A stretch of DNA of 64,000 nucleotides from an uncultured Actinomycetota bacterium. GTDB lineage: Bacteria; Actinomycetota; Actinomycetes; DATJPE01. The notes under the pieces were generated by a model that was given only the letters and a program-made list of their open reading frames with translations, was not told the origin of the DNA and ran no database searches. The stretch spans positions 54,088 through 118,087 of the forward strand of contig CAWDUP010000004.1 in the NCBI GenBank assembly GCA_963805505.1, given 5' to 3'. This document shows positions 1 to 64,000 of this stretch, in pieces. Positions within the stretch are counted from its first letter, which is position 1, and the number at the start of each line of letters is the position of its first letter. The position numbers and the translations under genes were made by a program.

Positions 1-765
1 ACGAGAGACCACCGATGAAGGCGGCGACGAAGCCGTTGCCACCCAGCTGGATCGCCAGAAAATACGTCAGCAGCGCCAGGGCCAAGACCGCGATCGGATC
101 GAGGCTCGGCTGCGACCAGCCAAGCCGGCGGGCGGCCAGCAGCGCCCGCGCGCCGATTCCGCCGACGAGGCCGCCCACGGCTACCGCGACGACGACTTCC
201 ACGAGCGCGTCGGCCATCGCATGGCTGATCGAACCTGCCTCCTGATCCGCTGCCGCCCCGGCGAGGAAGAACAGCACGAAGGGTGTCGCCAGCCCGTCGT
301 TCAGGCCGGACTCCACGTTGATCAGCGTCCGCAGCCGGGACGGGATGCGTTGATCACTGACGAAGGACTCCCCCAGGGCCGCATCGGTCGGTGCCAGCAC
401 CGCCGCCAGGAGCGCCAGAACCCACCAGTTCTCGCCAGGGAACAGCAGCCAGGCGACTGCCGCACCGGACGCGATGGTCAAGGGCAGGCCGACCGCCAGC
501 AGGCGTACGGGCAGCCAGGCCTCACTGCGAAGCTGCGAACGGGTGACGCTCGACGCATCGCGGAACAGCACGAGGACGAGCGCGACCTCCGCCAGCGCAC
601 GAAGTTGCGCGCCCTCCAGGACGACGTCGAGATGACCGACGCGGGCCACCAGGTAGCCCGCGATGAGCAACGTGATCGGCGCGGTGATGCTCCAGCGATC
701 AAACCGGCGCGAGAGGAGGACCCAGCCGACGACCAGGATGAGACCGATCACGACCGCGGATGTCA
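1..765 (-). CDS. Cation:proton antiporter (CPA1/NhaP-type Na+/H+ exchanger), N-terminal part. The gene runs off the left edge and is not in the ORF track.
   Basis: Reverse-strand translation from a GTG near 765 gives a continuous polytopic membrane protein (VTSAVVIGLILVVGWVLL ... ESGLNDGLATPFVLFF ...). These are typical CPA1 exchanger motifs. There is no stop before position 1. Confidence 0.6.
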
Positions 766-768
766 CGG

Positions 769-2604
769 TTACCAGCTCCCGCCGCCGCCGCCACCCATGC
801 CTCCACCGGAAGAGCCGGCCGAACCTCCCGAGGAGCCAGCCGTTGCGGAGAAGGACGATGCACTGGACTCCGCGAACGACCCCAGACCGTCGCCCAGAGA
901 CCCGAGGTCCCAGCCACTCGGTCCGGAATACCAACCGAGGGTGGCTGCGGAACCGGTCGCTGCCTGAGCTGCAGCCAGCGCGGCCAACGCCTTGGCCCAG
1001 CGTTCGGTCTCACCGAAGACCATGGCGTAGGGAAGGTAGCGGCTGAACACGTCGACCGATTCCTCAAAGCGCAGCTGCTCGACCTCCGCCGTGGCGACGT
1101 AGCGCCGGAACCCGAGAACCTGGGCGAACGCTGCACTCCCCTTGGCCGTGCGCGCCGGCATCCGGTGGGCCGAGGCGAGCAGCACGACGCCAGCGGCCAC
1201 GACAGCGAGACCGAGCAGCCCGAGATGCGTGGCCATGGCCAACAACCAGGTCAGACCAACGCCAAGCGCGACGGCAAGCACGCCCACGACAGTCCACACA
1301 GACCGGGTGGTGTCTGGCCTGGTCCGGAAGTATCCGCGCCTCACCGCGTCGGTCTCGATGGCCTTGCGGACGGCAGCAAGCTGGGGGGCGAAGGTCTTCT
1401 TGAGGTCCGACAGGTCTACCTCGTCTCCCGTAGCGAACAGGTGACCGAGCAGGAGCGACTCGTAGGGCAGCAGATCGTTGCTGCCGGCGCCGTCCGTGCG
1501 CAACCGGGTCAACCGCCAGTCGCGGGAGGCGAACCAGTGCGCCCGCTTGAGCTCCTCGATCCGCAGGTAGCCGCGGACCGCCAGGTCCACGACCGTGGCC
1601 GAGACGTCGAGGGTGTCCGCACGCTCGTCGAGGATGAGGCCGAGCTGCCCGGGTCTCAGGTCGGCCGGTGGTTGGAACTCGACGGGACCTTCGGGGGAGG
1701 AGAACAACGGGCGTCGCGTCTCGACAGCGACGTCGCCGGGTGGGGTGAGTCCGGGCGTGACTCCTGGCCACAGCCGGTCGCGGCCGTGCCGCCACAGCAG
1801 TGCGAGAACTCCCCCGACGCCGAGCAGCAGGATGACTCCCGACAATGACGCCGTCGCGGGTGTGACGGCGAATGCCCGAGTGACCGAGAAGCGCTCATCC
1901 AGGATCGGTGCGGCTCCGGCGGCCGCGACCGAGTCCAGCGGCGCTGCGACGACGACGGTCAGCCCGTCATAGGGCTGCAGGTCTGCGTCAGTGAATGTCG
2001 CTGTCGTTCCTTTCGCCTTCGTGGAGGCGCAGGGCAGCGCGGAGTGCTCCGGCCCGGCGAAGCAGGCGGTGCCCGTGACCGGGCCGGGCATGCTGACCCG
2101 TACCGATGCAGCGACGATCGGCACCGACCACTCGGTGCCGATCGCGTTCCAGCTCAGCTCGACGTGCTCGGGGAGCGCGTTCACCGCCCCCCTGACCTGA
2201 TAGCGGATCGTGTACGTGTGCACGCCGGTGACCGTCTTGTTCTCGTCACCGACACGGATGACCAACGATCCGTTCTCGTTGGACGTCTTGACGTCGTCCG
2301 GTGCGTCGCTGGTGACCGAGAGGTCGTCGACCTTCAAGATGCGCTCGTAGGTCTTGTCGTAGTCGTAGCGCACCGGAATGGTCCGATAGATGCCGTGCCG
2401 CTGGTTCGTCCCGAAGTCGTAGACGATCGTCTCGACAACCTTGAGGGTGCCGTCGGAGTCCAGGACCGCCTGCACCTGATAGTCGTTGATCTGCTCGCCG
2501 CCGCTCGCCTGCGCCGCCGGAGCGCCGAGCAGGGCACAGCCCAGCAGCGCGAGCGCCGCCACACCCACCAGGGCAGCGGCGCGGCGAGCCCTACTCGATG
2601 CCAC
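769..2604 (-). CDS. DUF2207-family membrane protein. It has a signal peptide, a TM segment and a Gly-rich C-terminal tail.
   Basis: 611-aa ORF with an N-terminal signal-like [24 protein letters not shown] and a C-terminal [15 protein letters not shown] tail, typical of DUF2207. Its start overlaps the end of smpB. Confidence 0.7.
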
Positions 2605-3067
2605 GCGACCGTTGGCTCAGCGCCCGGGCGGTCTCGCGGGTCGCCTGCCGCTCGGCCAGGGCATGCCGCTTGTCGTAAGCCTTCTTGCCTCGGGCCAGGG
2701 CGATCTCGACCTTCGCGTACCCATCCTTGAAATACAGCGCCAGCGGCACGATGGTCAGGCCGGACTCCTTGGTCTTCGCCACCAACCGGTGGATCTCCGC
2801 CTTCGACAGCAGAAGCTTGCGCAGCCGCCGCGGCTCATGGTTGTTCCAGGTGCCCTCGGTGTATTCAGGGATGTGGACGTTGTGCAGCCACACCTCTCCG
2901 TCCCGGATCGACGCGAACCCGTCGATGAGCGACGCCCGCCCGGCACGCAACGACTTGACCTCGGTGCCGGTGAGAACGATCCCCGCCTCGTAGGTGTCCT
3001 CGAGGTGATAGTCGTGGCGCGCCTTCTTGTTCTGGGCGATCAGCTTTCGGCCCTGTTCCCGGGGCAT
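2591..3067 (-). CDS. smpB: SsrA-binding protein SmpB
   Basis: 158 aa with [28 protein letters not shown] ... [19 protein letters not shown], the canonical SmpB sequence. Confidence 0.95.
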
Positions 3068-3068
3068 G

Positions 3069-4259
3069 TCAGCCCCGTCCGCCGGTGGGCAGGGCGGCGA
3101 CCAGGCCGGTCAGCACGTCCAGCGCCTTCCGTTCGGCGACCGCCGGATCGGTCGGACTTGCGGAGATGTCTGGCGCGATGCCGACCCCATCGATGAGATG
3201 GCCGTCGGGAGTCACGTACTGCCCCACCGTGAGCTCGATCGCCGATCCGTCGGTAAGCGTGGCTGGCTCCTGGACCGACCCCTTGCCGAACGTCCGGCTT
3301 CCCACGATGACCGCCCTGCCCCGGTCCTGCAGCGCAGCGGCAACGATCTCGGCGGCGCTCGCCGTGCCGCCGTCGACGAGCACGACCATGGGCGTGGTCG
3401 TGTCGCCCCCGGGGGCCGCCTGGAGGGTACGGCTACCGCGTCCACGTCGGTCATAGCTGACGACGACCCCACCGTCGAGGAAGGCCCCGGCCACCTCGAC
3501 GGCCTCGTCGACGAGGCCTCCCGGGTTGTTGCGCAGATCGAGCACGATGCCGGCCCGCTCACGACCCGAGCTCGCGTCGGCGTTGACGGCGGCCCGCACC
3601 TGACGACCCACGCCGCGCGTGAATGAGTTCACCCGGATGTTGAGCACGCCACCGGTCAGCCGTTCCACCGTCACGTCATCACTGGTCACCGTCACCCTGG
3701 TCAACGTCAGCGTGCGCGGCGCGGCACCAGCGCCCGCCGCGACGGTCACCTGGACGGAGGTTCCCGGCTCGCCCCGGAGGAGTCTGGCCACTTCGGACAC
3801 GGATTTGCCGGAAGTTGTGACGCCGTCGACCGCGGTGACGAGATCCCCTGGCGCGAGTCCGGCGCTCTGCGCGGGGGTGCCGGGCTGAACGCTCGCGACC
3901 GACACGACGCCCCCCAGCGCCTGCCGCAACCAGACACCTACGCCGGTGTAGCGACCTTCGAGGGCCGCGCTGAAGGCCGAGAAGTCCGACGGTGCGTAGT
4001 AGGCCGACCACTGGTCACCCAAGGTGTCGAGCATCCCTTCCACGGCGGCCTTCTCCAGCGTCTGCTGGTCCACCGGCCGGGCCGCGTCACGGGCGATCCG
4101 GGCGGCCGCCTCGTCCAAGACGCCGGGCGACGGGGGCGACGAGGGCTGGACCACCAGGGCCCCCAGGCTGAACGCGACGCCGGCCACGACGACATAGCCG
4201 GCCGCCTTGCGGACGCCAGCGCTCAGCCGCCGATGCTTGCGGCTCGTCGGGGATGACAC
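3069..4259 (-). CDS. S41-family C-terminal processing peptidase (Ctp/Prc-like) with a PDZ domain
   Basis: Motifs [23 protein letters not shown] (catalytic Ser) and TFGKGSVQ (catalytic Lys). I place the start at the GTG at 4259, followed by a signal/TM segment [14 protein letters not shown]. The 770-aa track ORF is a spurious N-terminal extension that reads through the antisense of the M23 gene. Confidence 0.85.
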
Positions 4260-4296
4260 CCCAGAAGTGTACGGATCCGAGCCGGGAAGCGGCCGA

Positions 4297-5556
4297 TCAG
4301 CAGGAGACCGGACGCTTGGTCCCGCCGAACCAGCCCATTGGGTCGTACGGCACCCCGTTGATGTGCACCTCGAAGTGCAGGTGCGGACCCGTGGCGAAGC
4401 CGGTGGCTCCGACCCGGCCGATCGGTTGCCCCTTGGACACCCGGGTGCCGACCGGAACCAGCCGCGCTGACTGATGGGCATAGAACGTGGAGAGTCCCTG
4501 GCCGTGATCGATGAGCGTGACGTTGCCGTAGGCGGTGTTGAAGTACTCCGCGATGACCCGGCCGCCGAGTGCGGCCGAGATCGTCGAGCCGTACGGCGCC
4601 CCGATGTCGATGCCCGTGTGGCACGAGCGGTAGCCATAGACCGGGTGGATGCGGGACCCGACGCCTTGGGTGACCGGCCCGTTGGCCGGCCACAGGAGCT
4701 CGCCGCTGGGCAGCCCGTTGCCCCGGCTGGCAGCGGCAAGCTCGCGCTTGACCTTCGCCTGAGCGGCCTTGAGCTGCTTGAGGTTGGCCAGCTCTCGTTG
4801 CTTGGCGGCTTCCGCCACCGACAGCGCGTGCGTGGCTCGAGCCACCAGGGCCTCGACGCGGTCCTTGGCCCGACGCGCCGTCTTGGCCAGCTCGCCCGAG
4901 CGAGCCAGCTGGTCGGCGGCCGCGAGGCGCTTGGCCTCGGTCTCGGCCGTCGCGAGCTCGAGGTCACGCTGGCTGATCTTGAGGTCTGCTTCGTCGACGG
5001 CCAGCTGCTCCAGGATCGCGTTCTGCGCCCGCCCGATGCTGTCCATCGCCGAGATCCGACCAGCGAAGTCGGTTGGCGACTCCGCCTCCAGGGCCACGCC
5101 GAGCTCAGCGAACGACCCACCCTGGATATAGCTCTGCCGAGCCAGCGCCCCGACCAGGGCATAGGTCGCATCGATCCTGGACTGAACGCGAGCCACAGCC
5201 CGCTCCGCCTTTTCCTGCTCTGCCTCGGCCGCCCGCAGGGCAGCGGCTGCCGCCTTGTCCTGGATGCGGGCGGCGGTGAGCTGGGCGTTGGCCTCGACGA
5301 CCGCCTGACGCGCCGCGGGAAGTTCGGCTCGGACGCTGGCCAGCTCGGCGACGGCGCGGCCGACCCGCCGGGTCGTGGCACCGACGTCGCCCACCTGCGC
5401 CTTCACCTGCTCCTGCAGCTGCTTGGCCTTGCGCCGCAGGTTGTCCTCGTCGTCCGCGCTGGCCGGCGGGACGGCCAAGGACGCCACCAACGCGCCGGCC
5501 GCCACCACGACCACGCCCAGTCGGCGTGCGCGGCGCTGGCGCGTGGGGGCGGTCAT
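4297..5556 (-). CDS. M23-family metallopeptidase with a long N-terminal coiled-coil (EnvC/PcsB-like architecture)
   Basis: The C-terminal LytM domain has HTGIDIG (HxxxD) and HLHFEVH (HxH). The N-terminal roughly 300 aa is Ala/Glu/Lys/Arg-rich coiled-coil. I place the start at MTAPTRQRRARRLGVVVVAAGALVASLAV (signal peptide), where the ATG overlaps the ftsX stop as TGATG. Confidence 0.85.
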   Translation of the reverse strand: MTAPTRQRRARRLGVVVVAAGALVASLAVPPASADDEDNLRRKAKQLQEQVKAQVGDVGATTRRVGRAVAELASVRAELPAARQAVVEANAQLTAARIQDKAAAAALRAAEAEQEKAERAVARVQSRIDATYALVGALARQSYIQGGSFAELGVALEAESPTDFAGRISAMDSIGRAQNAILEQLAVDEADLKISQRDLELATAETEAKRLAAADQLARSGELAKTARRAKDRVEALVARATHALSVAEAAKQRELANLKQLKAAQAKVKRELAAASRGNGLPSGELLWPANGPVTQGVGSRIHPVYGYRSCHTGIDIGAPYGSTISAALGGRVIAEYFNTAYGNVTLIDHGQGLSTFYAHQSARLVPVGTRVSKGQPIGRVGATGFATGPHLHFEVHINGVPYDPMGWFGGTKRPVSC

Positions 5557-6464
5557 CACACGCGAAGGTATCTCTGAACGGTGATCCAGCTGGCCAAAGC
5601 CGACAAGACCAGCCCAATGATGACCACGAGGACCGTGACGCTCCAGAACGTGGACCAGCCGATGTAGGCGATGAACTGGAAGTTCCTGGCCAGCCAGGTC
5701 AAGATCACCCACTTCATCGCGACGGCCAGGAAGAACACCGAGATCATCGCGCCGATGAAGGCGGCCAGCATCGCCTCGAGCACGAACGGCAGCTGGATGT
5801 AGACGTTGCTCGCCCCGACCAGCCGCATGATTCCGGTCTCGCGTCTTCGGCTGAAGGCCAGCACCTGCATCGTGTTGGCGATCAGCAAGATGACGGCAAC
5901 GATCATGATCACGGCCAGCACCAGCGCGCCCAGCTGAACGCCGTTCAGGAACTTGAAGAACTTCTCGAGCAGCGCCCGCTGATCTTGCACTTCCTCGATC
6001 CCGGGTCGCCCGTTGAACGCGCTGTAGATGATGGCGAACTGCTCAGGGTCTTGCAGCTTGACCCGAAAGGACTCCGGGAGGACGTCGGCCGTGGTGTTCT
6101 GCACGATCGACGGGTTGTTCTTGAACTGCTCCTTGAACCGCTCGAAGGCCTGTTCCTGGGACTCGTAGTAGACCTCGGACACCTCGGGCAGGGCCCTCAG
6201 GTCGGCCTCGATCTGCGTGCGCTGCTCGTCGGTGACGGCACCATCGGGGCACGAGGTCTCCGACGAGGCGTCCCCGCACAAGAAGACCGCGACCTCGACC
6301 TTGTCATACCAATAGCTCTTCATCTGATCGACCTGAGAACGCACGAGCAGCGCCCCGCCAAGCATCGTCAGCGAGACAGCGACCGTGATGATGGTCGCCG
6401 CCGTCATCGTGAGGTTTCGGCGCAGGCCGATACCGACCTCGCCGAGCACGAAGCGCCATCGCAT
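5556..6464 (-). CDS. ftsX: Cell-division ABC transporter permease FtsX
   Basis: 302 aa with four TM segments and a large extracellular loop; the start MRWRFVLGEVGIGLRRN is typical of FtsX. It sits directly downstream of ftsE. Confidence 0.9.
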   Translation of the reverse strand: MRWRFVLGEVGIGLRRNLTMTAATIITVAVSLTMLGGALLVRSQVDQMKSYWYDKVEVAVFLCGDASSETSCPDGAVTDEQRTQIEADLRALPEVSEVYYESQEQAFERFKEQFKNNPSIVQNTTADVLPESFRVKLQDPEQFAIIYSAFNGRPGIEEVQDQRALLEKFFKFLNGVQLGALVLAVIMIVAVILLIANTMQVLAFSRRRETGIMRLVGASNVYIQLPFVLEAMLAAFIGAMISVFFLAVAMKWVILTWLARNFQFIAYIGWSTFWSVTVLVVIIGLVLSALASWITVQRYLRV

Positions 6465-6550
6465 CTTGGTTGGTGTCCTCAGGTGGTCACGCGCCGGTGG
6501 CGCTGAGTCGGTGGGGTCGGTTCGGGGTCGGTTGCCGGTGTCGGTCGGGG

Positions 6551-7240
6551 TCAGTTCGAGTAGCCGTACACACCGCGCGTCTGGTCGCGGACGAGGTGCC
6601 CGCGCTCGAGCTCGATCACGCGCTTGCGCATCTGGTCGACGATGGCCGCGTCATGGGTGGCCATCACGACTGTGGTGCCTGTGCGGTTGATCCGGTCGAG
6701 CAGCTTCATGATCCCAACGGACGTGGAGGGATCAAGGTTTCCGGTGGGCTCGTCGGCGATCAGCAACAGGGGTCGGTTGACGAAGGCGCGTGCGATCGCC
6801 ACCCGCTGCTGCTCACCGCCGGACAGCTCGCCGGGCAGGCGCAGCTCCTTGCCCTCCAGCCCGACCAGCTCGAGGACCTCGGGGACGACCTGTTTGATGG
6901 TCGACTCCGGACGGCCGATGACCTCCAGCGCGAAGGCGACGTTCTCGAAGACGGTCTTGTTGGGCAGCAGCCGGAAGTCCTGGAACACCGTGCCCATCTG
7001 CCGGCGGAGCTGGGGGACCTTCCAGTTGGACAGCCTGGAGAGGTCTTTGCCGAGGACCTCGACGCGTCCGCCGGTGGGGCGTTCCTCCTTGAGCAGCAGG
7101 CGCAGGAAGGTCGACTTCCCCGAGCCTGAGGCCCCCACGAGGAAGACGAACTCACCCTTCCCCACCTCGAGCGTGACGGCGTCCAGCGCCGGGCGCACCT
7201 GGTTGGGGTAGAGCTTGCTGACCTCGGAGAAACGGATCAC
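6551..7240 (-). CDS. ftsE: Cell-division ABC transporter ATP-binding protein FtsE
   Basis: Walker [10 protein letters not shown], signature [14 protein letters not shown], Walker [11 protein letters not shown] place the start at the GTG at 7240 ([11 protein letters not shown]), which matches the canonical FtsE N-terminus. The track ORF extends to an upstream ATG at 7300. Confidence 0.88.
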
Positions 7241-7387
7241 AGGGAGAGGGGCGGCCGGGGACGGGGACAGGACGGGGGAAGGCGTCCGACCGCGCAACAC
7301 TGTACGTCGCTTGGGCTGGTCAGCCGCGCAGGCTGTCCACAGACGCGCCGCCCCTCCTCAGCGCAGTTCCCTCAACCTCGAGCCCAG

Positions 7388-8497
7388 CTAGGCGGGCTGG
7401 GCCTGCATGCGCCAGCGGATGCCGGCCTCGATGAAGTCGTCGATCTCGCCGTCGAGGACGGCCCCGGTGTTGCCCGTCTCGTACTCGGTACGCAGGTCCT
7501 TCACCATCTGGTAGGGGTGCAGGACGTAGGAGCGCATCTGGTTGCCCCACGAACCCGCGTTGTCATCCTTGAGGGCGTCCATGGCGGCGCGTTCCTCGAT
7601 CCGGCGCCGCTCCAGCAGCCGGGCCTGCAACACCCGCATGGCCGCCGCCCGATTCTGGATCTGGCTCTTCTCGTTCTGGCACGAAACGACGATGCCGGTG
7701 GGCACGTGCGTGATGCGTACGGCCGAGTCGGTGGTGTTGACGCTCTGGCCACCGGGTCCCGACGAGCGGAAGACGTCGACGCGGATGTCGTTGTCCGGGA
7801 TGTCGATGTGATCGGCCTGGTCCACCACCGGCAGCACCTCGACCCCGGCGAAGGACGTCTGCCGACGCCCCTGGTTGTCGAACGGGCTGATCCGCACCAG
7901 CCGATGCGTCCCCTGCTCCACCGACAGCGTGCCGTAGCCGTAGGGCACCTTGACAGCGAAGGTCACGGACTTGATGCCGGCCTCCTCCGCGTAGGAGACG
8001 TCGTAGACCTCGACGGCGTAGCCGTGGCGCTCCGACCAGCGCAGATACATCCGCATGAGCATCTCGGCCCAGTCGGCAGCGTCCACCCCGCCGGCCTCCG
8101 CGCGGATGGTCACGAGTGCTTCGCGCGAGTCGTACGGCCCCGACAACAGCGTGCGTACCTCGAGCTCGGAGATCGCCGACTGGAGTGCCGCGAGCTCTTG
8201 CTCGGCCTCGACCCGGGTGGCCTCGTCGCCCTCCTCCTCGGCCATCTGGAAGAGCACCTCCAGGTCGTCCACCCGCCGGCGGAGACTCTCGACCCGGTTG
8301 ATCTCGGCCTGCACGTGGGACAGGCGTGACGTGACTGTCTGCGCGTTGTCCTGGTCGTCCCACAGGTCAGGCGCGGCCGCCGCCTCGTTGAGGCTCGCGA
8401 GATCTTCCCGCATCCGCGGCAGATCAAGCACCTTCTCGATGCTGGTCAGCGTCGCGGCAACCTCGGCCACAGCGTCGGTGTTGTCGGAGGCGGCCAC
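7388..8497 (-). CDS. prfB: Peptide chain release factor 2
   Basis: 369 aa with the SPF motif (VRISPFD) and GGQ motif ([10 protein letters not shown]). It is one continuous ORF with no in-frame UGA. Confidence 0.95.
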
Positions 8498-8635
8498 GTC
8501 GGCCGAGCCTACGCGACCTGCTCTGGGTGGCGAGGTTGGTCCGCGCTACGGACGCGGCGATCGCCAGTCTCGTCATGAACGCTTGGCGCGCGCGTCTTAG
8601 GGAGACACCCAGCCGGACACCCCAGGAGCCTCGCC

Positions 8636-8926
8636 ATGAGCAGGACCACGCGCACCCACGCACTCACCGCCTTCGCCGTCACCGGTCTGGTCCTGCTCGG
8701 CACAGCAGCGCCAGCCTCCGCGCAGCCGATGCTCCTGGCTAAGCAGTACGCCAACTGCACAGCACTCGCCAAGGTCTACCCGCACGGCGTCTCCAAGGTC
8801 AGCCTGACCACCAAGCAGTGGAAGGCGCGCGGGGCCACCGGCAAGCCGGCGGTTCGACCCGGCGTCTACAAGGCCAACAAGGCGAGCATGGACCGCGACA
8901 AGGACGGCATCGCGTGCGAACGCTGA
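8636..8926 (+). CDS. Secreted Excalibur calcium-binding domain protein
   Basis: Signal peptide ALTAFAVTGLVLLGTAAPASA, followed by a C-terminal DRDKDGIACE Excalibur motif. Confidence 0.75.
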   Translation: MSRTTRTHALTAFAVTGLVLLGTAAPASAQPMLLAKQYANCTALAKVYPHGVSKVSLTTKQWKARGATGKPAVRPGVYKANKASMDRDKDGIACER

Positions 8927-9627
8927 ATGTCGCCGTTGCGCTGCTCGTCGTTGGGCTGAGTGGCGTGCTCGCATCGAGCCCGGCCGGGCCGGCAGCTGCT
9001 CGTCCGGCGCCTCCGTCCCCCACGGCAGGACTAACGGCGACGACCGCCGCCAGCGGTCAGGTCTCGGCTCGTGCCCTGCTGTCCCGCCTCACGGTGAGAC
9101 CCGAGACCGGCGGCAGCACGTACGACCGGGCGAAGTTCCACCTCTGGATCGATGCCGACCACGACGGGTGCGACACCAGGGAAGAGGTCCTGATCAAGGA
9201 GTCCACCAGGAAGGTGAAGGTCGGCAGCGGCTGTTCCCTCACCGGTGGACGCTGGGTGTCCTGGTATGACGGCGTCGTCACGAGGAACCCCTCGACCTTC
9301 GACATCGACCACGTCGTCCCGTTGCACGAGGCGTGGGTCTCCGGCGCCCGGTCCTGGGGCGCCGGCAAGCGCGAGCGCTACGCGAACGACCTCGGGTGGA
9401 ACCTCAGCCTGGACGCCGTCACCGCGCACTCCAACCGTTCCAAGGGCGATCGGGATCCTGCCGGCTGGCTGCCGACCGACCACCCGTGCAGGTATGCGCA
9501 CCACTGGGTGAAGATCAAGTACCGGTGGGGCCTCACGATCGACGCCGCCGAGAAGGGCGAGCTCAGCTCGCTGCTGTCCGGTTCGTGCGGGAGGTCCATG
9601 CTCGCCGTGCCGTCGCGCGCGACCTGA
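8914..9627 (+). CDS. Secreted DUF1524/HNH-type (His-Me finger) nuclease
   Basis: Signal-like NVAVALLVVGLSGVLASS, then DIDHVVPLHEAW and later NRSKGDRDP, which are DUF1524/GmrSD C-terminal-like motifs. I place the start at the in-frame GTG at 8914, overlapping the Excalibur gene by 13 nt. The track ORF begins earlier at 8818. Confidence 0.65.
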   Translation: MRTLNVAVALLVVGLSGVLASSPAGPAAARPAPPSPTAGLTATTAASGQVSARALLSRLTVRPETGGSTYDRAKFHLWIDADHDGCDTREEVLIKESTRKVKVGSGCSLTGGRWVSWYDGVVTRNPSTFDIDHVVPLHEAWVSGARSWGAGKRERYANDLGWNLSLDAVTAHSNRSKGDRDPAGWLPTDHPCRYAHHWVKIKYRWGLTIDAAEKGELSSLLSGSCGRSMLAVPSRAT

Positions 9628-9648
9628 CGCAGTCGAGGCGGTTTAGGG

Positions 9649-10086
9649 TCAGTCGACGTACGGCGCTCGCGCGGTGGCCGTCGCATCCACCAGCACCGCG
9701 CCACTCGCGCCTCCCACGATTCCGGGGAACGGCAGTCTGCGCAGGCACCGGAACGAGACCGTGACCGACTCTGGCCCGACGTCGACCCTAGTCACCACGA
9801 ACGCCTCGTACCGCTCGACGAGTCCCGCTCGGGTCACGTAGTCCTGCACCGCGCCGGCAGCCGCCTCGGGGTCGAGCGGGATCGCCTCGCCCGAAGGTCC
9901 GGTGTAGAAGGCCACGCGGTCAAGCTCTTGCACGGCGGTGAGAGCAGCGCCATCGGCCGAGCCGGCGAGGGAACGGCGCGTGAGGTAGAGCGACGACGCA
10001 TCGGTGACCACTGCCACGAGCAGCACCGCAAGCACCGCGAACCCCAGCATCAGGACGAGCACCGAGCCGGCGTCTGTCGGCACGAC
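9649..10086 (-). CDS. TadE/TadG-like pseudopilin or pilus-assembly protein
   Basis: Hydrophobic N-terminus SVLVLMLGFAVLAVLLVAVVTDASSLYLTRRS, typical of TadE/TadG-like proteins, and it is the last gene of the tad block. The 5' part of the track ORF overlaps the upstream gene, so I placed an internal start approximately. Confidence 0.5.
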   Translation of the reverse strand, partial: VVPTDAGSVLVLMLGFAVLAVLLVAVVTDASSLYLTRRSLAGSADGAALTAVQELDRVAFYTGPSGEAIPLDPEAAAGAVQDYVTRAGLVERYEAFVVTRVDVGPESVTVSFRCLRRLPFPGIVGGASGAVLVDATATARAPYVD

Positions 10087-10127
10087 TTCGCTCGGCACGA
10101 CCTCGCTGCGACGGACGGCGGGGCCGC

Positions 10128-10643
10128 TCACGGTGTGCCCGGGTCCGGTGCCGATCGAAAGGCGTCTACTACCTCGTCGTGACGTGCCGTCACGGCCACC
10201 GACGCGGCGTCCTGCCCCCCGAGCGCGGGGACAAGCGGCAGCGACACCTGCGTCGCGACGGTGATGGTGACGATCGCTCCTGGCGTGAGGCACGGGTCCG
10301 CCGAGCAGCTCACCCGAAGCTGGCCCGGGGCGAGGTCCATTCCCTGGTCGGAGAAGGCCAACCGGGCCGCCTGCTCGGCCCGGTCTTCAGCCGAGCCCGT
10401 CGACTCCGCGGTGACGTAGGCACGACCGGCCTCCCGGACGGCCGTACTCGCGGCATAGCCCGCCCGCTGGACGTCGAAGACGGCCACCACGACGTAGACC
10501 AGCGGGATGAACAGCAGCACCCCGAGGAACACGAACTCCACCATCGCGTTGCCCGCATCGGCCCACCCACCCCGCTGAGGGAGACGTTGTACGCAAGACA
10601 CGCCGGCGTTTCTCCGGACAACGTCACCGTCAGCGGGGGTCAT
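10128..10643 (-). CDS. TadE-like protein
   Basis: N-terminus NAMVEFVFLGVLLFIPLVYVVVAVFDVQRAGYAASTAVREAGRAY matches the TadE-like domain pattern. Confidence 0.6.
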   Translation of the reverse strand: MTPADGDVVRRNAGVSCVQRLPQRGGWADAGNAMVEFVFLGVLLFIPLVYVVVAVFDVQRAGYAASTAVREAGRAYVTAESTGSAEDRAEQAARLAFSDQGMDLAPGQLRVSCSADPCLTPGAIVTITVATQVSLPLVPALGGQDAASVAVTARHDEVVDAFRSAPDPGTP

Positions 10644-11062
10644 CCTTCGTCCAGAGCGTGTCCGCGGACCAACAGCGAGCGCGCCGGGCCGAGCCAGCCG
10701 ACCAGGGGCAAGGTGGTGCGCACCTCGACGACCACCGTCGAAGCGCCTGCCACGTCCTCGAAGCTGGCGCTGACGTCGCCGACGAAGCGCGGCGACAGGC
10801 TCTGCGCGATCACGTCCTGCGTCCGGGTCACGGCATCCGCCGGCCCACGGTCGGCGTTCGCGCCGTAGCGAGCGCCCTCGGCAGCCGCTGCGACCAGCGT
10901 GTTCCGCACGTGCAGGGCGAGGGCGAGCTGGGCGACGGCGAGGAACAGGGTGACCACGAGGATGGAGACCAGGACGAACTCGACGACGGCAGCACCCGAC
11001 TCACTCGCCCTGGCACGCGGCCGCCCATCGCCCCCCGGTCTCGGCTCAGGGGCCGGTGACAC
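10640..11062 (-). CDS. TadE-like protein
   Basis: AAVVEFVLVSILVVTLFLAVAQLALALHVRNTLVAAAAEGARYGA is a TadE-like N-terminal domain. Its stop overlaps the downstream gene. Confidence 0.6.
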   Translation of the reverse strand: MSPAPEPRPGGDGRPRARASESGAAVVEFVLVSILVVTLFLAVAQLALALHVRNTLVAAAAEGARYGANADRGPADAVTRTQDVIAQSLSPRFVGDVSASFEDVAGASTVVVEVRTTLPLVGWLGPARSLLVRGHALDEG

Positions 11063-11210
11063 CTTCGACCGCGTTGCTGAAGATGTTCTTCAGCTGGTCG
11101 TCGGCCACCAGCCAGATCGCTGTGACCAGACCCGCCGTCATCACGGTCACCAGCACCCAACCGGGTACGTCTCCGCGGTCGCGTTCACGCATGAGCGCCG
11201 CCGTACGCAT
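11046..11210 (-). CDS. Flp/DUF4244-like small pilin candidate
   Basis: Small ORF RERDRGDVPGWVLVTVMTAGLVTAIWLV with a hydrophobic core after a charged leader. It sits between tadC and the tadE genes, where Rv3656c-type DUF4244 pilins are found. The start is uncertain; candidates are 11255, 11231 or 11210. Confidence 0.5.
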   Translation of the reverse strand: MRTAALMRERDRGDVPGWVLVTVMTAGLVTAIWLVADDQLKNIFSNAVEGVTGP

Positions 11211-11264
11211 GCTCAACCGATCCCACAGCATCAGCGGGAGCAGCAGACTGGACATGGTTTCCTC

Positions 11265-12185
11265 CTAGGGGGTGCTGATGGACAAGCCGTAGAAACCTGG
11301 GAACAGGGCGAACATCACGGTCAGCGGCAGCAGGAGAAAGACCACCGGGAGCATCATCACGATCTCCTTGCGTGCTCCCGCCTCCATGAGTCGCCGGCGC
11401 CCGGCCTCGCGCACGTCGACGGCTTGCGCGCGAAGGACCTCCGCCAATGGAGTCCCACGCTCAACGGCGACCGCGACCCCATCGACGAAGCGCCGCAGCT
11501 CGGGCAGGGCGGCCCGATCAGCCACGCGCTCCAGCGCGCGGACCAGAGGTTCCCCGGAGCGCGCATCGGCCAAGGCCCGGCCGAGCTCGCGGGCGAGCTC
11601 TCCTTGGCTGCGGCGGGTCACCCGCTCGAGCGCACCCACGGCGCCTTCCCCCGCGGCCACAGACAATGCGAGCAGCTCCGCGATCGTCGGGAACTCCACC
11701 AGCATCCGTTGTTCCCGCGCAGCGACCTGCGAGGACAAGTTGCGGTCACAGGCCAGGAGACCGGTGATTCCGCAAGCCGCTACCACCGCAAGCAGCCCGA
11801 ACGGGTGGCTCGATCCGGCCGCCGATAGAAGAAGAGCCGCAGCCAATCCGGACGCGACGCCGAACCCGCCCCAGACGAGCTGGCGGGAGCGGAACTCCTC
11901 CAGCGTTCCGCCTTGGCCCAGCTGGTCGAGCCGGCGGCGTACCGACGCCGTGCCACCGAGCCACTGGTCGAGCCGGGACACCGCCTCGGCGACAACGCGC
12001 TGCGAGAGGCCACGACCGGCCAGGCCGCCGTGCCGCAGCGTCTCCGCCGAGGCCGCGTCGCGCAGGTAAGGGGCAAGGCGGTCCTCGAGAGTCGCCCGGC
12101 GCGCCGCTGGCACCCGCCGGGCGATCGTGACGAGCCCGAGGGCGCACGCAAGACCAAGCAGAGCGCCCTGCATGGCGAGGGTCAT
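11265..12185 (-). CDS. tadC: Tad/type II secretion system F-family membrane protein (TadC)
   Basis: 306-aa polytopic membrane protein of the T2SSF type, directly downstream of tadB. Confidence 0.7.
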   Translation of the reverse strand: MTLAMQGALLGLACALGLVTIARRVPAARRATLEDRLAPYLRDAASAETLRHGGLAGRGLSQRVVAEAVSRLDQWLGGTASVRRRLDQLGQGGTLEEFRSRQLVWGGFGVASGLAAALLLSAAGSSHPFGLLAVVAACGITGLLACDRNLSSQVAAREQRMLVEFPTIAELLALSVAAGEGAVGALERVTRRSQGELARELGRALADARSGEPLVRALERVADRAALPELRRFVDGVAVAVERGTPLAEVLRAQAVDVREAGRRRLMEAGARKEIVMMLPVVFLLLPLTVMFALFPGFYGLSISTP

Positions 12186-13039
12186 CGAAGCACCCGAGGC
12201 TCATCAGGCAGCCGACCGATGCGCAGCATCATGCGGTAGGCGACGACGCAGACCACCCCGCCGACGGCAAGGACGGCGAATCCGGCGGGTGAGTTGTACG
12301 CGTCCACCGCCTCAGGACGCAGCGAAAGCATCGCTAGCAAGACCCACGGAGCACCAACCGCCAGGCGGGCGGCGTTGACCGTCCAAGCCTGTCGGGTCTC
12401 CAGCTCCGCGCGGGTCCGGGCGTCCTCTCGAAGAAATGAACTCAGGGTCCTGAGCAGTCGTCCGAGGTCTGAGCCACCGACGTCGCGGGCAAGCCGAAGC
12501 GACTCGACGATCCGGTCACCGACCGGGTCGGCCAGGTGATCCTTCAGCCGGTCGAGGCACTCGTTGAAGCGACCCGAGGCGCGATAGTCCTCGCTGAACC
12601 GGCCGAACGCTGCGCGCAGCGGCTCAGGGCCTCTCGTGGCGAGCTGGCCCAGCGCCTCGGGCAGCGAGAGACCTGCGCGTACGCCGCTCGCGAGGTTGTC
12701 CACCACGTCCGGCCAGACCGCACGTAACTCGTCGGCGCGCTGGCGACGCCGCCACCTCAGATAGCTGATCGGGCTGATTCCCGCGATCACCGCGAACGCG
12801 AGGGCGATAACCGGCGACCGGGAGATGCCAAGCGCGAGGAACCCTGTCACACCAACGCAAATCACCACCGCTGCGAGCAACCGTGAGACCGATGCTCCAG
12901 GAACCCCTGATTCGGTGACCAGATCGGCAAGCCTCGACCGGCTGGCCGCCACCTCGGCCCCAGCCTCCGGTGGGCGGGTGAGCGCACTGATGACGAGGAC
13001 CAGTCCGAGGCCGAGGAGGAGACCGGTCAACGCACCCAT
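12182..13039 (-). CDS. tadB: Tad/type II secretion system F-family membrane protein (TadB)
   Basis: 285-aa polytopic membrane protein overlapping the tadA stop and tadC start; T2SSF-like. Confidence 0.7.
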   Translation of the reverse strand: MGALTGLLLGLGLVLVISALTRPPEAGAEVAASRSRLADLVTESGVPGASVSRLLAAVVICVGVTGFLALGISRSPVIALAFAVIAGISPISYLRWRRRQRADELRAVWPDVVDNLASGVRAGLSLPEALGQLATRGPEPLRAAFGRFSEDYRASGRFNECLDRLKDHLADPVGDRIVESLRLARDVGGSDLGRLLRTLSSFLREDARTRAELETRQAWTVNAARLAVGAPWVLLAMLSLRPEAVDAYNSPAGFAVLAVGGVVCVVAYRMMLRIGRLPDEPRVLR

Positions 13040-13041
13040 GG

Positions 13042-14283
13042 TCAGTCCAGGCCCGGCCGGAGCAGGTCGGACAGATCGAAGCCCTGGCGGTCGAAGCGCT
13101 GAGCGTGAGGCGGGTAGCCGTCCGCTCTCACCAGACGGTCTCCCCGTGTGACGAACAGGTCCTCGATCTCGACGACGTCGCCCTCCACCCGGCCAGGGAG
13201 GCCGACGATCTCGCGGATGCGGCGCCGACCCGCCGAGTCGGTCTCCGCGTGGACAACGAGATCAACCGACGCGGCCACCGTCGGCACCACAAACGCATGC
13301 CCAACGTTCTCGCCGGCCAACAACGGGAGCGTGCACATCTTCGTCACTGCCTCCCTGGCGCTGTTGGCATGCACCGAACACATGCCAGGAACACCACTGT
13401 TCAAAGCGATCAGCAGGTCGAGGCACTCCTCCTGACGGACCTCACCGACCACCAGGCGCTGGGGCCGCATCCGCAGGGCTTCCTTGACCAGTCGCCTCAG
13501 CCGGATCTCCCCCGTCCCTTCAAGGCTCGGCTGCCGGGTCTGCATGGCCACCCAGTCGGGGGCACCGATCTTGAGCTCGAAGACTTCCTCACAGGTGATG
13601 ATCCGCTCGCCCGCCGGGACGCTGCTCAGCAGGCAGTTCAGCAGGGTCGTCTTCCCGGCCTGCGTGCCGCCGGCCACGATGATGTTGAGTCCGCTGACAA
13701 CCGCCGCGTCCAGGAATGCGGCCGCTTGAGGGGTCAGGGTCCCTAGTTCGACGAGATCGTCGAGATGGCTGGCCCGAACCACGAACTTGCGAATGTTGAC
13801 CGACCAATGCGCCCGGGTGATGTCGGGTACGGCCACGTGGAGGCGGCTGCCGTCGACGAGCATGGCATCCACAAACGGTTGGCTGAGGTCCACGCGGCGA
13901 TTGGAGGCCTTGAGCATCCGCTCGACGAGGTCGCGCACCTCATCGCTCGTCAGCACCACGGCCGTCAACTCACTGCGCCCATGGCGGGCGACGAACACCC
14001 GGCCAGGTTCGTTGATCCAGACCTCCTCGACCGTCGGGTCGTCGAAGTACGGCTGCAGGGCGCCAAATCCCGCGACCGAGTCGAAGACCGAGCGGGCTGC
14101 AGCGCCGGGGTCGGGCAATACCGGGAGTCCGCCGGAGAGGGTTCTCTGGTCGTAGTCGGCAAGAACCTCCGCCACCAGCTCACGAACCAGCTGCGGCTGC
14201 GCCAACGGATCGACGCCGCGGCGTCGGACGAGGTCTCGTACTTCGTCCTCGACTGTGGTCACCGGGTCGATCGCCAGGCCCAT
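13042..14283 (-). CDS. tadA: CpaF/TadA secretion ATPase
   Basis: 413 aa with Walker A AGGTQAGKTTLLNCLL and the conserved VirB11/CpaF core. Confidence 0.9.
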   Translation of the reverse strand: MGLAIDPVTTVEDEVRDLVRRRGVDPLAQPQLVRELVAEVLADYDQRTLSGGLPVLPDPGAAARSVFDSVAGFGALQPYFDDPTVEEVWINEPGRVFVARHGRSELTAVVLTSDEVRDLVERMLKASNRRVDLSQPFVDAMLVDGSRLHVAVPDITRAHWSVNIRKFVVRASHLDDLVELGTLTPQAAAFLDAAVVSGLNIIVAGGTQAGKTTLLNCLLSSVPAGERIITCEEVFELKIGAPDWVAMQTRQPSLEGTGEIRLRRLVKEALRMRPQRLVVGEVRQEECLDLLIALNSGVPGMCSVHANSAREAVTKMCTLPLLAGENVGHAFVVPTVAASVDLVVHAETDSAGRRRIREIVGLPGRVEGDVVEIEDLFVTRGDRLVRADGYPPHAQRFDRQGFDLSDLLRPGLD

Positions 14284-14501
14284 CGGCTGCCCGCCCCTCG
14301 AGTCGGCGCTACGGAACTCAGCGCATCAACGCCCCCGCTTGGGACGCTAGGGGCTCGCAAGCAAGCCCAACAAGGAGGTTCATCCGAACTGGGGACAGCC
14401 TCGCTGACACACCAGCCACCTGGTGACCACAGTCCCCGCCTGCCCCATTCGCCACACGCCGAAACGGCTCGCAGGCCCCGATGATCTTGGGCTTGATCAG
14501 C

Positions 14502-14632
14502 CGGCGCCGCCTGTGGGGACAAAAGCGTGCGACCTGTCCGCAGAGCGACGTTGACGGTCGCCAGTTCGAAGACCTCGGCCCGACCGAGGTCCGAGAGCCT
14601 TAGGCGGGCAGGCGCCAGGCTCTCGGGCTTTT
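14502..14632. repeat. Degenerate copy of the 3' end of the gdh gene at 29806-29936 (attL-like remnant)
   Basis: Both copies begin with tcagccRgcgccgccYgtggggac and continue with ...tccgcagagcgacg...ggtcgccagKtcgaagacctcggccYgaccgaKgtccgagagc. By eye this is about 80-85% identity over roughly 130 nt, with a 2-nt indel that breaks the frame in this copy. It lies in the tadA-HAD intergenic region. Confidence 0.7.
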
Positions 14633-14645
14633 GGCGCCGCGCCGC

Positions 14646-15287
14646 TCAGTCCATGCCCAGCCTGGCGCGGACGTCACGGAAGCTCCGCTCGGGATCAGTG
14701 ACGTCAAAGCTCAGCGAGGGAATCCCCAGCGACTCTGCCCCCCTGACATTGGCCGGTTGGTCGTCGACGAACAACAGGTCGCTCGGCAGGAGGGAAAGCC
14801 GGTCCAGCATCAGCTGGTAGGCGGCTGGCTCTGGCTTGAGGGCCCCTTCGACAGACCCGTCGACCACCAGGTCGACTCGACGGAGCACCTGCAGCCCGGC
14901 GACCCACTCCTCGCCGTGGAAGGCCAGCAGGTCGTTGGTGAGCACCGCCACGACAAGTCCCGACGCCTTCGCATCGCGAATCAGCTCAGCGGCCTGGACC
15001 CGGACGAGTTCGGACTCGGGTGCGTCGTAGAGCAGGCCCATGAGGCTGGTGAACTCGACGGCCCGCCCCGTCAGCGAGGCAAACTCCTCGATACGTCGCC
15101 GCCAGTACTCCCGCTCGCTGATGCCCCCCGCCTGCTGGAGCCGCCAATCTGGATCGGCATCCGGATCGAAAGGTCCGCTCCACGCCAGACTGCCCGGCGG
15201 GAGGCCGGCTCGCTTCTCACCGCCGCGGACCAACTCGAAAGGGGTACGTAGGACGGGGCCGCCGAAGTCGAGGACCAGCGCGGTCAC
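14646..15287 (-). CDS. HAD-superfamily hydrolase
   Basis: 213 aa with motif I LVLDFGGPV and motif IV FVDDQPANV, a type IA HAD. It is the first gene inside the repeat-bounded insert. Confidence 0.75.
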   Translation of the reverse strand: MTALVLDFGGPVLRTPFELVRGGEKRAGLPPGSLAWSGPFDPDADPDWRLQQAGGISEREYWRRRIEEFASLTGRAVEFTSLMGLLYDAPESELVRVQAAELIRDAKASGLVVAVLTNDLLAFHGEEWVAGLQVLRRVDLVVDGSVEGALKPEPAAYQLMLDRLSLLPSDLLFVDDQPANVRGAESLGIPSLSFDVTDPERSFRDVRARLGMD

Positions 15288-16072
15288 CGAGCCTGGCCCG
15301 GGTCTGATCTGCTGACGGAGACGCCGCGTCGGTCGAAATCGGCGTACACGACGTCGCCCGGGTCAAGAGGCACAGCAGCGGTCAGCCCGCCCGTGAGCAC
15401 GACGTCACCCTGGACGAGGCTACGTCCACGATCTGCGAGCGCCCGAACCAACCATCGCAGGGCGTCGAATGGCCCTCCCATGGCATCTCGACCCGCTCCC
15501 ACGCCACATGGTTCACCGTTGCGACGCAGCGTCACTCGGATGTCGCGCAGGTGTTTTCCCTCGTCATCGAGCGGCAGCTCTGGACCCAGAACTGCGAAAG
15601 CAGCCGACGACCCGTCGGCGGTGTTGTCCTCCAGTCGGAAGCGATAGTCCAGAAACACAGAGTCGACGACCTCCAGAGCCGCCCGCGCACTACTGACGGC
15701 TGCGGCAACTGCGTCCGGGTCGCGTTCGTCACCCTCCCGCGTTGCTCCTGCGACAAGGGCGATCTCCGGCTCGACCCGTGGGTGGAGGAGACCGGCTTCG
15801 GGCAGCACAGCCCCCGAGGTCACCACCATCGAGTCGGTGAGCGGCCCGAGGTTCGGCTCGTCGATGCCCATCTGGCGGCGCATGGCCGCGGAGGTGTAGC
15901 CGAGCTTCCACCCAACGATCCGTTCGCCTCTCTCGAGGCGGGCCTGGACAACACGCTCCTGAACGGCGTACGCCTCGTCCAGCCCATCGGGGCCGTCGCT
16001 GAGCGGCGCCTTGAGCAGGACACCCCGGCGTCGGGCGACCAGGATCGTGTCAGCGACTCGCTGGGCGTCCAT
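15284..16072 (-). CDS. 2-keto-4-pentenoate hydratase / 4-oxalocrotonate decarboxylase family (MhpD/XylJ/XylI-like)
   Basis: 262 aa with VGWKLGYTSAAMRRQMGIDEP ... EPEIALV, the MhpD-family signature. Confidence 0.8.
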   Translation of the reverse strand: MDAQRVADTILVARRRGVLLKAPLSDGPDGLDEAYAVQERVVQARLERGERIVGWKLGYTSAAMRRQMGIDEPNLGPLTDSMVVTSGAVLPEAGLLHPRVEPEIALVAGATREGDERDPDAVAAAVSSARAALEVVDSVFLDYRFRLEDNTADGSSAAFAVLGPELPLDDEGKHLRDIRVTLRRNGEPCGVGAGRDAMGGPFDALRWLVRALADRGRSLVQGDVVLTGGLTAAVPLDPGDVVYADFDRRGVSVSRSDPGQAR

Positions 16073-16084
16073 CGGCGTCGAATC

Positions 16085-16372
16085 TCAATGCTCTGGCTCA
16101 TAGATCGTCGCCCGATCGAAGCGAACGACGTTTCCGGTCCACCGGCAGGAGGCGCACCAGGTCAGAAACACCCGCTCGTCGGCGGACCAGTACTCAGTCG
16201 TGATGCCCGTCGTGAGGGATGTGCCGCACATCGGGCAGAACTTCGGCCGGTCGAGCAGATGCCGTTCGGCGTCGGGGGCGAACCACTCCCCGGGGTCGGG
16301 GAGCAAATGAGGATCGGGCGGCAGCTGACTGCTCACCGCGTTGGACCTAGCCACTGCTGTCTGCAGCCGCAC
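16085..16372 (-). CDS. Small hypothetical protein with a putative zinc ribbon (CPMCG ... CASC)
   Basis: 95-aa ORF between the hydratase and Rieske genes with two Cys pairs 22 aa apart. The start is uncertain because the track ORF overlaps the Rieske stop by 26 nt. I see no homology-level evidence. Confidence 0.3.
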   Translation of the reverse strand: MRLQTAVARSNAVSSQLPPDPHLLPDPGEWFAPDAERHLLDRPKFCPMCGTSLTTGITTEYWSADERVFLTWCASCRWTGNVVRFDRATIYEPEH

Positions 16373-17603
16373 GGGCAGCGGCCGCGTCTCGATGCAGCCT
16401 CAGCAGATCATCCTTGATGGGGCTGTAGCGCATCGACCCGCCGGTGATCCACTGGTCGGTGAAGGCGGCCCCAGCGCCGAACTTGTCTTTCTCGCAGGGC
16501 AACGTGATCACCTCGTGCTCCTCGCGGATCGTGCCGATGGGGTCCTCCCCGTCGGCAACCTTCCGCATGTTCTCCTTGAACATCTTGCGGAGCATCGCGA
16601 CACCGGCGTCGCTCCTTCCAAGGTGTTCCAACGAGCGGTCGACGATCGGGCCCTGCGAGACCCACGCCATCACATCCTGGCCCTCGACGTAGTCGGTGAT
16701 CAGGGTGCCGTCGGCTCGCTGCCACGGGTACTCGTAGACCATGGGACGGTCCTGCGGCTCCCAGCCCCCTTCGGGAGGGTGGTGAAGGGAGTAGAACAGC
16801 GTCCACGTATGCGTGTCGTCAATCGGCACCCGAATTTGCATCTGGTCGATGTACTGGCCGCCGACGCGCATGTAGAACGGGAATACCAAGGGATGCCCGA
16901 TCGCCCAGTCATCGTCCTCTTCGCTGTGGCCCTCGAGGACCCGACGCTTGATGATGCCCCATTCGAACTCGTCGAACGCAGTCTTGACGTGCTTCTTCTG
17001 AAACGACTTCGGGGCGTCGAAACCCTGCGTCTGGCCAAGGAACTCGAAGTAGTAGCCGTGCAGCCACTCCACGTGGTGCGGGTCGACCGAGTTCTCCATG
17101 ATCTGCAACCAGCTGCAGGGCAAGGTCGACACACCTACGTCACGAACTCCGTCCAGGACGAACACGTCGAAGCGCGGCAGTAGCGGGGCCGGACCAGGTC
17201 CGACATAGACCCACACCATGCCTCCCATCACTTGTGCGCTACCTGCCTTGGCCCTGACACGGTCACGAAAATTCTGGTTGTCCGCCTCGGCCGGCTGCTC
17301 AACACACGACCCATCGAAGTCGAACTTCCACCCGTGATATCCGCACCGGATGCCGTCGTTGTGGACGACCCCGTAGGTGAGCGAGGCACGCCGGTGCGGA
17401 CAGTGTTCGGCGATGATCCCGTAGCGACCCGACGCCGTCTTGTAGAGCGTCCAGTCCTCTCCGAGCAGCCGAACGGTCTTCGTCGGCCGTTCGTCGAAGT
17501 CCTGCTCGAACGCGATGGGATACCAGTAGCGCCTGAGCAGCTCGCCCATCGGCGTCCCTGGTCCGACCCTGGTCAGCTCTTCGTTCTGCTCGACGGTAAG
17601 CAT
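16347..17603 (-). CDS. Rieske non-heme iron ring-hydroxylating oxygenase, single-subunit (alpha) type
   Basis: Rieske motif CPHRRASL...CGYHGWKF, then a mononuclear-iron region DPHHVEWLHG. I place the start at ATG 17603 (MLTVEQNEELTRVGPGTPMGELLRRYWYP), overlapping the upstream stop as ATGA. No beta-subunit gene is adjacent. Confidence 0.85.
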   Translation of the reverse strand: MLTVEQNEELTRVGPGTPMGELLRRYWYPIAFEQDFDERPTKTVRLLGEDWTLYKTASGRYGIIAEHCPHRRASLTYGVVHNDGIRCGYHGWKFDFDGSCVEQPAEADNQNFRDRVRAKAGSAQVMGGMVWVYVGPGPAPLLPRFDVFVLDGVRDVGVSTLPCSWLQIMENSVDPHHVEWLHGYYFEFLGQTQGFDAPKSFQKKHVKTAFDEFEWGIIKRRVLEGHSEEDDDWAIGHPLVFPFYMRVGGQYIDQMQIRVPIDDTHTWTLFYSLHHPPEGGWEPQDRPMVYEYPWQRADGTLITDYVEGQDVMAWVSQGPIVDRSLEHLGRSDAGVAMLRKMFKENMRKVADGEDPIGTIREEHEVITLPCEKDKFGAGAAFTDQWITGGSMRYSPIKDDLLRLHRDAAAARAAADSSG

Positions 17604-19414
17604 CAGTCCTCCAGAACCGTCACGTGTCCGGTGTTGCCGTCCACTCGGATCCGCTGCCCGGTCTTGATCGTTGACGTGCCGAACGCGGTCCCAGTCACGG
17701 CAGGCAAGCCGTACTCGCGGCACACGATGGCGGCGTGACTCATCATGCCGCCCACGTCGGTGACCGTCGCCTGGATCTTGCCGAAGATCGGTGCCCAGCT
17801 AGGCGCTGTCAGGGGTGCCACCAGGATCTCTCCATCCTCCACCTCACCGATCTGGTCGGCGCTGAAGATGACGCGAGCAGGTCCCTCCACCAATCCCGGT
17901 GAGGCGGCGAAGCCCTTGAGCCCACCGTCGCCCGCATCTGACGATGACAGCCACCCTTGGACGCTGTCGGAGGTAATGCCCCAGAGCATGACGGTGAACG
18001 GTTCTGTGACGACCTCCGGGGGCTCCCCGAGCGCGGGCACTGCCTTCCAGGTCTTCAGCGCATCGACGATTCCCTTTCGTCGCTCGATCTCGCGCGGCCA
18101 GTAGTGGGGGCCGCGGGGCTTGGTTCCGACGGCCCACGCTGAGTACATGTCCCACAGCGCCTCGGGAACCTCGTCACGCTTGAGGAAGAAGACGTCGTCC
18201 GCCTCGGCGAAGAAGCCCTCCTTGACGAAGATCTCGCCGAGCCCGCGCATCTTGCGCCACAGCACCGAGTGCGCCCAATGCTCGACATAGAAGTTGTGGT
18301 TCTCCACATAGGGAAAAACTGTCCTCGACAACCCGAGCTTGCCGTCGAAGGCGGCTCTGTCGTCGTCCGTCGCCAGCAGCTCGCGATATTCGCTCACCAC
18401 CCGGTCTCGTTCGGCGTGCAGAGCCGCGATGGGGCGTGCCAGGTCCACCCCGTCGCGCACCTTGGCGATGTAGTCGCGGATGAAGCCGAACGGAATCTCG
18501 ACGTTCTCGATCCAGATCTTGTCCGAGTGATAGAAGCCCGAACCCGCCGAGAAGTTGAACCAAGGCTCGCACGAGTCCTCCCACGCGGCGAGCCAGGCGT
18601 CACCTTCTTCGGTCCCCGTCAGCGCGTCGCGCACCGACTCGGGATCGCCGGCGAAGTGCTCACTGATCCCGGACTCCACGGCCATCCTGGCGAGCTTCTT
18701 CAACTCGTCGTCGGGCCGGAACAGGTCGACGTCTACCCCGGCCACCATCTTCGCGATGGCGAGATCGGGGATGCTGGGGAACGCCTCCTTGCAGAAGCCG
18801 AAGAAATCGAGGTACGCGGCATAACCCAGGTTGAGGAACTCGAAGTGGTACTGCCACAGCTGCAGGGAAAGGTCGAGGAGTTTGTGGTACGTGGCCTGGA
18901 GGTCGTACCCGGATCCGATGCCCCGCCCCGAGGTGACCACCTCGAGGTCCTCCTTCTCGGGCAGCGGCTCAATCCGCAGCTCGGTCATTTCCTGCACCAG
19001 CGCGCGGACCTTGACCAACCACTTGTCGTATAGGTCGTCCCAGTTGCCGAAGTAGAAGCCGGCTCTTTCCATGAAGTGCGGGATCCGGGCGCCGATCTCT
19101 TCCGGGTCAGCGACACCGACAGGCGCTAGGTACGCGTAGCCGTTGAGGATGCGGAAGTCGACGCCAAGTGCTGGGGGGATCAGGTAGTGGCGGGTGTTGT
19201 ACTGGGACAGCGATGCCAGGGCGAACTCGTAGAACGTGGCATCCCAGGGCGTCATCACCTCGGGCCAGTGCACGCCGTCCTGGAACCAGAACCCCGCGTC
19301 CTCGTACTCGCGACGGTCCTCGCTGAACAACGAGGAGTAGCTATAGAGCCCCTCCCACCCCTCAGCGCCTGTTGGGGTCTCGATCTCGAACGGGCTCGGG
19401 AAACGATCGGCCAT
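17603..19414 (-). CDS. PEP-utilizing-enzyme family protein with a C-terminal swivelling phospho-histidine domain (PpsA-like subunit of a split phosphotransferase)
   Basis: 603 aa with a C-terminal signature GGMMSHAAIVCREYGLPAVTGT (PEP-utilizers mobile domain). The N-terminal roughly 500 aa has no PPDK_N domain. The gene has its own GGAGG Shine-Dalgarno 8 nt upstream of the ATG. Confidence 0.75.
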   Translation of the reverse strand: MADRFPSPFEIETPTGAEGWEGLYSYSSLFSEDRREYEDAGFWFQDGVHWPEVMTPWDATFYEFALASLSQYNTRHYLIPPALGVDFRILNGYAYLAPVGVADPEEIGARIPHFMERAGFYFGNWDDLYDKWLVKVRALVQEMTELRIEPLPEKEDLEVVTSGRGIGSGYDLQATYHKLLDLSLQLWQYHFEFLNLGYAAYLDFFGFCKEAFPSIPDLAIAKMVAGVDVDLFRPDDELKKLARMAVESGISEHFAGDPESVRDALTGTEEGDAWLAAWEDSCEPWFNFSAGSGFYHSDKIWIENVEIPFGFIRDYIAKVRDGVDLARPIAALHAERDRVVSEYRELLATDDDRAAFDGKLGLSRTVFPYVENHNFYVEHWAHSVLWRKMRGLGEIFVKEGFFAEADDVFFLKRDEVPEALWDMYSAWAVGTKPRGPHYWPREIERRKGIVDALKTWKAVPALGEPPEVVTEPFTVMLWGITSDSVQGWLSSSDAGDGGLKGFAASPGLVEGPARVIFSADQIGEVEDGEILVAPLTAPSWAPIFGKIQATVTDVGGMMSHAAIVCREYGLPAVTGTAFGTSTIKTGQRIRVDGNTGHVTVLED

Positions 19415-19429
19415 TGCCAGACCTCCGGT

Positions 19430-20500
19430 CTAGTCCTTGCGGGAGTACAGCGGGTTGACGAGCGTGCTGACGATGCTGCTCATGAGGTCGGTCGTGCCGT
19501 GCGTGACCGAGCGGTCCTTCTTGCTCCACACCGTCTCCGGCCGGGACTGAAGGAGGACTACGTTCGAGCCCTCGGGAAGGTCCGCGTCGACAGCCCATTC
19601 GATGTCCTGCGGGCAGCCGTAGTGCTTTTCTGCGGTTCGCGCGAGGCGGGCCACAGCCTGGATCTCTGTGTCAGTGATGCTGGGGGTGTTGACGCGGTCC
19701 GGGTCCACCTCCAGGAACTCGACGGCCTTCCCGTCGACGAGCCGGTACTCATGGGTCTTGGGTGAGATGGTCCGCTGGCTGACCGCGTACAGGACCTTGT
19801 CGACGAGGAAGTTGTCCGGCGTCACCTCGCCCGACACCACGCCCTCGCCGAAGCCCCATGAACTGTCGATGGCAATGGTGGACCGGTCGCCGTTGCCGGG
19901 ATTCAGGGTGAACGCGACCCCGGCAGCCTTGGGTCGAACCATCTTCTGGACCGCGACACTCATGGCGATGTCGAGGTGGGAGTAACCCATCTCCACGCGG
20001 TAGCACAGGGCGCGGTCGGTGAACAGGCTGGCCCAGCAGCGCCGTACGTGACGGCTGACGGCTTCGGCCCCACAGATCCACAGGTAGGTGTCGTGCTCGC
20101 CGGCAAACGAGGCGTCCGGCGAATCCTCACTCGTGGCTGAGGATCGCACCGCGACCGGGACGTCATCAGTCTCACAGCGGTGGCACAGGCGCGTGTAGGC
20201 GTCGGCGATTTCTTGGTCGACACCAGCGGGCATCGGCCAGGACATGATCAGGGAGCGGATCGTGGTGGCTCGCCGCGATACCTCGGGCAGGTCGTCGACG
20301 TCCAACCCGTCGAGCAGCTCGGCGATGCGATCGACGATGCCCGACTCATCCCGCGCGCGGCGGAAGGCATCGGTCGTCACCGCGAATCCTGGCGGGACAG
20401 GGAGTCCCGCCGCAACCATCTCCCCCAGGCTGGCGCTCTTGCCGCCCACCGCTGCGCGCTGCTCGGGGACGAATGCGTCGAACCACACCACCACGCTCAT
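19430..20500 (-). CDS. Pyruvate phosphate dikinase N-terminal (PPDK_N) ATP-binding-domain protein (PpsB-like subunit)
   Basis: 356 aa with GGKSASLGEMVAAGLPVPPGFAVTTDAFRR, the typical PEP synthase / PPDK N-terminal ATP-grasp. There is no histidine swivel domain in this ORF. Confidence 0.75.
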   Translation of the reverse strand: MSVVVWFDAFVPEQRAAVGGKSASLGEMVAAGLPVPPGFAVTTDAFRRARDESGIVDRIAELLDGLDVDDLPEVSRRATTIRSLIMSWPMPAGVDQEIADAYTRLCHRCETDDVPVAVRSSATSEDSPDASFAGEHDTYLWICGAEAVSRHVRRCWASLFTDRALCYRVEMGYSHLDIAMSVAVQKMVRPKAAGVAFTLNPGNGDRSTIAIDSSWGFGEGVVSGEVTPDNFLVDKVLYAVSQRTISPKTHEYRLVDGKAVEFLEVDPDRVNTPSITDTEIQAVARLARTAEKHYGCPQDIEWAVDADLPEGSNVVLLQSRPETVWSKKDRSVTHGTTDLMSSIVSTLVNPLYSRKD

Positions 20501-21370
20501 CGCGCTCCTCCCTCAACGAGTTCGGTCATTGCGTGCCTGGACCAGTCCGGGAGCTCGCCCGGTGACGGCACGTGAACCTCCTGGACCCGATTGCGGTAGA
20601 GGACCAGCGCGGTGACACCCCCGTCGATGAGGCGGACGCGGACGAACTCGGTGTTGAAGGGCTCTCCGGGGTCGTAGCCCATGGCCCAGGTGGCGAAGGC
20701 GCGGATCGGTCCGGAGTGGGTGGTGACCACGAGGGTCCGACCCGCGGATTCCTCTGCTACGCGCAAGAGCCCCGACCAGAAGCGACGGACGCAAGAGGTG
20801 GGAGGTTCGAGATAGAGCATCGGCATCGTCAGCCAATGAGTGATCGGATCGCCGCCGCCATCTTGGATGCCCCAGAACCTGTCGACCTCCACCAGCCAGC
20901 CGGGGCGCTCTCCCAGTGCTGTCCGCTCGTAGCGCTCCATCTCGCGTTGGTACTGGCGGAAGGCTGCCGTGATGTCTCGGAAACCCTCGGGGGTCCATAC
21001 CTTGAAGTTGGAGAACTCTTCGTAGGCGGAGATCTCGCCGACCTCGGCCTCACGGCCATAGAGAGACATACCGTCGAGCAGTCCTCGCTTGAGGTGCTCG
21101 GCGGTCTGCCGTGCGCGATTCGTGTCGGCGCTCGCCAGGGCCACTCGATGCCCGTCGTAGACCCGGCGCGCGATCTCCCGCCCGCGGTTGTGGGACTGCC
21201 AGGAGCCCAGTGGGGTGAGTCCTGCTTCCGAGGAGTACCCCTGAGTCTCGCCATGCCTGACGAAATAGACGTCCGTGACGACGTCGGCCGCCTGATCCCG
21301 TCGCTCCGGGACGATCTCCTTGGTCCGTGTCACCTCGGCCCATGCACGCGTGGCCGGCAGTTCTGCACCC
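20497..21370 (-). CDS. Histidine phosphatase family protein (phosphoglycerate-mutase-like)
   Basis: Catalytic motif VYFVRHGETQ with a downstream conserved core. The N-terminal boundary is uncertain: the track ORF extends to 21591 through a low-complexity region, and another frame (21050-21637) encodes a protein-like segment (LTRYRQRLAEERDRKRSR), so a frameshift is possible. Confidence 0.6.
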
Positions 21371-21647
21371 TCCCACGCTGGGCGCGCCCGTCGGTCGGCA
21401 CGTCCTGGCGTGCCGGGTCCCCGCCGTGCTGACGTTCTCGGAAGCGCCGCAAATACAACGGGATGGCGCCGGCTTCGCTTGTCGGCTCCTCTTGCGGTCG
21501 CGTTCCTCAGCCAGCCGCTGCCGGTATCGAGTGAGGTAGGCGGGCGCGTCCGGACGCTCGATACGGGGCAGCTCGGCACGAGGAGCCACACCAGCCGTGG
21601 GTTCGGCGTCGCCGTCCTTCATGCGGAAGGCGGTCACGACCCAAGCC

Positions 21648-22559
21648 TCATGAGTGCACCGTCAGGAACTTCTGGTCGACGACGCCGTCGTAGTAGAACA
21701 GCGCGCGACCCATCTCCGCCTCGGTCCAGGTGGTTGGTTCGGCATCCGGGTCAACCCAGTAATCGCCGGTGAAGACCTCGTTGCGATTGCCGCAAGGGTC
21801 GAAGAAATAGAGACAGTGGCCCCGCGTCGCGCCGTGCCGCGTGGGGTTCGTCTCAAGCCGGACGCCGTGGTACGCGCAGACGTCGGCGGCATTGCGGAGG
21901 TCGGTCCACTCGTCGACCCAGAACGCGACATGGTGCAGACCGCCGTTAGGCCCGGTGATCAGGGCGATGTCGTGTGAGCTGTGTGAGACCTCGAGCCAGG
22001 TCGCAATCTTGAATCCGTCGTCGCCGACGACCTGCTCGGTGACCCGGAAGTCCAGGACCTCGGTGAAGAACCCAGTCAGACCAGCAACATCCTCGGCGGT
22101 GAGGAAGACGTGATCGAGCCTTGGGGGCGCGATACCTACCAAGCCCAGAGGCCGGGGTGGCGGATTGGTGAGCGGGAGCAGGTTTCCGACCTGCTCCATG
22201 GCATGGACCAGTTCCATGGTGTGTCCGCTGGGCAGCTCGAAGCGCACCGACTCGCCATGCCCGGAAGCCCATTCCCCAGGTTGGAGCCGCTTGACGGCGA
22301 TTCCTCCGCTCTCGAGGCGAGACTGATACAGATCAAGGTCGGAGGCGTCCGTCACCTTGAAGCCCAGGTGCGCCAGGCCGTGGGTGGGTGCCTCGGTGAG
22401 CACGATGGAATGGTGTTGGTGCTCGTCCCAGCACTTGAGGAACACCCGTCCGGGCTCGCGGGCTGTCTCGACCATCCCGACGACCTCGGTGTAGTAGGCC
22501 GCTGCCAGCTCGAGGTCAGGCTGACGGAGCTCGACGTGCGACAGGCGAAGGATGGCCAT
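21648..22559 (-). CDS. Catechol 2,3-dioxygenase (type I extradiol dioxygenase, VOC superfamily)
   Basis: 303-aa two-domain extradiol dioxygenase with LSHVELR ... HHVAFWV ... GHCLYFFDPCGNRNEVF. Confidence 0.85.
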   Translation of the reverse strand: MAILRLSHVELRQPDLELAAAYYTEVVGMVETAREPGRVFLKCWDEHQHHSIVLTEAPTHGLAHLGFKVTDASDLDLYQSRLESGGIAVKRLQPGEWASGHGESVRFELPSGHTMELVHAMEQVGNLLPLTNPPPRPLGLVGIAPPRLDHVFLTAEDVAGLTGFFTEVLDFRVTEQVVGDDGFKIATWLEVSHSSHDIALITGPNGGLHHVAFWVDEWTDLRNAADVCAYHGVRLETNPTRHGATRGHCLYFFDPCGNRNEVFTGDYWVDPDAEPTTWTEAEMGRALFYYDGVVDQKFLTVHS

Positions 22560-23452
22560 CAGGTGTGGACCTTCATGAACCGTTCGTTGAGCTCGCCCTC
22601 GTAGTAGAAGATGGCACGCCCTACGTTGTCTTCGGTCCAGGTGATGGTCGGGAAGTCAGGGTCAGGACGGTAACCGCCGGTGAAGACCTCATTGCGCGTG
22701 CCTAGCGGGTCGAAGAAGTAGATCGTGGTCCCGCGTGTGATGCCGTGCCTCGTCGGCCCCACATCGATTTGGATCCCGTTGTAGGCCAGGATGTCCGCGG
22801 AACGTCGCACGTGATCCCAGTCGTCGAGCCAGTAGGCAAAGTGGTGGAGGCCACCGTTCGGGCCGGTGACCACGGCTAGGTCGTGGGGGGAGTGCGACCG
22901 CTCCATCCAGGTGCCGATCTGGTGGCCATTGCCGTCGAGCAGCTGCTCGGTCACCCTGAAACCCAGCACCTCTGTGTAGAACGTCGTGGCCTCGCCGACC
23001 TCCTCAGCAGTGACGAGCAAGTGGTCCATCCGAGGTGGCGCGATGCCCGGTATTCCTTGGGCGAAAGGCGGCGGATTGACCTTGGGAAGCACGCCGCCGA
23101 CGCGCTCGATGTCGCGGACCAGCTCCATCGTGTGCCCGGAGGGAGTTGCGAACCGGATGGACTCGCCCTGGCCGACGGACTCGCCCTTGCTGATGCGCTG
23201 AACCGGGAACCCGTAACGCGTCACCGCGATCTCGAACTCGGCAAGGTCATCGTCGTGGTCGACTTTGAACGCCATCAGGTCAAGCCCGACTCGTGGGGCG
23301 TAGACCAGGCGCAAGGAATGGTGGTCGGCCTCGTCCCAGCACTTCAGGTAGACCGATTCCTCGTCACGCCCGGACACGAGCATGCCCATGACCTCGGTGT
23401 AGTAAGCCGTGGCCAGGTCGAGATCGGTGACCGTGACGTCGACGTGGGCCAT
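22559..23452 (-). CDS. Catechol 2,3-dioxygenase paralog (type I extradiol dioxygenase)
   Basis: Paralogous to the adjacent gene, with MAHVDVTVTDL ... HHFAYWL ... GTTIYFFDPLGTRNEVF. I place the start at ATG 23452 or 23467; the track ORF has a spurious upstream extension. Confidence 0.85.
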   Translation of the reverse strand: MAHVDVTVTDLDLATAYYTEVMGMLVSGRDEESVYLKCWDEADHHSLRLVYAPRVGLDLMAFKVDHDDDLAEFEIAVTRYGFPVQRISKGESVGQGESIRFATPSGHTMELVRDIERVGGVLPKVNPPPFAQGIPGIAPPRMDHLLVTAEEVGEATTFYTEVLGFRVTEQLLDGNGHQIGTWMERSHSPHDLAVVTGPNGGLHHFAYWLDDWDHVRRSADILAYNGIQIDVGPTRHGITRGTTIYFFDPLGTRNEVFTGGYRPDPDFPTITWTEDNVGRAIFYYEGELNERFMKVHT

Positions 23453-23557
23453 CCGAAGCACGCCCATCGGCCACCTCGCAGTCAGACGCCTCGCGCGTCG
23501 GGGTCGGTGCCGCCGACGGTACGACGGGTCGTCCCGCATGACAGGACTACGTGCCGC

Positions 23558-24293
23558 CATGCGGGACGGCATGGTCTACGGTCGCCCGATGGAGTCACCG
23601 CGCCCCGAGGACATGCGAGCCCTGGTCGCCGAGTTCGTCCGGTCCCTCCACGCGGCCTACCTCGATCAGGCCCGGAAGCTGGCCCCAGCCGAGCGCGCCA
23701 GGCTGCCGTTACTCGCCGCTGGCGAGCTCGTGGTCGCGGCGGCCGCCGCCCGCCAGCTGCACCTCATCGCCACCAGCGACGCCTTCCCTGCTCCGCAAGG
23801 GCCCGAAGTCGTCGTGGTGGACGAACTCCCAGGGCTGACCTGGTCGCTTCGATTCTTTGACCCGGTTGTCCTGCCGGAACTCGGATTGTTGGATGACAAC
23901 GGCGAGGCCTCCGCCTCCGAGGTCCGGCGGGTCCTCGGGGTCGGGGCGATGGTCTATCACTTGTCTGTGAGTGCGGGCGGGGGCCTTTCGCCCCACCACG
24001 CGCAGCACGCGGGCACGGGACTGGCCAACCAGCATGCTGCCGCCGCTCGCGACTTCGACGCTCTGCGAGCGGCTGTCGGTGACCGCGCCGAGCTCGTCGA
24101 CGAGCTGGCCGTAGCCGAGCAGGTCGGCCTACCCAGGGCCGCGGCGCTGCTGGCCGAGGCGATCATGCCGGGAGACGACCACGTCCGCTCAGCGGCGGTC
24201 AGCGGCTCCCCGGTCGAGGTGCGTCGGGCCTTGTTGAGCGCCGTCCGCGAGCAGCGCACGGCGCAGCCCTGGGGGGCTTCGCATGGTCGATGA
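23558..24293 (+). CDS. Hypothetical Ala-rich protein, translationally coupled to the IclR regulator
   Basis: The reading frame continues up to an ATGGTCGATGA overlap with the IclR start. I chose ATG 23558 to avoid an overlap of more than 100 nt with the dioxygenase gene. I recognise no domain. Confidence 0.4.
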
Positions 24294-25101
24294 CAAGCGG
24301 TCCACAGGCGGCACGCAGGTGCTCACGAGCGTCGCCAACGCGGCACGGCTGCTCAAGGAGTTCGGTCGGGGCGGCGAGCGTGAGCTCGGGGTGAGCGAGC
24401 TGGCGCGACGGCTCGGCATCGGCAAGAGCACTGCGCATCGGCTGGTGCACACCCTCGCGAGCGAGCGGTTGCTGGAGCAGAACCCCGAGACCGGCGCCTA
24501 CCGACTGGGGCTGGTCATGCACGAGATGGGCGCCAGCGTGCAAAGCGGGATGGACATCCACTCGGCTGCCACGCCGGTCATGGAGCAGCTACGCAACCTG
24601 ACCAAGGAGACCGTGCAGATCGCGGTGCTCGATTTCCGCGAGGTGGTCTACATCGAGCGCAGAGAAAGCCCCCAGACCATCCGGCTGTTCGGTCGCGTTG
24701 GCCACCGAAACAACGCCAACTCCACCTCTACGGGCAAGGTGCTCTTGGCATTCCTGCCTCCGGAAGAGCTCGACCTTGTGCTCAAGGACTGGCGGCTGCC
24801 GCGCAAGACCCGTTTCACGGTCACGGACCAACGAACTCTGCGCACGCAGTTGCAGATGGTCCGGGCCAGGGGTTATGCCGAGAACGTCCAGGAGACCGAG
24901 ATCGGCGTCGGCTCGCTGGCAGCGCCGATCCGCGGGTCTCTGGGCGACGTGGTGGCGGCCCTGTCGGTCGCCGGGCCGGTTCAGCGCTTGGATGGCGACA
25001 GCATGCAGCGCTTCGCCCGACCCGTCATCGAGTCGGCGGCCGCCATCAGTCGGAGACTGGGCTGGCGGGATCGCGTCGCGGCGCGGGGGGGACCGGCATG
25101 A
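24283..25101 (+). CDS. IclR-family transcriptional regulator
   Basis: N-terminal HTH VSELARRLGIGKSTAHRLVHTL and a C-terminal IclR effector-binding domain. Confidence 0.85.
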   Translation: MVDDKRSTGGTQVLTSVANAARLLKEFGRGGERELGVSELARRLGIGKSTAHRLVHTLASERLLEQNPETGAYRLGLVMHEMGASVQSGMDIHSAATPVMEQLRNLTKETVQIAVLDFREVVYIERRESPQTIRLFGRVGHRNNANSTSTGKVLLAFLPPEELDLVLKDWRLPRKTRFTVTDQRTLRTQLQMVRARGYAENVQETEIGVGSLAAPIRGSLGDVVAALSVAGPVQRLDGDSMQRFARPVIESAAAISRRLGWRDRVAARGGPA

Positions 25102-25886
25102 CCTTGACGAGCAGACAAGCTGACCGGCTCGCCGACGACGTGTACCGAGCCCGGCGAACGGGAGTGGCCATCGCGCCGCTCGCCGAGGCCCATCCTGATC
25201 TCTCGGTCGGTGACGCCTATCTCGTGCAGCAGGGGGTCGTACGGCGCTACGTGGAGGACGGGGACCGTGTCGTCGGCTACAAGTTGGGGCTGACCAGCGC
25301 CCCAATGCAGCAGATGTTCGGAGTCTCCTCTCCCGACTTCGCCCCCGTCATGGCGTCGCATGTGCGGCCCGATGCGGCGGCGGTCGATGCTGCTGACTTC
25401 ATCGCGCCGAGGCTCGAGGCCGAGATCGCGCTGGTCCTCGCAACCGACCTGTCCGGGCCCGACTGCACCGCCGTCGACGTGCTCCGAGCAACCGCAGGTG
25501 CGGTAGCCGCCTTGGAGCTGGTCGACAGCAGGATCCGCGACTGGAAGATCACGCTGGCCGACACGGTGGCCGACATGGCGAGCAGCGGGGCCATCGTCCT
25601 GGGCGGGCGTGCAGTTCCCCTGGCGGACATCGACCTTCGGCTGGTCGGCATGGTGTTCAGCCGCGACGGGGAAGTCTTGGCCAGCGGCGCTGGCGCGGCG
25701 GCGCTGGGCAATCCCGCAGAGGCGGTGGCCTGGCTGGTCCGGACGCTCCACGAGCTTGGCGCTTCGCTGTCGGCGGGCGACGTGGTCATGACCGGCGCAC
25801 TCCACGCGGCCGTACCGGTGCTGCCGGGTCAGGTCTATCGGGCCGACTTCGACCGGCTCGGTCCGGTCTCGTTGCGGATTGTCTGA
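25098..25886 (+). CDS. 2-keto-4-pentenoate hydratase / 4-oxalocrotonate decarboxylase family
   Basis: 262 aa with VVGYKLGLTSAPMQQMFGV ... LEAEIALVL, the MhpD/XylI/XylJ-family signature. Confidence 0.8.
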   Translation: MTLTSRQADRLADDVYRARRTGVAIAPLAEAHPDLSVGDAYLVQQGVVRRYVEDGDRVVGYKLGLTSAPMQQMFGVSSPDFAPVMASHVRPDAAAVDAADFIAPRLEAEIALVLATDLSGPDCTAVDVLRATAGAVAALELVDSRIRDWKITLADTVADMASSGAIVLGGRAVPLADIDLRLVGMVFSRDGEVLASGAGAAALGNPAEAVAWLVRTLHELGASLSAGDVVMTGALHAAVPVLPGQVYRADFDRLGPVSLRIV

Positions 25887-26052
25887 GAAGGCTGAACATG
25901 GGATATCTCCGCGCGCTCATCGGATCGGGCAACCGCGGCACCGGCCTGATGCGGGTCGGGGCCTCCGACGTCCTCGGCCCGGTCGACGACATCTCCGCCC
26001 AGCTGGCCCGCACCGCCTGGGCGGGAGAAGGCTCGTCCTCAGGGGGTCCGGC

Positions 26053-26844
26053 ATGACCAAGGTTCGCGAGCTCGACACGGAGCCCCTGGTGCGGACGCTG
26101 ATCAGCGCGGTGCGCGACCGAACCGCGGTGCCTCCCTTGACCAACGACATCGACAACCTCGACGTCGCGACGGCCTATGTGGTCCAGGACGCTGTCGTCA
26201 ACGCGCGCGTCGCGGCCGGAGCGCAGGTGGTGGGAGCCAAGCTCGGACTAACCAGCGAGGCCAAACAGCGTCAGATGAGTGTGGACTCACCCATCTACGG
26301 CTGGCTGACAGGTGACATGCAGCTCGACACGGGCGAGGCACTGGCCTGCGGCCGCTACATCCAGCCTCGGTGTGAGCCGGAAGTGGCATTCCTCCTCCAA
26401 AGTGACCTTGAGGGAGCTCACATCACCGGTGCTCATGTGCTGGCCGCGACCGATGCGGTGTTTGCTGCCGTGGACGTGCTGGACTCGCGCTTCGCTGGCT
26501 ACTCGTTCACGTTGCCCGACGTCGTTGCTGACAACGCGTCGTCCGCGGGATTCGTCCTCGCTGGCAACGCTGTCGACCCACGCGGCATCGATCTGCGTCT
26601 GGTCGGGTGTGTGCTCGAGAAGAACGGAGAGCTGGTCGCTACGGCTGCCGGCGCGGCCGTCCTCAGCCATCCGGCTGCCTCGGTGGCGTGGCTGGTTCGA
26701 GCCCTCGCGGCCCGCGGTCGGGGCCTGCGCGCGGGCCACATCGTGATGGCCGGCGCCTTGACCGAGGCCGTCGCGGTCGCGCCGGGCGACACCATCGTGG
26801 CGCGCTTCGACCGACTGGGCACGCTCGAGATCGCTTGCCGGTGA
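26053..26844 (+). CDS. 2-keto-4-pentenoate hydratase / 4-oxalocrotonate decarboxylase family, second tandem paralog
   Basis: I place the start at ATG 26053 (MTKVRELDTEPLVRTL), followed by VVGAKLGLTSEAKQRQM ... CEPEVAFLL. The track ORF has a spurious 58-aa N-terminal extension. Confidence 0.8.
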   Translation: MTKVRELDTEPLVRTLISAVRDRTAVPPLTNDIDNLDVATAYVVQDAVVNARVAAGAQVVGAKLGLTSEAKQRQMSVDSPIYGWLTGDMQLDTGEALACGRYIQPRCEPEVAFLLQSDLEGAHITGAHVLAATDAVFAAVDVLDSRFAGYSFTLPDVVADNASSAGFVLAGNAVDPRGIDLRLVGCVLEKNGELVATAAGAAVLSHPAASVAWLVRALAARGRGLRAGHIVMAGALTEAVAVAPGDTIVARFDRLGTLEIACR

Positions 26845-26857
26845 GGAGGACCCGAAC

Positions 26858-27100
26858 ATGCCCTTGATCCAGGTCACGATGGTGGCCGGACGAACTCCGG
26901 ACCAGAAGCACGCCTTGATCCGTGGGCTCTCCGAGGCCGCCGCCGCTGCACTCGACACCCCCATCGACCGGGTCAGGGTCGCGATCTACGAGGTCTCAGC
27001 GGACGAGTGGGGCATTGGCGGTCGTGCCTACGCGCAGGTGCGGGGCGGAGCCGCGCAGCCACCTGAAGATGTCCCTTCCCGAACTACGGAGGACGGATGA
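26858..27100 (+). CDS. 4-oxalocrotonate tautomerase family protein
   Basis: 80 aa beginning MPLIQVTMVAGRTPDQKHALIRGLSEA. This has the N-terminal Pro1 after Met and the tautomerase fold pattern. Confidence 0.8.
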   Translation: MPLIQVTMVAGRTPDQKHALIRGLSEAAAAALDTPIDRVRVAIYEVSADEWGIGGRAYAQVRGGAAQPPEDVPSRTTEDG

Positions 27101-28566
27101 GCGAGCAACCGCGACTGGTCCAGCACTTCATCGACGGAGCCTTCGTCGACAGCCTCGATGGGAAGACCTTCGAGTCTGTGTCGCCCATCGACAACCAAGT
27201 CGTCGCTGTGGTCGCCGAGGGATCCACAGCCGACGCGGATCGCGCGGTCGAGTCGGCACGCCGAGCCTTCGACGACGGGCCGTGGCCACGGATGAGCCCC
27301 GGGGAGCGGCGGGCGGTTCTCTACCGCGCTGCCGCGCTGATCGATGAGCGTCTCGACGAACTGGCCGCGTGGGAGACCCTCGACATGGGCAAGCCGATCA
27401 GCGAGGCGCGAGCCAAGGACGTGCCGCGCACGGCCTATAACTTCCGATTCTTCGCCGACGTGGCCGAGCAGGCTCACAGTGAGGCCTTCCCGAAGCCGTG
27501 GGACCGCGTGCTCACCTACACCGTCCGTGAACCCGTTGGGGTGTCGGCCTGCATCGCGCCATGGAACTTTCCGATGATGCTCGAGTCATGGAAGGTCGCG
27601 CCAGCTCTTGCCTTCGGCAACACCGTCGTTCTCAAGCCGGCCGAGCAGAGCCCCGTCACCGCCTCGATGCTCGTGGAGTGCTTCGCCGACGCGGGGATGC
27701 CCGACGGCGTCTTCAACGTCGTGCAGGGCTTCGGGCCCGGCGCGGCGGGTGAGCGGTTGACGACGCACCCTGGGGTCGACCTAGTCACGTTCACCGGCGA
27801 GAGCGCGACGGGCAAGGTGATCATGGCCAACGCCGCCGCCACGCTCAAGCGGTGCTCGTTCGAGCTGGGAGGCAAGAGCGCAAGCATCGTCATGGCCGAC
27901 GCCGACCTCGATCTTGCGTTGTCCGGCACTATCGACGGCATCTTCCGCAACCAGGGCGAGGTCTGTCTGGCCGGCTCTCGGTTGCTGGTGCAGCGGCCGG
28001 TCTACGAGGAGTTCCTGGCCCGCTACGTGGCGGCTGCCGAGGCGCTCGTCGTCGGCGATCCTCGAGCGAGCGAGACCCATGTCGGGCCGATGGTCTCGAC
28101 CGAGCATCTCGACAAGGTGATGTCCTACGTCGAACTGGCGCAAGAAGAAGGTGCCAAGCTGATGACCGGGGGCGGGCGCGTGACGGACGGAGCCCTGCGA
28201 GCGGGGAACTTCATCGCGCCGACCGTCTTCGCCGACGTTGACAACACCAGTCGTGTCGCACAGGAGGAGGTGTTCGGGCCGCTGCAGGTTGTCATGCCCT
28301 TCGACACCGTTGAGGAGGCCATCGCGCTGGCCAACGACAGCCGCTACGGTCTCGCTGGAATGGTCTGGACCACCAACCTCAACACAGCCCACCGCGTCGC
28401 GCGCGAGGTGCGCACCGGCACGATGTGGGTGAACTGCTTCTTCGTCCGGGACCTGCGCGCCCCGTTTGGTGGCATGAAGGACTCTGGTCTTGGCCGTGAG
28501 GGCGGCGCCTACTCGGAGGAGTTCTTCACCGAGGCCAAGGCCGTCGTGCTTCGGTTCCCCGAATGA
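27097..28566 (+). CDS. NAD+-dependent aldehyde dehydrogenase (2-hydroxymuconic / carboxymethyl-hydroxymuconic semialdehyde dehydrogenase-like)
   Basis: 489 aa with the ALDH glutamate (FELGGKSA) and cysteine (QGEVCLAGSR) active-site motifs. It is coupled to the tautomerase gene by overlapping codons. Confidence 0.85.
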   Translation: MSEQPRLVQHFIDGAFVDSLDGKTFESVSPIDNQVVAVVAEGSTADADRAVESARRAFDDGPWPRMSPGERRAVLYRAAALIDERLDELAAWETLDMGKPISEARAKDVPRTAYNFRFFADVAEQAHSEAFPKPWDRVLTYTVREPVGVSACIAPWNFPMMLESWKVAPALAFGNTVVLKPAEQSPVTASMLVECFADAGMPDGVFNVVQGFGPGAAGERLTTHPGVDLVTFTGESATGKVIMANAAATLKRCSFELGGKSASIVMADADLDLALSGTIDGIFRNQGEVCLAGSRLLVQRPVYEEFLARYVAAAEALVVGDPRASETHVGPMVSTEHLDKVMSYVELAQEEGAKLMTGGGRVTDGALRAGNFIAPTVFADVDNTSRVAQEEVFGPLQVVMPFDTVEEAIALANDSRYGLAGMVWTTNLNTAHRVAREVRTGTMWVNCFFVRDLRAPFGGMKDSGLGREGGAYSEEFFTEAKAVVLRFPE

Positions 28567-28979
28567 GCGCTGGGATGCTGCACCGGGTCTGTCCGGCCGA
28601 GGAACTCGCGGATGGGGGCTGCCGCCGTGCCGAGTTCGAGGGTCGCGCCGTACTAGTCGCCATCGTCGACGGCGATCCCTACGCCGTTTCCGACACCTGC
28701 CTTCATCGGGAGGGCCGGCTGTCTGACGGGGTCTTCCGGGACGGCGTCGTCACGTGCCCGGAGCACTGGTGGCGTTATGACGTCACCACCGGAGCGCGGA
28801 CCGACGAGCCATCCCAGACGCTCGAGTCGTACCCTGCGCGCATTGAAGAGGGTTGGGTCGTGGTCGACTTCCCACCGGCCGAGCCGGCGCGATCACTGCG
28901 GGAGGTCCTGCTGGCGCACGCCCGTGGGCTTGAGCTCGACGCTCGCGTCACGGACCCGGCTGCAGCCAGCGACGCCTAG
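28563..28979 (+). CDS. Rieske-type [2Fe-2S] ferredoxin (oxygenase ferredoxin component)
   Basis: 138 aa with CLHREGRL ... CPEHWW, i.e. CxH...CxxH. Confidence 0.8.
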   Translation: MSAGMLHRVCPAEELADGGCRRAEFEGRAVLVAIVDGDPYAVSDTCLHREGRLSDGVFRDGVVTCPEHWWRYDVTTGARTDEPSQTLESYPARIEEGWVVVDFPPAEPARSLREVLLAHARGLELDARVTDPAAASDA

Positions 28980-29575
28980 AGGCGGTGCTTGCCCACATCC
29001 CAGCCCTTGTCACCGATCAGTTGGGAGGCTCTCGCTGTCGGCAATTCTTCCAGTGGGGTGCCGAGAGAGTCGTTCCAGCGGTTGAACACTCCGAACATGC
29101 AGACGACCCCCAGGATCTCGACGATCTCGTCCTCGGTCCAGTGCTCTGCAAGCGCCCGGTAGGAGTCGTCCGTGACAGCATTGGGAACCGACGCCGCCTC
29201 CAAGGCGAAGTCGAGCGCGACCCGCTCCTTGTCGGTGAACAGCGGGCTGGTCGGATAGTCGTAGATCGCCGCCATCTTCTGGTCATCGATGCCGTGACGG
29301 GTCGCACTGACCGTCGTATGGGCTTTGCAGTACTGGCAGCCCGAGGCAAAGCTGGCCATGTGGGCCACCAGCCGTTTGAGGCCTAGGTCGACCTGGCCGT
29401 TTGGATTGAAAACTGCCCGATTGAGCCCGATGACGGCCTTGGCGATCGCGGGCACTCGCTGCATCGTCAGAAGACTGTTGGGCACGAAGCCGAGGGTGTG
29501 CGTGAAGTGATCCAACGCCTCCGCGAGATCGGGGTCGGTGCACTCCTCCAACGGGATGGGGTCCATCCGCGCCAT
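28976..29575 (-). CDS. Carboxymuconolactone decarboxylase (AhpD-like) family protein
   Basis: I place the start at ATG 29575 (MARMDPIPLEE...). The motif SGCQYCKAHT is the AhpD-like CxxC/H. The 364-aa track ORF has a spurious N-terminal extension. Confidence 0.75.
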   Translation of the reverse strand: MARMDPIPLEECTDPDLAEALDHFTHTLGFVPNSLLTMQRVPAIAKAVIGLNRAVFNPNGQVDLGLKRLVAHMASFASGCQYCKAHTTVSATRHGIDDQKMAAIYDYPTSPLFTDKERVALDFALEAASVPNAVTDDSYRALAEHWTEDEIVEILGVVCMFGVFNRWNDSLGTPLEELPTARASQLIGDKGWDVGKHRL

Positions 29576-29805
29576 GGCTGGCTCCTTCGATTGGTCGGAC
29601 CGCGCGGCCGCCGCCCGGCAACCATGCTTCCAGCCAGGGCTCGACTCCCGTGACCTCGTTCTGCTCCGCGGTACGCGAGGTCTCTCCCAGAAGGAACTGC
29701 CGCCAGGAAGGTGCCGCGCGGCGTGGTTCCTGGACAACCACGGGGTGCCACCGCCTGCGGCGTCCTCGTGCCGCCAGCCAGCACGACACGAGTCTCGCGG
29801 GCGAA

Positions 29806-29936
29806 TCAGCCAGCGCCGCCCGTGGGGACGAGCGTGCGGACGGTCCGCAGAGCGACGCTCAGGGTCGCCAGGTCGAAGACCTCGGCCTGACCGATGTCCG
29901 AGAGCGTTCCACGGGCGCGCGCCAGTCCCTCGGAGT
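29806..29936. repeat. Intact copy (gdh 3' coding end) of the direct repeat paired with 14502-14632
   Basis: Same sequence family as 14502-14632. Here it is in frame and encodes the GDH C-terminus (...ALRTVRTLVPTGGAG*). Confidence 0.7.
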
Positions 29937-32900
29937 TGGCCGCCTCCCAGATCGCGATCCGCTCGTCGGTGTCGACGACGTCCGGCGCGGCCATCAGCAC
30001 ACCCCGGGTGAGAGACGCCAGCACCTCGTAGAGGTCGTAGCGCAGCGCCATCCGGGCCAGTGCCTCCCATCGATCATCTCGAGGCAGCGCCGTGATCCGC
30101 GTGAGCATCCGATCTACGGCGAAGCGCTCGGACATCGCGAAATAGATCGCCGCCACGCGGTCCGGCTCTTCGCCGGTCGAAGCCGTGATCTCGATCACCT
30201 CGAGCAGCGAGAAGGCATCGAGCAGGGCGGCTGCGTCCCGTGCCAGGTCCGTGGGCACGCCGAGGGTCTCGAAGTCTGCCTGGCGCTGGCTGAAACGCTC
30301 CAGCTCGGTCCCACGCAGCAAACCAGGGACGAGCGGCACCAATGCACCCACGCGGGAGAAGTGCTCAACCTCCGCCGCGACGTCTACCGCGGTGCGCCGA
30401 GCCTGCAGCAGCCACCGCGTCGCCCGGTCGAGTAGCCGCCGGCACTCCAGGTAGAGGGCCGTCTGAGCATTCGTCGGAACGACCGCGTCGAGCTCCTCGA
30501 CCCGGGCCCAGAAGTCCTCCAGCCCGAACACCTCGCGCACGACGGTGTAGGCCCGCGCCACCTCTGCCGGAGTGCCCGAGGTCTCCTCGCCTGCCCGATA
30601 GGAGAACGTGATGCCACCACGGTTCACCAGATCGTTGACGATCACGGTCGTGATGATCTGGCGGCGCAACGGATGGTCGGCCAACCGGTCGCCGTACCGC
30701 TCGACCAGCTGCCGCGGGAAATAGCCGCGCAGAGCTCGCTCGAACCACGGCTCGTCGGGCACCGCCGACTCGAGCAGCACTTCGGTCAGAGTCATCTTTG
30801 AGTACGCCACCAGCACAGCGAACTCCGGAGAGCTGAGCCCCTGGCCGGCCGCGTGCAGCCGGTCGATCTGGCTGTTGCTCGGCAAGAACTCCAGCGCCCG
30901 ATCGAGTTCGTGCTCCTTCTCCAGCTTGCGGATGAACCGCTTGTGCACAGGCAGCATGGGGTACGCCTGCACGCGGGCGTTGCCAAGCAAGATGTTCTGC
31001 TCGTAGTTGTCCCGCAGAACGTGCAGGGCGACGTCGTCAGCCATCTCCTCCAACAGCTCATTGCGCTGCTTGGTCGTGAGGTCACCGGATCGAACGACCT
31101 GATCCAGCACGATCTTGATGTTCACCTCGTGGTCGGAGGTGTCGACCCCGGCGGAATTGTCGATCGCATCGGTGTTGATCCGCACGCCGTGCCGGGACGC
31201 CTCGATTCGTCCCAGCTGGGAGAACCCGAGATTTCCTCCCTCGCCGACGACCCGGCACCGCAGGTCGACCCCGTCGACGCGGATGTTGTCGTTGGCCTTG
31301 TCGCCCACCTCGGCGTTGGTCTCGTCCAAGGACTTCACGTAGGTGCCGATGCCGCCGTTCCAGAACAAGTCAACCGGTGCCTTGAGAATGGCTCGCATCA
31401 GTTCCGCCGGAGTCAGCGCGGACACGTCGGCTTCCAGACCCAGGACCGCCCGTGCCTCTGCGCTGATCGGCACCGACTTGGCCGACCTTGGGAAGACACC
31501 ACCACCTTGCGAGATCAGGCCGGGGTCGTAGTCGGCCCAGGACGATCGCGGCAGGTCGAACAGCCGCCTGCGCTCGACGTAGGACTTCGCGGCATCCGGA
31601 TCGGGGTCGATGAAGATGTGGCGGTGGTCGAAGGCAGCCACCAGACGGATGTGCTCCGACAGGAGCATCCCGTTGCCGAAGACGTCGCCGCTCATGTCAC
31701 CGACACCAACGACGGTGAAGTCCTGCGTCTGCGTGTCGTGCCCCAGCTCGCGGAAGTGCCGCTTGACCGACTCCCACGCGCCGCGCGCGGTGATCCCCAT
31801 CGCCTTGTGGTCGTAGCCGACCGAGCCGCCGGACGCGAATGCGTCGCCCAGCCAGAAGCCGTAGTCGGCCGACACCTGGTTGGCGATGTCCGAGAAGGTC
31901 GCTGTTCCCTTGTCGGCCGCGACGACGAGGTATGGGTCGTCCCCGTCGTGGCGCACCACCTGAGGCGGGGGAACCGTCTTGCCCTCGAGCAGGTTGTCTG
32001 TGATGTCGAGCATGCCCGAGATGAACGTCTTGTAGCAGGCAATCCCTTCTGCGAGCCATGCCTCCCGGTCCACCGCTGGGTCAGGAAGCAGCTTCGGGCA
32101 GAACCCACCCTTGGCACCGACCGGCACGATCACCGCGTTCTTCACGGCCTGCGCCTTCACCAGGCCGAGCACCTCGGTGCGGAAGTCCTCACGCCGGTCG
32201 GACCAACGCAGCCCCCCACGCGCGACCGGACCGAACCGGAGATGGACACCTTCGAACCGGGGGCTGTAGACCCAGATCTCGAAGCGTGGCCGGGGCTTGG
32301 GCAGGTCCGGGATGCTCAAGGGATCGAGCTTGAAGGAGAAATAGCTCTTCCGGTTCCCCGCGGCATCGGGCTGGAAGACATTCGTCCGCAGGGTCGCCTG
32401 GATCAAGGCGAGGTAGGAGCGCAGGATCCGGTCCTGATCGAGGCTGGCCACCTCGTCCAGTCCCCCGGCGATCTCCTCGACGATGGCTTCGCACAGCTCG
32501 CTGCGCTCTCCCGAGATCGCCGGGTCGAAGCGCGCCTCGAACAGCCGCACGAGCAGGCGAGCCAGTCCGATGTTGGCCTGCAGACAGGTCTCCACGTAGT
32601 CCTGGCTGAACATCGACCCGGCCTGGCGCATGTACTTCGCGTAGGCACGCAGCACGGCCGCCTGCCGCCACGTGAGGCCGGCTCGAGGCACGAGCGCGTT
32701 GAACCCGTCCGATTCGGCCAGACCGCCCCAGATGGCGGCGAACGCTTCCTCGAACAGGCCCTTACCCGCGGACCCGCCGAAGGCGCTCACCCCGGCAGCA
32801 GTTCCGGCGCGGAGGCCGAAGTCGTACAAGAACGCGGGCGACGCGCCGTTGCGGTCGATCGTGTAGGGACGCTCGTCGACGACCTCGACGCCGAGGCGCT

Positions 32901-34659
32901 GCAGGACCGGAAGCACCTCTGACAGCGAGATCGGGGTCCCCAGCGTGCACACCTTGAAGCGGCGCTCCTCCGGGCGCGCGCCGATCGCGGAGTAGAGGTT
33001 GAGCGACATGGCGCCGTCCTCGGCGAGCCCCTCGATCTGCCGTACGTCTGCGACGGCTAGTCGAGCGCCGAACTCCTCCTTGTAGCCCTCCGGAAAGGCA
33101 TCCAGATAACGCCGTTGGAGCAAGGTGCCGCGCTCCTCGCCGAACTGGTCCACGAGCGCGTCGTCGAAATCGTCCACCCAGTCACGGGTGGCTTCCTCGA
33201 GCCGTGCCTCGAGCCCCTCGACGTCGACCTCGGGCAGCGCCGCGCCGGGGGCCACGCGGACGACGAAGTGCAGCCGCGCCAGCACGGACTCCGAGACGCG
33301 GGCTGTGTAGTCGACGGTGACGCCCTCGAAGGCCTCCTTCAGGATCTCCGCCATGTCCAGGCGCACTGCTGTGGTGTAGCGATCACGTGGGAGGTAGACC
33401 AGGCAGGACATGAACCGGCCGTAGACATCGCGCCTCAGGAACAGCCGAGTCTGGCGGCGCTCCTGCATCGCGAGGACCGACATCGCGATGGGGAGCAGTT
33501 CGTCCTCGGACACCTGGAACAGCTCGTCACGCGGATAGGTCTCGAGGATCTGCAGGAGGTTCTTGCCGTCATGGCTGGCTGGGTCGAAGCCGGAGGCATC
33601 CAGGACCTGACGCACCTTGCGACGCAAGACCGGCACCCGCAGGACACTTTCGGCGTACGCCGCCGAGGTGAACAAGCCGAGGAATCGACGCTCTCCGGTC
33701 ACCTGACCGGAGTCGTCGAACGACTTCACCCCGATGTAGTCGAGATAGGCCGGCCGATGGACCGTCGACCGGCTGTTGGCCTGGGTGAGGATCAGCAGAC
33801 GCGGCTCGCGGGCCTTGGCGCGTACCTCAGGCGGCAGCTTGTCGAACGAGCTCGAGACGCGCTGGTCAGAGCGCAAGATCCCGAGCCCACTGCCGGGGAC
33901 AGCCACGAGCGCGTCCTCCCCGTCCTCACGGGTCAGCGCGTACTCGCGGACCCCGAGGAAGGTGAAGTGGTCGTCCACCAGCCACTCGAGAAGCTCCCGC
34001 GCCTCCGCGATCTCCTGATCTGAGATGCCCACAGGGGGCTGAGCGGTGAGTGACTGGGCGACGTCGGAGGCGACCACCCGCATCTTTCCCCAGTCCTCCA
34101 CGGCCTCGCGGACGTCGGAGAGGACGCGGCGCAGGCCGGCTTCGATCTCGGCCAGCTCCTCAGGATCGGAGATCCGATCGATCTCCACCTCCATCCACGA
34201 CTCGAGGGACGTGTCGCTAGGCCGGTCGGCGGCCTCGTCAAGAACCTCGACGAGGTCGCCGGTGAGCGTGCGCTGGACCGTGAGCTGAGGGTGGATCACC
34301 AGGTGGATGGCGTGGCCCCGACTGGCCAGCTCGGCGGTCACCGAGTCCACCAAGAAGGGCATGTCGTCGGTGACGACCTCCACCACCGTGTGCCCGGAGG
34401 ACCACCCGTGCTCGTCCACGGTTGGTGTGAACGCGCGTACCTTCGCCGCCCCTTGTGGGCGATTCAAGCCGAGGTCGCGGTGCGAAAAGGCCGCCCCTGC
34501 GACGTCGACCGGATCACGCCCGACCAGGTCCTCCGGCGAGACGCGACGGTAGTAGCGCTCGAGGAAGAGGCGGTCGCTCTTGGCCGGCCCCGATCCGCTT
34601 CGAAGATGAACCGCGCGTTCGATGAGGTCGCGCTTGGCATCGTCGAACTTGTTGAGCAT
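29806..34659 (-). CDS. gdh: Large NAD-specific glutamate dehydrogenase (about 1600-aa GdhB / Rv2476c-type)
   Basis: 1617-aa ORF with the length, N-terminus (MLNKFDDAKRDLIERA...) and central catalytic core typical of the 180-kDa class NAD-GDH. Its last roughly 130 nt are duplicated at 14502-14632. Confidence 0.9.
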   Translation of the reverse strand: MLNKFDDAKRDLIERAVHLRSGSGPAKSDRLFLERYYRRVSPEDLVGRDPVDVAGAAFSHRDLGLNRPQGAAKVRAFTPTVDEHGWSSGHTVVEVVTDDMPFLVDSVTAELASRGHAIHLVIHPQLTVQRTLTGDLVEVLDEAADRPSDTSLESWMEVEIDRISDPEELAEIEAGLRRVLSDVREAVEDWGKMRVVASDVAQSLTAQPPVGISDQEIAEARELLEWLVDDHFTFLGVREYALTREDGEDALVAVPGSGLGILRSDQRVSSSFDKLPPEVRAKAREPRLLILTQANSRSTVHRPAYLDYIGVKSFDDSGQVTGERRFLGLFTSAAYAESVLRVPVLRRKVRQVLDASGFDPASHDGKNLLQILETYPRDELFQVSEDELLPIAMSVLAMQERRQTRLFLRRDVYGRFMSCLVYLPRDRYTTAVRLDMAEILKEAFEGVTVDYTARVSESVLARLHFVVRVAPGAALPEVDVEGLEARLEEATRDWVDDFDDALVDQFGEERGTLLQRRYLDAFPEGYKEEFGARLAVADVRQIEGLAEDGAMSLNLYSAIGARPEERRFKVCTLGTPISLSEVLPVLQRLGVEVVDERPYTIDRNGASPAFLYDFGLRAGTAAGVSAFGGSAGKGLFEEAFAAIWGGLAESDGFNALVPRAGLTWRQAAVLRAYAKYMRQAGSMFSQDYVETCLQANIGLARLLVRLFEARFDPAISGERSELCEAIVEEIAGGLDEVASLDQDRILRSYLALIQATLRTNVFQPDAAGNRKSYFSFKLDPLSIPDLPKPRPRFEIWVYSPRFEGVHLRFGPVARGGLRWSDRREDFRTEVLGLVKAQAVKNAVIVPVGAKGGFCPKLLPDPAVDREAWLAEGIACYKTFISGMLDITDNLLEGKTVPPPQVVRHDGDDPYLVVAADKGTATFSDIANQVSADYGFWLGDAFASGGSVGYDHKAMGITARGAWESVKRHFRELGHDTQTQDFTVVGVGDMSGDVFGNGMLLSEHIRLVAAFDHRHIFIDPDPDAAKSYVERRRLFDLPRSSWADYDPGLISQGGGVFPRSAKSVPISAEARAVLGLEADVSALTPAELMRAILKAPVDLFWNGGIGTYVKSLDETNAEVGDKANDNIRVDGVDLRCRVVGEGGNLGFSQLGRIEASRHGVRINTDAIDNSAGVDTSDHEVNIKIVLDQVVRSGDLTTKQRNELLEEMADDVALHVLRDNYEQNILLGNARVQAYPMLPVHKRFIRKLEKEHELDRALEFLPSNSQIDRLHAAGQGLSSPEFAVLVAYSKMTLTEVLLESAVPDEPWFERALRGYFPRQLVERYGDRLADHPLRRQIITTVIVNDLVNRGGITFSYRAGEETSGTPAEVARAYTVVREVFGLEDFWARVEELDAVVPTNAQTALYLECRRLLDRATRWLLQARRTAVDVAAEVEHFSRVGALVPLVPGLLRGTELERFSQRQADFETLGVPTDLARDAAALLDAFSLLEVIEITASTGEEPDRVAAIYFAMSERFAVDRMLTRITALPRDDRWEALARMALRYDLYEVLASLTRGVLMAAPDVVDTDERIAIWEAANSEGLARARGTLSDIGQAEVFDLATLSVALRTVRTLVPTGGAG

Positions 34660-34722
34660 CGTCGTCCTGCCCGAGTGGTCCAGCGGACGCCGTTGTCCGC
34701 ACTTGCAGGCTATCGCCCTGTC

Positions 34723-36354
34723 TCAGCCTTGGTGGGGGTGACGCGACTCCTTGGCCGGAACGAAGGTCTCCTTGATCGATCGCGTCGAGGTCCACCGCAG
34801 CAGGTTCTGCGCCGCCCCCGCCTTGTCGTTCGTGCCGCTGGCCCGGCCACCGCCGAACGGTTGCTGACCGACGACTGCACCAGTGGGCTTGTCGTTGATG
34901 TAGAAGTTGCCGGCCGCGAAGCGCAGCTCGTCGGTTGCCTGGGCGATGGCCCGGCGATCCTGGGCGATCACCGAGCCGGTCAAGGCGTACGGCGACGCCG
35001 ACTCCATCTGGCGAAGGGTCGCGAGGTAGTCACCGTCGTCGTAGACGTGCACCGACAAGATCGGACCGAAGTACTCCGTCGTGAAGATCTCATCGGTGGG
35101 GTCGGTGCCGACCAGCACGGTCGGCCGTACGAACCAGCCCTCGGAGTCGTCGTAGCCGCCGCCGGCCAGCACGGTGATCGACTCCACGTCTTTCGCGCGG
35201 TCCAAGGCTTTCGACAATCGGCCGAAGGAGCGGTCGTCGATGACCGCGCCCATGAAATTGGCGAGATCTGTCGTGGGACCCATGGTGAGCGCATCCACCT
35301 CGGCCGCGAGGTCGTCTCGCAGTCCCTCCCACAAGCTCCTCGGCACATAGGCGCGCGAAGCCGCCGAGCACTTCTGACCCTGGTATTCGAAGGCCCCTCG
35401 CACCATCGCCGTGCGCAAGACATCGATGTCGGCGCTGGGGTGTGCCATCACGAAGTCCTTGCCCCCGGTCTCACCCACGATCCGCGGGTAGGACCGATAG
35501 CCGGCGATGTTCCCCCCGACCCGCGACCACAGCTGCTGGAAGACCCGCGTCGATCCCGTGAAGTGGATCCCGGCCAGGTCAGGATCGGCCAGCACGACGT
35601 CGGAGACGGCGATCCCGTCGCCCGTCACCATGTTGATGACCCCCGGTGGGAGGCCGGCCTCTTCGAGCAGCGCCATCAGGAAGTGCGCCGCGAACTGCTG
35701 GGTGTGCGCCGGCTTCCACACGACGGTGTTGCCCATCAGTGCCGGCGCGGTCGGCAGGTTGCCGGCGATGGCGGTGAAGTTGAACGGGGTCACCGCATAG
35801 ATGAAGCCCTCGAGCGGTCGATGGTCGGTCCGGTTCCAGATACCCGCCGACGACCTGGGTTGTTCGGCGAGCACCTGCCCGGCAAAGGACACGTTGAAGC
35901 GCCAGAAGTCGATGAGCTCGCAAGCCGCGTCGATCTCGGCCTGAAAGGCCGTCTTCGACTGGCCGAGGAGGGTGGCGGCGTTCAGCGTCTGCCGCCACGG
36001 GCCGGCCAAGAGGTCGGCGGCCTTCAGGAACACAGCAGCCCGGTCGTCGAAGGAGAGCTCCCGCCAGGGTCGGGCCGCCTGCTTCGCCGCCGCCACCGCC
36101 TCGCGGGCGTCGTCAGCGGTTGCCTGGTGGGTCACGCCGAGCACGTGCGCCCTCGCGTGCGGTTGCACGATCTCCATGGGCGAGCCAGACCCCGCCCGTC
36201 GCGTTCCGCCGATGGCCATGGTCAGATCGACCGGTGTGCCGGCCAGCCCAGCGACCCGTTCTTCAAGCGCCGCCCGCTCCGCACTTCCGGGTGCATACAG
36301 CAAGACCGGCTCGTTGATCGGGTCGGGCACTCGGGTGGTGGCGTCGAACGACAT
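34723..36354 (-). CDS. pruA: L-glutamate gamma-semialdehyde (delta-1-pyrroline-5-carboxylate) dehydrogenase
   Basis: 543-aa ALDH-superfamily protein with an N-terminal pattern typical of PruA/RocA (EPVLLYAPGSAERAALEE ...) and the catalytic Cys motif (QGQKCSAASR). Confidence 0.85.
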   Translation of the reverse strand: MSFDATTRVPDPINEPVLLYAPGSAERAALEERVAGLAGTPVDLTMAIGGTRRAGSGSPMEIVQPHARAHVLGVTHQATADDAREAVAAAKQAARPWRELSFDDRAAVFLKAADLLAGPWRQTLNAATLLGQSKTAFQAEIDAACELIDFWRFNVSFAGQVLAEQPRSSAGIWNRTDHRPLEGFIYAVTPFNFTAIAGNLPTAPALMGNTVVWKPAHTQQFAAHFLMALLEEAGLPPGVINMVTGDGIAVSDVVLADPDLAGIHFTGSTRVFQQLWSRVGGNIAGYRSYPRIVGETGGKDFVMAHPSADIDVLRTAMVRGAFEYQGQKCSAASRAYVPRSLWEGLRDDLAAEVDALTMGPTTDLANFMGAVIDDRSFGRLSKALDRAKDVESITVLAGGGYDDSEGWFVRPTVLVGTDPTDEIFTTEYFGPILSVHVYDDGDYLATLRQMESASPYALTGSVIAQDRRAIAQATDELRFAAGNFYINDKPTGAVVGQQPFGGGRASGTNDKAGAAQNLLRWTSTRSIKETFVPAKESRHPHQG

Positions 36355-36429
36355 GGAACTGCTCCTCGATCCGGATGCGCGTCACGGCCGACCGTGCGGT
36401 CCGACCCATCCTGGCACGTCCGCCAACGG

Positions 36430-36876
36430 TCACCCAGGGTCGAGCAAAGACGTGATCTCCTCGACTGAGAACCACAAGAGATCCAGGTCTGCCAGCTCCG
36501 CTAGCTCGGCATCAGAGCCGACTGCGCTCTCGTCGATGTGCACCGACATGACCTCGGCCAACGAGAGCGGCCCTGTCAGGCGCACCACTGACGCCCCGGC
36601 CAGGGGGTCCTCGACAACACGAGAGGTCGGCAGGTCCGCGGCAAGCACCACCCGACGCCGAACGACCCCAGCCTGACCACCCAAGCGTTCGACCGACAGC
36701 TCCGCAGCATCCAGCAGCGCCTCGTTCTCGAGGACCTCGACGTCCTCGTCGACCAATGAGCCTCGCAAGGCTTCCGTGACCGCGCACGCGACGTTGGCTT
36801 CGACCTGGCCGAGACGCTGCAACGTCTCGAGGTCGGCCATCGTCGCGGGGACGTACACGCGCGTCGAGCTGGTCAT
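36430..36876 (-). CDS. Hypothetical protein
   Basis: 148-aa ORF with coding-like composition and no recognisable motif. Confidence 0.4.
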   Translation of the reverse strand: MTSSTRVYVPATMADLETLQRLGQVEANVACAVTEALRGSLVDEDVEVLENEALLDAAELSVERLGGQAGVVRRRVVLAADLPTSRVVEDPLAGASVVRLTGPLSLAEVMSVHIDESAVGSDAELAELADLDLLWFSVEEITSLLDPG

Positions 36877-36891
36877 GCTTCGGTCAGCACG

Positions 36892-37911
36892 TCAGATCCA
36901 GCTCATCTCATCGGCCCTCGCGCGCCGCAGAGCTTCGGTGCTGGTACGCAGCGAGGTCTCGAGGACCGCCTCGCGGCGGCTGGGGTCCATCAGGTTGGCA
37001 CCGATCGCTTCGAGGTCCTCACGCCCTGGACCCAGCATGGTCACCGAGATCCCAGCGCGGCGAACCTTCGCGGCCTCGCCCAGCATGCGCCGAGTCATGG
37101 TGCGGCGAAACGCTCGTTCCGCGCGCGCACCCAGCCCGGACGGGCGGTCGTAGTCGAAGGAAACCATGGGTGCCAGGACATAGACCTCGTCGACCGCAGC
37201 GCCCGCCAGCAGGTCGACAGACGTAGGTGAGCAGGTCCCCCCGTCGACGTAGCGTCGCCCGCCGATGGGTACGGGAGCGAACCAGCCGGGGATGGAGCAC
37301 GACGCGTGCACGGCCTCGGCCAGTCCGGCTTGCGGCGCGCCAGGGCGACCGAAGGCCACGCGTCGGCCCGAGTCGTAGTCCATCGCGACGATCCACAGCG
37401 CCGGGTGCGGCGACCACTCACCCTGCGGTGTCACCGCCTCGACCAGAGCAGGAACCGACCACAGTGACTTCCGGCCGCTGGGGAGCAGCGCTGACATCGC
37501 GGCCAACGGCGGGATCGATCTGGGCGACCGCATGCTCTGCAACAGCAGCCGGCTCGATCCGATGCCGGGGCGAGGACGTCCCGGCAGCGCGCCCCCAGTC
37601 GCACGGTCGTAGTCGTAGGAATGTCCGGCCAGTGGGCCGGTGGTCACCGCGAGCCCGCCTTGGTGACGCAGCAGGTCTTCGACGCCGACCCCTGCGCCGA
37701 GCAGGGCCGCCAGCACCGACCCAGCCGAGGTGCCCACGATCACCTCTGCAGATGACGCGTCGAATCCGTCGACCTTGGCGAGCGCCTGCAGGGCACCCAG
37801 CGTCCAGGTGGCCCCGAGCACGCCACCAGCACCCAGCACCAGGCCGCGGCGCGGCGACCTGCCACTCACCGCACGGTCTCCCGCAGCTCCGCGAGCGCAT
37901 CCACCAGGCAC
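36892..37911 (-). CDS. Patatin-like phospholipase
   Basis: Motifs GLVLGAGGVLG (oxyanion), GTSAGS (GxSxG nucleophile) and YVDGG (catalytic Asp). The exact start is uncertain; the track ORF overlaps the upstream gene by 45 nt. Confidence 0.75.
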   Translation of the reverse strand: MPGGCARGAAGDRAVSGRSPRRGLVLGAGGVLGATWTLGALQALAKVDGFDASSAEVIVGTSAGSVLAALLGAGVGVEDLLRHQGGLAVTTGPLAGHSYDYDRATGGALPGRPRPGIGSSRLLLQSMRSPRSIPPLAAMSALLPSGRKSLWSVPALVEAVTPQGEWSPHPALWIVAMDYDSGRRVAFGRPGAPQAGLAEAVHASCSIPGWFAPVPIGGRRYVDGGTCSPTSVDLLAGAAVDEVYVLAPMVSFDYDRPSGLGARAERAFRRTMTRRMLGEAAKVRRAGISVTMLGPGREDLEAIGANLMDPSRREAVLETSLRTSTEALRRARADEMSWI

Positions 37912-39359
37912 TGAGCCAGCACCTCGACATCGGGCATCGCGTCACGGTCGGCGTTGAGACCGAAGTAGACCCCGCCGTCGTAGGACGTCAGCCCGATACT
38001 CACCGCCTGCCCTTTGGCCAACGGGACCACCGGATAGGCAGCCTCCATGCGAGCGCCGGCGCTGTAGAGGGGGAACTGAGGACCGGGAACATTGGTGACG
38101 ACCAGGTTGAACATCCGCCGCGACAGCCCGCTCCCCACCCGGGCACCGAGCGCGTGCAAGGTCGGGGGCGCGAATCCGGCGATCCCGACAAGCGCCTCCG
38201 CCCCCACGGACTGACCGGTCTCCTTGTGGGCCTTCATGGCGTAGGACACCTGGTGCAGCCGCATGATGGCGCTCGGCTCGCCGACCGGGAGGTCGACCAG
38301 GTAGGACGCCACGCGATTGCCCAGGGCGCCCTTCTGGTCTTCGGTCCGCACGCTCACCGGAACCATCGCCCGCACCACGGTTGCACCGCCGACCGACTCG
38401 CCGCGCGTCATCAACCACGTGCGCAGTCCCCCGGCGACGACCGCCAGCACGACGTCGTTGACGGTGCCGCCGTGCTTGGCCCGCACCGCCTTGAAGTCCT
38501 CGAGCCGCATGTCGGCCGTGGCATACCGTCGCTGCTCGCCGATCTCGGCGTTGAGCGGGCTCGTCGGCGCCGTACGCGCCACGGTGCGCGCCATCGCCAG
38601 CACACCTCCCGCCACCCCAGCCAGCCGACCGGCAGTGCGGCGCACGTCGGTCACTGTCGTGCGTACGAGATCCGCCGCGCCGCTGGGCCGGCGGATGAGA
38701 TCGCCGACCGCGCCAGCGACCAGCTCGATCGAGGACGGCTCGGCCGCCGGGCGCCAGGTGTCCGCTGGTGTCTCACGCGGTTCTGGCGTGACGTCCAAGA
38801 TGACCTGACCGATGTCGACGGCACTGACCCCATCAACCATGGCGTGGTGGGTCTTGGTCAGGATGGCGAATCGCCCGCCCTCAATGCCCTCGACCAGATA
38901 GGTCTCCCACAGCGGGCGGCTGCGGTCCAGGGGGCGGCTCATGATGCGAGCCACCAGCTCGCGAAGCTGTTCTTCGGTCCCTGGCTTGGGCAGCGCTGAT
39001 CGACGGACGTGATAGGCGATGTCGAAGTTCTCGTCATCAACCCAGACCGGACTCGCGATGTGTCCGGGGATCCAGCGGATCCGCTGCCGATACCGCGGCA
39101 CGAACGCGATCCGCCTGCTGATCAGGCGCACGAGCCGGTCGTAGTCGAAGCCGGTGTCCGGGACGGTGAACAGCGCCACACTCCCTACGTGCATGGGTGT
39201 GGTGGGTTCCTCGAGGTAGAGGAACGACACGTCCAACGGGTTGAGACGGTCTGACACGATCGAGTCACTCCAGCGGCATCGGCGGGGAAACCCCCGACCG
39301 CCGTACGGCGTCGTGGGAACTCTTATCGTGTCACGGGCGTCTGGCTTGAGGGGGCTCAC
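37866..39359 (-). CDS. Wax ester synthase / diacylglycerol acyltransferase (WS/DGAT)
   Basis: HHAMVDGVSAVD (the HHxxxDG active site) and a roughly 480-aa WS/DGAT-type length. Confidence 0.8.
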   Translation of the reverse strand: MSPLKPDARDTIRVPTTPYGGRGFPRRCRWSDSIVSDRLNPLDVSFLYLEEPTTPMHVGSVALFTVPDTGFDYDRLVRLISRRIAFVPRYRQRIRWIPGHIASPVWVDDENFDIAYHVRRSALPKPGTEEQLRELVARIMSRPLDRSRPLWETYLVEGIEGGRFAILTKTHHAMVDGVSAVDIGQVILDVTPEPRETPADTWRPAAEPSSIELVAGAVGDLIRRPSGAADLVRTTVTDVRRTAGRLAGVAGGVLAMARTVARTAPTSPLNAEIGEQRRYATADMRLEDFKAVRAKHGGTVNDVVLAVVAGGLRTWLMTRGESVGGATVVRAMVPVSVRTEDQKGALGNRVASYLVDLPVGEPSAIMRLHQVSYAMKAHKETGQSVGAEALVGIAGFAPPTLHALGARVGSGLSRRMFNLVVTNVPGPQFPLYSAGARMEAAYPVVPLAKGQAVSIGLTSYDGGVYFGLNADRDAMPDVEVLAQCLVDALAELRETVR

Positions 39360-39500
39360 GCCACGCGATGGCTGCTGCGCATCGCGAGCGGTCCACGTTC
39401 GAGGGACCGCTCAGATTGGGTTCACCGGTCCAGACAACCTCCCCATGAGCCGAATCAGATAGTGCCACCCCGAATCTCGAAACCTCGACTGGAGAACCAG

Positions 39501-39938
39501 ATGCGCCGCTCCGTTCTCGTCCTCGGCCTGTGCGCCGCCGCGACCACGCTCGGCCTTGCCGGTTGCAGCTCATCAGGTGGATCGGCGAGCACCGCGCCAA
39601 CACCGGCCGCCACCACCAGCTCCCCCGCGCAGTCACCGAGCCCGTCGCCAACAGAGTCTGCAGACGACGTGGGAGTCGCTATCGATGTCACCGTCGACGG
39701 CAACACGGTGACACCAAAGCCCGCGACCATCGAGGTCGCGCCGGGCGATGCGATCGCCCTCACGCTCACGACCGATCGGTCAGGTGAGCTGCACATCCAC
39801 GGCGCCGACCCAGAGCTCGAGACCGAGATCGAGCCGGGGACGAAGACCTACACGTTCACCGCCAGCAGCCAGCCGGGCGTCTACGAGGCGGAGCTGCACG
39901 ACCCAGACCTGCTGCTGTTCGAGCTCAAGGTGCAGTGA
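39501..39938 (+). CDS. Lipoprotein with a cupredoxin-like beta-sandwich domain (EfeO/CopC-like fold candidate)
   Basis: Lipobox LGLAGCSS after MRRSVLVLGLCAAATT, then a Ser/Pro/Thr-rich linker and a roughly 90-aa domain with ELHIHG ... YEAELHD. I place the start at ATG 39501; the track ORF starts upstream. Confidence 0.55.
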   Translation: MRRSVLVLGLCAAATTLGLAGCSSSGGSASTAPTPAATTSSPAQSPSPSPTESADDVGVAIDVTVDGNTVTPKPATIEVAPGDAIALTLTTDRSGELHIHGADPELETEIEPGTKTYTFTASSQPGVYEAELHDPDLLLFELKVQ

Positions 39939-41332
39939 GCCAAAGCCTCGGGCACGCCGTGGGCGCCTGGTGGGTCGACGGAACGCTGTCCGCAGTCCCC
40001 GACCTGCTCGGGCGGTTGGCCCACGGTGTCGGCAACCGCAAAGACCTTCCCGTGCCGTTCGCGGCAGCACTCGCGGCGGCGGTGGTGGCACTCGTCGCCT
40101 CCTTCGTGGCCCTTGGCGCGCTTTGGCGCACCCCCCGACTGACCGGGGCCGCAGCCGGACGTCCCGTCGCCCCGGGGTGGTCAGCAGTCCTGGACTCCTC
40201 CTGGTTGCGGTGGACGCTGCGCGTGGTCGGCCTGGTCCTGACCGGCTACTTCCTCCTGGGCCTCCTGCTTGGGCCAGACGATGCCCTGAATCCGTCCGCC
40301 GGCGTCGTCTACGTGCTGCTGTGGGTCGGCACCCTCGTCGTGGCCTCAGCCCTGCTCGGCCCGGTGTGGCGCCTGATCAACCCGCTGCGCAGCGTGCATC
40401 TCATCGGCTGTCGCCTGCTGCTGCACCAGCCGGAGAAAGGCTTCCTGCCCCCACCGACCGCCCTGGGTCTTTGGCCCGGCGCGCTGGCGATCCTGAGCTT
40501 CGGCTGGCTGGAACTCGTAGCCCCCGACCGAGCAACCACCCATGTCCTGACGCTGTATCTCATTGGCTACGCGGTCTGGGTGCTCGGCGGCGCCGTTCTG
40601 TTCGGCGATCGATGGATCCACCAGGCCGACGGCTTCGAGGTCATCTCAGACCTCTACGGCCGGCTGTCCGTCCTCGGCCGACGGGCCGACCGCGCGCTGG
40701 TGCTCCGCTCTCCCTTGAACGGGATCGCCGGCCTTCGCAAGGAAGCCGGCACAGCCGCCGTGGTCTGTGTGCTGCTCGGGACCACCGCCTACGACGGCCT
40801 GTCGAGCGCCCCTTGGTGGGCAGCGTGGGTGCAGGAGGCCGCTGTGCCTGCGCGAGTCGCCGCGACAGGGGGCCTCCTCGCGGTGGTCGCCGTGGTTGGG
40901 GCCACCTACCTAGGGGCCACGGTCTGGTCGGGACGCCTGTCCGGAAAGCCTGGGCTGGCCAAACAGCTGCCACGTGAGCTGGCCCACACCGTTGTGCCGA
41001 TCGCCTTGGGATACGCCATCGCGCACTACTACTCCCTGCTGGTCATCGTGGGTCAGCAGACGGTCGCGCGGCTCTCAGACCCCCTCGGAACTGGCGCCAA
41101 CTGGCTCGGAACCGCCAACGGCGGCATCTCCTACACGTTGGTCGGGGCAACCACTGTGGCGACGGTGCAAATCCTGGCGGTCGTGGTGGGGCACATCCTG
41201 GGTGTGGTCCTGGCACACGACCGCACCGTGGCCCTGGTGCCCCCTGCGCGTGCCGTGGTCGCGCAACTTCCGGTGCTCGCCCTGATGGTCTTCTTCACCT
41301 TGGCCGGCCTCACGCTGCTGTTCTCCGCCTAG
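39935..41332 (+). CDS. Polytopic integral membrane protein, function unknown, coupled to the lipoprotein gene
   Basis: 465 aa with at least 10 predicted hydrophobic helices. Its start overlaps the lipoprotein stop. Confidence 0.55.
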   Translation: MSQSLGHAVGAWWVDGTLSAVPDLLGRLAHGVGNRKDLPVPFAAALAAAVVALVASFVALGALWRTPRLTGAAAGRPVAPGWSAVLDSSWLRWTLRVVGLVLTGYFLLGLLLGPDDALNPSAGVVYVLLWVGTLVVASALLGPVWRLINPLRSVHLIGCRLLLHQPEKGFLPPPTALGLWPGALAILSFGWLELVAPDRATTHVLTLYLIGYAVWVLGGAVLFGDRWIHQADGFEVISDLYGRLSVLGRRADRALVLRSPLNGIAGLRKEAGTAAVVCVLLGTTAYDGLSSAPWWAAWVQEAAVPARVAATGGLLAVVAVVGATYLGATVWSGRLSGKPGLAKQLPRELAHTVVPIALGYAIAHYYSLLVIVGQQTVARLSDPLGTGANWLGTANGGISYTLVGATTVATVQILAVVVGHILGVVLAHDRTVALVPPARAVVAQLPVLALMVFFTLAGLTLLFSA

Positions 41333-41370
41333 CTCTGGCCTTACGTGGAGCGGACGAGGATGCGTCTCAG

Positions 41371-42027
41371 TCAGGACGCGAGGGCACGGCCGAACAGGAT
41401 CTCCAGCTCGCTGGCCGTCTCTACGTAGTTCGCGTGCAGGATGCCGACCAAGCCGAGCTCGGTGGCCGCCCGGATGTTCGGTCGAAGATCGTCGACGAAG
41501 ACGCAATCCTCGGCCTCGAGCTCGAGCAGCTCCAGGGTGTGCTGGAAGATCCGCGGCTCCGGCTTGCGCATCCCGACCTCACCAGAGATGACGACGACGT
41601 CGAACATCTCGTCCCACCCGTCGCGCGGATAGTCGTTGCCCCAGGAGTTCGACAGCAGGGCCGTACGGATCCCTGTGGCACGGGCCCGTCGCACCAGACC
41701 AACCATGTCGGCGGCGTGCTCAAAGCGGCTGAACATCCGAGTGAGCAGTCCTGCCGGCTCCACCGGCGCACCCTTGACGGTGCGCAGCTCCGCGGCGAGC
41801 CGTCGCTCGAAGTCCGGCACCTCCAGCTCTCCTCGTTCCAAGGCATGGACCGGGTTCCAGACCGCTTCGGCACCCACGCCGTCGCCCAACCATCGACGCA
41901 TCACTTGGCGGAATCCGTCGACGGCAACGGCATCGTCAGCTGCCCAGGACTCCATCGATGCCGTGAGATCACTCGTCAGGACCCCGCCCCAGTCCACGAT
42001 CAGGCCGGCGAGCTCGCGATCAGGCAC
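41371..42027 (-). CDS. HAD-superfamily hydrolase
   Basis: Motif I LIVDWGGVLT and motif IV VFVDDLRPN. I moved the start to the GTG near 42027 to avoid a 74-nt overlap with the upstream gene. Confidence 0.7.
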   Translation of the reverse strand: MPDRELAGLIVDWGGVLTSDLTASMESWAADDAVAVDGFRQVMRRWLGDGVGAEAVWNPVHALERGELEVPDFERRLAAELRTVKGAPVEPAGLLTRMFSRFEHAADMVGLVRRARATGIRTALLSNSWGNDYPRDGWDEMFDVVVISGEVGMRKPEPRIFQHTLELLELEAEDCVFVDDLRPNIRAATELGLVGILHANYVETASELEILFGRALAS

Positions 42028-43075
42028 CCGCGACCTCCCGAGCCGCCGCAAGCAGATCCGGGACACCGCGCTCGAGGCGAGCGAAGAAGGCATCGTCGGA
42101 CTGTCCGGCCAACCAGCGGTGATAGCTCACCTCGAGCAGGATCGCGAGCTTCCACAACGCAAGTGCCCGAAACCAGCGCAGATCGCCGGCTGGTCGCCTC
42201 ATGGACTCCTCCCAGCGCGCCACCAGCTCTGCCTTGCTCGGGAAACCGCCAGCAGTCGTGGGAGACATCGGCAACGGGAGGTGCTCGCCGGGTTCGGGCC
42301 AGAACGTCAACAAGTAGCCAAGATCGGCACGCGGATCACCGATCGTGGCCATCTCCCAGTCGACGATGGCTGCCACCGATGCGTCGGAGGGGTTCACGAT
42401 CGCGTTGTCGAGCTTGAAGTCTCCGTGCACGAGAGTGGCAGGGACAGCTGTCGGTCGGGTGTCCTGCAGCCAGTCCCGGACCACGTCGTAGTCCGGCAGC
42501 CCACGAGCCGTTCCGCCGGCTTGCGCAACAGCCGCAGACAGTCCCTCGCGCTGCGCGACCCAGCGACTGAGCTGACGATCGAGATAGCCGACCGGTCGCC
42601 CGAAGCCCGCCTCCGCGAAGCGCGACACCGGCACCTGATGGATTGCGACGAGCTGATCGATCAGCTCGTAGCCCAAGGTGCGCCGCGATTGCCCAGACAG
42701 CCACGGTGGGAGCTCTTCGCGGATCACCTCGCCCTCGACCCGGTCCATGACGTAGAACGGGGCGCCCAGGACGTTCTGGTCTTCACACGCGGCCACGACG
42801 CGAGGCACCCGAGCCACGCCGTCCTGCAGCAAGCTCAGGATGCGGAACTCGCGCAGCACGTCATGCGCCGTCGGCAACAAGGGGCCGTAGGGCGGGCGGC
42901 GGAGCACGTACGGCGGCGCGCCAGCCCTGGTCACGGCGAAGGTGAGGTTGCTGTGGCCAGCGCCCAAGGGCTGCAGATCACAAGGGCCGGAGCCGGCGAG
43001 ATTCTCCTGAGCCCAGGTGTCCAGCACACCTGCACCGATGATCGTCGACGGTCCGGGCGAAGCAGCGGGCACCAC
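42020..43075 (-). CDS. Phosphotransferase (APH/choline-kinase-like kinase family)
   Basis: HGDFKLDNAIV (catalytic loop) and IVDWEMATIGDPRADL (DFG-equivalent), the APH-family fold pattern. Confidence 0.8.
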   Translation of the reverse strand: MVPAASPGPSTIIGAGVLDTWAQENLAGSGPCDLQPLGAGHSNLTFAVTRAGAPPYVLRRPPYGPLLPTAHDVLREFRILSLLQDGVARVPRVVAACEDQNVLGAPFYVMDRVEGEVIREELPPWLSGQSRRTLGYELIDQLVAIHQVPVSRFAEAGFGRPVGYLDRQLSRWVAQREGLSAAVAQAGGTARGLPDYDVVRDWLQDTRPTAVPATLVHGDFKLDNAIVNPSDASVAAIVDWEMATIGDPRADLGYLLTFWPEPGEHLPLPMSPTTAGGFPSKAELVARWEESMRRPAGDLRWFRALALWKLAILLEVSYHRWLAGQSDDAFFARLERGVPDLLAAAREVAGA

Positions 43076-43094
43076 GCCACCCTACGAGGCCGCT

Positions 43095-44366
43095 CTAAGT
43101 GCCGACGGCTGCCTTGGATCGGCGTCGACGGCGACCAGCGCCCTCGGACTCCGGCGCGAGCTCGCGGGCCAGTCCGGCCAACGCCGTTCGAGCCGGGGAT
43201 CGAGGAGCGACCGCTGCGAGGAACTGGCCGGTGCGCAGCGCCTTGTCGAATGCGTCCGGGTCATCGGGGATCAGCACCACGTCGTCAGCGCCGGCGTGCC
43301 GCTCGAGGCTGTCCCGCAGCTGCCGCTCCGGTGCCGAACCCACGGCACTCTTGCGAACCCGGGTCAAGACCACGCGCAGCGAAGCCGTCGGCGCCGCTTT
43401 CCTTGCCTCGGGGAGGGCGCGGATCAGCCGGTGGACACCGATCGGGTCCGCCCGACCCACGGCCAGCAGCACGTCGCAGTCCTCCAGGGTGGCCAGGGTG
43501 GCGGCGTTGCGCTGGGGCGCGGAGGTGTCGTAGCTCAGCTCCTCATCCTGCTCGAGCCCGAAGCCGCAATCGACCACCGTGTAGTCGACCAGCAAGCGAC
43601 TCTGCGCCCACACCTGGGTGAGCGCCGCCCGCCGGAGTTCCGGCCACCGGTCGGGGCGGACGATGCCGGTGAGCACGCGCAAGTGGGGCGCCGCCTCCCG
43701 CGCACTGCCCGACAGCGAGGCCAGGTCGAGCTCTCCGCCGGCCACCCCCCGGGCCGCTGCGGCGATCCCGGGCGCCTCGTCGAGCAGTCCCAACAGCTGC
43801 GCGACGGCGCCCCCATAGGTGTCGGCGTCGGCCAGCAATGTGGGCTGCCCGAGCAGGGACAACTCGTGGGCGAGGTAGCTCGCAACGCAGGTGCGACCGG
43901 GGGCGCCCGTTGGCCCCCAGACCGCGACCAGGCGCCCTCGCCGCGGCGGCTCGACCTCGATGGGTGGCTGGGCGCGCTCGGCCGGAACCACCTCCAGCGG
44001 ACCACGACGTACGACAGCGAGAACGGCCAGCGCACCCGCGTCGGCGTCAGTCGCATCCACCGCGACTACGTCGGCAACGCCCATCATCCGGATCCGTCGT
44101 TCGGCGGCTTCGTCCTGCGCGGCAACCACGACCACGACCGCGACGCCGAGGCGACGCAACCGATCGAACGCTTCATGGTCCAGGCGTCTGAGGCCGGCCG
44201 AGATCACCGCGGTGGCGGACTGACCGGATTCGGCGACGGCCAGCAGGTCGGCCAGATCGACGCACCGCCGGACGATGCGAACACCGCTGGCCCGACCGAT
44301 GGTCGCGAGGATCACTGGCTCAGCCGGTGCCCCCTCGAGAGCAAGCAGCACCGGTATGCCGGTCAT
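43095..44366 (-). CDS. TadZ/CpaE-like septum-site-determining (Ssd-type) ParA/MinD-family ATPase
   Basis: 423 aa with an N-terminal receiver-like domain and a C-terminal MinD/ParA-like domain carrying a deviant P-loop (VAVWGPTGAPGRTCVAS). This is typical of the actinobacterial TadZ/Ssd encoded next to a SAF-domain gene. Confidence 0.7.
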   Translation of the reverse strand: MTGIPVLLALEGAPAEPVILATIGRASGVRIVRRCVDLADLLAVAESGQSATAVISAGLRRLDHEAFDRLRRLGVAVVVVVAAQDEAAERRIRMMGVADVVAVDATDADAGALAVLAVVRRGPLEVVPAERAQPPIEVEPPRRGRLVAVWGPTGAPGRTCVASYLAHELSLLGQPTLLADADTYGGAVAQLLGLLDEAPGIAAAARGVAGGELDLASLSGSAREAAPHLRVLTGIVRPDRWPELRRAALTQVWAQSRLLVDYTVVDCGFGLEQDEELSYDTSAPQRNAATLATLEDCDVLLAVGRADPIGVHRLIRALPEARKAAPTASLRVVLTRVRKSAVGSAPERQLRDSLERHAGADDVVLIPDDPDAFDKALRTGQFLAAVAPRSPARTALAGLARELAPESEGAGRRRRRSKAAVGT

Positions 44367-45088
44367 GAGGAGGGGACCTGGACCAGATCGATGGGGCCGT
44401 CCTGGGCCGCCTGCACCAGTGATTGCACGTCGAGGGGCTCCACACCCAACGCGACCCCCATCGCCGAGCCCGACGGGCCGAGGCGACCGCCGTCCTCCAC
44501 AAGGTCCTGCACCAAAGCGGCCTCCACGACCAGGTAGGTCTGACCGTCGTCCGGTGTCACATAGACGTCGACTCGGTGACCCCGAGCCAAGTCGGTCGGC
44601 GCATGGAACCGCTCGACCTCGACGGTCACCTGGCGAAGTGCTGGCCCAACCGGGGTCGAGGCAACAGCCGTGACCGGAAGGAGCTCACCGGCTCGCACCG
44701 GGCGCAGCAGGATCCACCCGACCGGTGGGGCCGCGTCGGCGGAGACGTAGGCCCGCGCCGCATCTCCCAGGCGGACCTGGACCGTCCGCAGATCGCCGGC
44801 TTGGAGCACCGAACCCGCCCCGAGGTCACCAGCCGCTGACCACACAGCAACCGTGTCGTCAGCGGCGGCGAGGGCTCGGGCACCCAGAACGACGGAGACC
44901 AGCACGAGCAGCACCCCGCCGAGGAGACGGACGTCGCGCCATCGTGGGCGAGCCAGCCGAGCTGCCGCAGGCGAGCGCCCGGCCGCCTCCACGGAGGCAC
45001 TGGTCTCCGATACCACGTCCCACCCCGGCCTTCGCGTCGTGCCGGCTCTCGCCGGCCCGCGCACATCGATCGACCTCGAGACCTTCAT
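44363..45088 (-). CDS. SAF-domain protein (Flp pilus assembly CpaB/RcpC-like)
   Basis: I place the start at ATG 45088 (MKVSRSIDVRG...), followed by a TM segment LLGGVLLVLVSVVLGA and a SAF-like beta domain. Its stop overlaps the tadZ start. Confidence 0.65.
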   Translation of the reverse strand: MKVSRSIDVRGPARAGTTRRPGWDVVSETSASVEAAGRSPAAARLARPRWRDVRLLGGVLLVLVSVVLGARALAAADDTVAVWSAAGDLGAGSVLQAGDLRTVQVRLGDAARAYVSADAAPPVGWILLRPVRAGELLPVTAVASTPVGPALRQVTVEVERFHAPTDLARGHRVDVYVTPDDGQTYLVVEAALVQDLVEDGGRLGPSGSAMGVALGVEPLDVQSLVQAAQDGPIDLVQVPSS

Positions 45089-45195
45089 CGTGCCCCAGGT
45101 CAACGAGCCTCGCCGAGGCTTTCCACACCCGTACGGGTGATCCACAGGCACTCGGCCGGCCGGTTTGCGACGGCGCGCTCTGCGATGATCGGCCC

Positions 45196-45444
45196 GTGAC
45201 CCCCGAACCACGGTTCCTGACGCTGGCCGACGTCGCGGAGGTGCTCAACATCTCCGCGGCGCAGACCTACGCACTCGTGCGGTCAGGTGACCTTGCAGCC
45301 ATCAAGGTGGGCGGCCGAGGTCAGTGGCGCGTCGAGGCCAGCCGCCTCGAGGAATACATCGAGCGGATGTATTCGCAGACCGCAGACTTCGTGGCCAACC
45401 ATCCCCTCGGTGGGCCGGACGACGCCGGGTCTCCCGACCTCTAG
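45196..45444 (+). CDS. Helix-turn-helix DNA-binding protein (excisionase/MerR-like HTH_17)
   Basis: FLTLADVAEVLNISAAQTYALVRSGDLAAIKVGGRGQWRV is the HTH_17 pattern. I place the start at GTG 45196. It is divergent from the SAF-tadZ operon. Confidence 0.7.
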   Translation: MTPEPRFLTLADVAEVLNISAAQTYALVRSGDLAAIKVGGRGQWRVEASRLEEYIERMYSQTADFVANHPLGGPDDAGSPDL

Positions 45445-46025
45445 ACCCCGCGACCGCTCGTCGTCCCGGAGTCCGCTGACCGCAGCCGTACGGCAGCCAG
45501 CGCCGCGAAAGGCACCAGCCGGAGGCCGATCCGGCTGCGTGGCTCACCCGCTGGATGCTCCATCACCTCGAGGTAGTCCTGACCTACCCGGTCGATGGTT
45601 CCGGAGTGGCTCTCGCCCGAGAGGGTGGTCACCACCACTTCCGAACGGTCCCTGGCCACGGCTCGAAGCGCGTGACCCAGCCCGAGCCGCGCATCGACCG
45701 GTCCCTCGCTCGCCGGATCCGCCGACGTAGCGCCGTGCCGGCGGATGCCGGTCAGCGCCGCCACGGGAACCACGACCTCGACGCCCTGACAAGCGAGGAG
45801 CATCCAGTCCGATCCCACGGCGGCCACCCGACCGTCGAGCGGGTCGAGCCCACGTACGTCCACGGTGAGCTCGCCGCCCGTGCCGTGCGCCGCACGCAGC
45901 CGGTCGACGATCCGCAGCCGAGCGGTCTCGCGACGAGCCCGGTCTGCGACCTCCGCGTCGAGCTCGGCTCGCTCACCCGCGGCTGCCTGCGCCTCCAGGT
46001 CGCCGAACAGCTCTTCCCAACGCAC
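45441..46025 (-). CDS. Hypothetical protein
   Basis: 194-aa ORF with coding-like composition and no recognisable motif. Confidence 0.45.
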   Translation of the reverse strand: MRWEELFGDLEAQAAAGERAELDAEVADRARRETARLRIVDRLRAAHGTGGELTVDVRGLDPLDGRVAAVGSDWMLLACQGVEVVVPVAALTGIRRHGATSADPASEGPVDARLGLGHALRAVARDRSEVVVTTLSGESHSGTIDRVGQDYLEVMEHPAGEPRSRIGLRLVPFAALAAVRLRSADSGTTSGRGV

Positions 46026-46059
46026 GCAGCAGACGCTAGGCCACGCCGAACCGGGCTAG

Positions 46060-46150
46060 CTCCACATCCGAGCCGATGACTCCTTGACTCTGAGCGAAAA
46101 CGGAGGATAGTCCAGTCAAACATAAGCAAACTTAAGTAAATGGAGATCAG
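46060..46150 (+). promoter_or_regulatory. AT-rich intergenic leader / promoter region upstream of the LysM-protein gene
   Basis: About 90 nt that are markedly AT-rich for this genome: ...ccttgactctgagcgaaaacggaggatagtccagtcaaacataagcaaacttaagtaaatggagatcagATG. There is a TTGACT hexamer and a GGAGA Shine-Dalgarno 6 nt before the ATG. Confidence 0.4.
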
Positions 46151-46879
46151 ATGCACGCATTGCTGACCGGCTGGCCGTTCCGGTGGCTGAGCCGGTGGCT
46201 GCTCTGGATCGGCGGGCTCGCCGTCGGCGTCGGCGTCCTCACCTGGTCGACCGGACCGCTGATCCAGGCGGCCTCAGCTGAACCAGAGCCCGGCGATGCT
46301 GTCGCGCTGGCGTGTGCCGCGGCGGCGTGGCTGGTGTGTGGATGGCTGCTCCTCGGTACGGCTGCCGCCCTGGTCGAGGCGGCCGGCGTAGCCGTCGGAG
46401 GACGCTTCGGCCAGGCTCGGTGGCCGGCCCGGGTCGCGGGCGCCGTGACACCGAGCTCGGTTCGCGACCTCGTGGGGCGCACCCTGCGCACGGGTCTGGC
46501 GCTGAGCACCGTGACCGCGGTGATCGCCGGAGTCGGCGGCATCGCGACGCCCGTACAGGCGACCACCGCAACCGCCCCCGCCGGCGCTGGGGCAGCGGCG
46601 GACGACGCGACAGCACCGTCTCTGCCATCCCTTGACCGGCCGGCAACCAGCGCGGCAGCCCACGAACTGGTGCCGCCGCGTCAACCGCAGTCCTACACCG
46701 TCACCCCGGGAGACACCTTGTGGGGCATAGCTGCCGCGCACCTGCCCCGTCCGCCGACCAATTCCTCGATTGCTCGTGCCTGGCCGCTGTGGTGGCACAC
46801 CAATCGCGCGGTCATCGGCAATGATCCCGATCTGATCCAGCCGGGACAGGTCCTGCGCGTGCCGGGGGGATCCCGGTGA
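46151..46879 (+). CDS. LysM-domain membrane protein
   Basis: N-terminal TM helices, with a C-terminal LysM (YTVTPGDTLWGIAAAHL ... IQPGQVLRVP). Confidence 0.7.
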   Translation: MHALLTGWPFRWLSRWLLWIGGLAVGVGVLTWSTGPLIQAASAEPEPGDAVALACAAAAWLVCGWLLLGTAAALVEAAGVAVGGRFGQARWPARVAGAVTPSSVRDLVGRTLRTGLALSTVTAVIAGVGGIATPVQATTATAPAGAGAAADDATAPSLPSLDRPATSAAAHELVPPRQPQSYTVTPGDTLWGIAAAHLPRPPTNSSIARAWPLWWHTNRAVIGNDPDLIQPGQVLRVPGGSR

Positions 46880-47484
46880 CCGCCGTCGTCGAGGACCGGG
46901 TCTCGTGCCTCAGCGTTGCACCGGCTCCAGATCGGGAGCCAGCCTTCGACGACGAGGTGACCACACCGGCTCCGGGTGACGGACGGCGAGGCAGCCAGCA
47001 GATCCTGCCTCTGGAGTGGTCGCTGCCCGGCGGCCTGCCGGCGACTCCACAGCCCGGGCAGCTCCGCCTCCTACCCAGACCAGGCACAGCCGGCGCAGCG
47101 GTGCAGGACACCGACGACTTCGGGCGCGTTCCGACGATCCGCGGAGACCTCCCAGATCCGGGACCGTGGGCCGCTCGGTTGCTCCAGGGCATCGCCGAGA
47201 TCCTCACCCTGGACCGACCGCTGAGCCAGTTGGCGCGTTGGGCAGGGCCGGAGGTCTACGAAGACCTGCGGCGTCGGGTGGAGGCCAGGCGCCGCGGTGG
47301 AGCACCAGGCGCGCGGGCCGGTGCAGCGCGCCCGATCCTGCGCTCGCTGCATGTCAGCGAACCAGCCGACGGGGTGGCCGAGGTCTGCGCGGTGATCCAC
47401 GACGGAAACCGCTCGCTGGCCTACGCCGTCCGACTGGAGGGCCTGGACGGGCGCTGGCGAGCCATGGCCCTGGAGCTGGCTTGA
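46876..47484 (+). CDS. Conserved actinobacterial hypothetical protein (Rv3235-like family)
   Basis: 202-aa ORF coupled to the LysM gene by overlapping codons. Its C-terminal region (LRSLHVSEPADGVAEVCAVIHDGNRSLAYAVRLEGLDGRWRAMALEL) resembles the Rv3235 family found near secA. Confidence 0.55.
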   Translation: MTAVVEDRVSCLSVAPAPDREPAFDDEVTTPAPGDGRRGSQQILPLEWSLPGGLPATPQPGQLRLLPRPGTAGAAVQDTDDFGRVPTIRGDLPDPGPWAARLLQGIAEILTLDRPLSQLARWAGPEVYEDLRRRVEARRRGGAPGARAGAARPILRSLHVSEPADGVAEVCAVIHDGNRSLAYAVRLEGLDGRWRAMALELA

Positions 47485-47523
47485 GCGAGCTGGCCAGCAG
47501 GCCTGCGACAGATCGGAGTCAGG

Positions 47524-50364
<2,841 letters not shown>

Positions 50365-50514
50365 TGGTACTCCTGGTTCCTACGCCGCAGTGGGCCGCGG
50401 CTGCTGACTCCATCGTAATCGGCTCGTGACCTGGTTGGCGCTGCAGCCGCCCCGCACGGCCACTTCGACGACAAGTCGGTCGCGTGGCGCAGCCGAGACG
50501 GGCAAGATCTCGAC

Positions 50515-51060
50515 ATGACTCCCGTACGCCTGACCGACGGTGTAGTCGTCCTTCGAGCCCTGCTGCCCACCGACGTGGACGACATCACCGAGGCCTGCCA
50601 GGACCCCGAGACCCAACGGTGGACCACCGTCCCCGTGCCCTACACCCGCGAGCACTCGGTGGAGTTCGTCGCCAATCACGGTACCGACTCGGTCGGCTGG
50701 CGGGAGGGGCGCAATCCGGTATGGGTGATCACCGAAGCCGGCCATGACCACTACGGCGGCGCCATCGACCTCCGCCTGGACGGCGACGGCGGAGCTGAGG
50801 TCGGATATGCCCTGGCGCCCAGGATGCGCGGCAAGGGCCACATGCAACGAGCGCTGCGGCTGGCCTGCACGTGGGCTTTCACCGAGGGCGGAGTCGCGCA
50901 CGTGATCTGGTTCGCGCATGTCGGCAATGAGGCCTCGCGACGAACTGCTGAGGCCGTCGGCTTCCGATCTCTCGACGGAGTGCTTCGCCAGCACTGCGTG
51001 TCCCGGGGGGTCCGGCACGACAGCTGGGTCGCGGACCTCCTGCCCGGCGACCTGCTGTGA
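50515..51060 (+). CDS. GNAT-family N-acetyltransferase
   Basis: 181 aa with a RimJ/RimL-like N-terminal acetyltransferase pattern (VVLRALLPTDVDDI ... RGKGHMQRAL). Confidence 0.7.
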   Translation: MTPVRLTDGVVVLRALLPTDVDDITEACQDPETQRWTTVPVPYTREHSVEFVANHGTDSVGWREGRNPVWVITEAGHDHYGGAIDLRLDGDGGAEVGYALAPRMRGKGHMQRALRLACTWAFTEGGVAHVIWFAHVGNEASRRTAEAVGFRSLDGVLRQHCVSRGVRHDSWVADLLPGDLL

Positions 51061-51635
51061 CCGAACCCGCCGCCCTGATCCCACCGCCGCTCGGCGGGAT
51101 CGGATTCGTCCTGCGAGCCCTCCGCCCCGACGACGCCGAGGAGCTGTATCGCCAGGTGCGGGCCGACGACCAGATGCGCCGTTGGAGCTCGCTTGGCCGG
51201 GTCAACGACCTGCAGGAGACCAGGACCTGGGCGCGCTCTCGAGCCACCCCCAACCGGATGGAGTGGACGATCCGCGTCCCCACCGGCGAGATCGCCGGCC
51301 GGGTAGCCCTGCACCAGATCGATGAGAGCAGCGGTCAGGCCGAGATCGGCTACGGCCTGTTCGAGATCTACCGCGGGCGGGGCCTTGCTCGCCGGGTCGT
51401 GACGACGGTGACGACCTACGGTCTCGAAGACCTGCTCTTGCACCGGATCATCCTCGAGCACGGCGTCGACAACCTCCCGTCGTGCCGCGTCGCGGAGTTC
51501 TGCGGCTATCGCCTGGAGGGGACCATGCGGCAGGCTCATGAACGTCCAGGCGGTGGCTGGGACGACGCGCACCTGCACGCACGCCTGGCCACCGACCCAC
51601 CGAGTGGTGCAGCTGACCAAGGAGTTCTCACATGA
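51057..51635 (+). CDS. GNAT-family N-acetyltransferase, tandem paralog
   Basis: 192 aa with FVLRALRPDDAEEL ... RGRGLARRVV; coupled to the previous gene by overlapping codons. Confidence 0.7.
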   Translation: MTEPAALIPPPLGGIGFVLRALRPDDAEELYRQVRADDQMRRWSSLGRVNDLQETRTWARSRATPNRMEWTIRVPTGEIAGRVALHQIDESSGQAEIGYGLFEIYRGRGLARRVVTTVTTYGLEDLLLHRIILEHGVDNLPSCRVAEFCGYRLEGTMRQAHERPGGGWDDAHLHARLATDPPSGAADQGVLT

Positions 51636-52297
51636 AGATCGCCGTTCTGGGCACGGGTGTCGTGGGACAGACGCTGGGCACGGCGCTCGTCGCCCTCAGG
51701 CACGAGGTCCGGCTCGGCTCGCGCGCGGCGCGCAATCCCCAGGCCCTGGAGTGGGCGACCACGAACGGTCAGGCCGACGGAGCGGGCACCTTTGGCGAGG
51801 TGGCCGCCTGGGCAGAGGTGGTCGTGAACGCAACCAACGGGGCAGCGTCTGTGCAGCTGTTGTCCGAGATCGCCGATCAGGTGGGCTCATCGGTGCTGAT
51901 CGACGTCTCCAACGCGCTCGACTTCTCCAACGGCTTCCCGCCCACTCTGTCGGTGGTCAACGACGACAGCCTGGGCGAGCAGATCCAGCGGGCACTCCCC
52001 GAGGCTCGGGTGGTCAAGGCGCTCAACACCTTGAATGCCGACCTGATGCTCCACCCAGCCGGGCTCGCAGAGCCCACCGACCTGTTCATCGCCGGTGACG
52101 ATCCAGCCGCGAAGGATGTGGTGCGCGATCTGCTCACGTCAGCCGGTTGGCTGCCGGGGAACATCCACGACCTAGGCGGCATCGAAGCGTCGCGAGGTCC
52201 CGAGATGTGGCTGCCCCTGTGGCTTCGCCTGATGGGCTCCACCGGTTCAGCTGGGTTCAACATCCACGTCGTCCGCGCCGCATCCGACGCTGACTGA
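51632..52297 (+). CDS. NADPH-dependent F420 reductase-like / NAD(P)-binding Rossmann oxidoreductase
   Basis: N-terminal MKIAVLGTGVVGQTLG dinucleotide-binding motif; 221 aa, Npd/FNO-like. Confidence 0.6.
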   Translation: MKIAVLGTGVVGQTLGTALVALRHEVRLGSRAARNPQALEWATTNGQADGAGTFGEVAAWAEVVVNATNGAASVQLLSEIADQVGSSVLIDVSNALDFSNGFPPTLSVVNDDSLGEQIQRALPEARVVKALNTLNADLMLHPAGLAEPTDLFIAGDDPAAKDVVRDLLTSAGWLPGNIHDLGGIEASRGPEMWLPLWLRLMGSTGSAGFNIHVVRAASDAD

Positions 52298-52345
52298 GGC
52301 CTTGAGCTGCGGCTGCGTTGAGCTGCGGCTGCGTCCAGCTGAGTG

Positions 52346-52999
52346 TCAGTTGCGCTGCGTCCAGTCGGACCGGGATCGCTGTCTCGCATCCGCGAGCGCT
52401 CGCCGCCGGGTGGCAGTCGGGTCGACCACGGTGAGTCCGGCAAGCCAGTCATAGACCGATCGCCGTCGGCCGAGCAGGCACGGCGCCCAACCCAGCAGCA
52501 CGACAAGCATCGCCAGGATCGCATCGTTGCCGGCCCCGATGGCCAAGAAGAGCGTCACGGGCACGACCCAGCGCGCGGCGACCCGCCAGCGCGCGGGGCG
52601 AGGATCGGCGAACTCCAGCTCGGAGGCCCGCAAGCCGAGGCTGGTGCGGCCCTGATCCCGCAGCGCCCCCGACAGCCCGAGCACGCCGACGAGCAGGACG
52701 AGGGCCATCAAGGCGAGAACCCAGACCGGGGCGTCTCCAGCCAGCGGACCGGTGATCTCAGGAGGTGCGCCGCCAGCGCTGATGTCGGGAGTCATGCTGG
52801 GGACGAAGGGCGCCGTGGCAAACCACACCACGACCATCACGATGATCGACAGGACGAGCATCGAGATCCAGTCCACGAGCAGGGCCACCGCCCGCGCCCC
52901 GGGAGATGCTTGCACCGCGACGTCGGTGGAACGGTCGCGCCTCGGTCCCTGCTGGCTTCCCGCGCCGTCCACGGCGTCGTCGCCCGGTCGCTCAACCAT
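52346..52999 (-). CDS. RDD-family membrane protein
   Basis: RAVALLVDWISMLVLSIIV ... three TM segments ... R-D-D pattern. I place the start at MVERPGDD (52999). Confidence 0.6.
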   Translation of the reverse strand: MVERPGDDAVDGAGSQQGPRRDRSTDVAVQASPGARAVALLVDWISMLVLSIIVMVVVWFATAPFVPSMTPDISAGGAPPEITGPLAGDAPVWVLALMALVLLVGVLGLSGALRDQGRTSLGLRASELEFADPRPARWRVAARWVVPVTLFLAIGAGNDAILAMLVVLLGWAPCLLGRRRSVYDWLAGLTVVDPTATRRRALADARQRSRSDWTQRN

Positions 53000-53025
53000 G
53001 CCGAAACGGTACTCCGGGAACTCGC

Positions 53026-53982
53026 TCACGGGACACGGATTTGTCCGGAGGCGATGGCTACGGCGGAACCGCTGATCGTCGTGCCGGTCGGTTCGCCCCC
53101 GACAGTGGTCACGGTGCACTCGATCGTCGAACGCCGTCCCATCTCTACCCCCTGCACGACCGTGAACCTCGCCGTGCCGCTCGGCACGAGGCCGGACACC
53201 GACAGCCAGACGGCCAAGGCCCCCGCCGCCGATCCGGTGGCTGGGTCCTCGGCGGCGTTGAGGTCGGCGGTGAACATCCGGGTCGCCGCGGTAGCCGTAC
53301 TCGGATCCCAGCTCACCAGGTAGACGCCGGTGGCGATCCCGTCCGGGAAGGCGAAGGCGCTCAACAGCGCGATGTCAGGGGAGCACTGCGCGAGCGCCTC
53401 CGGGCGGACCGGGATGACCAGGTAGTCGATGCCGACACCGCAGACTCGCGCCGGCGCGATCGGGTCCACCACCTCGCCGCCGAGGCCGGCGGCGGCGAGA
53501 CCAGCGGAGGGATCGGCCGCCTTCTCCCAGTGCGGGTTTCCGCCTTCCAGGGTGACCTGCCCCTCGGGGGTGATCTCCAACGGCAACAGCCCAGCTCCGC
53601 AGGCCTGGGTCGCGCGACCCCCAGTCACCAGACCGCGGCGCTGCAGCACCCACGCCGTGCCGATCGAGGGGTGCCCCGCGTAGGGGAGCTCGGTCACCGG
53701 GGTGAAGATACGAAGGACGTACGTCGCCCCCGCTGCCCGTTGACCGTCATCGGGCGTGAGCGGGAACGCCGTCTCCGACAAGGCGAACTCCCTGGCCAGC
53801 GTCTGCATCTGCTCGCCGGTCAGCGCCTGCGCCCCGCGCACCACAGCGAGGGGGTTGCCGCGAAACGCCTCGTCAGTGAAGACATCGACGATGTCGTAGT
53901 CGAGCAGGTCCGGCCCGATCCCTCCGGCCAGCGTCGAAGGGTCGTTGCCACTCTCACTGCCACCACGCCAGAAGTCAGCCAT
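53026..53982 (-). CDS. PhzF-family phenazine-biosynthesis-like isomerase
   Basis: I place the start at ATG 53982 (MADFWRGG...). DVFTDEAFRGNPLAVV ... ALSETAF is the PhzF signature. The 549-aa track ORF is a spurious extension. Confidence 0.8.
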   Translation of the reverse strand: MADFWRGGSESGNDPSTLAGGIGPDLLDYDIVDVFTDEAFRGNPLAVVRGAQALTGEQMQTLAREFALSETAFPLTPDDGQRAAGATYVLRIFTPVTELPYAGHPSIGTAWVLQRRGLVTGGRATQACGAGLLPLEITPEGQVTLEGGNPHWEKAADPSAGLAAAGLGGEVVDPIAPARVCGVGIDYLVIPVRPEALAQCSPDIALLSAFAFPDGIATGVYLVSWDPSTATAATRMFTADLNAAEDPATGSAAGALAVWLSVSGLVPSGTARFTVVQGVEMGRRSTIECTVTTVGGEPTGTTISGSAVAIASGQIRVP

Positions 53983-54120
53983 GGCGGCGATCCTGGCACT
54001 GACCGGCGTGCGCCCAGCACCGCCCATCACTGACCAGCACGTGGACCCGCCCGGTTGACCGCCCCCGGCCGATCGGCGCGGCCTCACCGCTGCTCCACCT
54101 GCCCGCACTAGCCTGGCGAG

Positions 54121-55419
54121 GTGAGCGGCGCGACGGTCTTCATCGCCCGCCTGGTAGGCGTGTCGGTGTTCGACCCCAACGGTGACCAGGTGGGTCGTAC
54201 TCGCGATGTCATCGTCACCCTCGGTACGACTGCCGAGTCCGCCAGAGTCACCGGGCTGGTCGTCGAGGTCCCGATGCGGCGACGCATCTTCGTGCCCATG
54301 ACGCGGGTGACCGCGGTCGATCCCGGTCAGGTCGTCACGACCGGACTGGTCAACATGCGCCGCTTCGAGCAGCGTGCCGCTGAGACTCTGGTGGTCGGAG
54401 ACCTGTTCGACCGCGTGGTCACCATCGTCGAGACCGGTGAGCCGGTGACGGTGGTCGATGTCGCCATGGCGCAGACGAGGACCCACGACTGGAAGCTCAG
54501 CAAGGTCCACGTGCGCAAGAGCGCGCCCGGCGGGTTCCGCCGACGTGGGGCAACCGTGACGCTGGACTGGGCCGAGGTCACGGGATTTGCGACGGCCGAG
54601 GCCAACCAGGGGGCCGCCAACCTGCTCGCCACCATGGACAAGATGCGCCCGGCCGATCTTGCCCAGGTGCTGCATGAGCTGTCACCCAAACGACGTGGCG
54701 AAGTCGCCGCGGCACTCGACGACGAGCAGCTGGCAGACGTGCTCGAGGAGCTGCCCGACGACGACCAGGTGGAGATCCTTGGTGTGCTCGCCCAGGAGCG
54801 GGCCGCCGATGTCCTCGAGGCCATGGCCCCCGACGATGCCGCCGACCTGCTGGGAGAGCTGCCCCCGGAGCAGGCTCAGCGGCTGCTGGGGCTGATGGAG
54901 CCCGACGATGCCGATGACGTCCGCCGACTCCTGTCCTATGACGAATACACCGCCGGCGGGATGATGACGACCGAACCTGTGGTCCTCCCACCCGACGCAA
55001 CCGTCGCGGAGGCGCTGGCCAGGGTCCGCAACCCTGACCTGTCCCCTGCCCTGGCCTCCCAGGTGTACGTCTGCCGACCTCCGCTCGAGACACCGACCGG
55101 CCGGTTCATCGGGGTCTGCCACTTCCAGCGGCTGCTTCGTGAGCCGCCGTCGGCTCTGGTTGCAGGAGTCAGCGACACCGATCTCGAGGCGTTGCCGGCC
55201 GATGCCGCGCTGCCCGAGGTCGCGGCCTACCTGGCCGCCTACGACATGGTGGCGGCCCCCGTCGTCGACGCGAGCGACCATCTGCTCGGCGCGGTGACCA
55301 TCGACGACGTCCTCGACCACATGCTCCCGGACGACTGGCGCGAACGCGACGTCCAGGAGGCGGCACAGGCTTCCTCGTCGGAGTCGGCACGGGATGAGGC
55401 GGTGGGCCATGGCGCGTGA
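54121..55419 (+). CDS. Soluble MgtE-N-domain / CBS-pair protein (no transporter TM domain)
   Basis: Acidic helical MgtE_N repeats (LEELPDDDQVEILGVL ... ) followed by CBS-like modules (VCHFQRLL ... LLGAVTIDDVLDHM). Confidence 0.65.
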   Translation: MSGATVFIARLVGVSVFDPNGDQVGRTRDVIVTLGTTAESARVTGLVVEVPMRRRIFVPMTRVTAVDPGQVVTTGLVNMRRFEQRAAETLVVGDLFDRVVTIVETGEPVTVVDVAMAQTRTHDWKLSKVHVRKSAPGGFRRRGATVTLDWAEVTGFATAEANQGAANLLATMDKMRPADLAQVLHELSPKRRGEVAAALDDEQLADVLEELPDDDQVEILGVLAQERAADVLEAMAPDDAADLLGELPPEQAQRLLGLMEPDDADDVRRLLSYDEYTAGGMMTTEPVVLPPDATVAEALARVRNPDLSPALASQVYVCRPPLETPTGRFIGVCHFQRLLREPPSALVAGVSDTDLEALPADAALPEVAAYLAAYDMVAAPVVDASDHLLGAVTIDDVLDHMLPDDWRERDVQEAAQASSSESARDEAVGHGA

Positions 55420-55927
55420 ATCACGCATCCCGCGTCTCGACCAGCCGCTGGATCCGAATCGCCGCCTGCCCAGACCGGCGTATGACCCGGAGTCCTTCGG
55501 TCGTTGGTCGGAACGCGTGGCCCGCTTCATCGGAACGGGTCGCTTCCTGGTCTACATGACCGTGTTCGTGGTGACCTGGATCGGCTGGAACGTCTTTGCC
55601 CCGGATGACCTGAAGTTCGACCCTTTCCCGTTCATCCTGCTCACCTTGGTCCTGTCCCTGCAGGCGTCCTACGCCGCGCCCTTGATCCTGCTGGCGCAAA
55701 ACCGGCAAGTGGACCGCGACCGGGTCACCTACGACCAGGATCGAGCCCAGAACGAGCGCTCCATAGCCGACACGGAGTACCTCACCCGCGAGGTAGCCGA
55801 CGTCCGGATCGCGCTGGGAGAGGTCGCCACACGTGACTTCTTGCGCTCGGAGCTGCGCGACCTGCTCGAGGAGCTCCTCGACGAGCTCCGCGACGAACCA
55901 CCGACGAAGACTCCGCGGGCCGGCTAG
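55394..55927 (+). CDS. DUF1003-domain membrane protein
   Basis: GTGRFLVYMTVFVVTWIGWN ... LLTLVLSLQASYAAPLILLAQNRQ is the DUF1003 signature. It overlaps the previous gene. Confidence 0.7.
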   Translation: MRRWAMARESRIPRLDQPLDPNRRLPRPAYDPESFGRWSERVARFIGTGRFLVYMTVFVVTWIGWNVFAPDDLKFDPFPFILLTLVLSLQASYAAPLILLAQNRQVDRDRVTYDQDRAQNERSIADTEYLTREVADVRIALGEVATRDFLRSELRDLLEELLDELRDEPPTKTPRAG

Positions 55928-55985
55928 GCGCATCAGCGACTCGACCGAAGCGTGGATACCCCGACGGCCGACGTAGGCTCGAGGC

Positions 55986-57122
55986 ATGCCGACTGTTCCC
56001 GTTGACCAGATCATGGCCGCGCTGGCCAAGGTCGATGATCCCGAGATCCATCGCCCGATCACCGAGCTCGGCATGGTCGACGCAGTCACGGCAGACGAGT
56101 CCGGCGCGGTCGACGTACGCATCCTGCTCACGGTCGCCGGCTGTCCGATGCGGACGGAGATCACCGAGCGCGTGACCCGGGCGGTTCGCAGCGTTGCCGG
56201 TGTCACCGACGTGCATGTCGAGCTCGCGGTCATGTCGGACGAGCAGCGCAAGGCGATGACCGGCATGCTGCGCGGTGGTCGAGCCGAGCCCGAGGTCCCC
56301 TTCGCCAAGCCGGAGTCGTTGACCCGCGTCTATGCCATCGCGTCGGGCAAGGGAGGTGTCGGCAAGTCCTCGGTCACCGTGAACCTGGCTACGGCGATGG
56401 CGGCGCGTGGACTGTCGGTGGGCGTGGTCGATGCCGACATCTACGGCCACTCGATCCCGCGCATGCTCGGCGCAGACCAGCGGCCGACTCCCGTCGAGAA
56501 CATGATCATGCCGCCCTCGGCGCACGGGGTGAAGGTCATCTCCATCGGCATGTTCACCTCGGGAAACACCCCCGTCGTCTGGCGGGGGCCGATGCTCCAC
56601 CGCGCGCTTCAGCAGTTCCTCGCCGATGTGTGGTGGGGCGACCTGGACGTGCTGTTGATGGACCTCCCGCCGGGCACCGGCGACATCGCCATCTCCGTCG
56701 CGCAGCTGGTCCCGAACGCAGAGATCCTGGTGGTCACCACGCCTCAGCTGGCGGCGGCCGAGGTGGCCGAACGGGCGGGCTCAATCGCGCTGCAGACCCA
56801 CCAGCGCATCGTCGGCGTGATCGAGAACATGGCGTGGCTGGAGCTGCCCGACGGCAGTCGGCTGGACCTGTTCGGAAGCGGCGGCGGACAGCGGGTGGCC
56901 GAGGCGTTGAGTCGCTCGACCGGCACCGACGTGCCGCTGCTGGGCCAGATCCCCATGGACGTGGCACTTCGCGAGGGCGGCGACCTCGGGGTCCCCCTGG
57001 TCGTCTCCGACCCCAGCGCCCCAGCGGCCCAGGTCCTCGACGAGATCGCCGACCGGCTCGGTGGGCGACCTCGCGGTCTCGCGGGGCGCTCGCTGGGGCT
57101 GACGCCCGCGGCTCGGGCGTGA
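55986..57122 (+). CDS. mrp: Fe-S cluster carrier ATPase Mrp/ApbC
   Basis: N-terminal DUF59/MIP18 domain and a P-loop SGKGGVGKSSVTVNLA; 378 aa. Confidence 0.9.
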   Translation: MPTVPVDQIMAALAKVDDPEIHRPITELGMVDAVTADESGAVDVRILLTVAGCPMRTEITERVTRAVRSVAGVTDVHVELAVMSDEQRKAMTGMLRGGRAEPEVPFAKPESLTRVYAIASGKGGVGKSSVTVNLATAMAARGLSVGVVDADIYGHSIPRMLGADQRPTPVENMIMPPSAHGVKVISIGMFTSGNTPVVWRGPMLHRALQQFLADVWWGDLDVLLMDLPPGTGDIAISVAQLVPNAEILVVTTPQLAAAEVAERAGSIALQTHQRIVGVIENMAWLELPDGSRLDLFGSGGGQRVAEALSRSTGTDVPLLGQIPMDVALREGGDLGVPLVVSDPSAPAAQVLDEIADRLGGRPRGLAGRSLGLTPAARA

Positions 57123-57134
57123 CGCGAGGGATCG

Positions 57135-57536
57135 CTAGGTTGCGTCCGAGTCGTAGTGGGGGGACTCATAGCTGGTAGCGGCCGGCGGAATCGGCTGGGC
57201 CGCGGTCTGCCCGTTGACCGCTTCGCCGTTCACCGCCTTCGGCTCCGCGGCTGCGTCGGTCGATCCCTCACCGAAGAGCCGTTCGAGGTCGCTCTTCTCG
57301 TCGAGCAGCTGCCGCTTGACGAAGGCGCGAGGGTCCAGATCGCTCAGGTTCAGATCGGCGAACTCCGACCCCAGAGAGCCCGTCACTTCCTCTTTCGCTT
57401 CCCGGGCCATGTCACGCAGCTGGCGAAGCATCCGACCTGCATCGGCGGCGAACTTGGGCAGCTTGTCGGGCCCGAAGATGAACAGCGCTATCGCTGCCAG
57501 CGCGAGCAGCTCGAAGAACCCGACGTCGAACACCAC
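57135..57536 (-). CDS. tatB: Twin-arginine translocase subunit TatB (TatA/B family)
   Basis: MVFDVGFFELLALAAIALFIFGPDKLPK is the canonical TatA/B N-terminus. It is 133 aa with an acidic tail, which fits TatB. Confidence 0.8.
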   Translation of the reverse strand: MVFDVGFFELLALAAIALFIFGPDKLPKFAADAGRMLRQLRDMAREAKEEVTGSLGSEFADLNLSDLDPRAFVKRQLLDEKSDLERLFGEGSTDAAAEPKAVNGEAVNGQTAAQPIPPAATSYESPHYDSDAT

Positions 57537-57575
57537 CCCAGCGTACGTCTCCGCGCCGCGTGACCGGTCGTCTAC

Positions 57576-59099
57576 TCAGTCCTTGGCCTCGCCGAGCACG
57601 ACCGGGATCGTCTCTTGCTCGCCGTTGCGTTCGATGGTCAAGGTCACGGTGTCGCCAGGCACCTGGGCCCGGATCGCGACGATCAGCTCATCAGGTCCGG
57701 CAACCGCAGTCTGGTCGATGGCGACGATGACGTCTCCTGGCAGAACACCCGCCTGATCCGCGGGTCCGCCGTCGGCGACGCCCGGGCTGCCGTCGGCCGC
57801 CTGGTCCGCGATCCGCACTCCCTTCCCGGTGTAGGTCGGGTCGAGGCTGGCGCCGATGATCGGGTAGGACGCTGACCCGGTCTGGATCAGCTGCTCGGCG
57901 GTTCGCCTGGCCTGGTTGATCGGGATGGAGAAGCCGAGTCCGATCGATCCGGACTGGCTCCCGAGATCGGTGCTCAACGTGGCGATCGCGCTGTTGACCC
58001 CGATGACCTTGCCCGAGCCATCGACGAGGGGGCCACCGGAGTTGCCCGGGTTGATCGCCGCATCGGTCTGCAGGGCTGCGATGTAGGACACGTCGGACCC
58101 GCTGCCTTCCCCTGCGGTGACCGGCCGGTCGACGGCGGAGATGATGCCCGACGTGACGGTGCCCGACAGTCCGAGCGGTGAGCCGATGGCGATCGCCGAG
58201 TCGCCCACCACGACGGAGTCGGAGTTGCCCAGGGGCGCCACCGGCAGGCCGGAGCGTTCGACCTTGAGGACCGCCAGGTCGTAGGTGGTCGTGGTTCCGA
58301 CGACCTGCGCGGGCTCGGCCGATCCATCGTTGAACGTCACAGTGATGGCGCTTCCCGGGCCGCCTGCCGCTACGACGTGGTTGTTGGTCAGCAGATAGCC
58401 GTCCTCGGTGAGCACGAAGCCGGAACCGGTCCCACCGGAGTTGCCGTCCCGAACCTCGATGGAGACCACGCTCGGCAGCATGCGATCGGCGATGCCTGCA
58501 ACGGTGCGCGGCGGACGCGCCAGGTCACCGGTGGGGGTTGTCCCCAGCGAGACCGACGAGTTCGTGGTCGTGCCATCACCCATGCGAGCACCCACGACCC
58601 CGCCGAGAAGCCCGGCGATCAAGGCGATCCCCAGGCCCCCGGCCACCAGAGCCACCCAGCCCGGACCGCGCCCGGGTGGTCGCCCGGCATTGCCGAGGGT
58701 GTCCCAGTCCTGCGGAGCAGCCGGCGGCAGCGTGTAGGGCCACGGCGGGCCTGAGCCGAGCGGCGGCCCTTCGGAAGGCGGGGCATAGGCGCTGCCATAG
58801 ATCGCGTCGTAGGGCGAGCTCGCCGGACTTGGTCCGATGACCCGGGTGTCTCCGATCCCCGCGTCCGGCACGGCGAAGGGTGTGCTGTCGACGGGCGCGT
58901 CAGAGCCTGGCCCGGGATCTGCATCCGCCGCACTTTCAGCTTCTGCTGGCCCCATCCGTCGTGGGTCGGCATCGCCCCCACGGTCATCGGAATCACGCGG
59001 TGGCGCCCACGGGTCGGAGGCCCGCGCCCACCAGGCCGGCCGCTCGTCCTCCGTCACTGGCGCACCTTTCGCGGGATCGGCGTCAGCCGAACGGGTCAA
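57576..59099 (-). CDS. htrA: HtrA/DegP-like trypsin-type serine protease with a PDZ domain
   Basis: Catalytic triad context TNNHVV ... D ... GNSGGPL, with a C-terminal PDZ; 507 aa with a Pro-rich N-terminal region and a TM segment. Confidence 0.85.
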   Translation of the reverse strand: MTRSADADPAKGAPVTEDERPAWWARASDPWAPPRDSDDRGGDADPRRMGPAEAESAADADPGPGSDAPVDSTPFAVPDAGIGDTRVIGPSPASSPYDAIYGSAYAPPSEGPPLGSGPPWPYTLPPAAPQDWDTLGNAGRPPGRGPGWVALVAGGLGIALIAGLLGGVVGARMGDGTTTNSSVSLGTTPTGDLARPPRTVAGIADRMLPSVVSIEVRDGNSGGTGSGFVLTEDGYLLTNNHVVAAGGPGSAITVTFNDGSAEPAQVVGTTTTYDLAVLKVERSGLPVAPLGNSDSVVVGDSAIAIGSPLGLSGTVTSGIISAVDRPVTAGEGSGSDVSYIAALQTDAAINPGNSGGPLVDGSGKVIGVNSAIATLSTDLGSQSGSIGLGFSIPINQARRTAEQLIQTGSASYPIIGASLDPTYTGKGVRIADQAADGSPGVADGGPADQAGVLPGDVIVAIDQTAVAGPDELIVAIRAQVPGDTVTLTIERNGEQETIPVVLGEAKD

Positions 59100-60531
59100 A
59101 CCACGAGCCTACGCGCGCCAGTCCGGTGCTGACCCGCCCGAGGCGATCAGTCCCGTCGGCCGGGGGCGGATCTTCGGCCGCCAGGCTCTCGACGACCGCA
59201 GAGATCGCCGCTTCGTCGCCGAGCACCGTGATCACGAGCGGACCTTCGGCCCAGGTGGCCTGGCTCGGTACGCCGTCTCGATGGAATACCTGTCGGCCGT
59301 TCTGGGTGCCGACGGCGTAGTCGGTCAGCTGGGCCGGGTCCAGGCGAGCCCGCTGCTCGAAGACCGACACTGCGCGCAGCCCGTCGGTGTAGACCAGGTG
59401 CAGAACCGGGGCGGGGGTCCCCTCGGCCAACCGTGCGTCGAAGGCGTCGAGGTCACCCGCGATGGTCGCGCCCGGGCACAGCCAGCCGTCCGCCTCTACC
59501 GCGGCAGGAGTCGTACCACCTGGTGCCTCCACCCAGGTCGCGGTCGTTGCGATGGGGAGGTGCTTGGGCATGACGGCTGCCTCGTCGACGGCCACCGTGG
59601 TGAAGCGGTGACTGGACTCGGGGTGGCCGGCGGCGTCGTAGCGCTCACTGGCTAGCGGGAGACCCGTTGCTCGATCGATCCAGAATCGCGCCGCCACCTC
59701 CCCATCCGCGGAATAGGCCGCTACCCGATCAGCGGCGCGACCGGCCACGGTGGCTGACCCGTCGGGTACCACGACGTAGCGACTGGACAGGAGGGCGAGG
59801 GCGTCACGTCCCTCCACCGCGTCCGTCGGTGCTTCTGGTCGGAACGACGCTGCTGACCGACCATCGGACACCAGCCGCGTGGCGGTTCCGTGCCCGGCGA
59901 TGTGACTGATCTCAGCCACGGCAGCCCGCTCGGAACCGTCCCGGTCGATCAGCCACTGCTGAACGCCTCGATAGCTCACGGTCTGCAGGGCTCCGGCGCC
60001 CTCACGCAGCCGTTGCACCGCAGACACTGGCGCGGAGTTCTTCCCGGCCGCCGCGGCCTGCACCGTCGACTCGCCCGCGCTGCCCCAGAACGGTAGGTCA
60101 CCGGCCGTCGCGGCGTGCTGGACGGTGAGACTCTCGGGCGACACGGCAACCGCCTGGTCACCGGACGAGCCACCGACCGTCCAGGCGACGCCGACCAGCG
60201 CAAGCCCGGCGACCACCCCGGACACGGCAACCCGCTGGGTCACGTCTCGCCTACTGGCGGTCGATGCGGCAGAGCTCGGCCGCCGTTGCGGCACACCGGT
60301 GGAGGGCATCGCAGCGAGGGCGGCCAAGAAGTCGTCCTGCGGGTGCAACGACGCGGCCTGGCTGGTGGCACGGTCTCCGCCGCGGAGCAGGTCGCGCACC
60401 CGGATCTGCTCGTCGACCTGGGCGCGGCACCGCTCGCAGGTCGCGAGGTGCTCACGCGCCTGCGACGCCTCAGCCGCGGGAAGGGCACCGTCGACGTACG
60501 CAGCGGCTCGCGATCCGAGGTGGCCGTTCAC
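59083..60531 (-). CDS. Anti-sigma factor (RseA/zf-HC2 type) with a large extracytoplasmic domain
   Basis: I place the start at GTG 60531, which overlaps the sigE stop as GTGA. The N-terminal anti-sigma motif is [11 protein letters not shown] (HxxxCxxC), followed by a TM segment [17 protein letters not shown] and a C-terminal domain of roughly 300 aa. Confidence 0.7.
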
Positions 60532-61133
60532 TGCAGCTCCACCGCCTGATCGCCACGTCGGGTCGGGTCGAGGTGGGGCAGGGCAGCCCGAAGCTGGGTA
60601 CGGCCCCGGTGGATGCGGCTGCGCACGGTACCCATGGGGACATCGAGGATGACGGCGATCTCCTCGTAGGTGAGCCCCTCGATGTCGCACAGGACCACCG
60701 CGGCTCGAAACGGCGGGGCCAGCGCGTCCAGGGCAGCCTGGATGTCGGAGTCGAGGGTGCGCTCGAGATAGTCACGCTCCGGCGTCGGCTCGCGCCCCGG
60801 CCAACGATCGTTTGCGTCGTCTCCGAGCGGCCCGAAGCGGATGCGTGCCTTGCGCCGCACGCCGTCGAGGAACAAGTTGGTCGTGATCCGGTGCAGCCAG
60901 CCCTCGAAGGATCCCGGTGTGTAACGCTCGAGTGAGCGAAAGACACGGATGAACACATCCTGTGTGAGGTCCTCTGCGTCGGGGCGATTGCCGGTGAGGC
61001 GATAGGCGAGGCGATAGACCCGATCACCGTGGCGGGAGACAACTTCTTCCCAGGACAGGTCCGCAGGGTCGAGCACCGGGTCGGGGGCAGCAGCGGCCCG
61101 CTCACCACGGAGGTCCTCGACCGGGCTGGTCAC
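60528..61133 (-). CDS. sigE: ECF RNA polymerase sigma factor (SigE-like)
   Basis: Sigma-70 region 2 ([27 protein letters not shown]) and region 4 ([25 protein letters not shown]). The synteny with anti-sigma, htrA and tatB matches the M. tuberculosis sigE locus. I place the start at GTG 61133; the track ORF has a long spurious extension. Confidence 0.8.
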
Positions 61134-61262
61134 GTGTCCCCTTCGACTCGCCGGCGGCTGCCGACCTGGCTCGCAGCATCCTGTGTGCACGATCCGCCGA
61201 CTCCCATGGTCGCGCGAGATGCCCGCAGGACCAAACCCGGCCAGGCCCCGTATCCTGCGCGG

Positions 61263-61895
61263 ATGCCAGGAAGCCTGAACCAGTCGTGGACGTACGCGGA
61301 AGCCTTCATCCCTGAGGACGCGGTGCTCGAGCATGCCCGAGCCCGCGCCGAGGAAGTCGGCGTCGTGCCCATGACCTCCGGCGCGGGAGCGGTTCTCCGG
61401 CTGCTCGCCGCCTTGGTCGATGCCCGCTCTGTCGTCGAGGTGGGCACCGGCACCGGCGTCTCGGGAGTCTGGCTGCTGCGGGGGATGAACGCCGAAGGCG
61501 TGCTCACCTCGATCGACACCGAGGCTGAGCACCACCGGCTGGCCCGCGACACCTTCAGCGAGGCGGAGGTGCCGGCCAACCGCGCCCGCCTGATCACCGG
61601 CCGGCCCGCCGAGGTCCTGCCGCGGCTCACCGACGCGGCCTATGACCTGGTGCTCATCGACGGCAACAAGCAGGAGTACGCCGACCACCTGGAGGAAGCC
61701 CTCCGGTTGTTGCGCCCCGGGGGGGTCCTGGTCTTCGACAATGCTCTGTGGAGCGACCGGGTAGCAGACCCGGCCCAGCGCGATCCCGACACCGTCGCCG
61801 TCCGCGAGCTCGGAAAGACCATGCGTGACCACGAGGAGCTCATCACGGGATTGCTTCCCGTGGGTGACGGACTGCTCGTGGCGGTACGTCGCTGA
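61263..61895 (+). CDS. Class I SAM-dependent O-methyltransferase (caffeoyl-CoA OMT-like)
   Basis: SAM-binding [14 protein letters not shown] and [10 protein letters not shown], typical of OMT family 3. It is divergent from sigE, as Rv1220c is in M. tuberculosis. Confidence 0.8.
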
Positions 61896-61901
61896 CCTGG
61901 C

Positions 61902-63428
61902 TCAGGTCACCCGGCCTGACTCCAGCCAGCGCAGCAGCAGCCGTACACCCCAGCCAGTACCCCCGCGACTGACTTCGAAGTCGTCGGCGTCAGCGCGGCC
62001 GGTGCCCGCGATGTCCAGGTGCGCCCACGCGATGTTCCCCACGAACCGCTCCAGGAATAGCGCTGCAACAACGGCTCCTGCCCCCGGACCGAGGCGACCG
62101 GAAGGGCTGGCGATGTTGGCCAGGTCGGCCACCGGCGAAGCCAACGATCTTCGATACTCCTCGACCAGCGGCAACCGCCACACCCGTTCCCCGGAGGCGT
62201 CGGCCGCACGTCGCAGTCGCGCCGCCAGTCGTTCGTCGTTGGCGAACAGACCCGCGTCTCGCCGTCCCAGCGCGATGCCCACGGCGCCGGTGAGCGTCGC
62301 GATGTCCACCATGGCATCGGGGCGGAGTCGGGCGGCGGCGTAGGCCAGCGCGTCGGCGAGCACCAACCGACCCTCTGCATCGGTGTTGAGGACCTCCACG
62401 GTGGTCCCGCCGTACTGCGTGATCACGTCTCCGGGACGCGTCGCTGACCCCGAGGGCATGTTCTCGGCCAGCGCCAGCAGCCCGGTCACCCGAACCTCGA
62501 CATCGAGAGCCCGCAGAGCGCTCATCACCGCGAGGACCGTGGCAGAACCGGCCATGTCGGTCTTCATCGCCACCATCGCGGCCGACGGCTTGAGGGAGAT
62601 CCCGCCGGTGTCGAACGTGATGCCTTTCCCGACGAGAACGATGTGGGGGACGTCGCGCGCGCGACGACCACGCACGCCTGCGGGGTGATAGCTCAGCTCG
62701 ACGAGGGCAGGCGGGCGGCTCGACCCTTGACCGACGGCGATCAATCCACCGAAACCATCACGTCGAAGGTCGCCGACCCCAAGCACCGAGATCCCCAGGC
62801 CGGTTTGCCGGGCCACCCGGCGGGACCGAGCAACCATCCAGCGTGGGGTCTTCACCGACGAAGGGGTGTTGGTGAGATCTCGCGCGAGCCCTACGGCCCC
62901 GGAGGTGATAGCGCCCTGCTCGAGGCTGCGCTGGCGAGCCCTCGCCCCGACGATGGACAACGTCCGCCGCGGCGGGTCGGCCCCGAATCGGTATTCACCA
63001 AGCCCGAAACCTTCGGCGAAGGAGCGCAAACCTGCTGCCGCCATGCGTGGCAGCCCACACACGACGAGGTCGCCGGCCAAGACCCGCCGGGCCAACCCGG
63101 CGCCCGCGCGGCGCAACGCGTCAGGCGACCGGTCACCGACGCCGAGGAAGACGACCTGCTCGAGCGGGGAACCCGCCACCACCAACGGCACGGCGACGGT
63201 CTCCCCTGCCGCACCCCTGGCCTCGGCGCGGGTCAGGTGGACCGCGAGATCGGCGATGGCGACCTGGTCGAGCCCGGCCCGGCGAAGACAGCTGTACGTC
63301 GTCCCGGAGGGTGACCCGGCAGACCATTCCCACCCGTCTGGTCCCTGCCCGGTGAGCAGGACGACTGTCCGGGGGACGTCGACGCGGTCGGCCGAGTCGA
63401 TCGTCTGCAGGCGGGTCACGCGGGTCAC
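61902..63428 (-). CDS. pepA: Leucyl aminopeptidase (M17 family)
   Basis: NTDAEGRLVLADAL is the M17 signature; 508 aa. Confidence 0.9.
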   Translation of the reverse strand: MTRVTRLQTIDSADRVDVPRTVVLLTGQGPDGWEWSAGSPSGTTYSCLRRAGLDQVAIADLAVHLTRAEARGAAGETVAVPLVVAGSPLEQVVFLGVGDRSPDALRRAGAGLARRVLAGDLVVCGLPRMAAAGLRSFAEGFGLGEYRFGADPPRRTLSIVGARARQRSLEQGAITSGAVGLARDLTNTPSSVKTPRWMVARSRRVARQTGLGISVLGVGDLRRDGFGGLIAVGQGSSRPPALVELSYHPAGVRGRRARDVPHIVLVGKGITFDTGGISLKPSAAMVAMKTDMAGSATVLAVMSALRALDVEVRVTGLLALAENMPSGSATRPGDVITQYGGTTVEVLNTDAEGRLVLADALAYAAARLRPDAMVDIATLTGAVGIALGRRDAGLFANDERLAARLRRAADASGERVWRLPLVEEYRRSLASPVADLANIASPSGRLGPGAGAVVAALFLERFVGNIAWAHLDIAGTGRADADDFEVSRGGTGWGVRLLLRWLESGRVT

Positions 63429-63544
63429 TGTGCCAGCAGCGGCTGCGTCACGACGGCGCAGACCCCGCCCGGACGTGGTCCGAGCGGGGTCTCGAATCGC
63501 TGCGACGGTCTGGTGCCGCCGTACTCGTAACGAGGACGGCTAGG

Positions 63545-63709
63545 TCAGCCGACCGCCTTGAGAGCATCGCCCAGGGCCGCAGCCTCGGCCGGCGTGAGCT
63601 CGACGACCAGGCGTCCGCCCCCTTCGAGCGGCACGCGCATGACGATGCCACGGCCCTCCTTGGTGACCTCGAGCGGGCCGTCGCCCGTACGCGGCTTCAT
63701 GGCCGCCAT
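63545..63709 (-). CDS. DUF3117-family small protein
   Basis: MAAMKPRTGDGPLEVTKEGRGIVMRVPLEGGGRLVVELTPAEAAALGDALKAV matches the conserved actinobacterial DUF3117 pattern. The track ORF has a spurious N-terminal extension. Confidence 0.6.
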   Translation of the reverse strand: MAAMKPRTGDGPLEVTKEGRGIVMRVPLEGGGRLVVELTPAEAAALGDALKAVG

Positions 63710-63858
63710 CCGCTTCCCCTTCCTGCCTGCACAACCCGGCTCGCGGCCTCGCGAGACGGTCTCTGCAGCCATTATCCCGCATCGAAGGACAGCCGCCGAC
63801 ACCCGGAGGGGTCGGGGGCGTGCACCCCTGCACCGAAAGGCCCGGCAGACTGCATGCC

Positions 63859-64000
63859 GTGCACGCACGATCCGCTCTGTTCGACGTCTACGGAGATCAC
63901 CTGCGCACCCGGGGTGGAGCGGCTCCCGTAGCCGTACTCATCACCTTGATGAAGCCCCTGGACATAGCGCCCCCCGCGGTCCGGACCGCTGTCTCACGGA
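63859..64000 (+). CDS. PaaX-family transcriptional regulator, N-terminal fragment (runs off the right edge)
   Basis: Translation from GTG 63859 gives HARSALFDVYGDHLRTRGGAAPVAVLITLMKPLDIAPPAVRTAVSR. This closely mirrors the PaaX N-terminal pattern (ARSLILTLLGDYLRPRGG...LGI.ERLVRTAVSRL). Confidence 0.45.
   Translation, partial: MHARSALFDVYGDHLRTRGGAAPVAVLITLMKPLDIAPPAVRTAVSR

Follow-up and report, generated by a model that had tools for sequence, protein, structure and literature searches.

A 15-kb catabolic block that separates gdh from tadA in an uncultured actinobacterium resembles an integrase-free genomic island

We analysed a 64-kb stretch of DNA (the window) in which some 15 kb of aromatic-degradation genes separate gdh, encoding a giant NAD-specific glutamate dehydrogenase, from tadA and the tad pilus operon. 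Our main reading, to which we assign a probability of about 0.7, is that window positions 14641-29791 represent an old insertion, duplicative and not site-specific, that went into a permissive and variable gap immediately past the gdh stop codon. The block resembles an ordinary genomic island without an integrase, and not a dedicated mobile element. A sequence-only reading had interpreted the repeated gdh 3' end around the block as attL and attR, left when an element inserted itself into the end of gdh and restored the gene. That interpretation is poorly supported: the distal copy is host-derived, there are no att arms, and the junction lies past the stop codon.

Results

The block is an insertion relative to related genomes

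A search of related genomes for the empty site, proposed as a check along with the sequence-only reading, found three assemblies in which tadA directly follows gdh (L001, L015 and L008), with a spacing of 200-360 nt (359 nt in L001) and conserved synteny to either side. L001 and L015 belong to a single species recovered from two samples (GDH 94% amino acid identity) and L008 is a third assembly (78%); all of the relatives compared, without exception, are metagenome assemblies. The window gdh is 93.7% identical to its L001 orthologue at the amino acid level and 86.6% at the nucleotide level, and the native gdh-tadA spacer contains a conserved TGGGGC...TCCCCA motif. Judged from these sequence comparisons, the 15-kb segment is a real insertion between gdh and tadA, as had been proposed, and it accounts for the separation of two genes that are neighbours in the three empty-site assemblies.

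The same gap holds other cargo in other relatives. In L006 it contains one Rieske gene that starts 12 nt past the gdh stop, and in L007 three unrelated genes, the first starting 26 nt past the stop; neither genome has a gdh-end duplicate. More distant relatives have gdh and tadA 2.5-9 kb apart. With the flanks conserved, the number of genes in the gap is 0 (L001/L015), 0 (L008), 1 (L006), 3 (L007) and ~17 (window). Content thus varies between the same core genes, and Pfam identified no mobility proteins in the interval in the window, L006 or L007, as is characteristic of integrase-free hotspots.

Gene content of the block

The catabolic genes listed in the sequence-only reading were recovered by Pfam and NCBIfam (Table 1), its hydratases being three FAA-hydrolase-family enzymes. 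The CMD/AhpD-like protein matches NF053654 (YciW-related) and TIGR01926 (peroxidase-related), both under the curated cut-offs, and is 92.9% identical at the amino acid level to the product of the CMD gene adjoining the ferredoxin gene in contig_84796 (L016). Homologues of the aldehyde dehydrogenase carry the JGI names aminomuconate/2-hydroxymuconate-6-semialdehyde dehydrogenase. The catechol 2,3-dioxygenases score 355.8 and 376.8 bits against TIGR03211 (cut-off 320.2), and these two paralogues constitute repeat family D1. The dikinase-like pair scores 864 bits against NF006150 (cut-off 650) and has partial matches to rifampin phosphotransferase.

The catechol meta-cleavage module is incomplete. 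The extradiol dioxygenase, semialdehyde dehydrogenase, tautomerase and hydratase/decarboxylase are present; the DmpG/DmpF pair is absent. The dmpFG genes are present in contig_84796 (6973-7881, AcetDehyd-dimer; 7878-8960, HMGL-like/DmpG_comm) and in L012 and were lost from the window, where a deletion scar occupies their place.

Table 1. Features of the gdh-tadA region, listed from gdh to tadA in window coordinates.
Feature	Position	Strand	Basis or remarks
gdh, giant NAD-specific glutamate dehydrogenase, 1617 aa, intact	29806..34659	-	all eight Pfam NAD-GDH domains; catalytic domain E = 1e-268
Proximal repeat copy, functional last 43 codons + stop of gdh	29806..29936	-	identity to L001 88.4-88.6%, matching rest of gene
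Right junction zone, 14 nt, gdh stop to end of clear donor-like homology	29792..29805	.	blastn homology to L016 ends at 29791
Remnant matching first ~50 nt of called DUF2252 ORF (or its leader), the block's neighbour in contig_84796	29743..29791	+	aligns with L016 12631-12680
CMD/AhpD-like peroxidase-related protein, 199 aa, first insert gene	28976..29575	-	Pfam CMD
Rieske-type ferredoxin	28575..28979	+	Pfam Rieske + Rieske_2; identical protein in contig_32707
Aldehyde dehydrogenase, 2-hydroxymuconate-semialdehyde dehydrogenase type	27097..28566	+	Pfam Aldedh, E = 4e-175
4-oxalocrotonate tautomerase-family protein, 80 aa	26858..27100	+	identical L009 protein with Pfam Tautomerase
FAA-hydrolase-family enzyme, third copy, hydratase/decarboxylase type	26053..26844	+	Pfam FAA_hydrolase
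Deletion scar, 83 nt in place of dmpF + dmpG (1.9 kb)	25986..26068	.	L016 7064-8972 has no window counterpart
FAA-hydrolase-family enzyme, second copy	25098..25886	+	Pfam FAA_hydrolase
IclR-family regulator	24283..25101	+	Pfam HTH_IclR + IclR_C, E = 4.5e-45
Conserved hypothetical protein, 244 aa	23559..24293	+	no Pfam/NCBIfam match; same place in L010, L012, L014
Two tandem catechol 2,3-dioxygenase genes	21648-22559 + 22559-23467	-	NCBIfam TIGR03211
Histidine-phosphatase-superfamily protein, start codon uncertain	20497..21591	-	Pfam His_Phos_1
Two-component dikinase-like pair: PPDK_N ATP-grasp + PEP-utilizers/PRK08296-family	19430-20500 + 17603-19414	-	Pfam
Rieske oxygenase with LigXa_C domain	16347..17603	-	Pfam Rieske + LigXa_C; limits from identical L009 protein
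Conserved small hypothetical protein, 83 aa	16085..16336	-	gene called in L009, identical; no family match
FAA-hydrolase-family enzyme, first copy	15284..16072	-	Pfam FAA_hydrolase
HAD-family hydrolase, last insert gene	14646..15287	-	Pfam Hydrolase + HAD_2
Distal repeat copy, frameshifted pseudo-copy of last ~43-46 gdh codons	14497..14640	-	83.1% to 29806-29933; 2-nt insertion
Native gdh-tadA spacer + tadA leader	14284..14496	-	alignments with L001, empty-site relative
tadA, T2SSE-family ATPase, first tad operon gene	13042..14283	-	Pfam T2SSE; 96% aa to L001 tadA

The gdh 3' end is duplicated beside tadA

The last ~130 nt of gdh (29806-29936) recur near tadA at 14497-14626, in 130 alignment columns with 83.1% identity and one 2-nt gap (blastn against the whole window, E = 7e-34). 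The block is therefore enclosed by direct repeats that contain the 3' end of the putative target gene. The recurrence itself, an identity judged by eye at 80-85%, and a 2-nt indel that puts the distal copy out of frame had all been noticed in the sequence-only reading and hold up on alignment. Its distal repeat stands with a corrected position: the copy had been placed at 14502-14632, but the 'tca' stop lies at 14497-14499 and the end at ~14626, possibly ~14640. Homology between the copies is clear to 1 base beyond the stop codon and then weak over another ~12 nt. Read on the minus strand, gdh ends in NSEGLARARGTLSDIGQAEVFDLATLSVALRTVRTLVPTGGAG* and the distal copy in KPESLAPARLRLSDLGRAEVFELATVNVALRTGRT[frameshift]VPTGGAG* (asterisk, stop codon).

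The motif is not scattered. A blastn search with 29806-29936 gave two copies in the window, the next matches being at chance level (<=23 nt, E >= 0.02); a repeat search of the window returned the ungapped core as family D2 (14524-14626 and 29831-29933, 83%); and a 43-nt degenerate core pattern matched the two repeat sites and nowhere else, with 0 matches in 100 shuffles. Among 96 fetched loci, a 15-nt repeat core was matched in the same-island contig L009 alone. No further gdh-end copies were detected in 96 loci, nor near tadA in 80 metagenome loci. After decay no identical att core is recognisable between the repeat copies, and at the junctions no microhomology or core is readable after ~13% decay.

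The distal copy derives from the resident gdh

The proximal copy shows no foreign history when nucleotide identity to L001 is compared along gdh: identity is 88.4% over the last 43 codons, with a gene-wide median of 86.8% and no step. It carries 1 private change, against ~5 predicted by a simple clock. The distal copy carries 17 private substitutions, none shared with any orthologue and all without outgroup support, falling on residues that are invariant in five orthologues. Their distribution over codon positions (4/6/7) fits a uniform spread (p = 0.66), and the functional pattern of 89/38/522 is rejected (p = 4e-7); this even spread is that of a pseudogene and not of a diverged functional gene end. 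Divergence between the repeats is uneven, with 10 of 33 nt differing in the first 11 codons and 12 of 99 in the remainder (p = 0.03).

At 10 sites the proximal and distal copies agree and L001 differs, and at one site the distal copy agrees with L001 and the proximal copy differs. Judged by three outgroups, 3-4 of the 10 common states are derived in the window lineage, a polarity argument that comprises 132 nt and 3-4 informative sites only. The distal copy groups with the lineage's own gdh end; it is not the original gene end, pushed aside by a differing version that an element brought in. The neutral divergence of the distal copy (JC 0.14-0.18) is ~0.67-0.85 of the per-lineage third-position divergence since the split from L001; together with the derived states shared on the window branch, this places the duplication later than that split. 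On the pattern of substitutions, the distal copy is a decayed, pseudogene-like copy of this lineage's own gdh end.

This timing bears on the direction of the change. If the island were ancestral here and had been lost from L001, L015 and L008, the empty sites would be deletions, formed for example by recombination between the direct repeats, which would excise the island and one copy precisely and leave an intact gdh followed by tadA. The divergence between the block and contig_84796 (third-position difference 0.38) is indeed older than the window-L001 split (0.32). We nevertheless regard ancestral presence as very unlikely, since the duplication postdates the L001 split, at least two independent precise losses are needed in addition to unrelated replacement cargo in L006 and L007, and a PEP-utilizers search gave no member from the L001 species in the 90% cluster.

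The block matches a chromosomal segment up to its junctions

The insert is colinear from end to end (~83% nucleotide identity) with a CMD...HAD block in contig_84796, where the flanking DUF2252, hydrolase, kinase, GntR, Nei and ThiF genes are non-mobility genes and no gdh-like sequence adjoins the block. At the left junction, homology to contig_84796 ends at 14642, 4 nt past the HAD stop. At the right junction, a global alignment permits a weak extension to 29798-29805, so that homology ends 8-14 nt from the gdh stop. Just inside this junction lies a remnant of the block's DUF2252 neighbour (Table 1); the Pfam domain of the DUF2252 ORF begins at residue 66, and its true start codon is uncertain. 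Insert and repeat are separated by at most ~14 nt at either junction. Because the insert is colinear with a chromosomal block throughout and <=~14 nt are left over, neither att arms nor remnants of mobility genes could fit in. On our main reading the insertion never interrupted gdh, and since the native/insert junction lies past the stop codon, no regeneration of the gene was needed.

An independent assembly, made from another sample, has the island as a separate 15.3-kb contig (contig_32707), which stops at both island edges. It carries the stop codon of the HAD gene, the pseudo-gdh copy in full and a 30-nt piece of spacer with homology to the tadA-side spacer of L001. The island is therefore physically linked to the tadA side, and the contig is not a circle closed through the repeat. 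The breaks at the island edges could mean that the island is present in some genomes and absent from others, a surprising polymorphism if the insertion is old and immobile. They could also raise the suspicion that the island was wrongly joined between gdh and tadA in the window, itself from a long-read metagenome contig, with the repeat arising from a chimeric join. Such an artefact is extremely unlikely: the independent contig preserves the tadA-side link, a repeat of 130 nt with 83% identity would not mislead long-read assembly, and a mis-join does not create a frameshifted, decayed gene fragment.

Mobility functions and att-site readings

Pfam found no integrase, transposase or other recombinase among the island genes and 31 other genes predicted in the window, a set that takes in all but some five ORFs of the tad locus and the spacer; the sequence-only reading had likewise seen no integrase or recombinase in the window. 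There are no tRNA, tmRNA or Rfam matches in the 64 kb, and the ends of the insert have neither inverted nor direct terminal repeats (end-to-end alignment 9.0, shuffle mean 8.8). At the gdh-tadA site we found flanking repeats and no ICE or IME remnant or related functional element. The catabolic cluster was not found on PLSDB plasmids (best match 56% amino acid identity).

A transposon or IS insertion was rejected, there being no transposase among the genes scanned, no terminal inverted repeats and a duplication of ~135-150 nt; target duplications of IS elements are far shorter. A site-specific integrative element (ICE, IME or prophage-like) would bring an integrase, which Pfam did not find in the genes scanned, and colinearity with L014 and L016 leaves no unassigned DNA. 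Nor does the insert have element-specific ends that include a pre-integration copy of the gdh end: its ends are a slice of a chromosomal block, and both repeat copies belong to the host lineage. Recurrent use of one att site by related elements does not fit the inserts of L006 and L007, which have no gdh-end duplicate.

The block could still be a decayed or trans-mobilised element of the CIME kind, whose attP carried a gdh 3' end and whose tyrosine or serine recombinase, acting within the last ~130 nt of the gene, was later lost or is encoded elsewhere. CIMEs are a described class of ICE or IME derivatives that have lost integration and transfer genes, including the integrase, and retain attL and attR (PMC5704250). 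Direct repeats of a gene 3' end around a coherent accessory block, empty sites in relatives, and a second assembly that breaks off at either edge of the island, which variable presence would lead one to expect, all speak for such an origin. We consider it unlikely in view of the Pfam result across the 64 kb, the close fit of a non-mobile chromosomal block to the repeats, the block's other context free of gdh-like sequence, the resident ancestry of both copies, the other cargo in the gap without duplications, the tadA-side spacer in contig_32707, and the PLSDB result. It is quite improbable that some recombinase, either the host's or a co-resident one, recognises the gdh 3' end and still mobilises the integrase-less island in trans. 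If it did, variable presence in the population would explain the assembly breaks at both edges, and the island would add to the CIME-like class a giant NAD-GDH target and purely catabolic cargo free of mobility genes, in an uncultured actinobacterial lineage.

Discussion

Under the insertion reading that we favour, the inserted unit would be a self-contained chromosomal catabolic block comprising the CMD/AhpD-like gene and the meta-cleavage, dikinase-like and Rieske cluster. Its landing site would be the short permissive gap from the gdh stop codon to the tadA leader, variable in content across the actinobacterial family. The event would have been duplicative and illegitimate, with no part played by a site-specific recombinase or by an att site that an element brought along. 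Native sequence would resume ~140 nt upstream of where it left off, placing the gdh end (~-140 to +12 around the stop) on both sides. The copy attached to gdh would then have been kept under selection, while the tadA-side copy became a pseudogene with its 17 private substitutions and 2-nt insertion.

The mechanism of insertion we infer rather than demonstrate, and the data cannot separate three candidates. The first is that a staggered break was filled in and captured a linear fragment by end joining, or that replication switched to another template and then back. The second is a Campbell-type single crossover with a circular intermediate that had earlier acquired the gdh end in a sibling strain. 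The third is a short tandem duplication that arose locally, with the block then inserted between its two copies. The final layout is formally the same as that of site-specific integration with a long identical att core.

Known systems share parts of this arrangement. ICESt1 and ICESt3 integrate in the 3' end of fda. Like integrative elements of gene 3' ends and CIMEs, the window has an accessory block within direct repeats of a gene 3' end, the target gene is intact, and relatives have the site empty. Unlike them it has no integrase among the genes scanned and no element-specific ends, its repeats are 83% identical, host-derived and pseudogene-like, and its insert corresponds to a non-mobile chromosomal block; no second occurrence at the gdh target was found. 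When a circle bearing part of a gene integrates by a Campbell-type single crossover, the intact gene is followed by the insert and then by a truncated second copy of the same gene end in direct orientation, which is also the layout of gdh, the insert and the truncated gdh end in the window. Such an insertion needs a circle that already joins the block to a ~150-nt gdh fragment; neither such a molecule nor vector DNA was seen here, and the layout is indistinguishable from that of a break-repair or template-switch duplication.

The dikinase-like pair, compared by domains and context, resembles the aromatic dikinase HpeHI of Rhodococcus rhodochrous in having a separate ATP-grasp protein (PPDK_N) and a swivel/substrate-binding protein (PEP-utilizers), both partially similar to rifampin phosphotransferase (PMC12167813, PMC9618137). 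Like HpeHI, it is part of a gene cluster for aromatic catabolism in which a phosphatase gene is also found. Unlike HpeHI, it has no biotin carboxylase and adjoins the Rieske/LigXa_C oxygenase and the two catechol 2,3-dioxygenases.

Oliveira et al. (2017, PMC5635113) report that about half of gene-turnover hotspots are without a recognisable mobile element and that 27% carry neither an integrase nor a transposase. The gdh-tadA gap resembles these integrase-free hotspots in its varied content between the same core genes in five related genomes, its accessory metabolic cargo and its lack of mobility proteins. It differs in that their study attributes hotspot turnover to homologous recombination in the flanking core genes, with no target duplication, whereas here the ~135-150-nt duplication of the flank marks a primary illegitimate insertion. 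The island in the window is an ordinary kind of island.

A decayed duplicate of the gdh 3' end borders the catabolic block

The last ~130 nt of gdh, the gene for a giant NAD-specific glutamate dehydrogenase, recur on the tadA side of the catabolic block (Table). The two copies aligned by blastn within the window over 130 columns with 83.1% identity and one 2-nt gap (in-window E = 7e-34), so the repeat proposed in the sequence-only reading is real, with the distal copy displaced by 5 nt from where it had been placed; the gene list of the island also proved correct in family searches. The remaining blastn matches to the gdh end in the window are chance matches of at most 23 nt. The ungapped repeat core forms family D2 in a repeat scan of the window, a 43-nt degenerate core pattern occurs only at these two sites (0 in 100 shuffles), and a 15-nt core matched none of 96 fetched loci except a contig carrying the same island, which rules out a dispersed repeat. 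Translation of the minus strand of the distal copy gives a GDH C-terminus that is still recognisable and is frameshifted by a 2-nt TT insertion. The insertion also creates a short T-run behind a weak 5-bp hairpin just downstream of the HAD-family hydrolase (HAD) operon; a terminator scan flags this hairpin, not above shuffle expectation.

An independently assembled contig, contig_32707 (15,337 bp, sample ERZ25039539), corresponds to window positions 14467-29801 at 99.5-99.7% identity, with differences that look like long-read homopolymer errors. It includes the HAD stop codon, the entire distal copy and 30 nt of tadA-side spacer, a stretch that aligns with the spacer of L001, the gdh-tadA locus of the closest relative. 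These features confirm the left junction and speak against chimeric joining and against circularisation through the repeat; an assembly artefact is therefore scarcely credible. The contig ends 4-5 nt short of the gdh stop codon and 30 nt beyond the stop of the distal copy. Its ending at both island edges may reflect strain-level presence or absence of the island, or a graph artefact.

Table. Features of the window and of the compared loci (window coordinates unless a locus is named)
Feature	Position	Strand	Description
gdh		minus	intact, 1617 aa, all eight Pfam domains
gdh 3' end, proximal copy	29806-29936	minus	
gdh 3' end, distal copy	14497-14626	minus	stop codon (tca) at 14497-14499
Hairpin with T-run	14528-14542	minus	
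tadA leader	~14355-14417		motif TGGGGC-N46-48-TCCCCA, at this position
smpB	2591-3067		
gdh-tadA gap, window			17 genes, 15.2 kb
Rieske/LigXa_C oxygenase, split dikinase-like pair, histidine phosphatase	16347-21591		unit kept at 74-86% aa in many Actinomycetota
Tandem catechol 2,3-dioxygenase (C23O) paralogues	21648-23467		two, ~66% nt identical; repeat family D1
Replacement of dmpFG	25986-26068		83 nt in place of 1.9 kb
Remnant ORF	25898-26056		
dmpF and dmpG, L016	6973-8960		
gdh-tadA gap, L001 and L015			no gene, about 360 nt
Extra spacer, L001 (also L015)	~11096-11290		~190 nt
gdh-tadA gap, L008			no gene, 201 nt
gdh-tadA gap, L006	14864-15247	convergent with gdh	one Rieske gene (ferredoxin), starts 12 nt past gdh stop
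gdh-tadA gap, L007	14887-20154		ABATE/zf-CGNR regulator, FtsX-type permease, ABC ATPase; starts 26 nt past gdh stop
Block order, contig_84796, first part			CMD/AhpD-like gene, Rieske ferredoxin, ALDH, 4-oxalocrotonate tautomerase, FAA-hydrolase family (FAH), dmpG, dmpF, FAH, IclR, hypothetical gene
Block order, contig_84796, rest			two C23O, His phosphatase, PPDK_N, PEP-utilizers, Rieske oxygenase, hypothetical gene, FAH, HAD
Flank, contig_84796, one side			abhydrolase, hypothetical gene
Flank, contig_84796, other side			DUF2252, abhydrolase, APH-type kinase, GntR, PAC2, SDR, Nei, GATase, ThiF

The block is an insertion in a variable gap

Relative to related genomes, the segment between the repeat copies is an insertion. 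The lineage, an uncultured actinomycete, is thinly sampled: a scan of genome collections with the GDH C-terminus gave five loci only, and exact-protein look-ups found neither the GDH nor the TadA of the window on record. GDH identity to the window is 94% for L001, 80% for L006, 79% for L007 and 78% for L008 (amino acids), and at most 70% thereafter. The backbone of WS_DGAT, patatin, DUF6912, ALDH and gdh, then tadA, tadB and tadC, is kept in all four relatives. The empty site expected from the sequence-only reading, with gdh followed directly by tadA, is present in L001, in L015 (the same species from a second sample, 98.5% nt identity) and in L008. Since its contents differ across relatives (Table), the gap that opens just after the gdh stop codon and ends at the ~200-nt tadA leader has long been variable. 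The Rieske gene of L006 was considered as a remnant of the island ferredoxin and rejected (no similarity at E < 1e-5 and >40% query coverage). A second copy of the own gdh end was not found in the other genomes, the L006 and L007 inserts included. Scanning metagenomes with TadA returned distant relatives only (TadA 60-78% aa); 6 of 80 loci had gdh upstream of tadA at a distance of 2.5-9 kb, and none of these six showed a gdh-end duplicate.

The tadA leader contains an invariant TGGGGC/TCCCCA pair ~85-110 nt upstream of the tadA start, at the same place in five species (the window, L001, L006, L007 and L008), which could be a pair of protein-binding sites or a promoter-region element. A conserved RNA structure in the leader was weak in RNAalifold (-7.9 kcal/mol, with an unfavourable covariation term) and was rejected, and the leader has no Rfam match. 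The additional sequence after the gdh stop in L001 has AACGACGAG-like short repeats and an inverted repeat with 23-nt arms; the window keeps only a right-arm-like CAAGATCATCGGGG directly after the distal stop, and either an insertion in L001 or a deletion in the window may account for the difference.

The distal copy derives from the lineage's own gdh

Replacement of the gene end by an element predicts a foreign-looking proximal copy, or copies that differ like two functional orthologues; neither pattern was observed. Between the window and L001, gdh carries 89, 38 and 522 differences in codon positions 1, 2 and 3 (86.6% nt identity), and the 88.4% identity of the last 43 codons to L001 is in keeping with the median of 86.8% for the whole gene. 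When the last 132 nt of both copies and of L001 are compared, the distal copy alone differs at 17 sites, the proximal copy alone at 1 and L001 alone at 10 (codon spread 1/1/8), and at four sites all three differ. Polarised by the outgroups L006-L008, the state shared by the two window copies arose on the window branch at 3-4 of the 10 sites where L001 stands apart. The 17 distal-private states are absent from every orthologue, and several of them alter residues that all five species keep unchanged. The codon spread of these changes (4/6/7) is compatible with a uniform one (p = 0.66), and the functional pattern of gdh is rejected (p = 4e-7); the binomial probability of at most seven third-position changes is 4e-4. 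A foreign origin of the distal copy was rejected: its closest sequence is the window's own gdh (83%), then L001 (77%), then L006-L008 (62-66%). The private-site counts, outgroup polarity and codon spread argue that the distal copy duplicates the gdh end of this lineage itself and has drifted as a pseudogene from then on; this polarity is read from 132 informative nt, in which private changes of the proximal copy are fewer than expected under a clock. Divergence along the repeat is uneven and higher in the first 11 codons (p = 0.03).

Measured against the third-position divergence per lineage since the window and the L001 species split, the neutral divergence of the distal copy (Jukes-Cantor 0.14-0.18) amounts to a fraction of ~0.67-0.85. 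The duplication is thus old, yet later than that split, which makes the empty site the primitive state. On this dating, it is quite unlikely that the island was ancestral at the gap and was lost from the empty-site relatives.

The insert matches an ordinary chromosomal neighbourhood

Protein searches with the PEP-utilizers protein showed that the cluster is common in Actinomycetota (74-86% aa; for example loci L010, L011 and L012). The closest relative of the block outside the window's own population is on contig_84796 (70.9 kb; loci L014 and L016), at ~83% nt. Homology begins at 14642, 4 nt beyond the HAD stop, and extends to 29791, perhaps 29798 (8-14 nt from the gdh stop); over its final ~50 nt it matches the start, or the leader, of the ORF called as DUF2252. 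Internally the two versions differ only in that the window has lost dmpF and dmpG (acylating acetaldehyde dehydrogenase and 4-hydroxy-2-oxovalerate aldolase), both kept in L016 and L012; the lower meta-cleavage pathway is therefore incomplete in the island, unless supplied from elsewhere in the genome. No mobility genes occur among the genes flanking the contig_84796 block, and no gdh-like sequence lies beside it. By this comparison the insert is a slice of a chromosomal neighbourhood free of mobility genes, and its end-to-end match leaves nothing over that could represent att arms, vector sequences or the remains of an integrase.

Third-position divergence of the block (0.38) falls between the backbone values for L001 (0.32) and for L006-L008 (0.43-0.55), which places the source in a relative at about the family level, or in the lineage's own genome. 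The compositional departure that an acquired island might display is modest: GC is slightly low (66.4% vs 68.7%) and tetranucleotide distance is greatest in the left operon (0.018-0.020 vs at most 0.0137 elsewhere, with no other outlier), and GC3 is not significantly lower (0.815 vs 0.837, p = 0.15). This composition agrees with a similar or long-ameliorated source.

Insertion without recognisable mobility genes

In agreement with the sequence-only reading, Pfam found no integrase, other recombinase or transposase in the island ORFs and 31 further predicted ORFs across the 64 kb, a scan of all but about five tad-locus and spacer ORFs. The neighbourhood genes are core genes (smpB, ftsEX, prfB, tad, secA, a sigma factor and others). 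The window contains no tRNA, tmRNA or Rfam family as a possible integration target, no inverted or direct repeat between the insert ends rose above shuffles as transposon-like ends, and PLSDB holds no plasmid-borne version of the cluster closer than 56% aa. The smpB gene lies in its usual prfB, ftsE, ftsX, smpB neighbourhood; ARAGORN and Rfam detect no tmRNA gene in the 64-kb window.

Native sequence breaks off 0-14 nt past the gdh stop and is taken up again ~140 nt upstream of it, so that a target duplication of ~135-150 nt encloses a 15.15-kb slice of DNA that is foreign or relocated. The repeats had been read as attL and attR of an element integrated into the gdh 3' end, and the same layout would be expected from a site-specific integrase acting on a long att core. 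All element DNA must then have vanished, with the block remaining flush with both repeats, and the att arms would have to be ordinary cluster DNA. With both copies apparently lineage-derived and the contig_84796 context lacking a gdh-like flank, the att reading is poorly supported, and a decayed or trans-mobilised integrative element is unlikely. We favour an integrase-independent duplicative insertion, with a probability of about 0.7 for three routes jointly. A staggered break may have been filled in with end-joining capture of a fragment, or replication may have switched template out and back; a circle already joining the block to a gdh end could have entered by a Campbell-type single crossover; or a local tandem duplication could have preceded insertion between the copies. 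Junction microhomology is not readable because the parental sequences have diverged by 13-17%.

Cargo of the island

The dikinase-like pair comprises a PPDK_N protein and a PRK08296-family PEP-utilizers protein, the latter (the large subunit) exceeding the cut-off of an NCBIfam family whose name is still 'hypothetical protein'. The predicted architecture of the pair matches that of the two-component aromatic dikinase HpeHI (PMC12167813), the nearest characterised system in a literature search that gave no direct match for the function of the cluster; here the pair adjoins a LigXa-type Rieske oxygenase, a phosphatase and the two C23O, which are kept in every version of the cluster seen. That the unit carries out phosphorylation-assisted hydroxylation or demethylation of a phenol is only a guess. 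With the block, the organism probably acquired a route for aromatic ring cleavage, now without dmpFG. The cargo may hold more interest than the insertion itself, and its pairing of a dikinase-like enzyme and a Rieske oxygenase, widely conserved and uncharacterised, may merit study in its own right.

Relation to known systems

The locus offers a clear, datable record of an accessory catabolic block entering a core-gene neighbourhood without recognisable mobile-element machinery. Its practical consequence is modest; as a caution, direct repeats of a gene 3' end are insufficient to call attL and attR. Here a different answer came from polarity read with the help of a relative that has the empty site, and from comparison with the block as it occurs elsewhere in another genomic context. 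Cis-mobilisable elements (CIMEs; PMC5704250) share with the island flanking repeats without an integrase and nothing more, and the derivation from an ICE or IME that defines them finds no support here. Many hotspots of gene turnover lack integrases (PMC5635113), and the gdh-tadA gap fits such integrase-free hotspots between core genes. Their founding events are seldom visible; unusually, the event here left a long target duplication, which keeps the footprint of one.

Follow-up and report, generated by a model that had tools for sequence, protein, structure and literature searches.

Organization of the locus

The window (the whole stretch of DNA analysed, 64,000 nucleotides from an uncultured Actinomycetota bacterium) contains two adjacent genes for a 356-aa and a 603-aa protein, which belong to a tightly coupled minus-strand operon in the order histidine phosphatase, protein pair and Rieske oxygenase (Table 1). 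All features claimed in an earlier sequence-only reading of this DNA were found again. The ATG of the 356-aa gene overlaps the stop of the upstream gene as ATGA, the 603-aa gene has a GGAGG 8 nt ahead of its ATG, and its stop overlaps the start of the Rieske gene. Both catechol 2,3-dioxygenase genes lie upstream of the pair and overlap each other as TGATG; the start of copy a is Met36 of its ORF, in agreement with the 302-aa call in L091, a contig 99.8% identical to the window. At the distal end of the operon, the HAD gene overlaps its upstream neighbor as GTGA and is followed by a terminator-like site (14542-14528).

Table 1. Features of the cluster and the evidence for their assignment.
Feature	Position	Strand	Evidence
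HAD-IA phosphatase, last operon gene	14646..15287	-	PF00702; TIGR02247-like
FAA-hydrolase-family protein, 4-oxalocrotonate decarboxylase/hydratase-like	15284..16072	-	PF01557
Small conserved zinc-ribbon protein, Rieske partner, start uncertain	16085..16336	-	four invariant Cys
Rieske non-haem iron oxygenase, alpha-only, phthalate/isophthalate-dioxygenase-like, 418 aa	16347..17603	-	PF00355, PF19301
Dikinase substrate-binding and phospho-His swivel component, H/PpsA-type, 603 aa, predicted catalytic His560	17603..19414	-	PF00391, PRK08296.1-2, fold match
Dikinase ATP-grasp component, I/PpsB-type, 356 aa	19430..20500	-	PF01326, PEP synthase/Rph model matches, PpsB identity
Histidine phosphatase, branch 1, conserved ~95-aa N-terminal extension	20497..21637	-	PF00300, E 1e-12
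Catechol 2,3-dioxygenase b, 303 aa	21648..22559	-	TIGR03211, 356 bits vs cut-off 320
Catechol 2,3-dioxygenase a, 302 aa, first operon gene	22559..23467	-	TIGR03211, 376 bits vs cut-off 320
Inverted repeat GTCCCGCATG-N17-CATGCGGGAC	23531..23567	.	between divergent operons
Conserved protein without assigned family, ~229-244 aa, first gene of divergent operon	23559..24293	+	
IclR-family regulator	24283..25101	+	PF09339, PF01614
2-Oxopent-4-enoate hydratase-like and 4-oxalocrotonate decarboxylase-like genes	25098..26844	+	top matches TIGR03220, TIGR03218
4-Oxalocrotonate tautomerase	26858..27040	+	PF01361, E 2.5e-13; TIGR00013 over cut-off
Hydroxymuconic-semialdehyde-type aldehyde dehydrogenase	27097..28566	+	NCBIfam
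Rieske-type [2Fe-2S] ferredoxin	28563..28979	+	PF00355, PF13806; HcaC-/AndAb-like

The two dioxygenases are 53% identical to each other, and His/His/Glu ligand motifs were seen in copy b. The FAA-hydrolase-family protein matched the DmpH and DmpE models under their cut-offs, and the aldehyde dehydrogenase scored 599 bits with HpaE and 587 bits with OH_muco_semi_DH, each just under the cut-off. The first protein of the divergent operon matched no Pfam or NCBIfam family; it is 57% identical to its counterpart in locus L002 and has a homologue in 63/80 loci. The inverted repeat between the operons is a candidate IclR operator, and 10 related loci carry its core (CCGCATG-N17-CATGCGG) upstream of their first dioxygenase gene as well. 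A meta-cleavage-product hydrolase was not seen at the locus, consistent with catechol or 4-substituted catechols. Oxygenase reductase, acetaldehyde dehydrogenase and aldolase genes were absent from the 64-kb window; in many relatives they are in the cluster.

The histidine phosphatase carries RHGET and THSG motifs, and the ORF as read (20497-21591) gives it a spurious N-terminus. Relative to L091, single G residues are missing from the window at ~21496 and ~21390, and the reading frame switches 0>2>1. By this comparison the false N-terminus is the product of two single-base deletions, and the predicted start lies at ~21622-21637, for a protein of ~375-380 aa. L003 and L091 have an intact copy of the gene, and the motifs LPRxERPDAPAYLTR and PLYLRRFR of its extension are conserved in 70/72 loci. 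This frameshift was counted against the route proposed below, as was the presence of two different conserved phosphatases, which exceeds what a single dephosphorylation step explains.

The protein pair falls in the family of two-component phenolic dikinases

The 356-aa protein (I) matched PPDK_N (PF01326) at residues 17-332 (E 1e-111), and the region it covers in the NCBIfam PEP synthase and rifampin phosphotransferase (Rph) models is their N-terminal third. The sole Pfam match of the 603-aa protein (H) was PEP-utilizers (PF00391, residues 526-596, E 2e-23), and NCBIfam model PRK08296.1-2 scored 864 bits (cut-off 650). This protein carries the TDVGGMMSHAAIVCREYGLPAVTGT motif and a T-x2-GG-x3-H motif in which Met occupies -2 and Ser -1, the form reported for HpeH, CreH and PpsA (PMC12167813). 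The sequence-only reading had held that the pair is not a broken ppsA, and had named PF01326, PF00391 and PF02896 as the models to search. Neither Pfam nor fold comparison found PEP-utilizers_C or a TIM barrel in the 603-aa protein, and PEP synthase models gave it 98 bits against a cut-off of 740. As that reading had suggested, its structure was also compared: the only full-length match of an AlphaFold model (pLDDT 81.8) was Rph (5fbt, ~620 columns, E 1e-16), whereas PPDK and PEP synthase matched only the ~120-residue swivel domain. The 603-aa protein is thereby divided into a helical substrate domain and a C-terminal phospho-His swivel domain.

Among catabolic relatives, H and I are 52% and 51% identical to the pair beside ppsC and ppcBDAG in Azoarcus KH32C, 56% and 51% to a pair in a Cre-type P450/HD/ALDH cluster, and 48% and 44% to a pair in an Hpe-type biotin-carboxylase cluster. 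Cre-type clusters contain the nearest H relative beyond its own clade and share the I-then-H order. Rph proteins align to residues ~214-603 of H at 30-36% identity, and overall identity to Rph is 18-36%, compared with 48-56% to the catabolic dikinases; PpsAB is the nearer and Rph the more distant architecture, as had been proposed from the sequence. Because of the domain layout lacking a TIM barrel, the full-length fold shared with Rph only, the motif and the 44-56% identities, we assign the two proteins, on sequence grounds, to the PpsAB/CreHI/HpeHI family of two-component phenolic (aryl) dikinases.

The dikinase is linked to oxygenase, phosphatase and dioxygenase genes

To follow the co-conservation that the sequence-only reading had put up for testing, we took the best 80 loci from a scan of one genome per species and counted a gene only where the flank suffices. 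Linkage was strong for I (76/77), the Rieske oxygenase (71/73), zinc-ribbon protein (70/72), histidine phosphatase (71/76), both dioxygenases (69/72 and 68/71) and the divergent IclR regulator (60/64), with the HAD gene present in 50/70. The same seven-gene order was found in 60 of 66 loci with sufficient flank, each from another actinobacterial species. These loci are the closest relatives, all at least 69% identical, and the linkage accordingly holds for a single orthologous clade rather than for the family as a whole. The best 80 matches came from Nocardioidaceae, Streptosporangiaceae, Micromonospora, planktonic Nanopelagicales MAGs, Acidimicrobiia and others; the occurrence in Mycobacteriales that had been expected found no support among them, and the Rhodococcus homologues found were Cre-type clusters with a P450.

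Furthermore, three independently picked Rieske homologues (63-66% identity) all occurred together with the dikinase, one of them in a rearranged layout. Pseudonocardia bannensis has a second dikinase of only 28% identity, again flanked by a 55%-identical Rieske oxygenase, a zinc-ribbon protein and a homologue of the HAD protein.

The Rieske oxygenase and its partners

The oxygenase downstream of the pair has Rieske and LigXa_C domains and retains the ligands CPH...CGYH and DPHHVEWLH...D263. Its top PDB sequence matches were 7fjl and 7fhr (E 1e-48), and its model (pLDDT 88.4) matched 7v25 and 9ina (E 1e-28), with the next class ~11 orders of magnitude worse. By both sequence and fold, it is closest among solved structures to the phthalate and isophthalate dioxygenases, enzymes that bind dianionic aromatics (PMC8649396). 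The invariant K219-R220-R221 aligns with pocket Arg231 of phthalate dioxygenase; the carboxylate-binding Arg244 of that enzyme aligns, in a low-confidence region, with Ile235, and the anion site is therefore putative. JGI annotates the protein automatically as a LigXa-type O-demethylase, so hydroxylation, demethylation and dioxygenation are each possible reactions.

The zinc-ribbon protein has an invariant CPxC...CxxC and a C-terminal E(P/A)EH, with weak, sub-threshold matches to BsaP and DZR. The Rieske ferredoxin of the divergent operon, with a homologue in 42/82 loci, is the probable electron donor to the oxygenase.

A proposed phosphorylate-first route and its alternatives

The gene set is still best read in the way first drawn from the sequence, as a route in which a phenol is phosphorylated by the dikinase and oxygenated as aryl phosphate by the Rieske enzyme, before loss of the phosphate and meta-cleavage of the catechol; we give it a probability of roughly 0.6. 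It builds on the family membership, architecture, catalytic motifs and gene linkage described above, and from these we infer the substrate, the phosphoester as the Rieske substrate, the type of oxygenation and the role of each phosphatase. By the family mechanism, the ATP-grasp subunit would present ATP, His560 on the swivel domain would take the beta-phosphate with release of AMP and Pi, and the swivel domain would pass it on to the hydroxyl group of a phenol bound by the Rph-like helical domain. The phenol, most likely phenol itself, a 4-substituted phenol or a guaiacol-type methoxyphenol, would thus be trapped as aryl phosphate at the start of an O2-dependent, ATP-primed route. The Rieske enzyme is placed between kinase and phosphatases because the cycle would otherwise be futile and because it is the only other upper-pathway enzyme. 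Helped by the zinc-ribbon partner, the Rieske ferredoxin and a reductase encoded elsewhere, it would act on the dianionic phosphoester and add a second ring oxygen. Either ortho-hydroxylation or O-demethylation would yield a catechol phosphate for hydrolysis by the HAD and/or histidine phosphatase, or ipso/ortho dioxygenation would be followed by spontaneous loss of phosphate. Free catechol would then be opened by the two dioxygenases and enter a dehydrogenative meta pathway of semialdehyde dehydrogenase, tautomerase, decarboxylase and hydratase.

An unlikely alternative is a cycle of kinase and phosphatases that detoxifies phenols or catechols or retains them by scavenging, with the Rieske enzyme acting on the unphosphorylated compound. 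The abundance of phosphatases in the cluster and its occurrence in planktonic MAGs are consistent with such a cycle, and Dexter et al. proposed that phosphorylation serves mainly to trap substrates at sub-micromolar concentrations (PMC12167813). However, ATP would be spent without a productive step, the next enzyme requires the phosphoester in every characterised pathway, and the Rieske/zinc-ribbon/HAD module accompanies two very different dikinase lineages.

It is rather improbable that the Rieske enzyme replaces the P450 CreJ in a Cre-like route, oxidising the aryl phosphate at an alkyl side chain before enzymes encoded elsewhere hydroxylate the ring. The Cre-type affinity of H (56% identity, same gene order) and the aldehyde dehydrogenase of the divergent operon speak for this. 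Alpha-only Rieske oxygenases also include methyl monooxygenases on anionic aromatics, e.g. TsaM, which oxidises the side chain of toluenesulfonate. However, an alcohol dehydrogenase is missing from the core cluster, the aldehyde dehydrogenase belongs to the hydroxymuconic-semialdehyde type, the closest solved relatives of the oxygenase are ring dioxygenases, and co-conservation extends to both catechol 2,3-dioxygenases and the meta pathway, whereas Cre ends in 4-hydroxybenzoate.

A split Rph-like resistance enzyme, which inactivates a phenolic antibiotic or xenobiotic and lies in a catabolic cluster by chance, would explain the sole full-length fold match and the Rph alignments, but is very improbable given the higher identity to catabolic dikinases, the start/stop overlaps with catabolic genes and the linkage kept in 60/66 loci. 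Equally improbable is a fissioned or paralogous PEP synthase/PPDK of central metabolism, or a genuine anaerobic phenylphosphate synthase that supplies a carboxylase: automated 'pyruvate, water dikinase' names, the 361 bits of I on the PEP synthase model and the 52% identity of H to a PpsA are set against the missing PEP-utilizers_C, the low score of H and the O2 requirement of all partner enzymes, and the 64-kb window holds no PpcABDG, PpsC, UbiD or UbiX homologues.

Comparison with known phosphorylate-first pathways

The Cre enzymes reportedly comprise the kinase CreHI, the P450 system CreJEF, which acts on the phosphoester, and the phosphohydrolase CreD. The sequence-only reading knew of no established aerobic pathway of this logic; however, phosphorylation, transformation of the phosphoester and dephosphorylation had already been published for 4-cresol in Corynebacterium glutamicum (Cre; Du et al. 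2016 as cited in PMC12167813) and, in 2022, for hydroxyphenylethanones (Hpe/Acv; PMC9618137, PMC12167813), where the middle enzyme HpeCBA takes the phosphoester only (PMC9618137). The partner set seen here (phthalate-dioxygenase-like Rieske enzyme, zinc-ribbon protein, HAD and histidine phosphatases, two extradiol dioxygenases and meta-pathway genes) was not found in the searchable literature, and the gene content points to an undescribed O2-dependent variant of the known phosphorylate-first phenol routes. A precedent for tagging before a Rieske reaction is the aniline dioxygenase system, in which an ATP-dependent tag, a Rieske dioxygenase yielding catechol and a tag-removing hydrolase are combined via gamma-glutamylanilide (PMC11335346). 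In contrast to the Cre route with its 4-hydroxybenzoate end product, the present cluster is equipped with catechol 2,3-dioxygenases and a meta pathway.

Organization of the minus-strand operon

The genes under study form a nine-gene minus-strand operon that runs from 23467 to 14646 in the order catechol 2,3-dioxygenase a, dioxygenase b, histidine phosphatase, I (a 356-aa ATP-grasp protein), H (a 603-aa protein), Rieske oxygenase, zinc-ribbon protein, FAA-hydrolase-family protein and HAD phosphatase, with starts and stops that overlap or almost touch (TGATG, ATGA, TGATG, GTGA). I and H each have their own start, and GGAGG stands 8 nt 5' of the H start, in agreement with the Shine-Dalgarno sequence claimed in an earlier, sequence-only reading of this DNA. 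Both dioxygenases score above the TIGR03211 cut-off and keep the metal ligands, and their mutual identity is 53%. The divergent plus-strand operon encodes a conserved protein without a family, an IclR regulator, a hydratase, a decarboxylase, a 4-oxalocrotonate tautomerase, a dehydrogenase of the hydroxymuconic-semialdehyde type and a Rieske-type ferredoxin. Searches of Pfam and NCBIfam gave no match for the first of these proteins, a homologue of which is encoded within 10 kb in 63 of 80 related loci. The two operons are separated by a perfect 10-bp inverted repeat, GTCCCGCATG-N17-CATGCGGGAC, whose core CCGCATG-N17-CATGCGG recurs just 5' of the first dioxygenase gene in ten related loci (e.g. 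L003:5853-5883 and L054:5795-5825), which makes it a candidate IclR operator.

Coordinates of the main features of the two divergent operons
Feature	Position	Strand	Evidence or location
I, PPDK_N protein, 356 aa	19430-20500	-	PF01326
H, 603 aa	17603-19414	-	PF00391 swivel domain
Rieske oxygenase	16347-17603	-	Rieske and Fe-site motifs
Zinc-ribbon ORF	about 16085-16336	-	four invariant Cys
Histidine phosphatase	20497-21637	-	PF00300 (E 1e-12)
Inverted repeat	23531-23567		between divergent operons; candidate IclR operator
Conserved protein, ~229-244 aa	23559-24293	+	first gene of the divergent IclR operon

An ORF at 20497-21591 was found to be a false reading of the histidine phosphatase gene. 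Homologues of this phosphatase share a conserved N-terminal extension of ~95 residues, and the motifs of this extension (LPRxERPDAPAYLTR, PLYLRRFR and RAWAEVTRTKEIVPERRDQ) are spread over three reading frames in the window. L091, an independent contig with 99.8% identity over 10.9 kb, carries an intact histidine phosphatase gene of 380 codons, relative to which the window has single-G deletions at about 21496 and 21390; L091 has a 1-nt indel of its own in the HAD gene (window 14744). A pseudogene in a decaying operon would account for the broken frame, but because the gene is intact in L091, whose own indel sits elsewhere, this reading was dropped. The simplest explanation of the two deletions is a (long-read) assembly error. 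The catalytic domain is unbroken, conservation of RHGET, NRARQTAE and THSGPIRAF exceeding 90% across 71 sequences, and the protein has the RHG, second Arg and C-terminal His of branch 1 of the histidine phosphatase superfamily.

Several other genes were noted nearby. Facing the end of the meta-pathway operon is a convergent minus-strand ORF of 364 aa (28976-30070); its C-terminal half has a carboxymuconolactone-decarboxylase (CMD)/YciW-like peroxidase-related domain. ORFs of 306, 285 and 413 aa at 11265-14283 (minus strand) resemble, by sequence, Tad/Flp-pilus-type membrane proteins and an ATPase, and the minus-strand stretches 29806-34659 and 36892-39359 encode a 1617-aa NAD-specific glutamate dehydrogenase, a patatin-like lipase and a WS/DGAT acyltransferase. 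The genes in these last three stretches have no connection with the dikinase.

H and I are very probably a two-component phenolic dikinase

The 356-aa protein had been taken for a PPDK_N protein and the 603-aa protein for one in which a C-terminal phospho-His domain is the only recognizable module. Both assignments were borne out: PF01326 matched I at E 1e-111, and PF00391 matched only residues 526-596 of H, where the quoted His motif was found. This segment, TDVGGMMSH(560), fits T/S-x2-G-G-x3-H, is invariant in 42 homologues and has Met in place of the regulatory Thr of PEP synthase. The motif T/SxxGGxxxH, with Met replacing the regulatory Thr, has been described for the family of two-component ATP-dependent phenolic dikinases that comprises HpeHI, CreHI and PpsAB, in which the H subunit unites a domain like the rifampin-binding domain of rifampin phosphotransferase (Rph) with the swivel domain and the I subunit is the ATP-grasp domain (PMC12167813). 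The adjacent I and H genes likewise encode a separate ATP-grasp subunit of ~40 kDa and a second subunit of ~70 kDa. In addition, H scored 864 bits against the NCBIfam model PRK08296.1-2 (curated cut-off 650), a family labeled merely 'hypothetical protein'.

Models of PEP synthase, PPDK and Rph align to H solely via its last ~110 residues, and a sequence search of solved structures with H matched the swivel domain alone. An AlphaFold model of H (pLDDT 81.8, pTM 0.83) was aligned by Foldseek with Rph (PDB 5fbt, 5hv1) over ~620 columns (E 1e-16, TMq 0.6) and with PPDK and enzyme I over ~120 residues only, so that Rph is the only solved structure spanning the entire 603 residues. PF02896 did not match H and the model contains no TIM barrel; thus, as the sequence-only reading had argued, H is no part of a fissioned PEP synthase. 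Its further proposal, that PpsAB is the closest described architecture and Rph a more distant one, agrees with both the fold comparison and the sequence identities below.

Reference clusters were obtained by tblastn of plasmids and were identified by gene context rather than by assay: the Azoarcus KH32C cluster ppsA-ppsB-ppsC-ppcBDAG; Cre-type clusters on two Rhodococcus plasmids (IclR, P450, I, H, SDR, ferredoxin, reductase, HD phosphohydrolase, aldehyde dehydrogenase); an Hpe/Acv-type cluster of Rhizobium that includes biotin carboxylase and HAD; and a haloarchaeal cluster in which an alpha/beta Rieske dioxygenase occurs together with a metallophosphoesterase (Haladaptatus salinisoli plasmid, L087:2416-11948). 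Against these context-assigned references, H is 52% (Azoarcus pps-ppc), 56% (Cre-type), 48% (Hpe-type) and 42% (haloarchaeal) identical, and I is 51%, 51%, 44% and 45% identical, respectively. These values fall within the ~45% pairwise range reported among HpeH, CreH and PpsA. In a neighbor-joining tree, the window H and its close relatives (at least 67% identity) form a separate branch, nearest to the Cre-type proteins and then to PpsA. With H as the query, a 50%-identity representative library yielded 678 clusters at E ≤ 1e-30; many were fragments, and full-length members, at 31-54% identity, numbered no more than a few dozen. The top representative, P0241, is a protein of 970 aa whose residues 361-963 correspond to H; it is apparently an I-H fusion like the single-chain Rph, or else a gene-calling artefact.

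We assign the pair to the PpsAB/CreHI/HpeHI two-component phenolic dikinases with a probability of about 95%. Other identities were also weighed. Against a Cre pathway, the Cre-type P450 and HD protein have no homologue in the window, where Rieske, HAD and histidine phosphatase genes are found instead. Against phenylphosphate synthase proper, tblastn with Azoarcus PpsC and PpcA/B/D/G found nothing in the window. Against an Hpe/Acv pathway, its biotin carboxylase and carboxyltransferase likewise have no homologue in the window. Rph, which matches the whole of H in fold, is set aside by the scores against NF041857 (120 bits for H and 279 bits for I, cut-off 999) and by the presence of two genes. 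PEP synthase or PPDK is dismissed by the scores against TIGR01418 (98 bits for H and 341 bits for I, cut-off 740) and by the missing TIM barrel.

The dikinase genes are linked to oxygenase, dioxygenase and phosphatase genes in many actinobacteria

Scanning one genome per GTDB species, we found at least 532 relatives and took the best 80 of them (69-97% identity) with 10-kb flanks. By record title, these 80 loci include 17 from Nocardioidaceae, 8 from Acidimicrobiia, 6 from Candidatus Nanopelagicales, 5 from Streptosporangiaceae and 2 from Micromonospora, together with single loci from Blastococcus, Actinokineospora, Nostocoides and Pseudonocardiales and many from unclassified Actinomycetota MAGs. 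Thus, of the two groups in which the sequence-only reading had suggested looking for the neighborhood, Nocardioidaceae were well represented and Mycobacteriales did not occur among the best 80.

Counting only loci with sufficient flanking sequence, we found the I subunit in 76 of 77 loci, the Rieske oxygenase in 71 of 73, the zinc-ribbon protein in 70 of 72, the histidine phosphatase in 71 of 76, dioxygenase b in 69 of 72, dioxygenase a in 68 of 71, the IclR regulator in 60 of 64 and the HAD phosphatase in 50 of 70. The order of seven genes was unchanged in 60/66 loci. The linkage of the dikinase to its partner genes far exceeds chance, and the co-conservation with oxygenase and dioxygenase genes on which the sequence-only reading had staked its proposal holds among these relatives. 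An oxygenase reductase (Fer2 plus NAD-binding), the acetaldehyde dehydrogenase DmpF and the aldolase DmpG were searched for in the window and are absent, and must therefore be encoded elsewhere in this lineage. All three lie inside the cluster in many relatives: over all 80 loci, whatever their flank length, genes for acetaldehyde dehydrogenase and aldolase were each found within 10 kb in 46, and a Fer2/NAD-binding reductase in 27.

The linkage was also seen from the Rieske side, since three Rieske homologues (63-66% identity), selected solely by the length of their contigs, all adjoin dikinase, dioxygenase and histidine phosphatase genes, one of the three loci being rearranged in layout. Furthermore, Pseudonocardia bannensis has a second dikinase (L001:2065-7339), the H of which shares only 28% identity with the window H and contains the Pfam domain Rph_4th. 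Genes flanking this dikinase encode a Rieske oxygenase and a HAD, 55% and 40% identical to their window counterparts, and also a zinc-ribbon protein. This second module consists of SDR, HAD, a 64-aa zinc-ribbon protein and Rieske, with the dikinase pair divergent from these genes. These results suggest that a Rieske/zinc-ribbon/HAD unit has been joined to two distant dikinase lineages. Outside the actinobacteria, the haloarchaeal plasmid cluster, in which the dikinase pair (42%) and the Rieske dioxygenase and metallophosphoesterase genes are accompanied by zinc alcohol dehydrogenase and aldehyde dehydrogenase genes, is another kinase-oxygenase-phosphatase combination.

The Rieske oxygenase is an alpha-only enzyme of the phthalate family

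The Rieske Cys/His ligands (CxH...CxxH) and the iron site (D-x2-H-x4-H...D) are present and invariant, and no beta-subunit gene accompanies the oxygenase, which is thus alpha-only. Its closest solved relatives by phmmer were PDO_KF1 and RO_CH34 (E 1e-48) and isophthalate dioxygenase (E 3e-39). Foldseek comparison of an AlphaFold model (pLDDT 88.4) returned 7v25, 9ina and 7fhr (28% identity; E 1e-26 to 1e-29), and NdmA, SxtT/GxtA and carbazole dioxygenase followed about eleven orders of magnitude behind this PDO/IPDO group. Ligands, iron site and fold are therefore those of an alpha-only phthalate-family Rieske oxygenase; JGI pipelines label the protein a LigXa-type O-demethylase.

Phthalate and isophthalate dioxygenases grip dianionic aromatic compounds via arginines (PMC8649396). 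An anion site based on the carboxylate-binding Arg207 and Arg244, on which the phthalate specificity of PDO depends, could not be inferred for the window enzyme: in a HMMER alignment, Arg244 of PDO aligns with Ile235 of the window protein and Arg207 falls in an insertion, so that neither is conserved and the enzyme is not a phthalate dioxygenase as such. The invariant K219-R220-R221 aligns with another PDO pocket residue, Arg231, which is suggestive of an anion-binding site without proving one.

In the zinc-ribbon protein, four Cys (CPxC...CxxC) are invariant and a C-terminal E(P/A)EH is conserved. Its gene also follows the Rieske gene that is paired with the distant dikinase of P. bannensis. 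Pfam and NCBIfam searches gave only weak, sub-threshold matches to DZR and BsaP (biotin synthase auxiliary protein).

Proposed pathway

Based on homology, we infer that the kinase step follows the mechanism of the family, the catalytic motif for which is present in H. ATP would be held by I; its beta-phosphate would move to His560 while AMP and Pi are released, and the swivel domain would then hand the phosphate from His560 to a phenolic OH. Since the operon has a single kinase, two phosphatases, one oxygenase for the upper pathway and enzymes that require a free catechol, an order of phenol, aryl phosphate, oxygenated product, catechol and meta cleavage is an economical reading, which we favor with some reserve. 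The enzyme that follows the kinase in the Cre and Hpe pathways uses the phosphoester, and HpeCBA rejects free phenols entirely (PMC9618137); by analogy, the proposed order would match these pathways as well as the aniline dioxygenase system.

The oxygenation itself may be an ortho-monooxygenation, an O-demethylation of a guaiacyl phosphate, or an ipso/ortho dioxygenation with elimination of phosphate. The first two need a phosphatase and therefore fit the conserved HAD and histidine phosphatases, whereas the third would leave these enzymes the role of safety valves. No meta-cleavage-product hydrolase was seen in the lower pathway, which has a dehydrogenase, a tautomerase and a decarboxylase; this set suggests that catechol or a 4-substituted catechol is the ring-fission substrate.

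A more far-reaching joint reading can be formulated, although we consider it unlikely as a whole. Here, the Rieske enzyme would be the first known oxygenase specific for aryl phosphate esters, and the phosphate would serve as both anionic handle and leaving group, so that ipso/ortho dioxygenation would yield catechol and Pi directly. The two phosphatases would act as safety valves, parallel to what is seen with gamma-glutamylanilide in the aniline dioxygenase system, and a new zinc-ribbon subunit would be needed. Such a system would occur widely among the Actinomycetota of soil and freshwater, possibly scavenging trace phenolics, and would constitute an ATP-primed 'hybrid' aerobic route for phenols.

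Discussion

Only three systems are known in which the catabolism of phenols begins with phosphorylation: Pps (anaerobic phenol), Cre (4-cresol) and Hpe (hydroxyphenylethanone). The window cluster presents a fourth well-defined partner set, consisting of a Rieske oxygenase with its zinc-ribbon protein, two phosphatases and two extradiol dioxygenases, which spans many actinobacterial species, planktonic freshwater lineages included. The sequence-only reading was aware of no established aerobic pathway built on such logic; on this point it was wrong, since Cre (2016) and Hpe/Acv (2022) already have it. A full-text search of 7.7 million PubMed Central papers and 0.34 million bioRxiv preprints found no description of a cluster combining a dikinase, a Rieske oxygenase and catechol meta cleavage. 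We thus regard the cluster as a solid, testable lead without categorical novelty. Kinase and carboxylase genes occur together in only 52 of 836 cases, and most of the homologous kinase clusters are without an assigned pathway (Eltis group, PMC13101465); the purpose of the ATP expense in phosphorylation-first routes is unclear to the authors who studied them (PMC12167813). If confirmed, the proposed pathway would stand beside the flavin and di-iron phenol hydroxylases as an ATP-dependent alternative and would bring phosphoesters within the chemistry of Rieske oxygenases. It would also place three uncharacterized conserved proteins in a testable context and set right two widespread mis-annotations, 'pyruvate, water dikinase' and 'DDVA O-demethylase'.

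Among the known systems, Rph shares the swivelling phospho-His mechanism with the window pair; it differs in being one polypeptide (~865 aa) with 18% identity and a role in resistance rather than catabolism. PDO_KF1 (7fjl/7v25) and IPDO (9ina) resemble the window Rieske oxygenase in being alpha-only, with the same Rieske and Fe ligands, and act on dianionic aromatic substrates (PMC8649396), whereas the window enzyme has a dedicated zinc-ribbon partner and neither a cis-dihydrodiol dehydrogenase nor a decarboxylase alongside. HpeHI/AcvAB have the same Rph-like binding and swivel H subunit and ATP-grasp I subunit (48% and 44% to the Hpe-type pair), and a phosphatase ends the phosphorylated stretch of that pathway, too (PMC9618137, PMC12167813). 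However, the step after the Hpe kinase belongs to a biotin carboxylase, which acts on the acetyl group, no oxygenase is involved, and the window HAD has no detectable similarity to an HpeD-like HAD.

An aniline dioxygenase system that proceeds via gamma-glutamylanilide is described by Takeo et al. 2013, as summarized in PMC11335346: an ATP-dependent gamma-glutamyl tag is attached, a Rieske dioxygenase then yields catechol, a hydrolase strips the tag from excess tagged compound, and meta or ortho cleavage comes next. This system is similar to the window in its pathway logic, i.e., tag, Rieske attack on the tagged compound, untagging hydrolase and ring cleavage, and differs in its unrelated glutamine-synthetase-like ligase, its glutamate tag on an amine and its alpha/beta oxygenase.

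PpsAB(C) of Thauera, Aromatoleum and Azoarcus, which serves anaerobic phenol degradation, matches the window pair in subunit sizes, domain split and catalytic Ser-His motif, the Azoarcus KH32C pair next to ppcBDAG being 52% (A/H) and 51% (B/I) identical to it. In contrast to PpsAB, the window has a reversed gene order, neither the CBS protein PpsC nor a phenylphosphate carboxylase, and neighbors that are all O2-dependent.

Finally, CreHI and the Cre pathway for 4-cresol were reportedly described in Corynebacterium glutamicum by Du et al. in 2016 (cited in PMC12167813). In this pathway, a P450 (CreJ) with ferredoxin and reductase (CreEF) attacks the methyl group, and an HD-domain phosphohydrolase (CreD) and the alcohol and aldehyde dehydrogenases CreG and CreC lead to 4-hydroxybenzoate. 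The window shares with Cre an aerobic setting, a two-component dikinase with the same domain split, an IclR regulator and the logic 'phosphorylate, oxidize the phosphoester, dephosphorylate', and the Cre-type Rhodococcus plasmid clusters, with the nearest outgroup homologues (56% for H, 51% for I), have the same I-then-H order. The window cluster departs from Cre in its Rieske oxygenase and accompanying zinc-ribbon protein, in phosphatases of the HAD and histidine types, and in having both a meta pathway and two extradiol dioxygenases.
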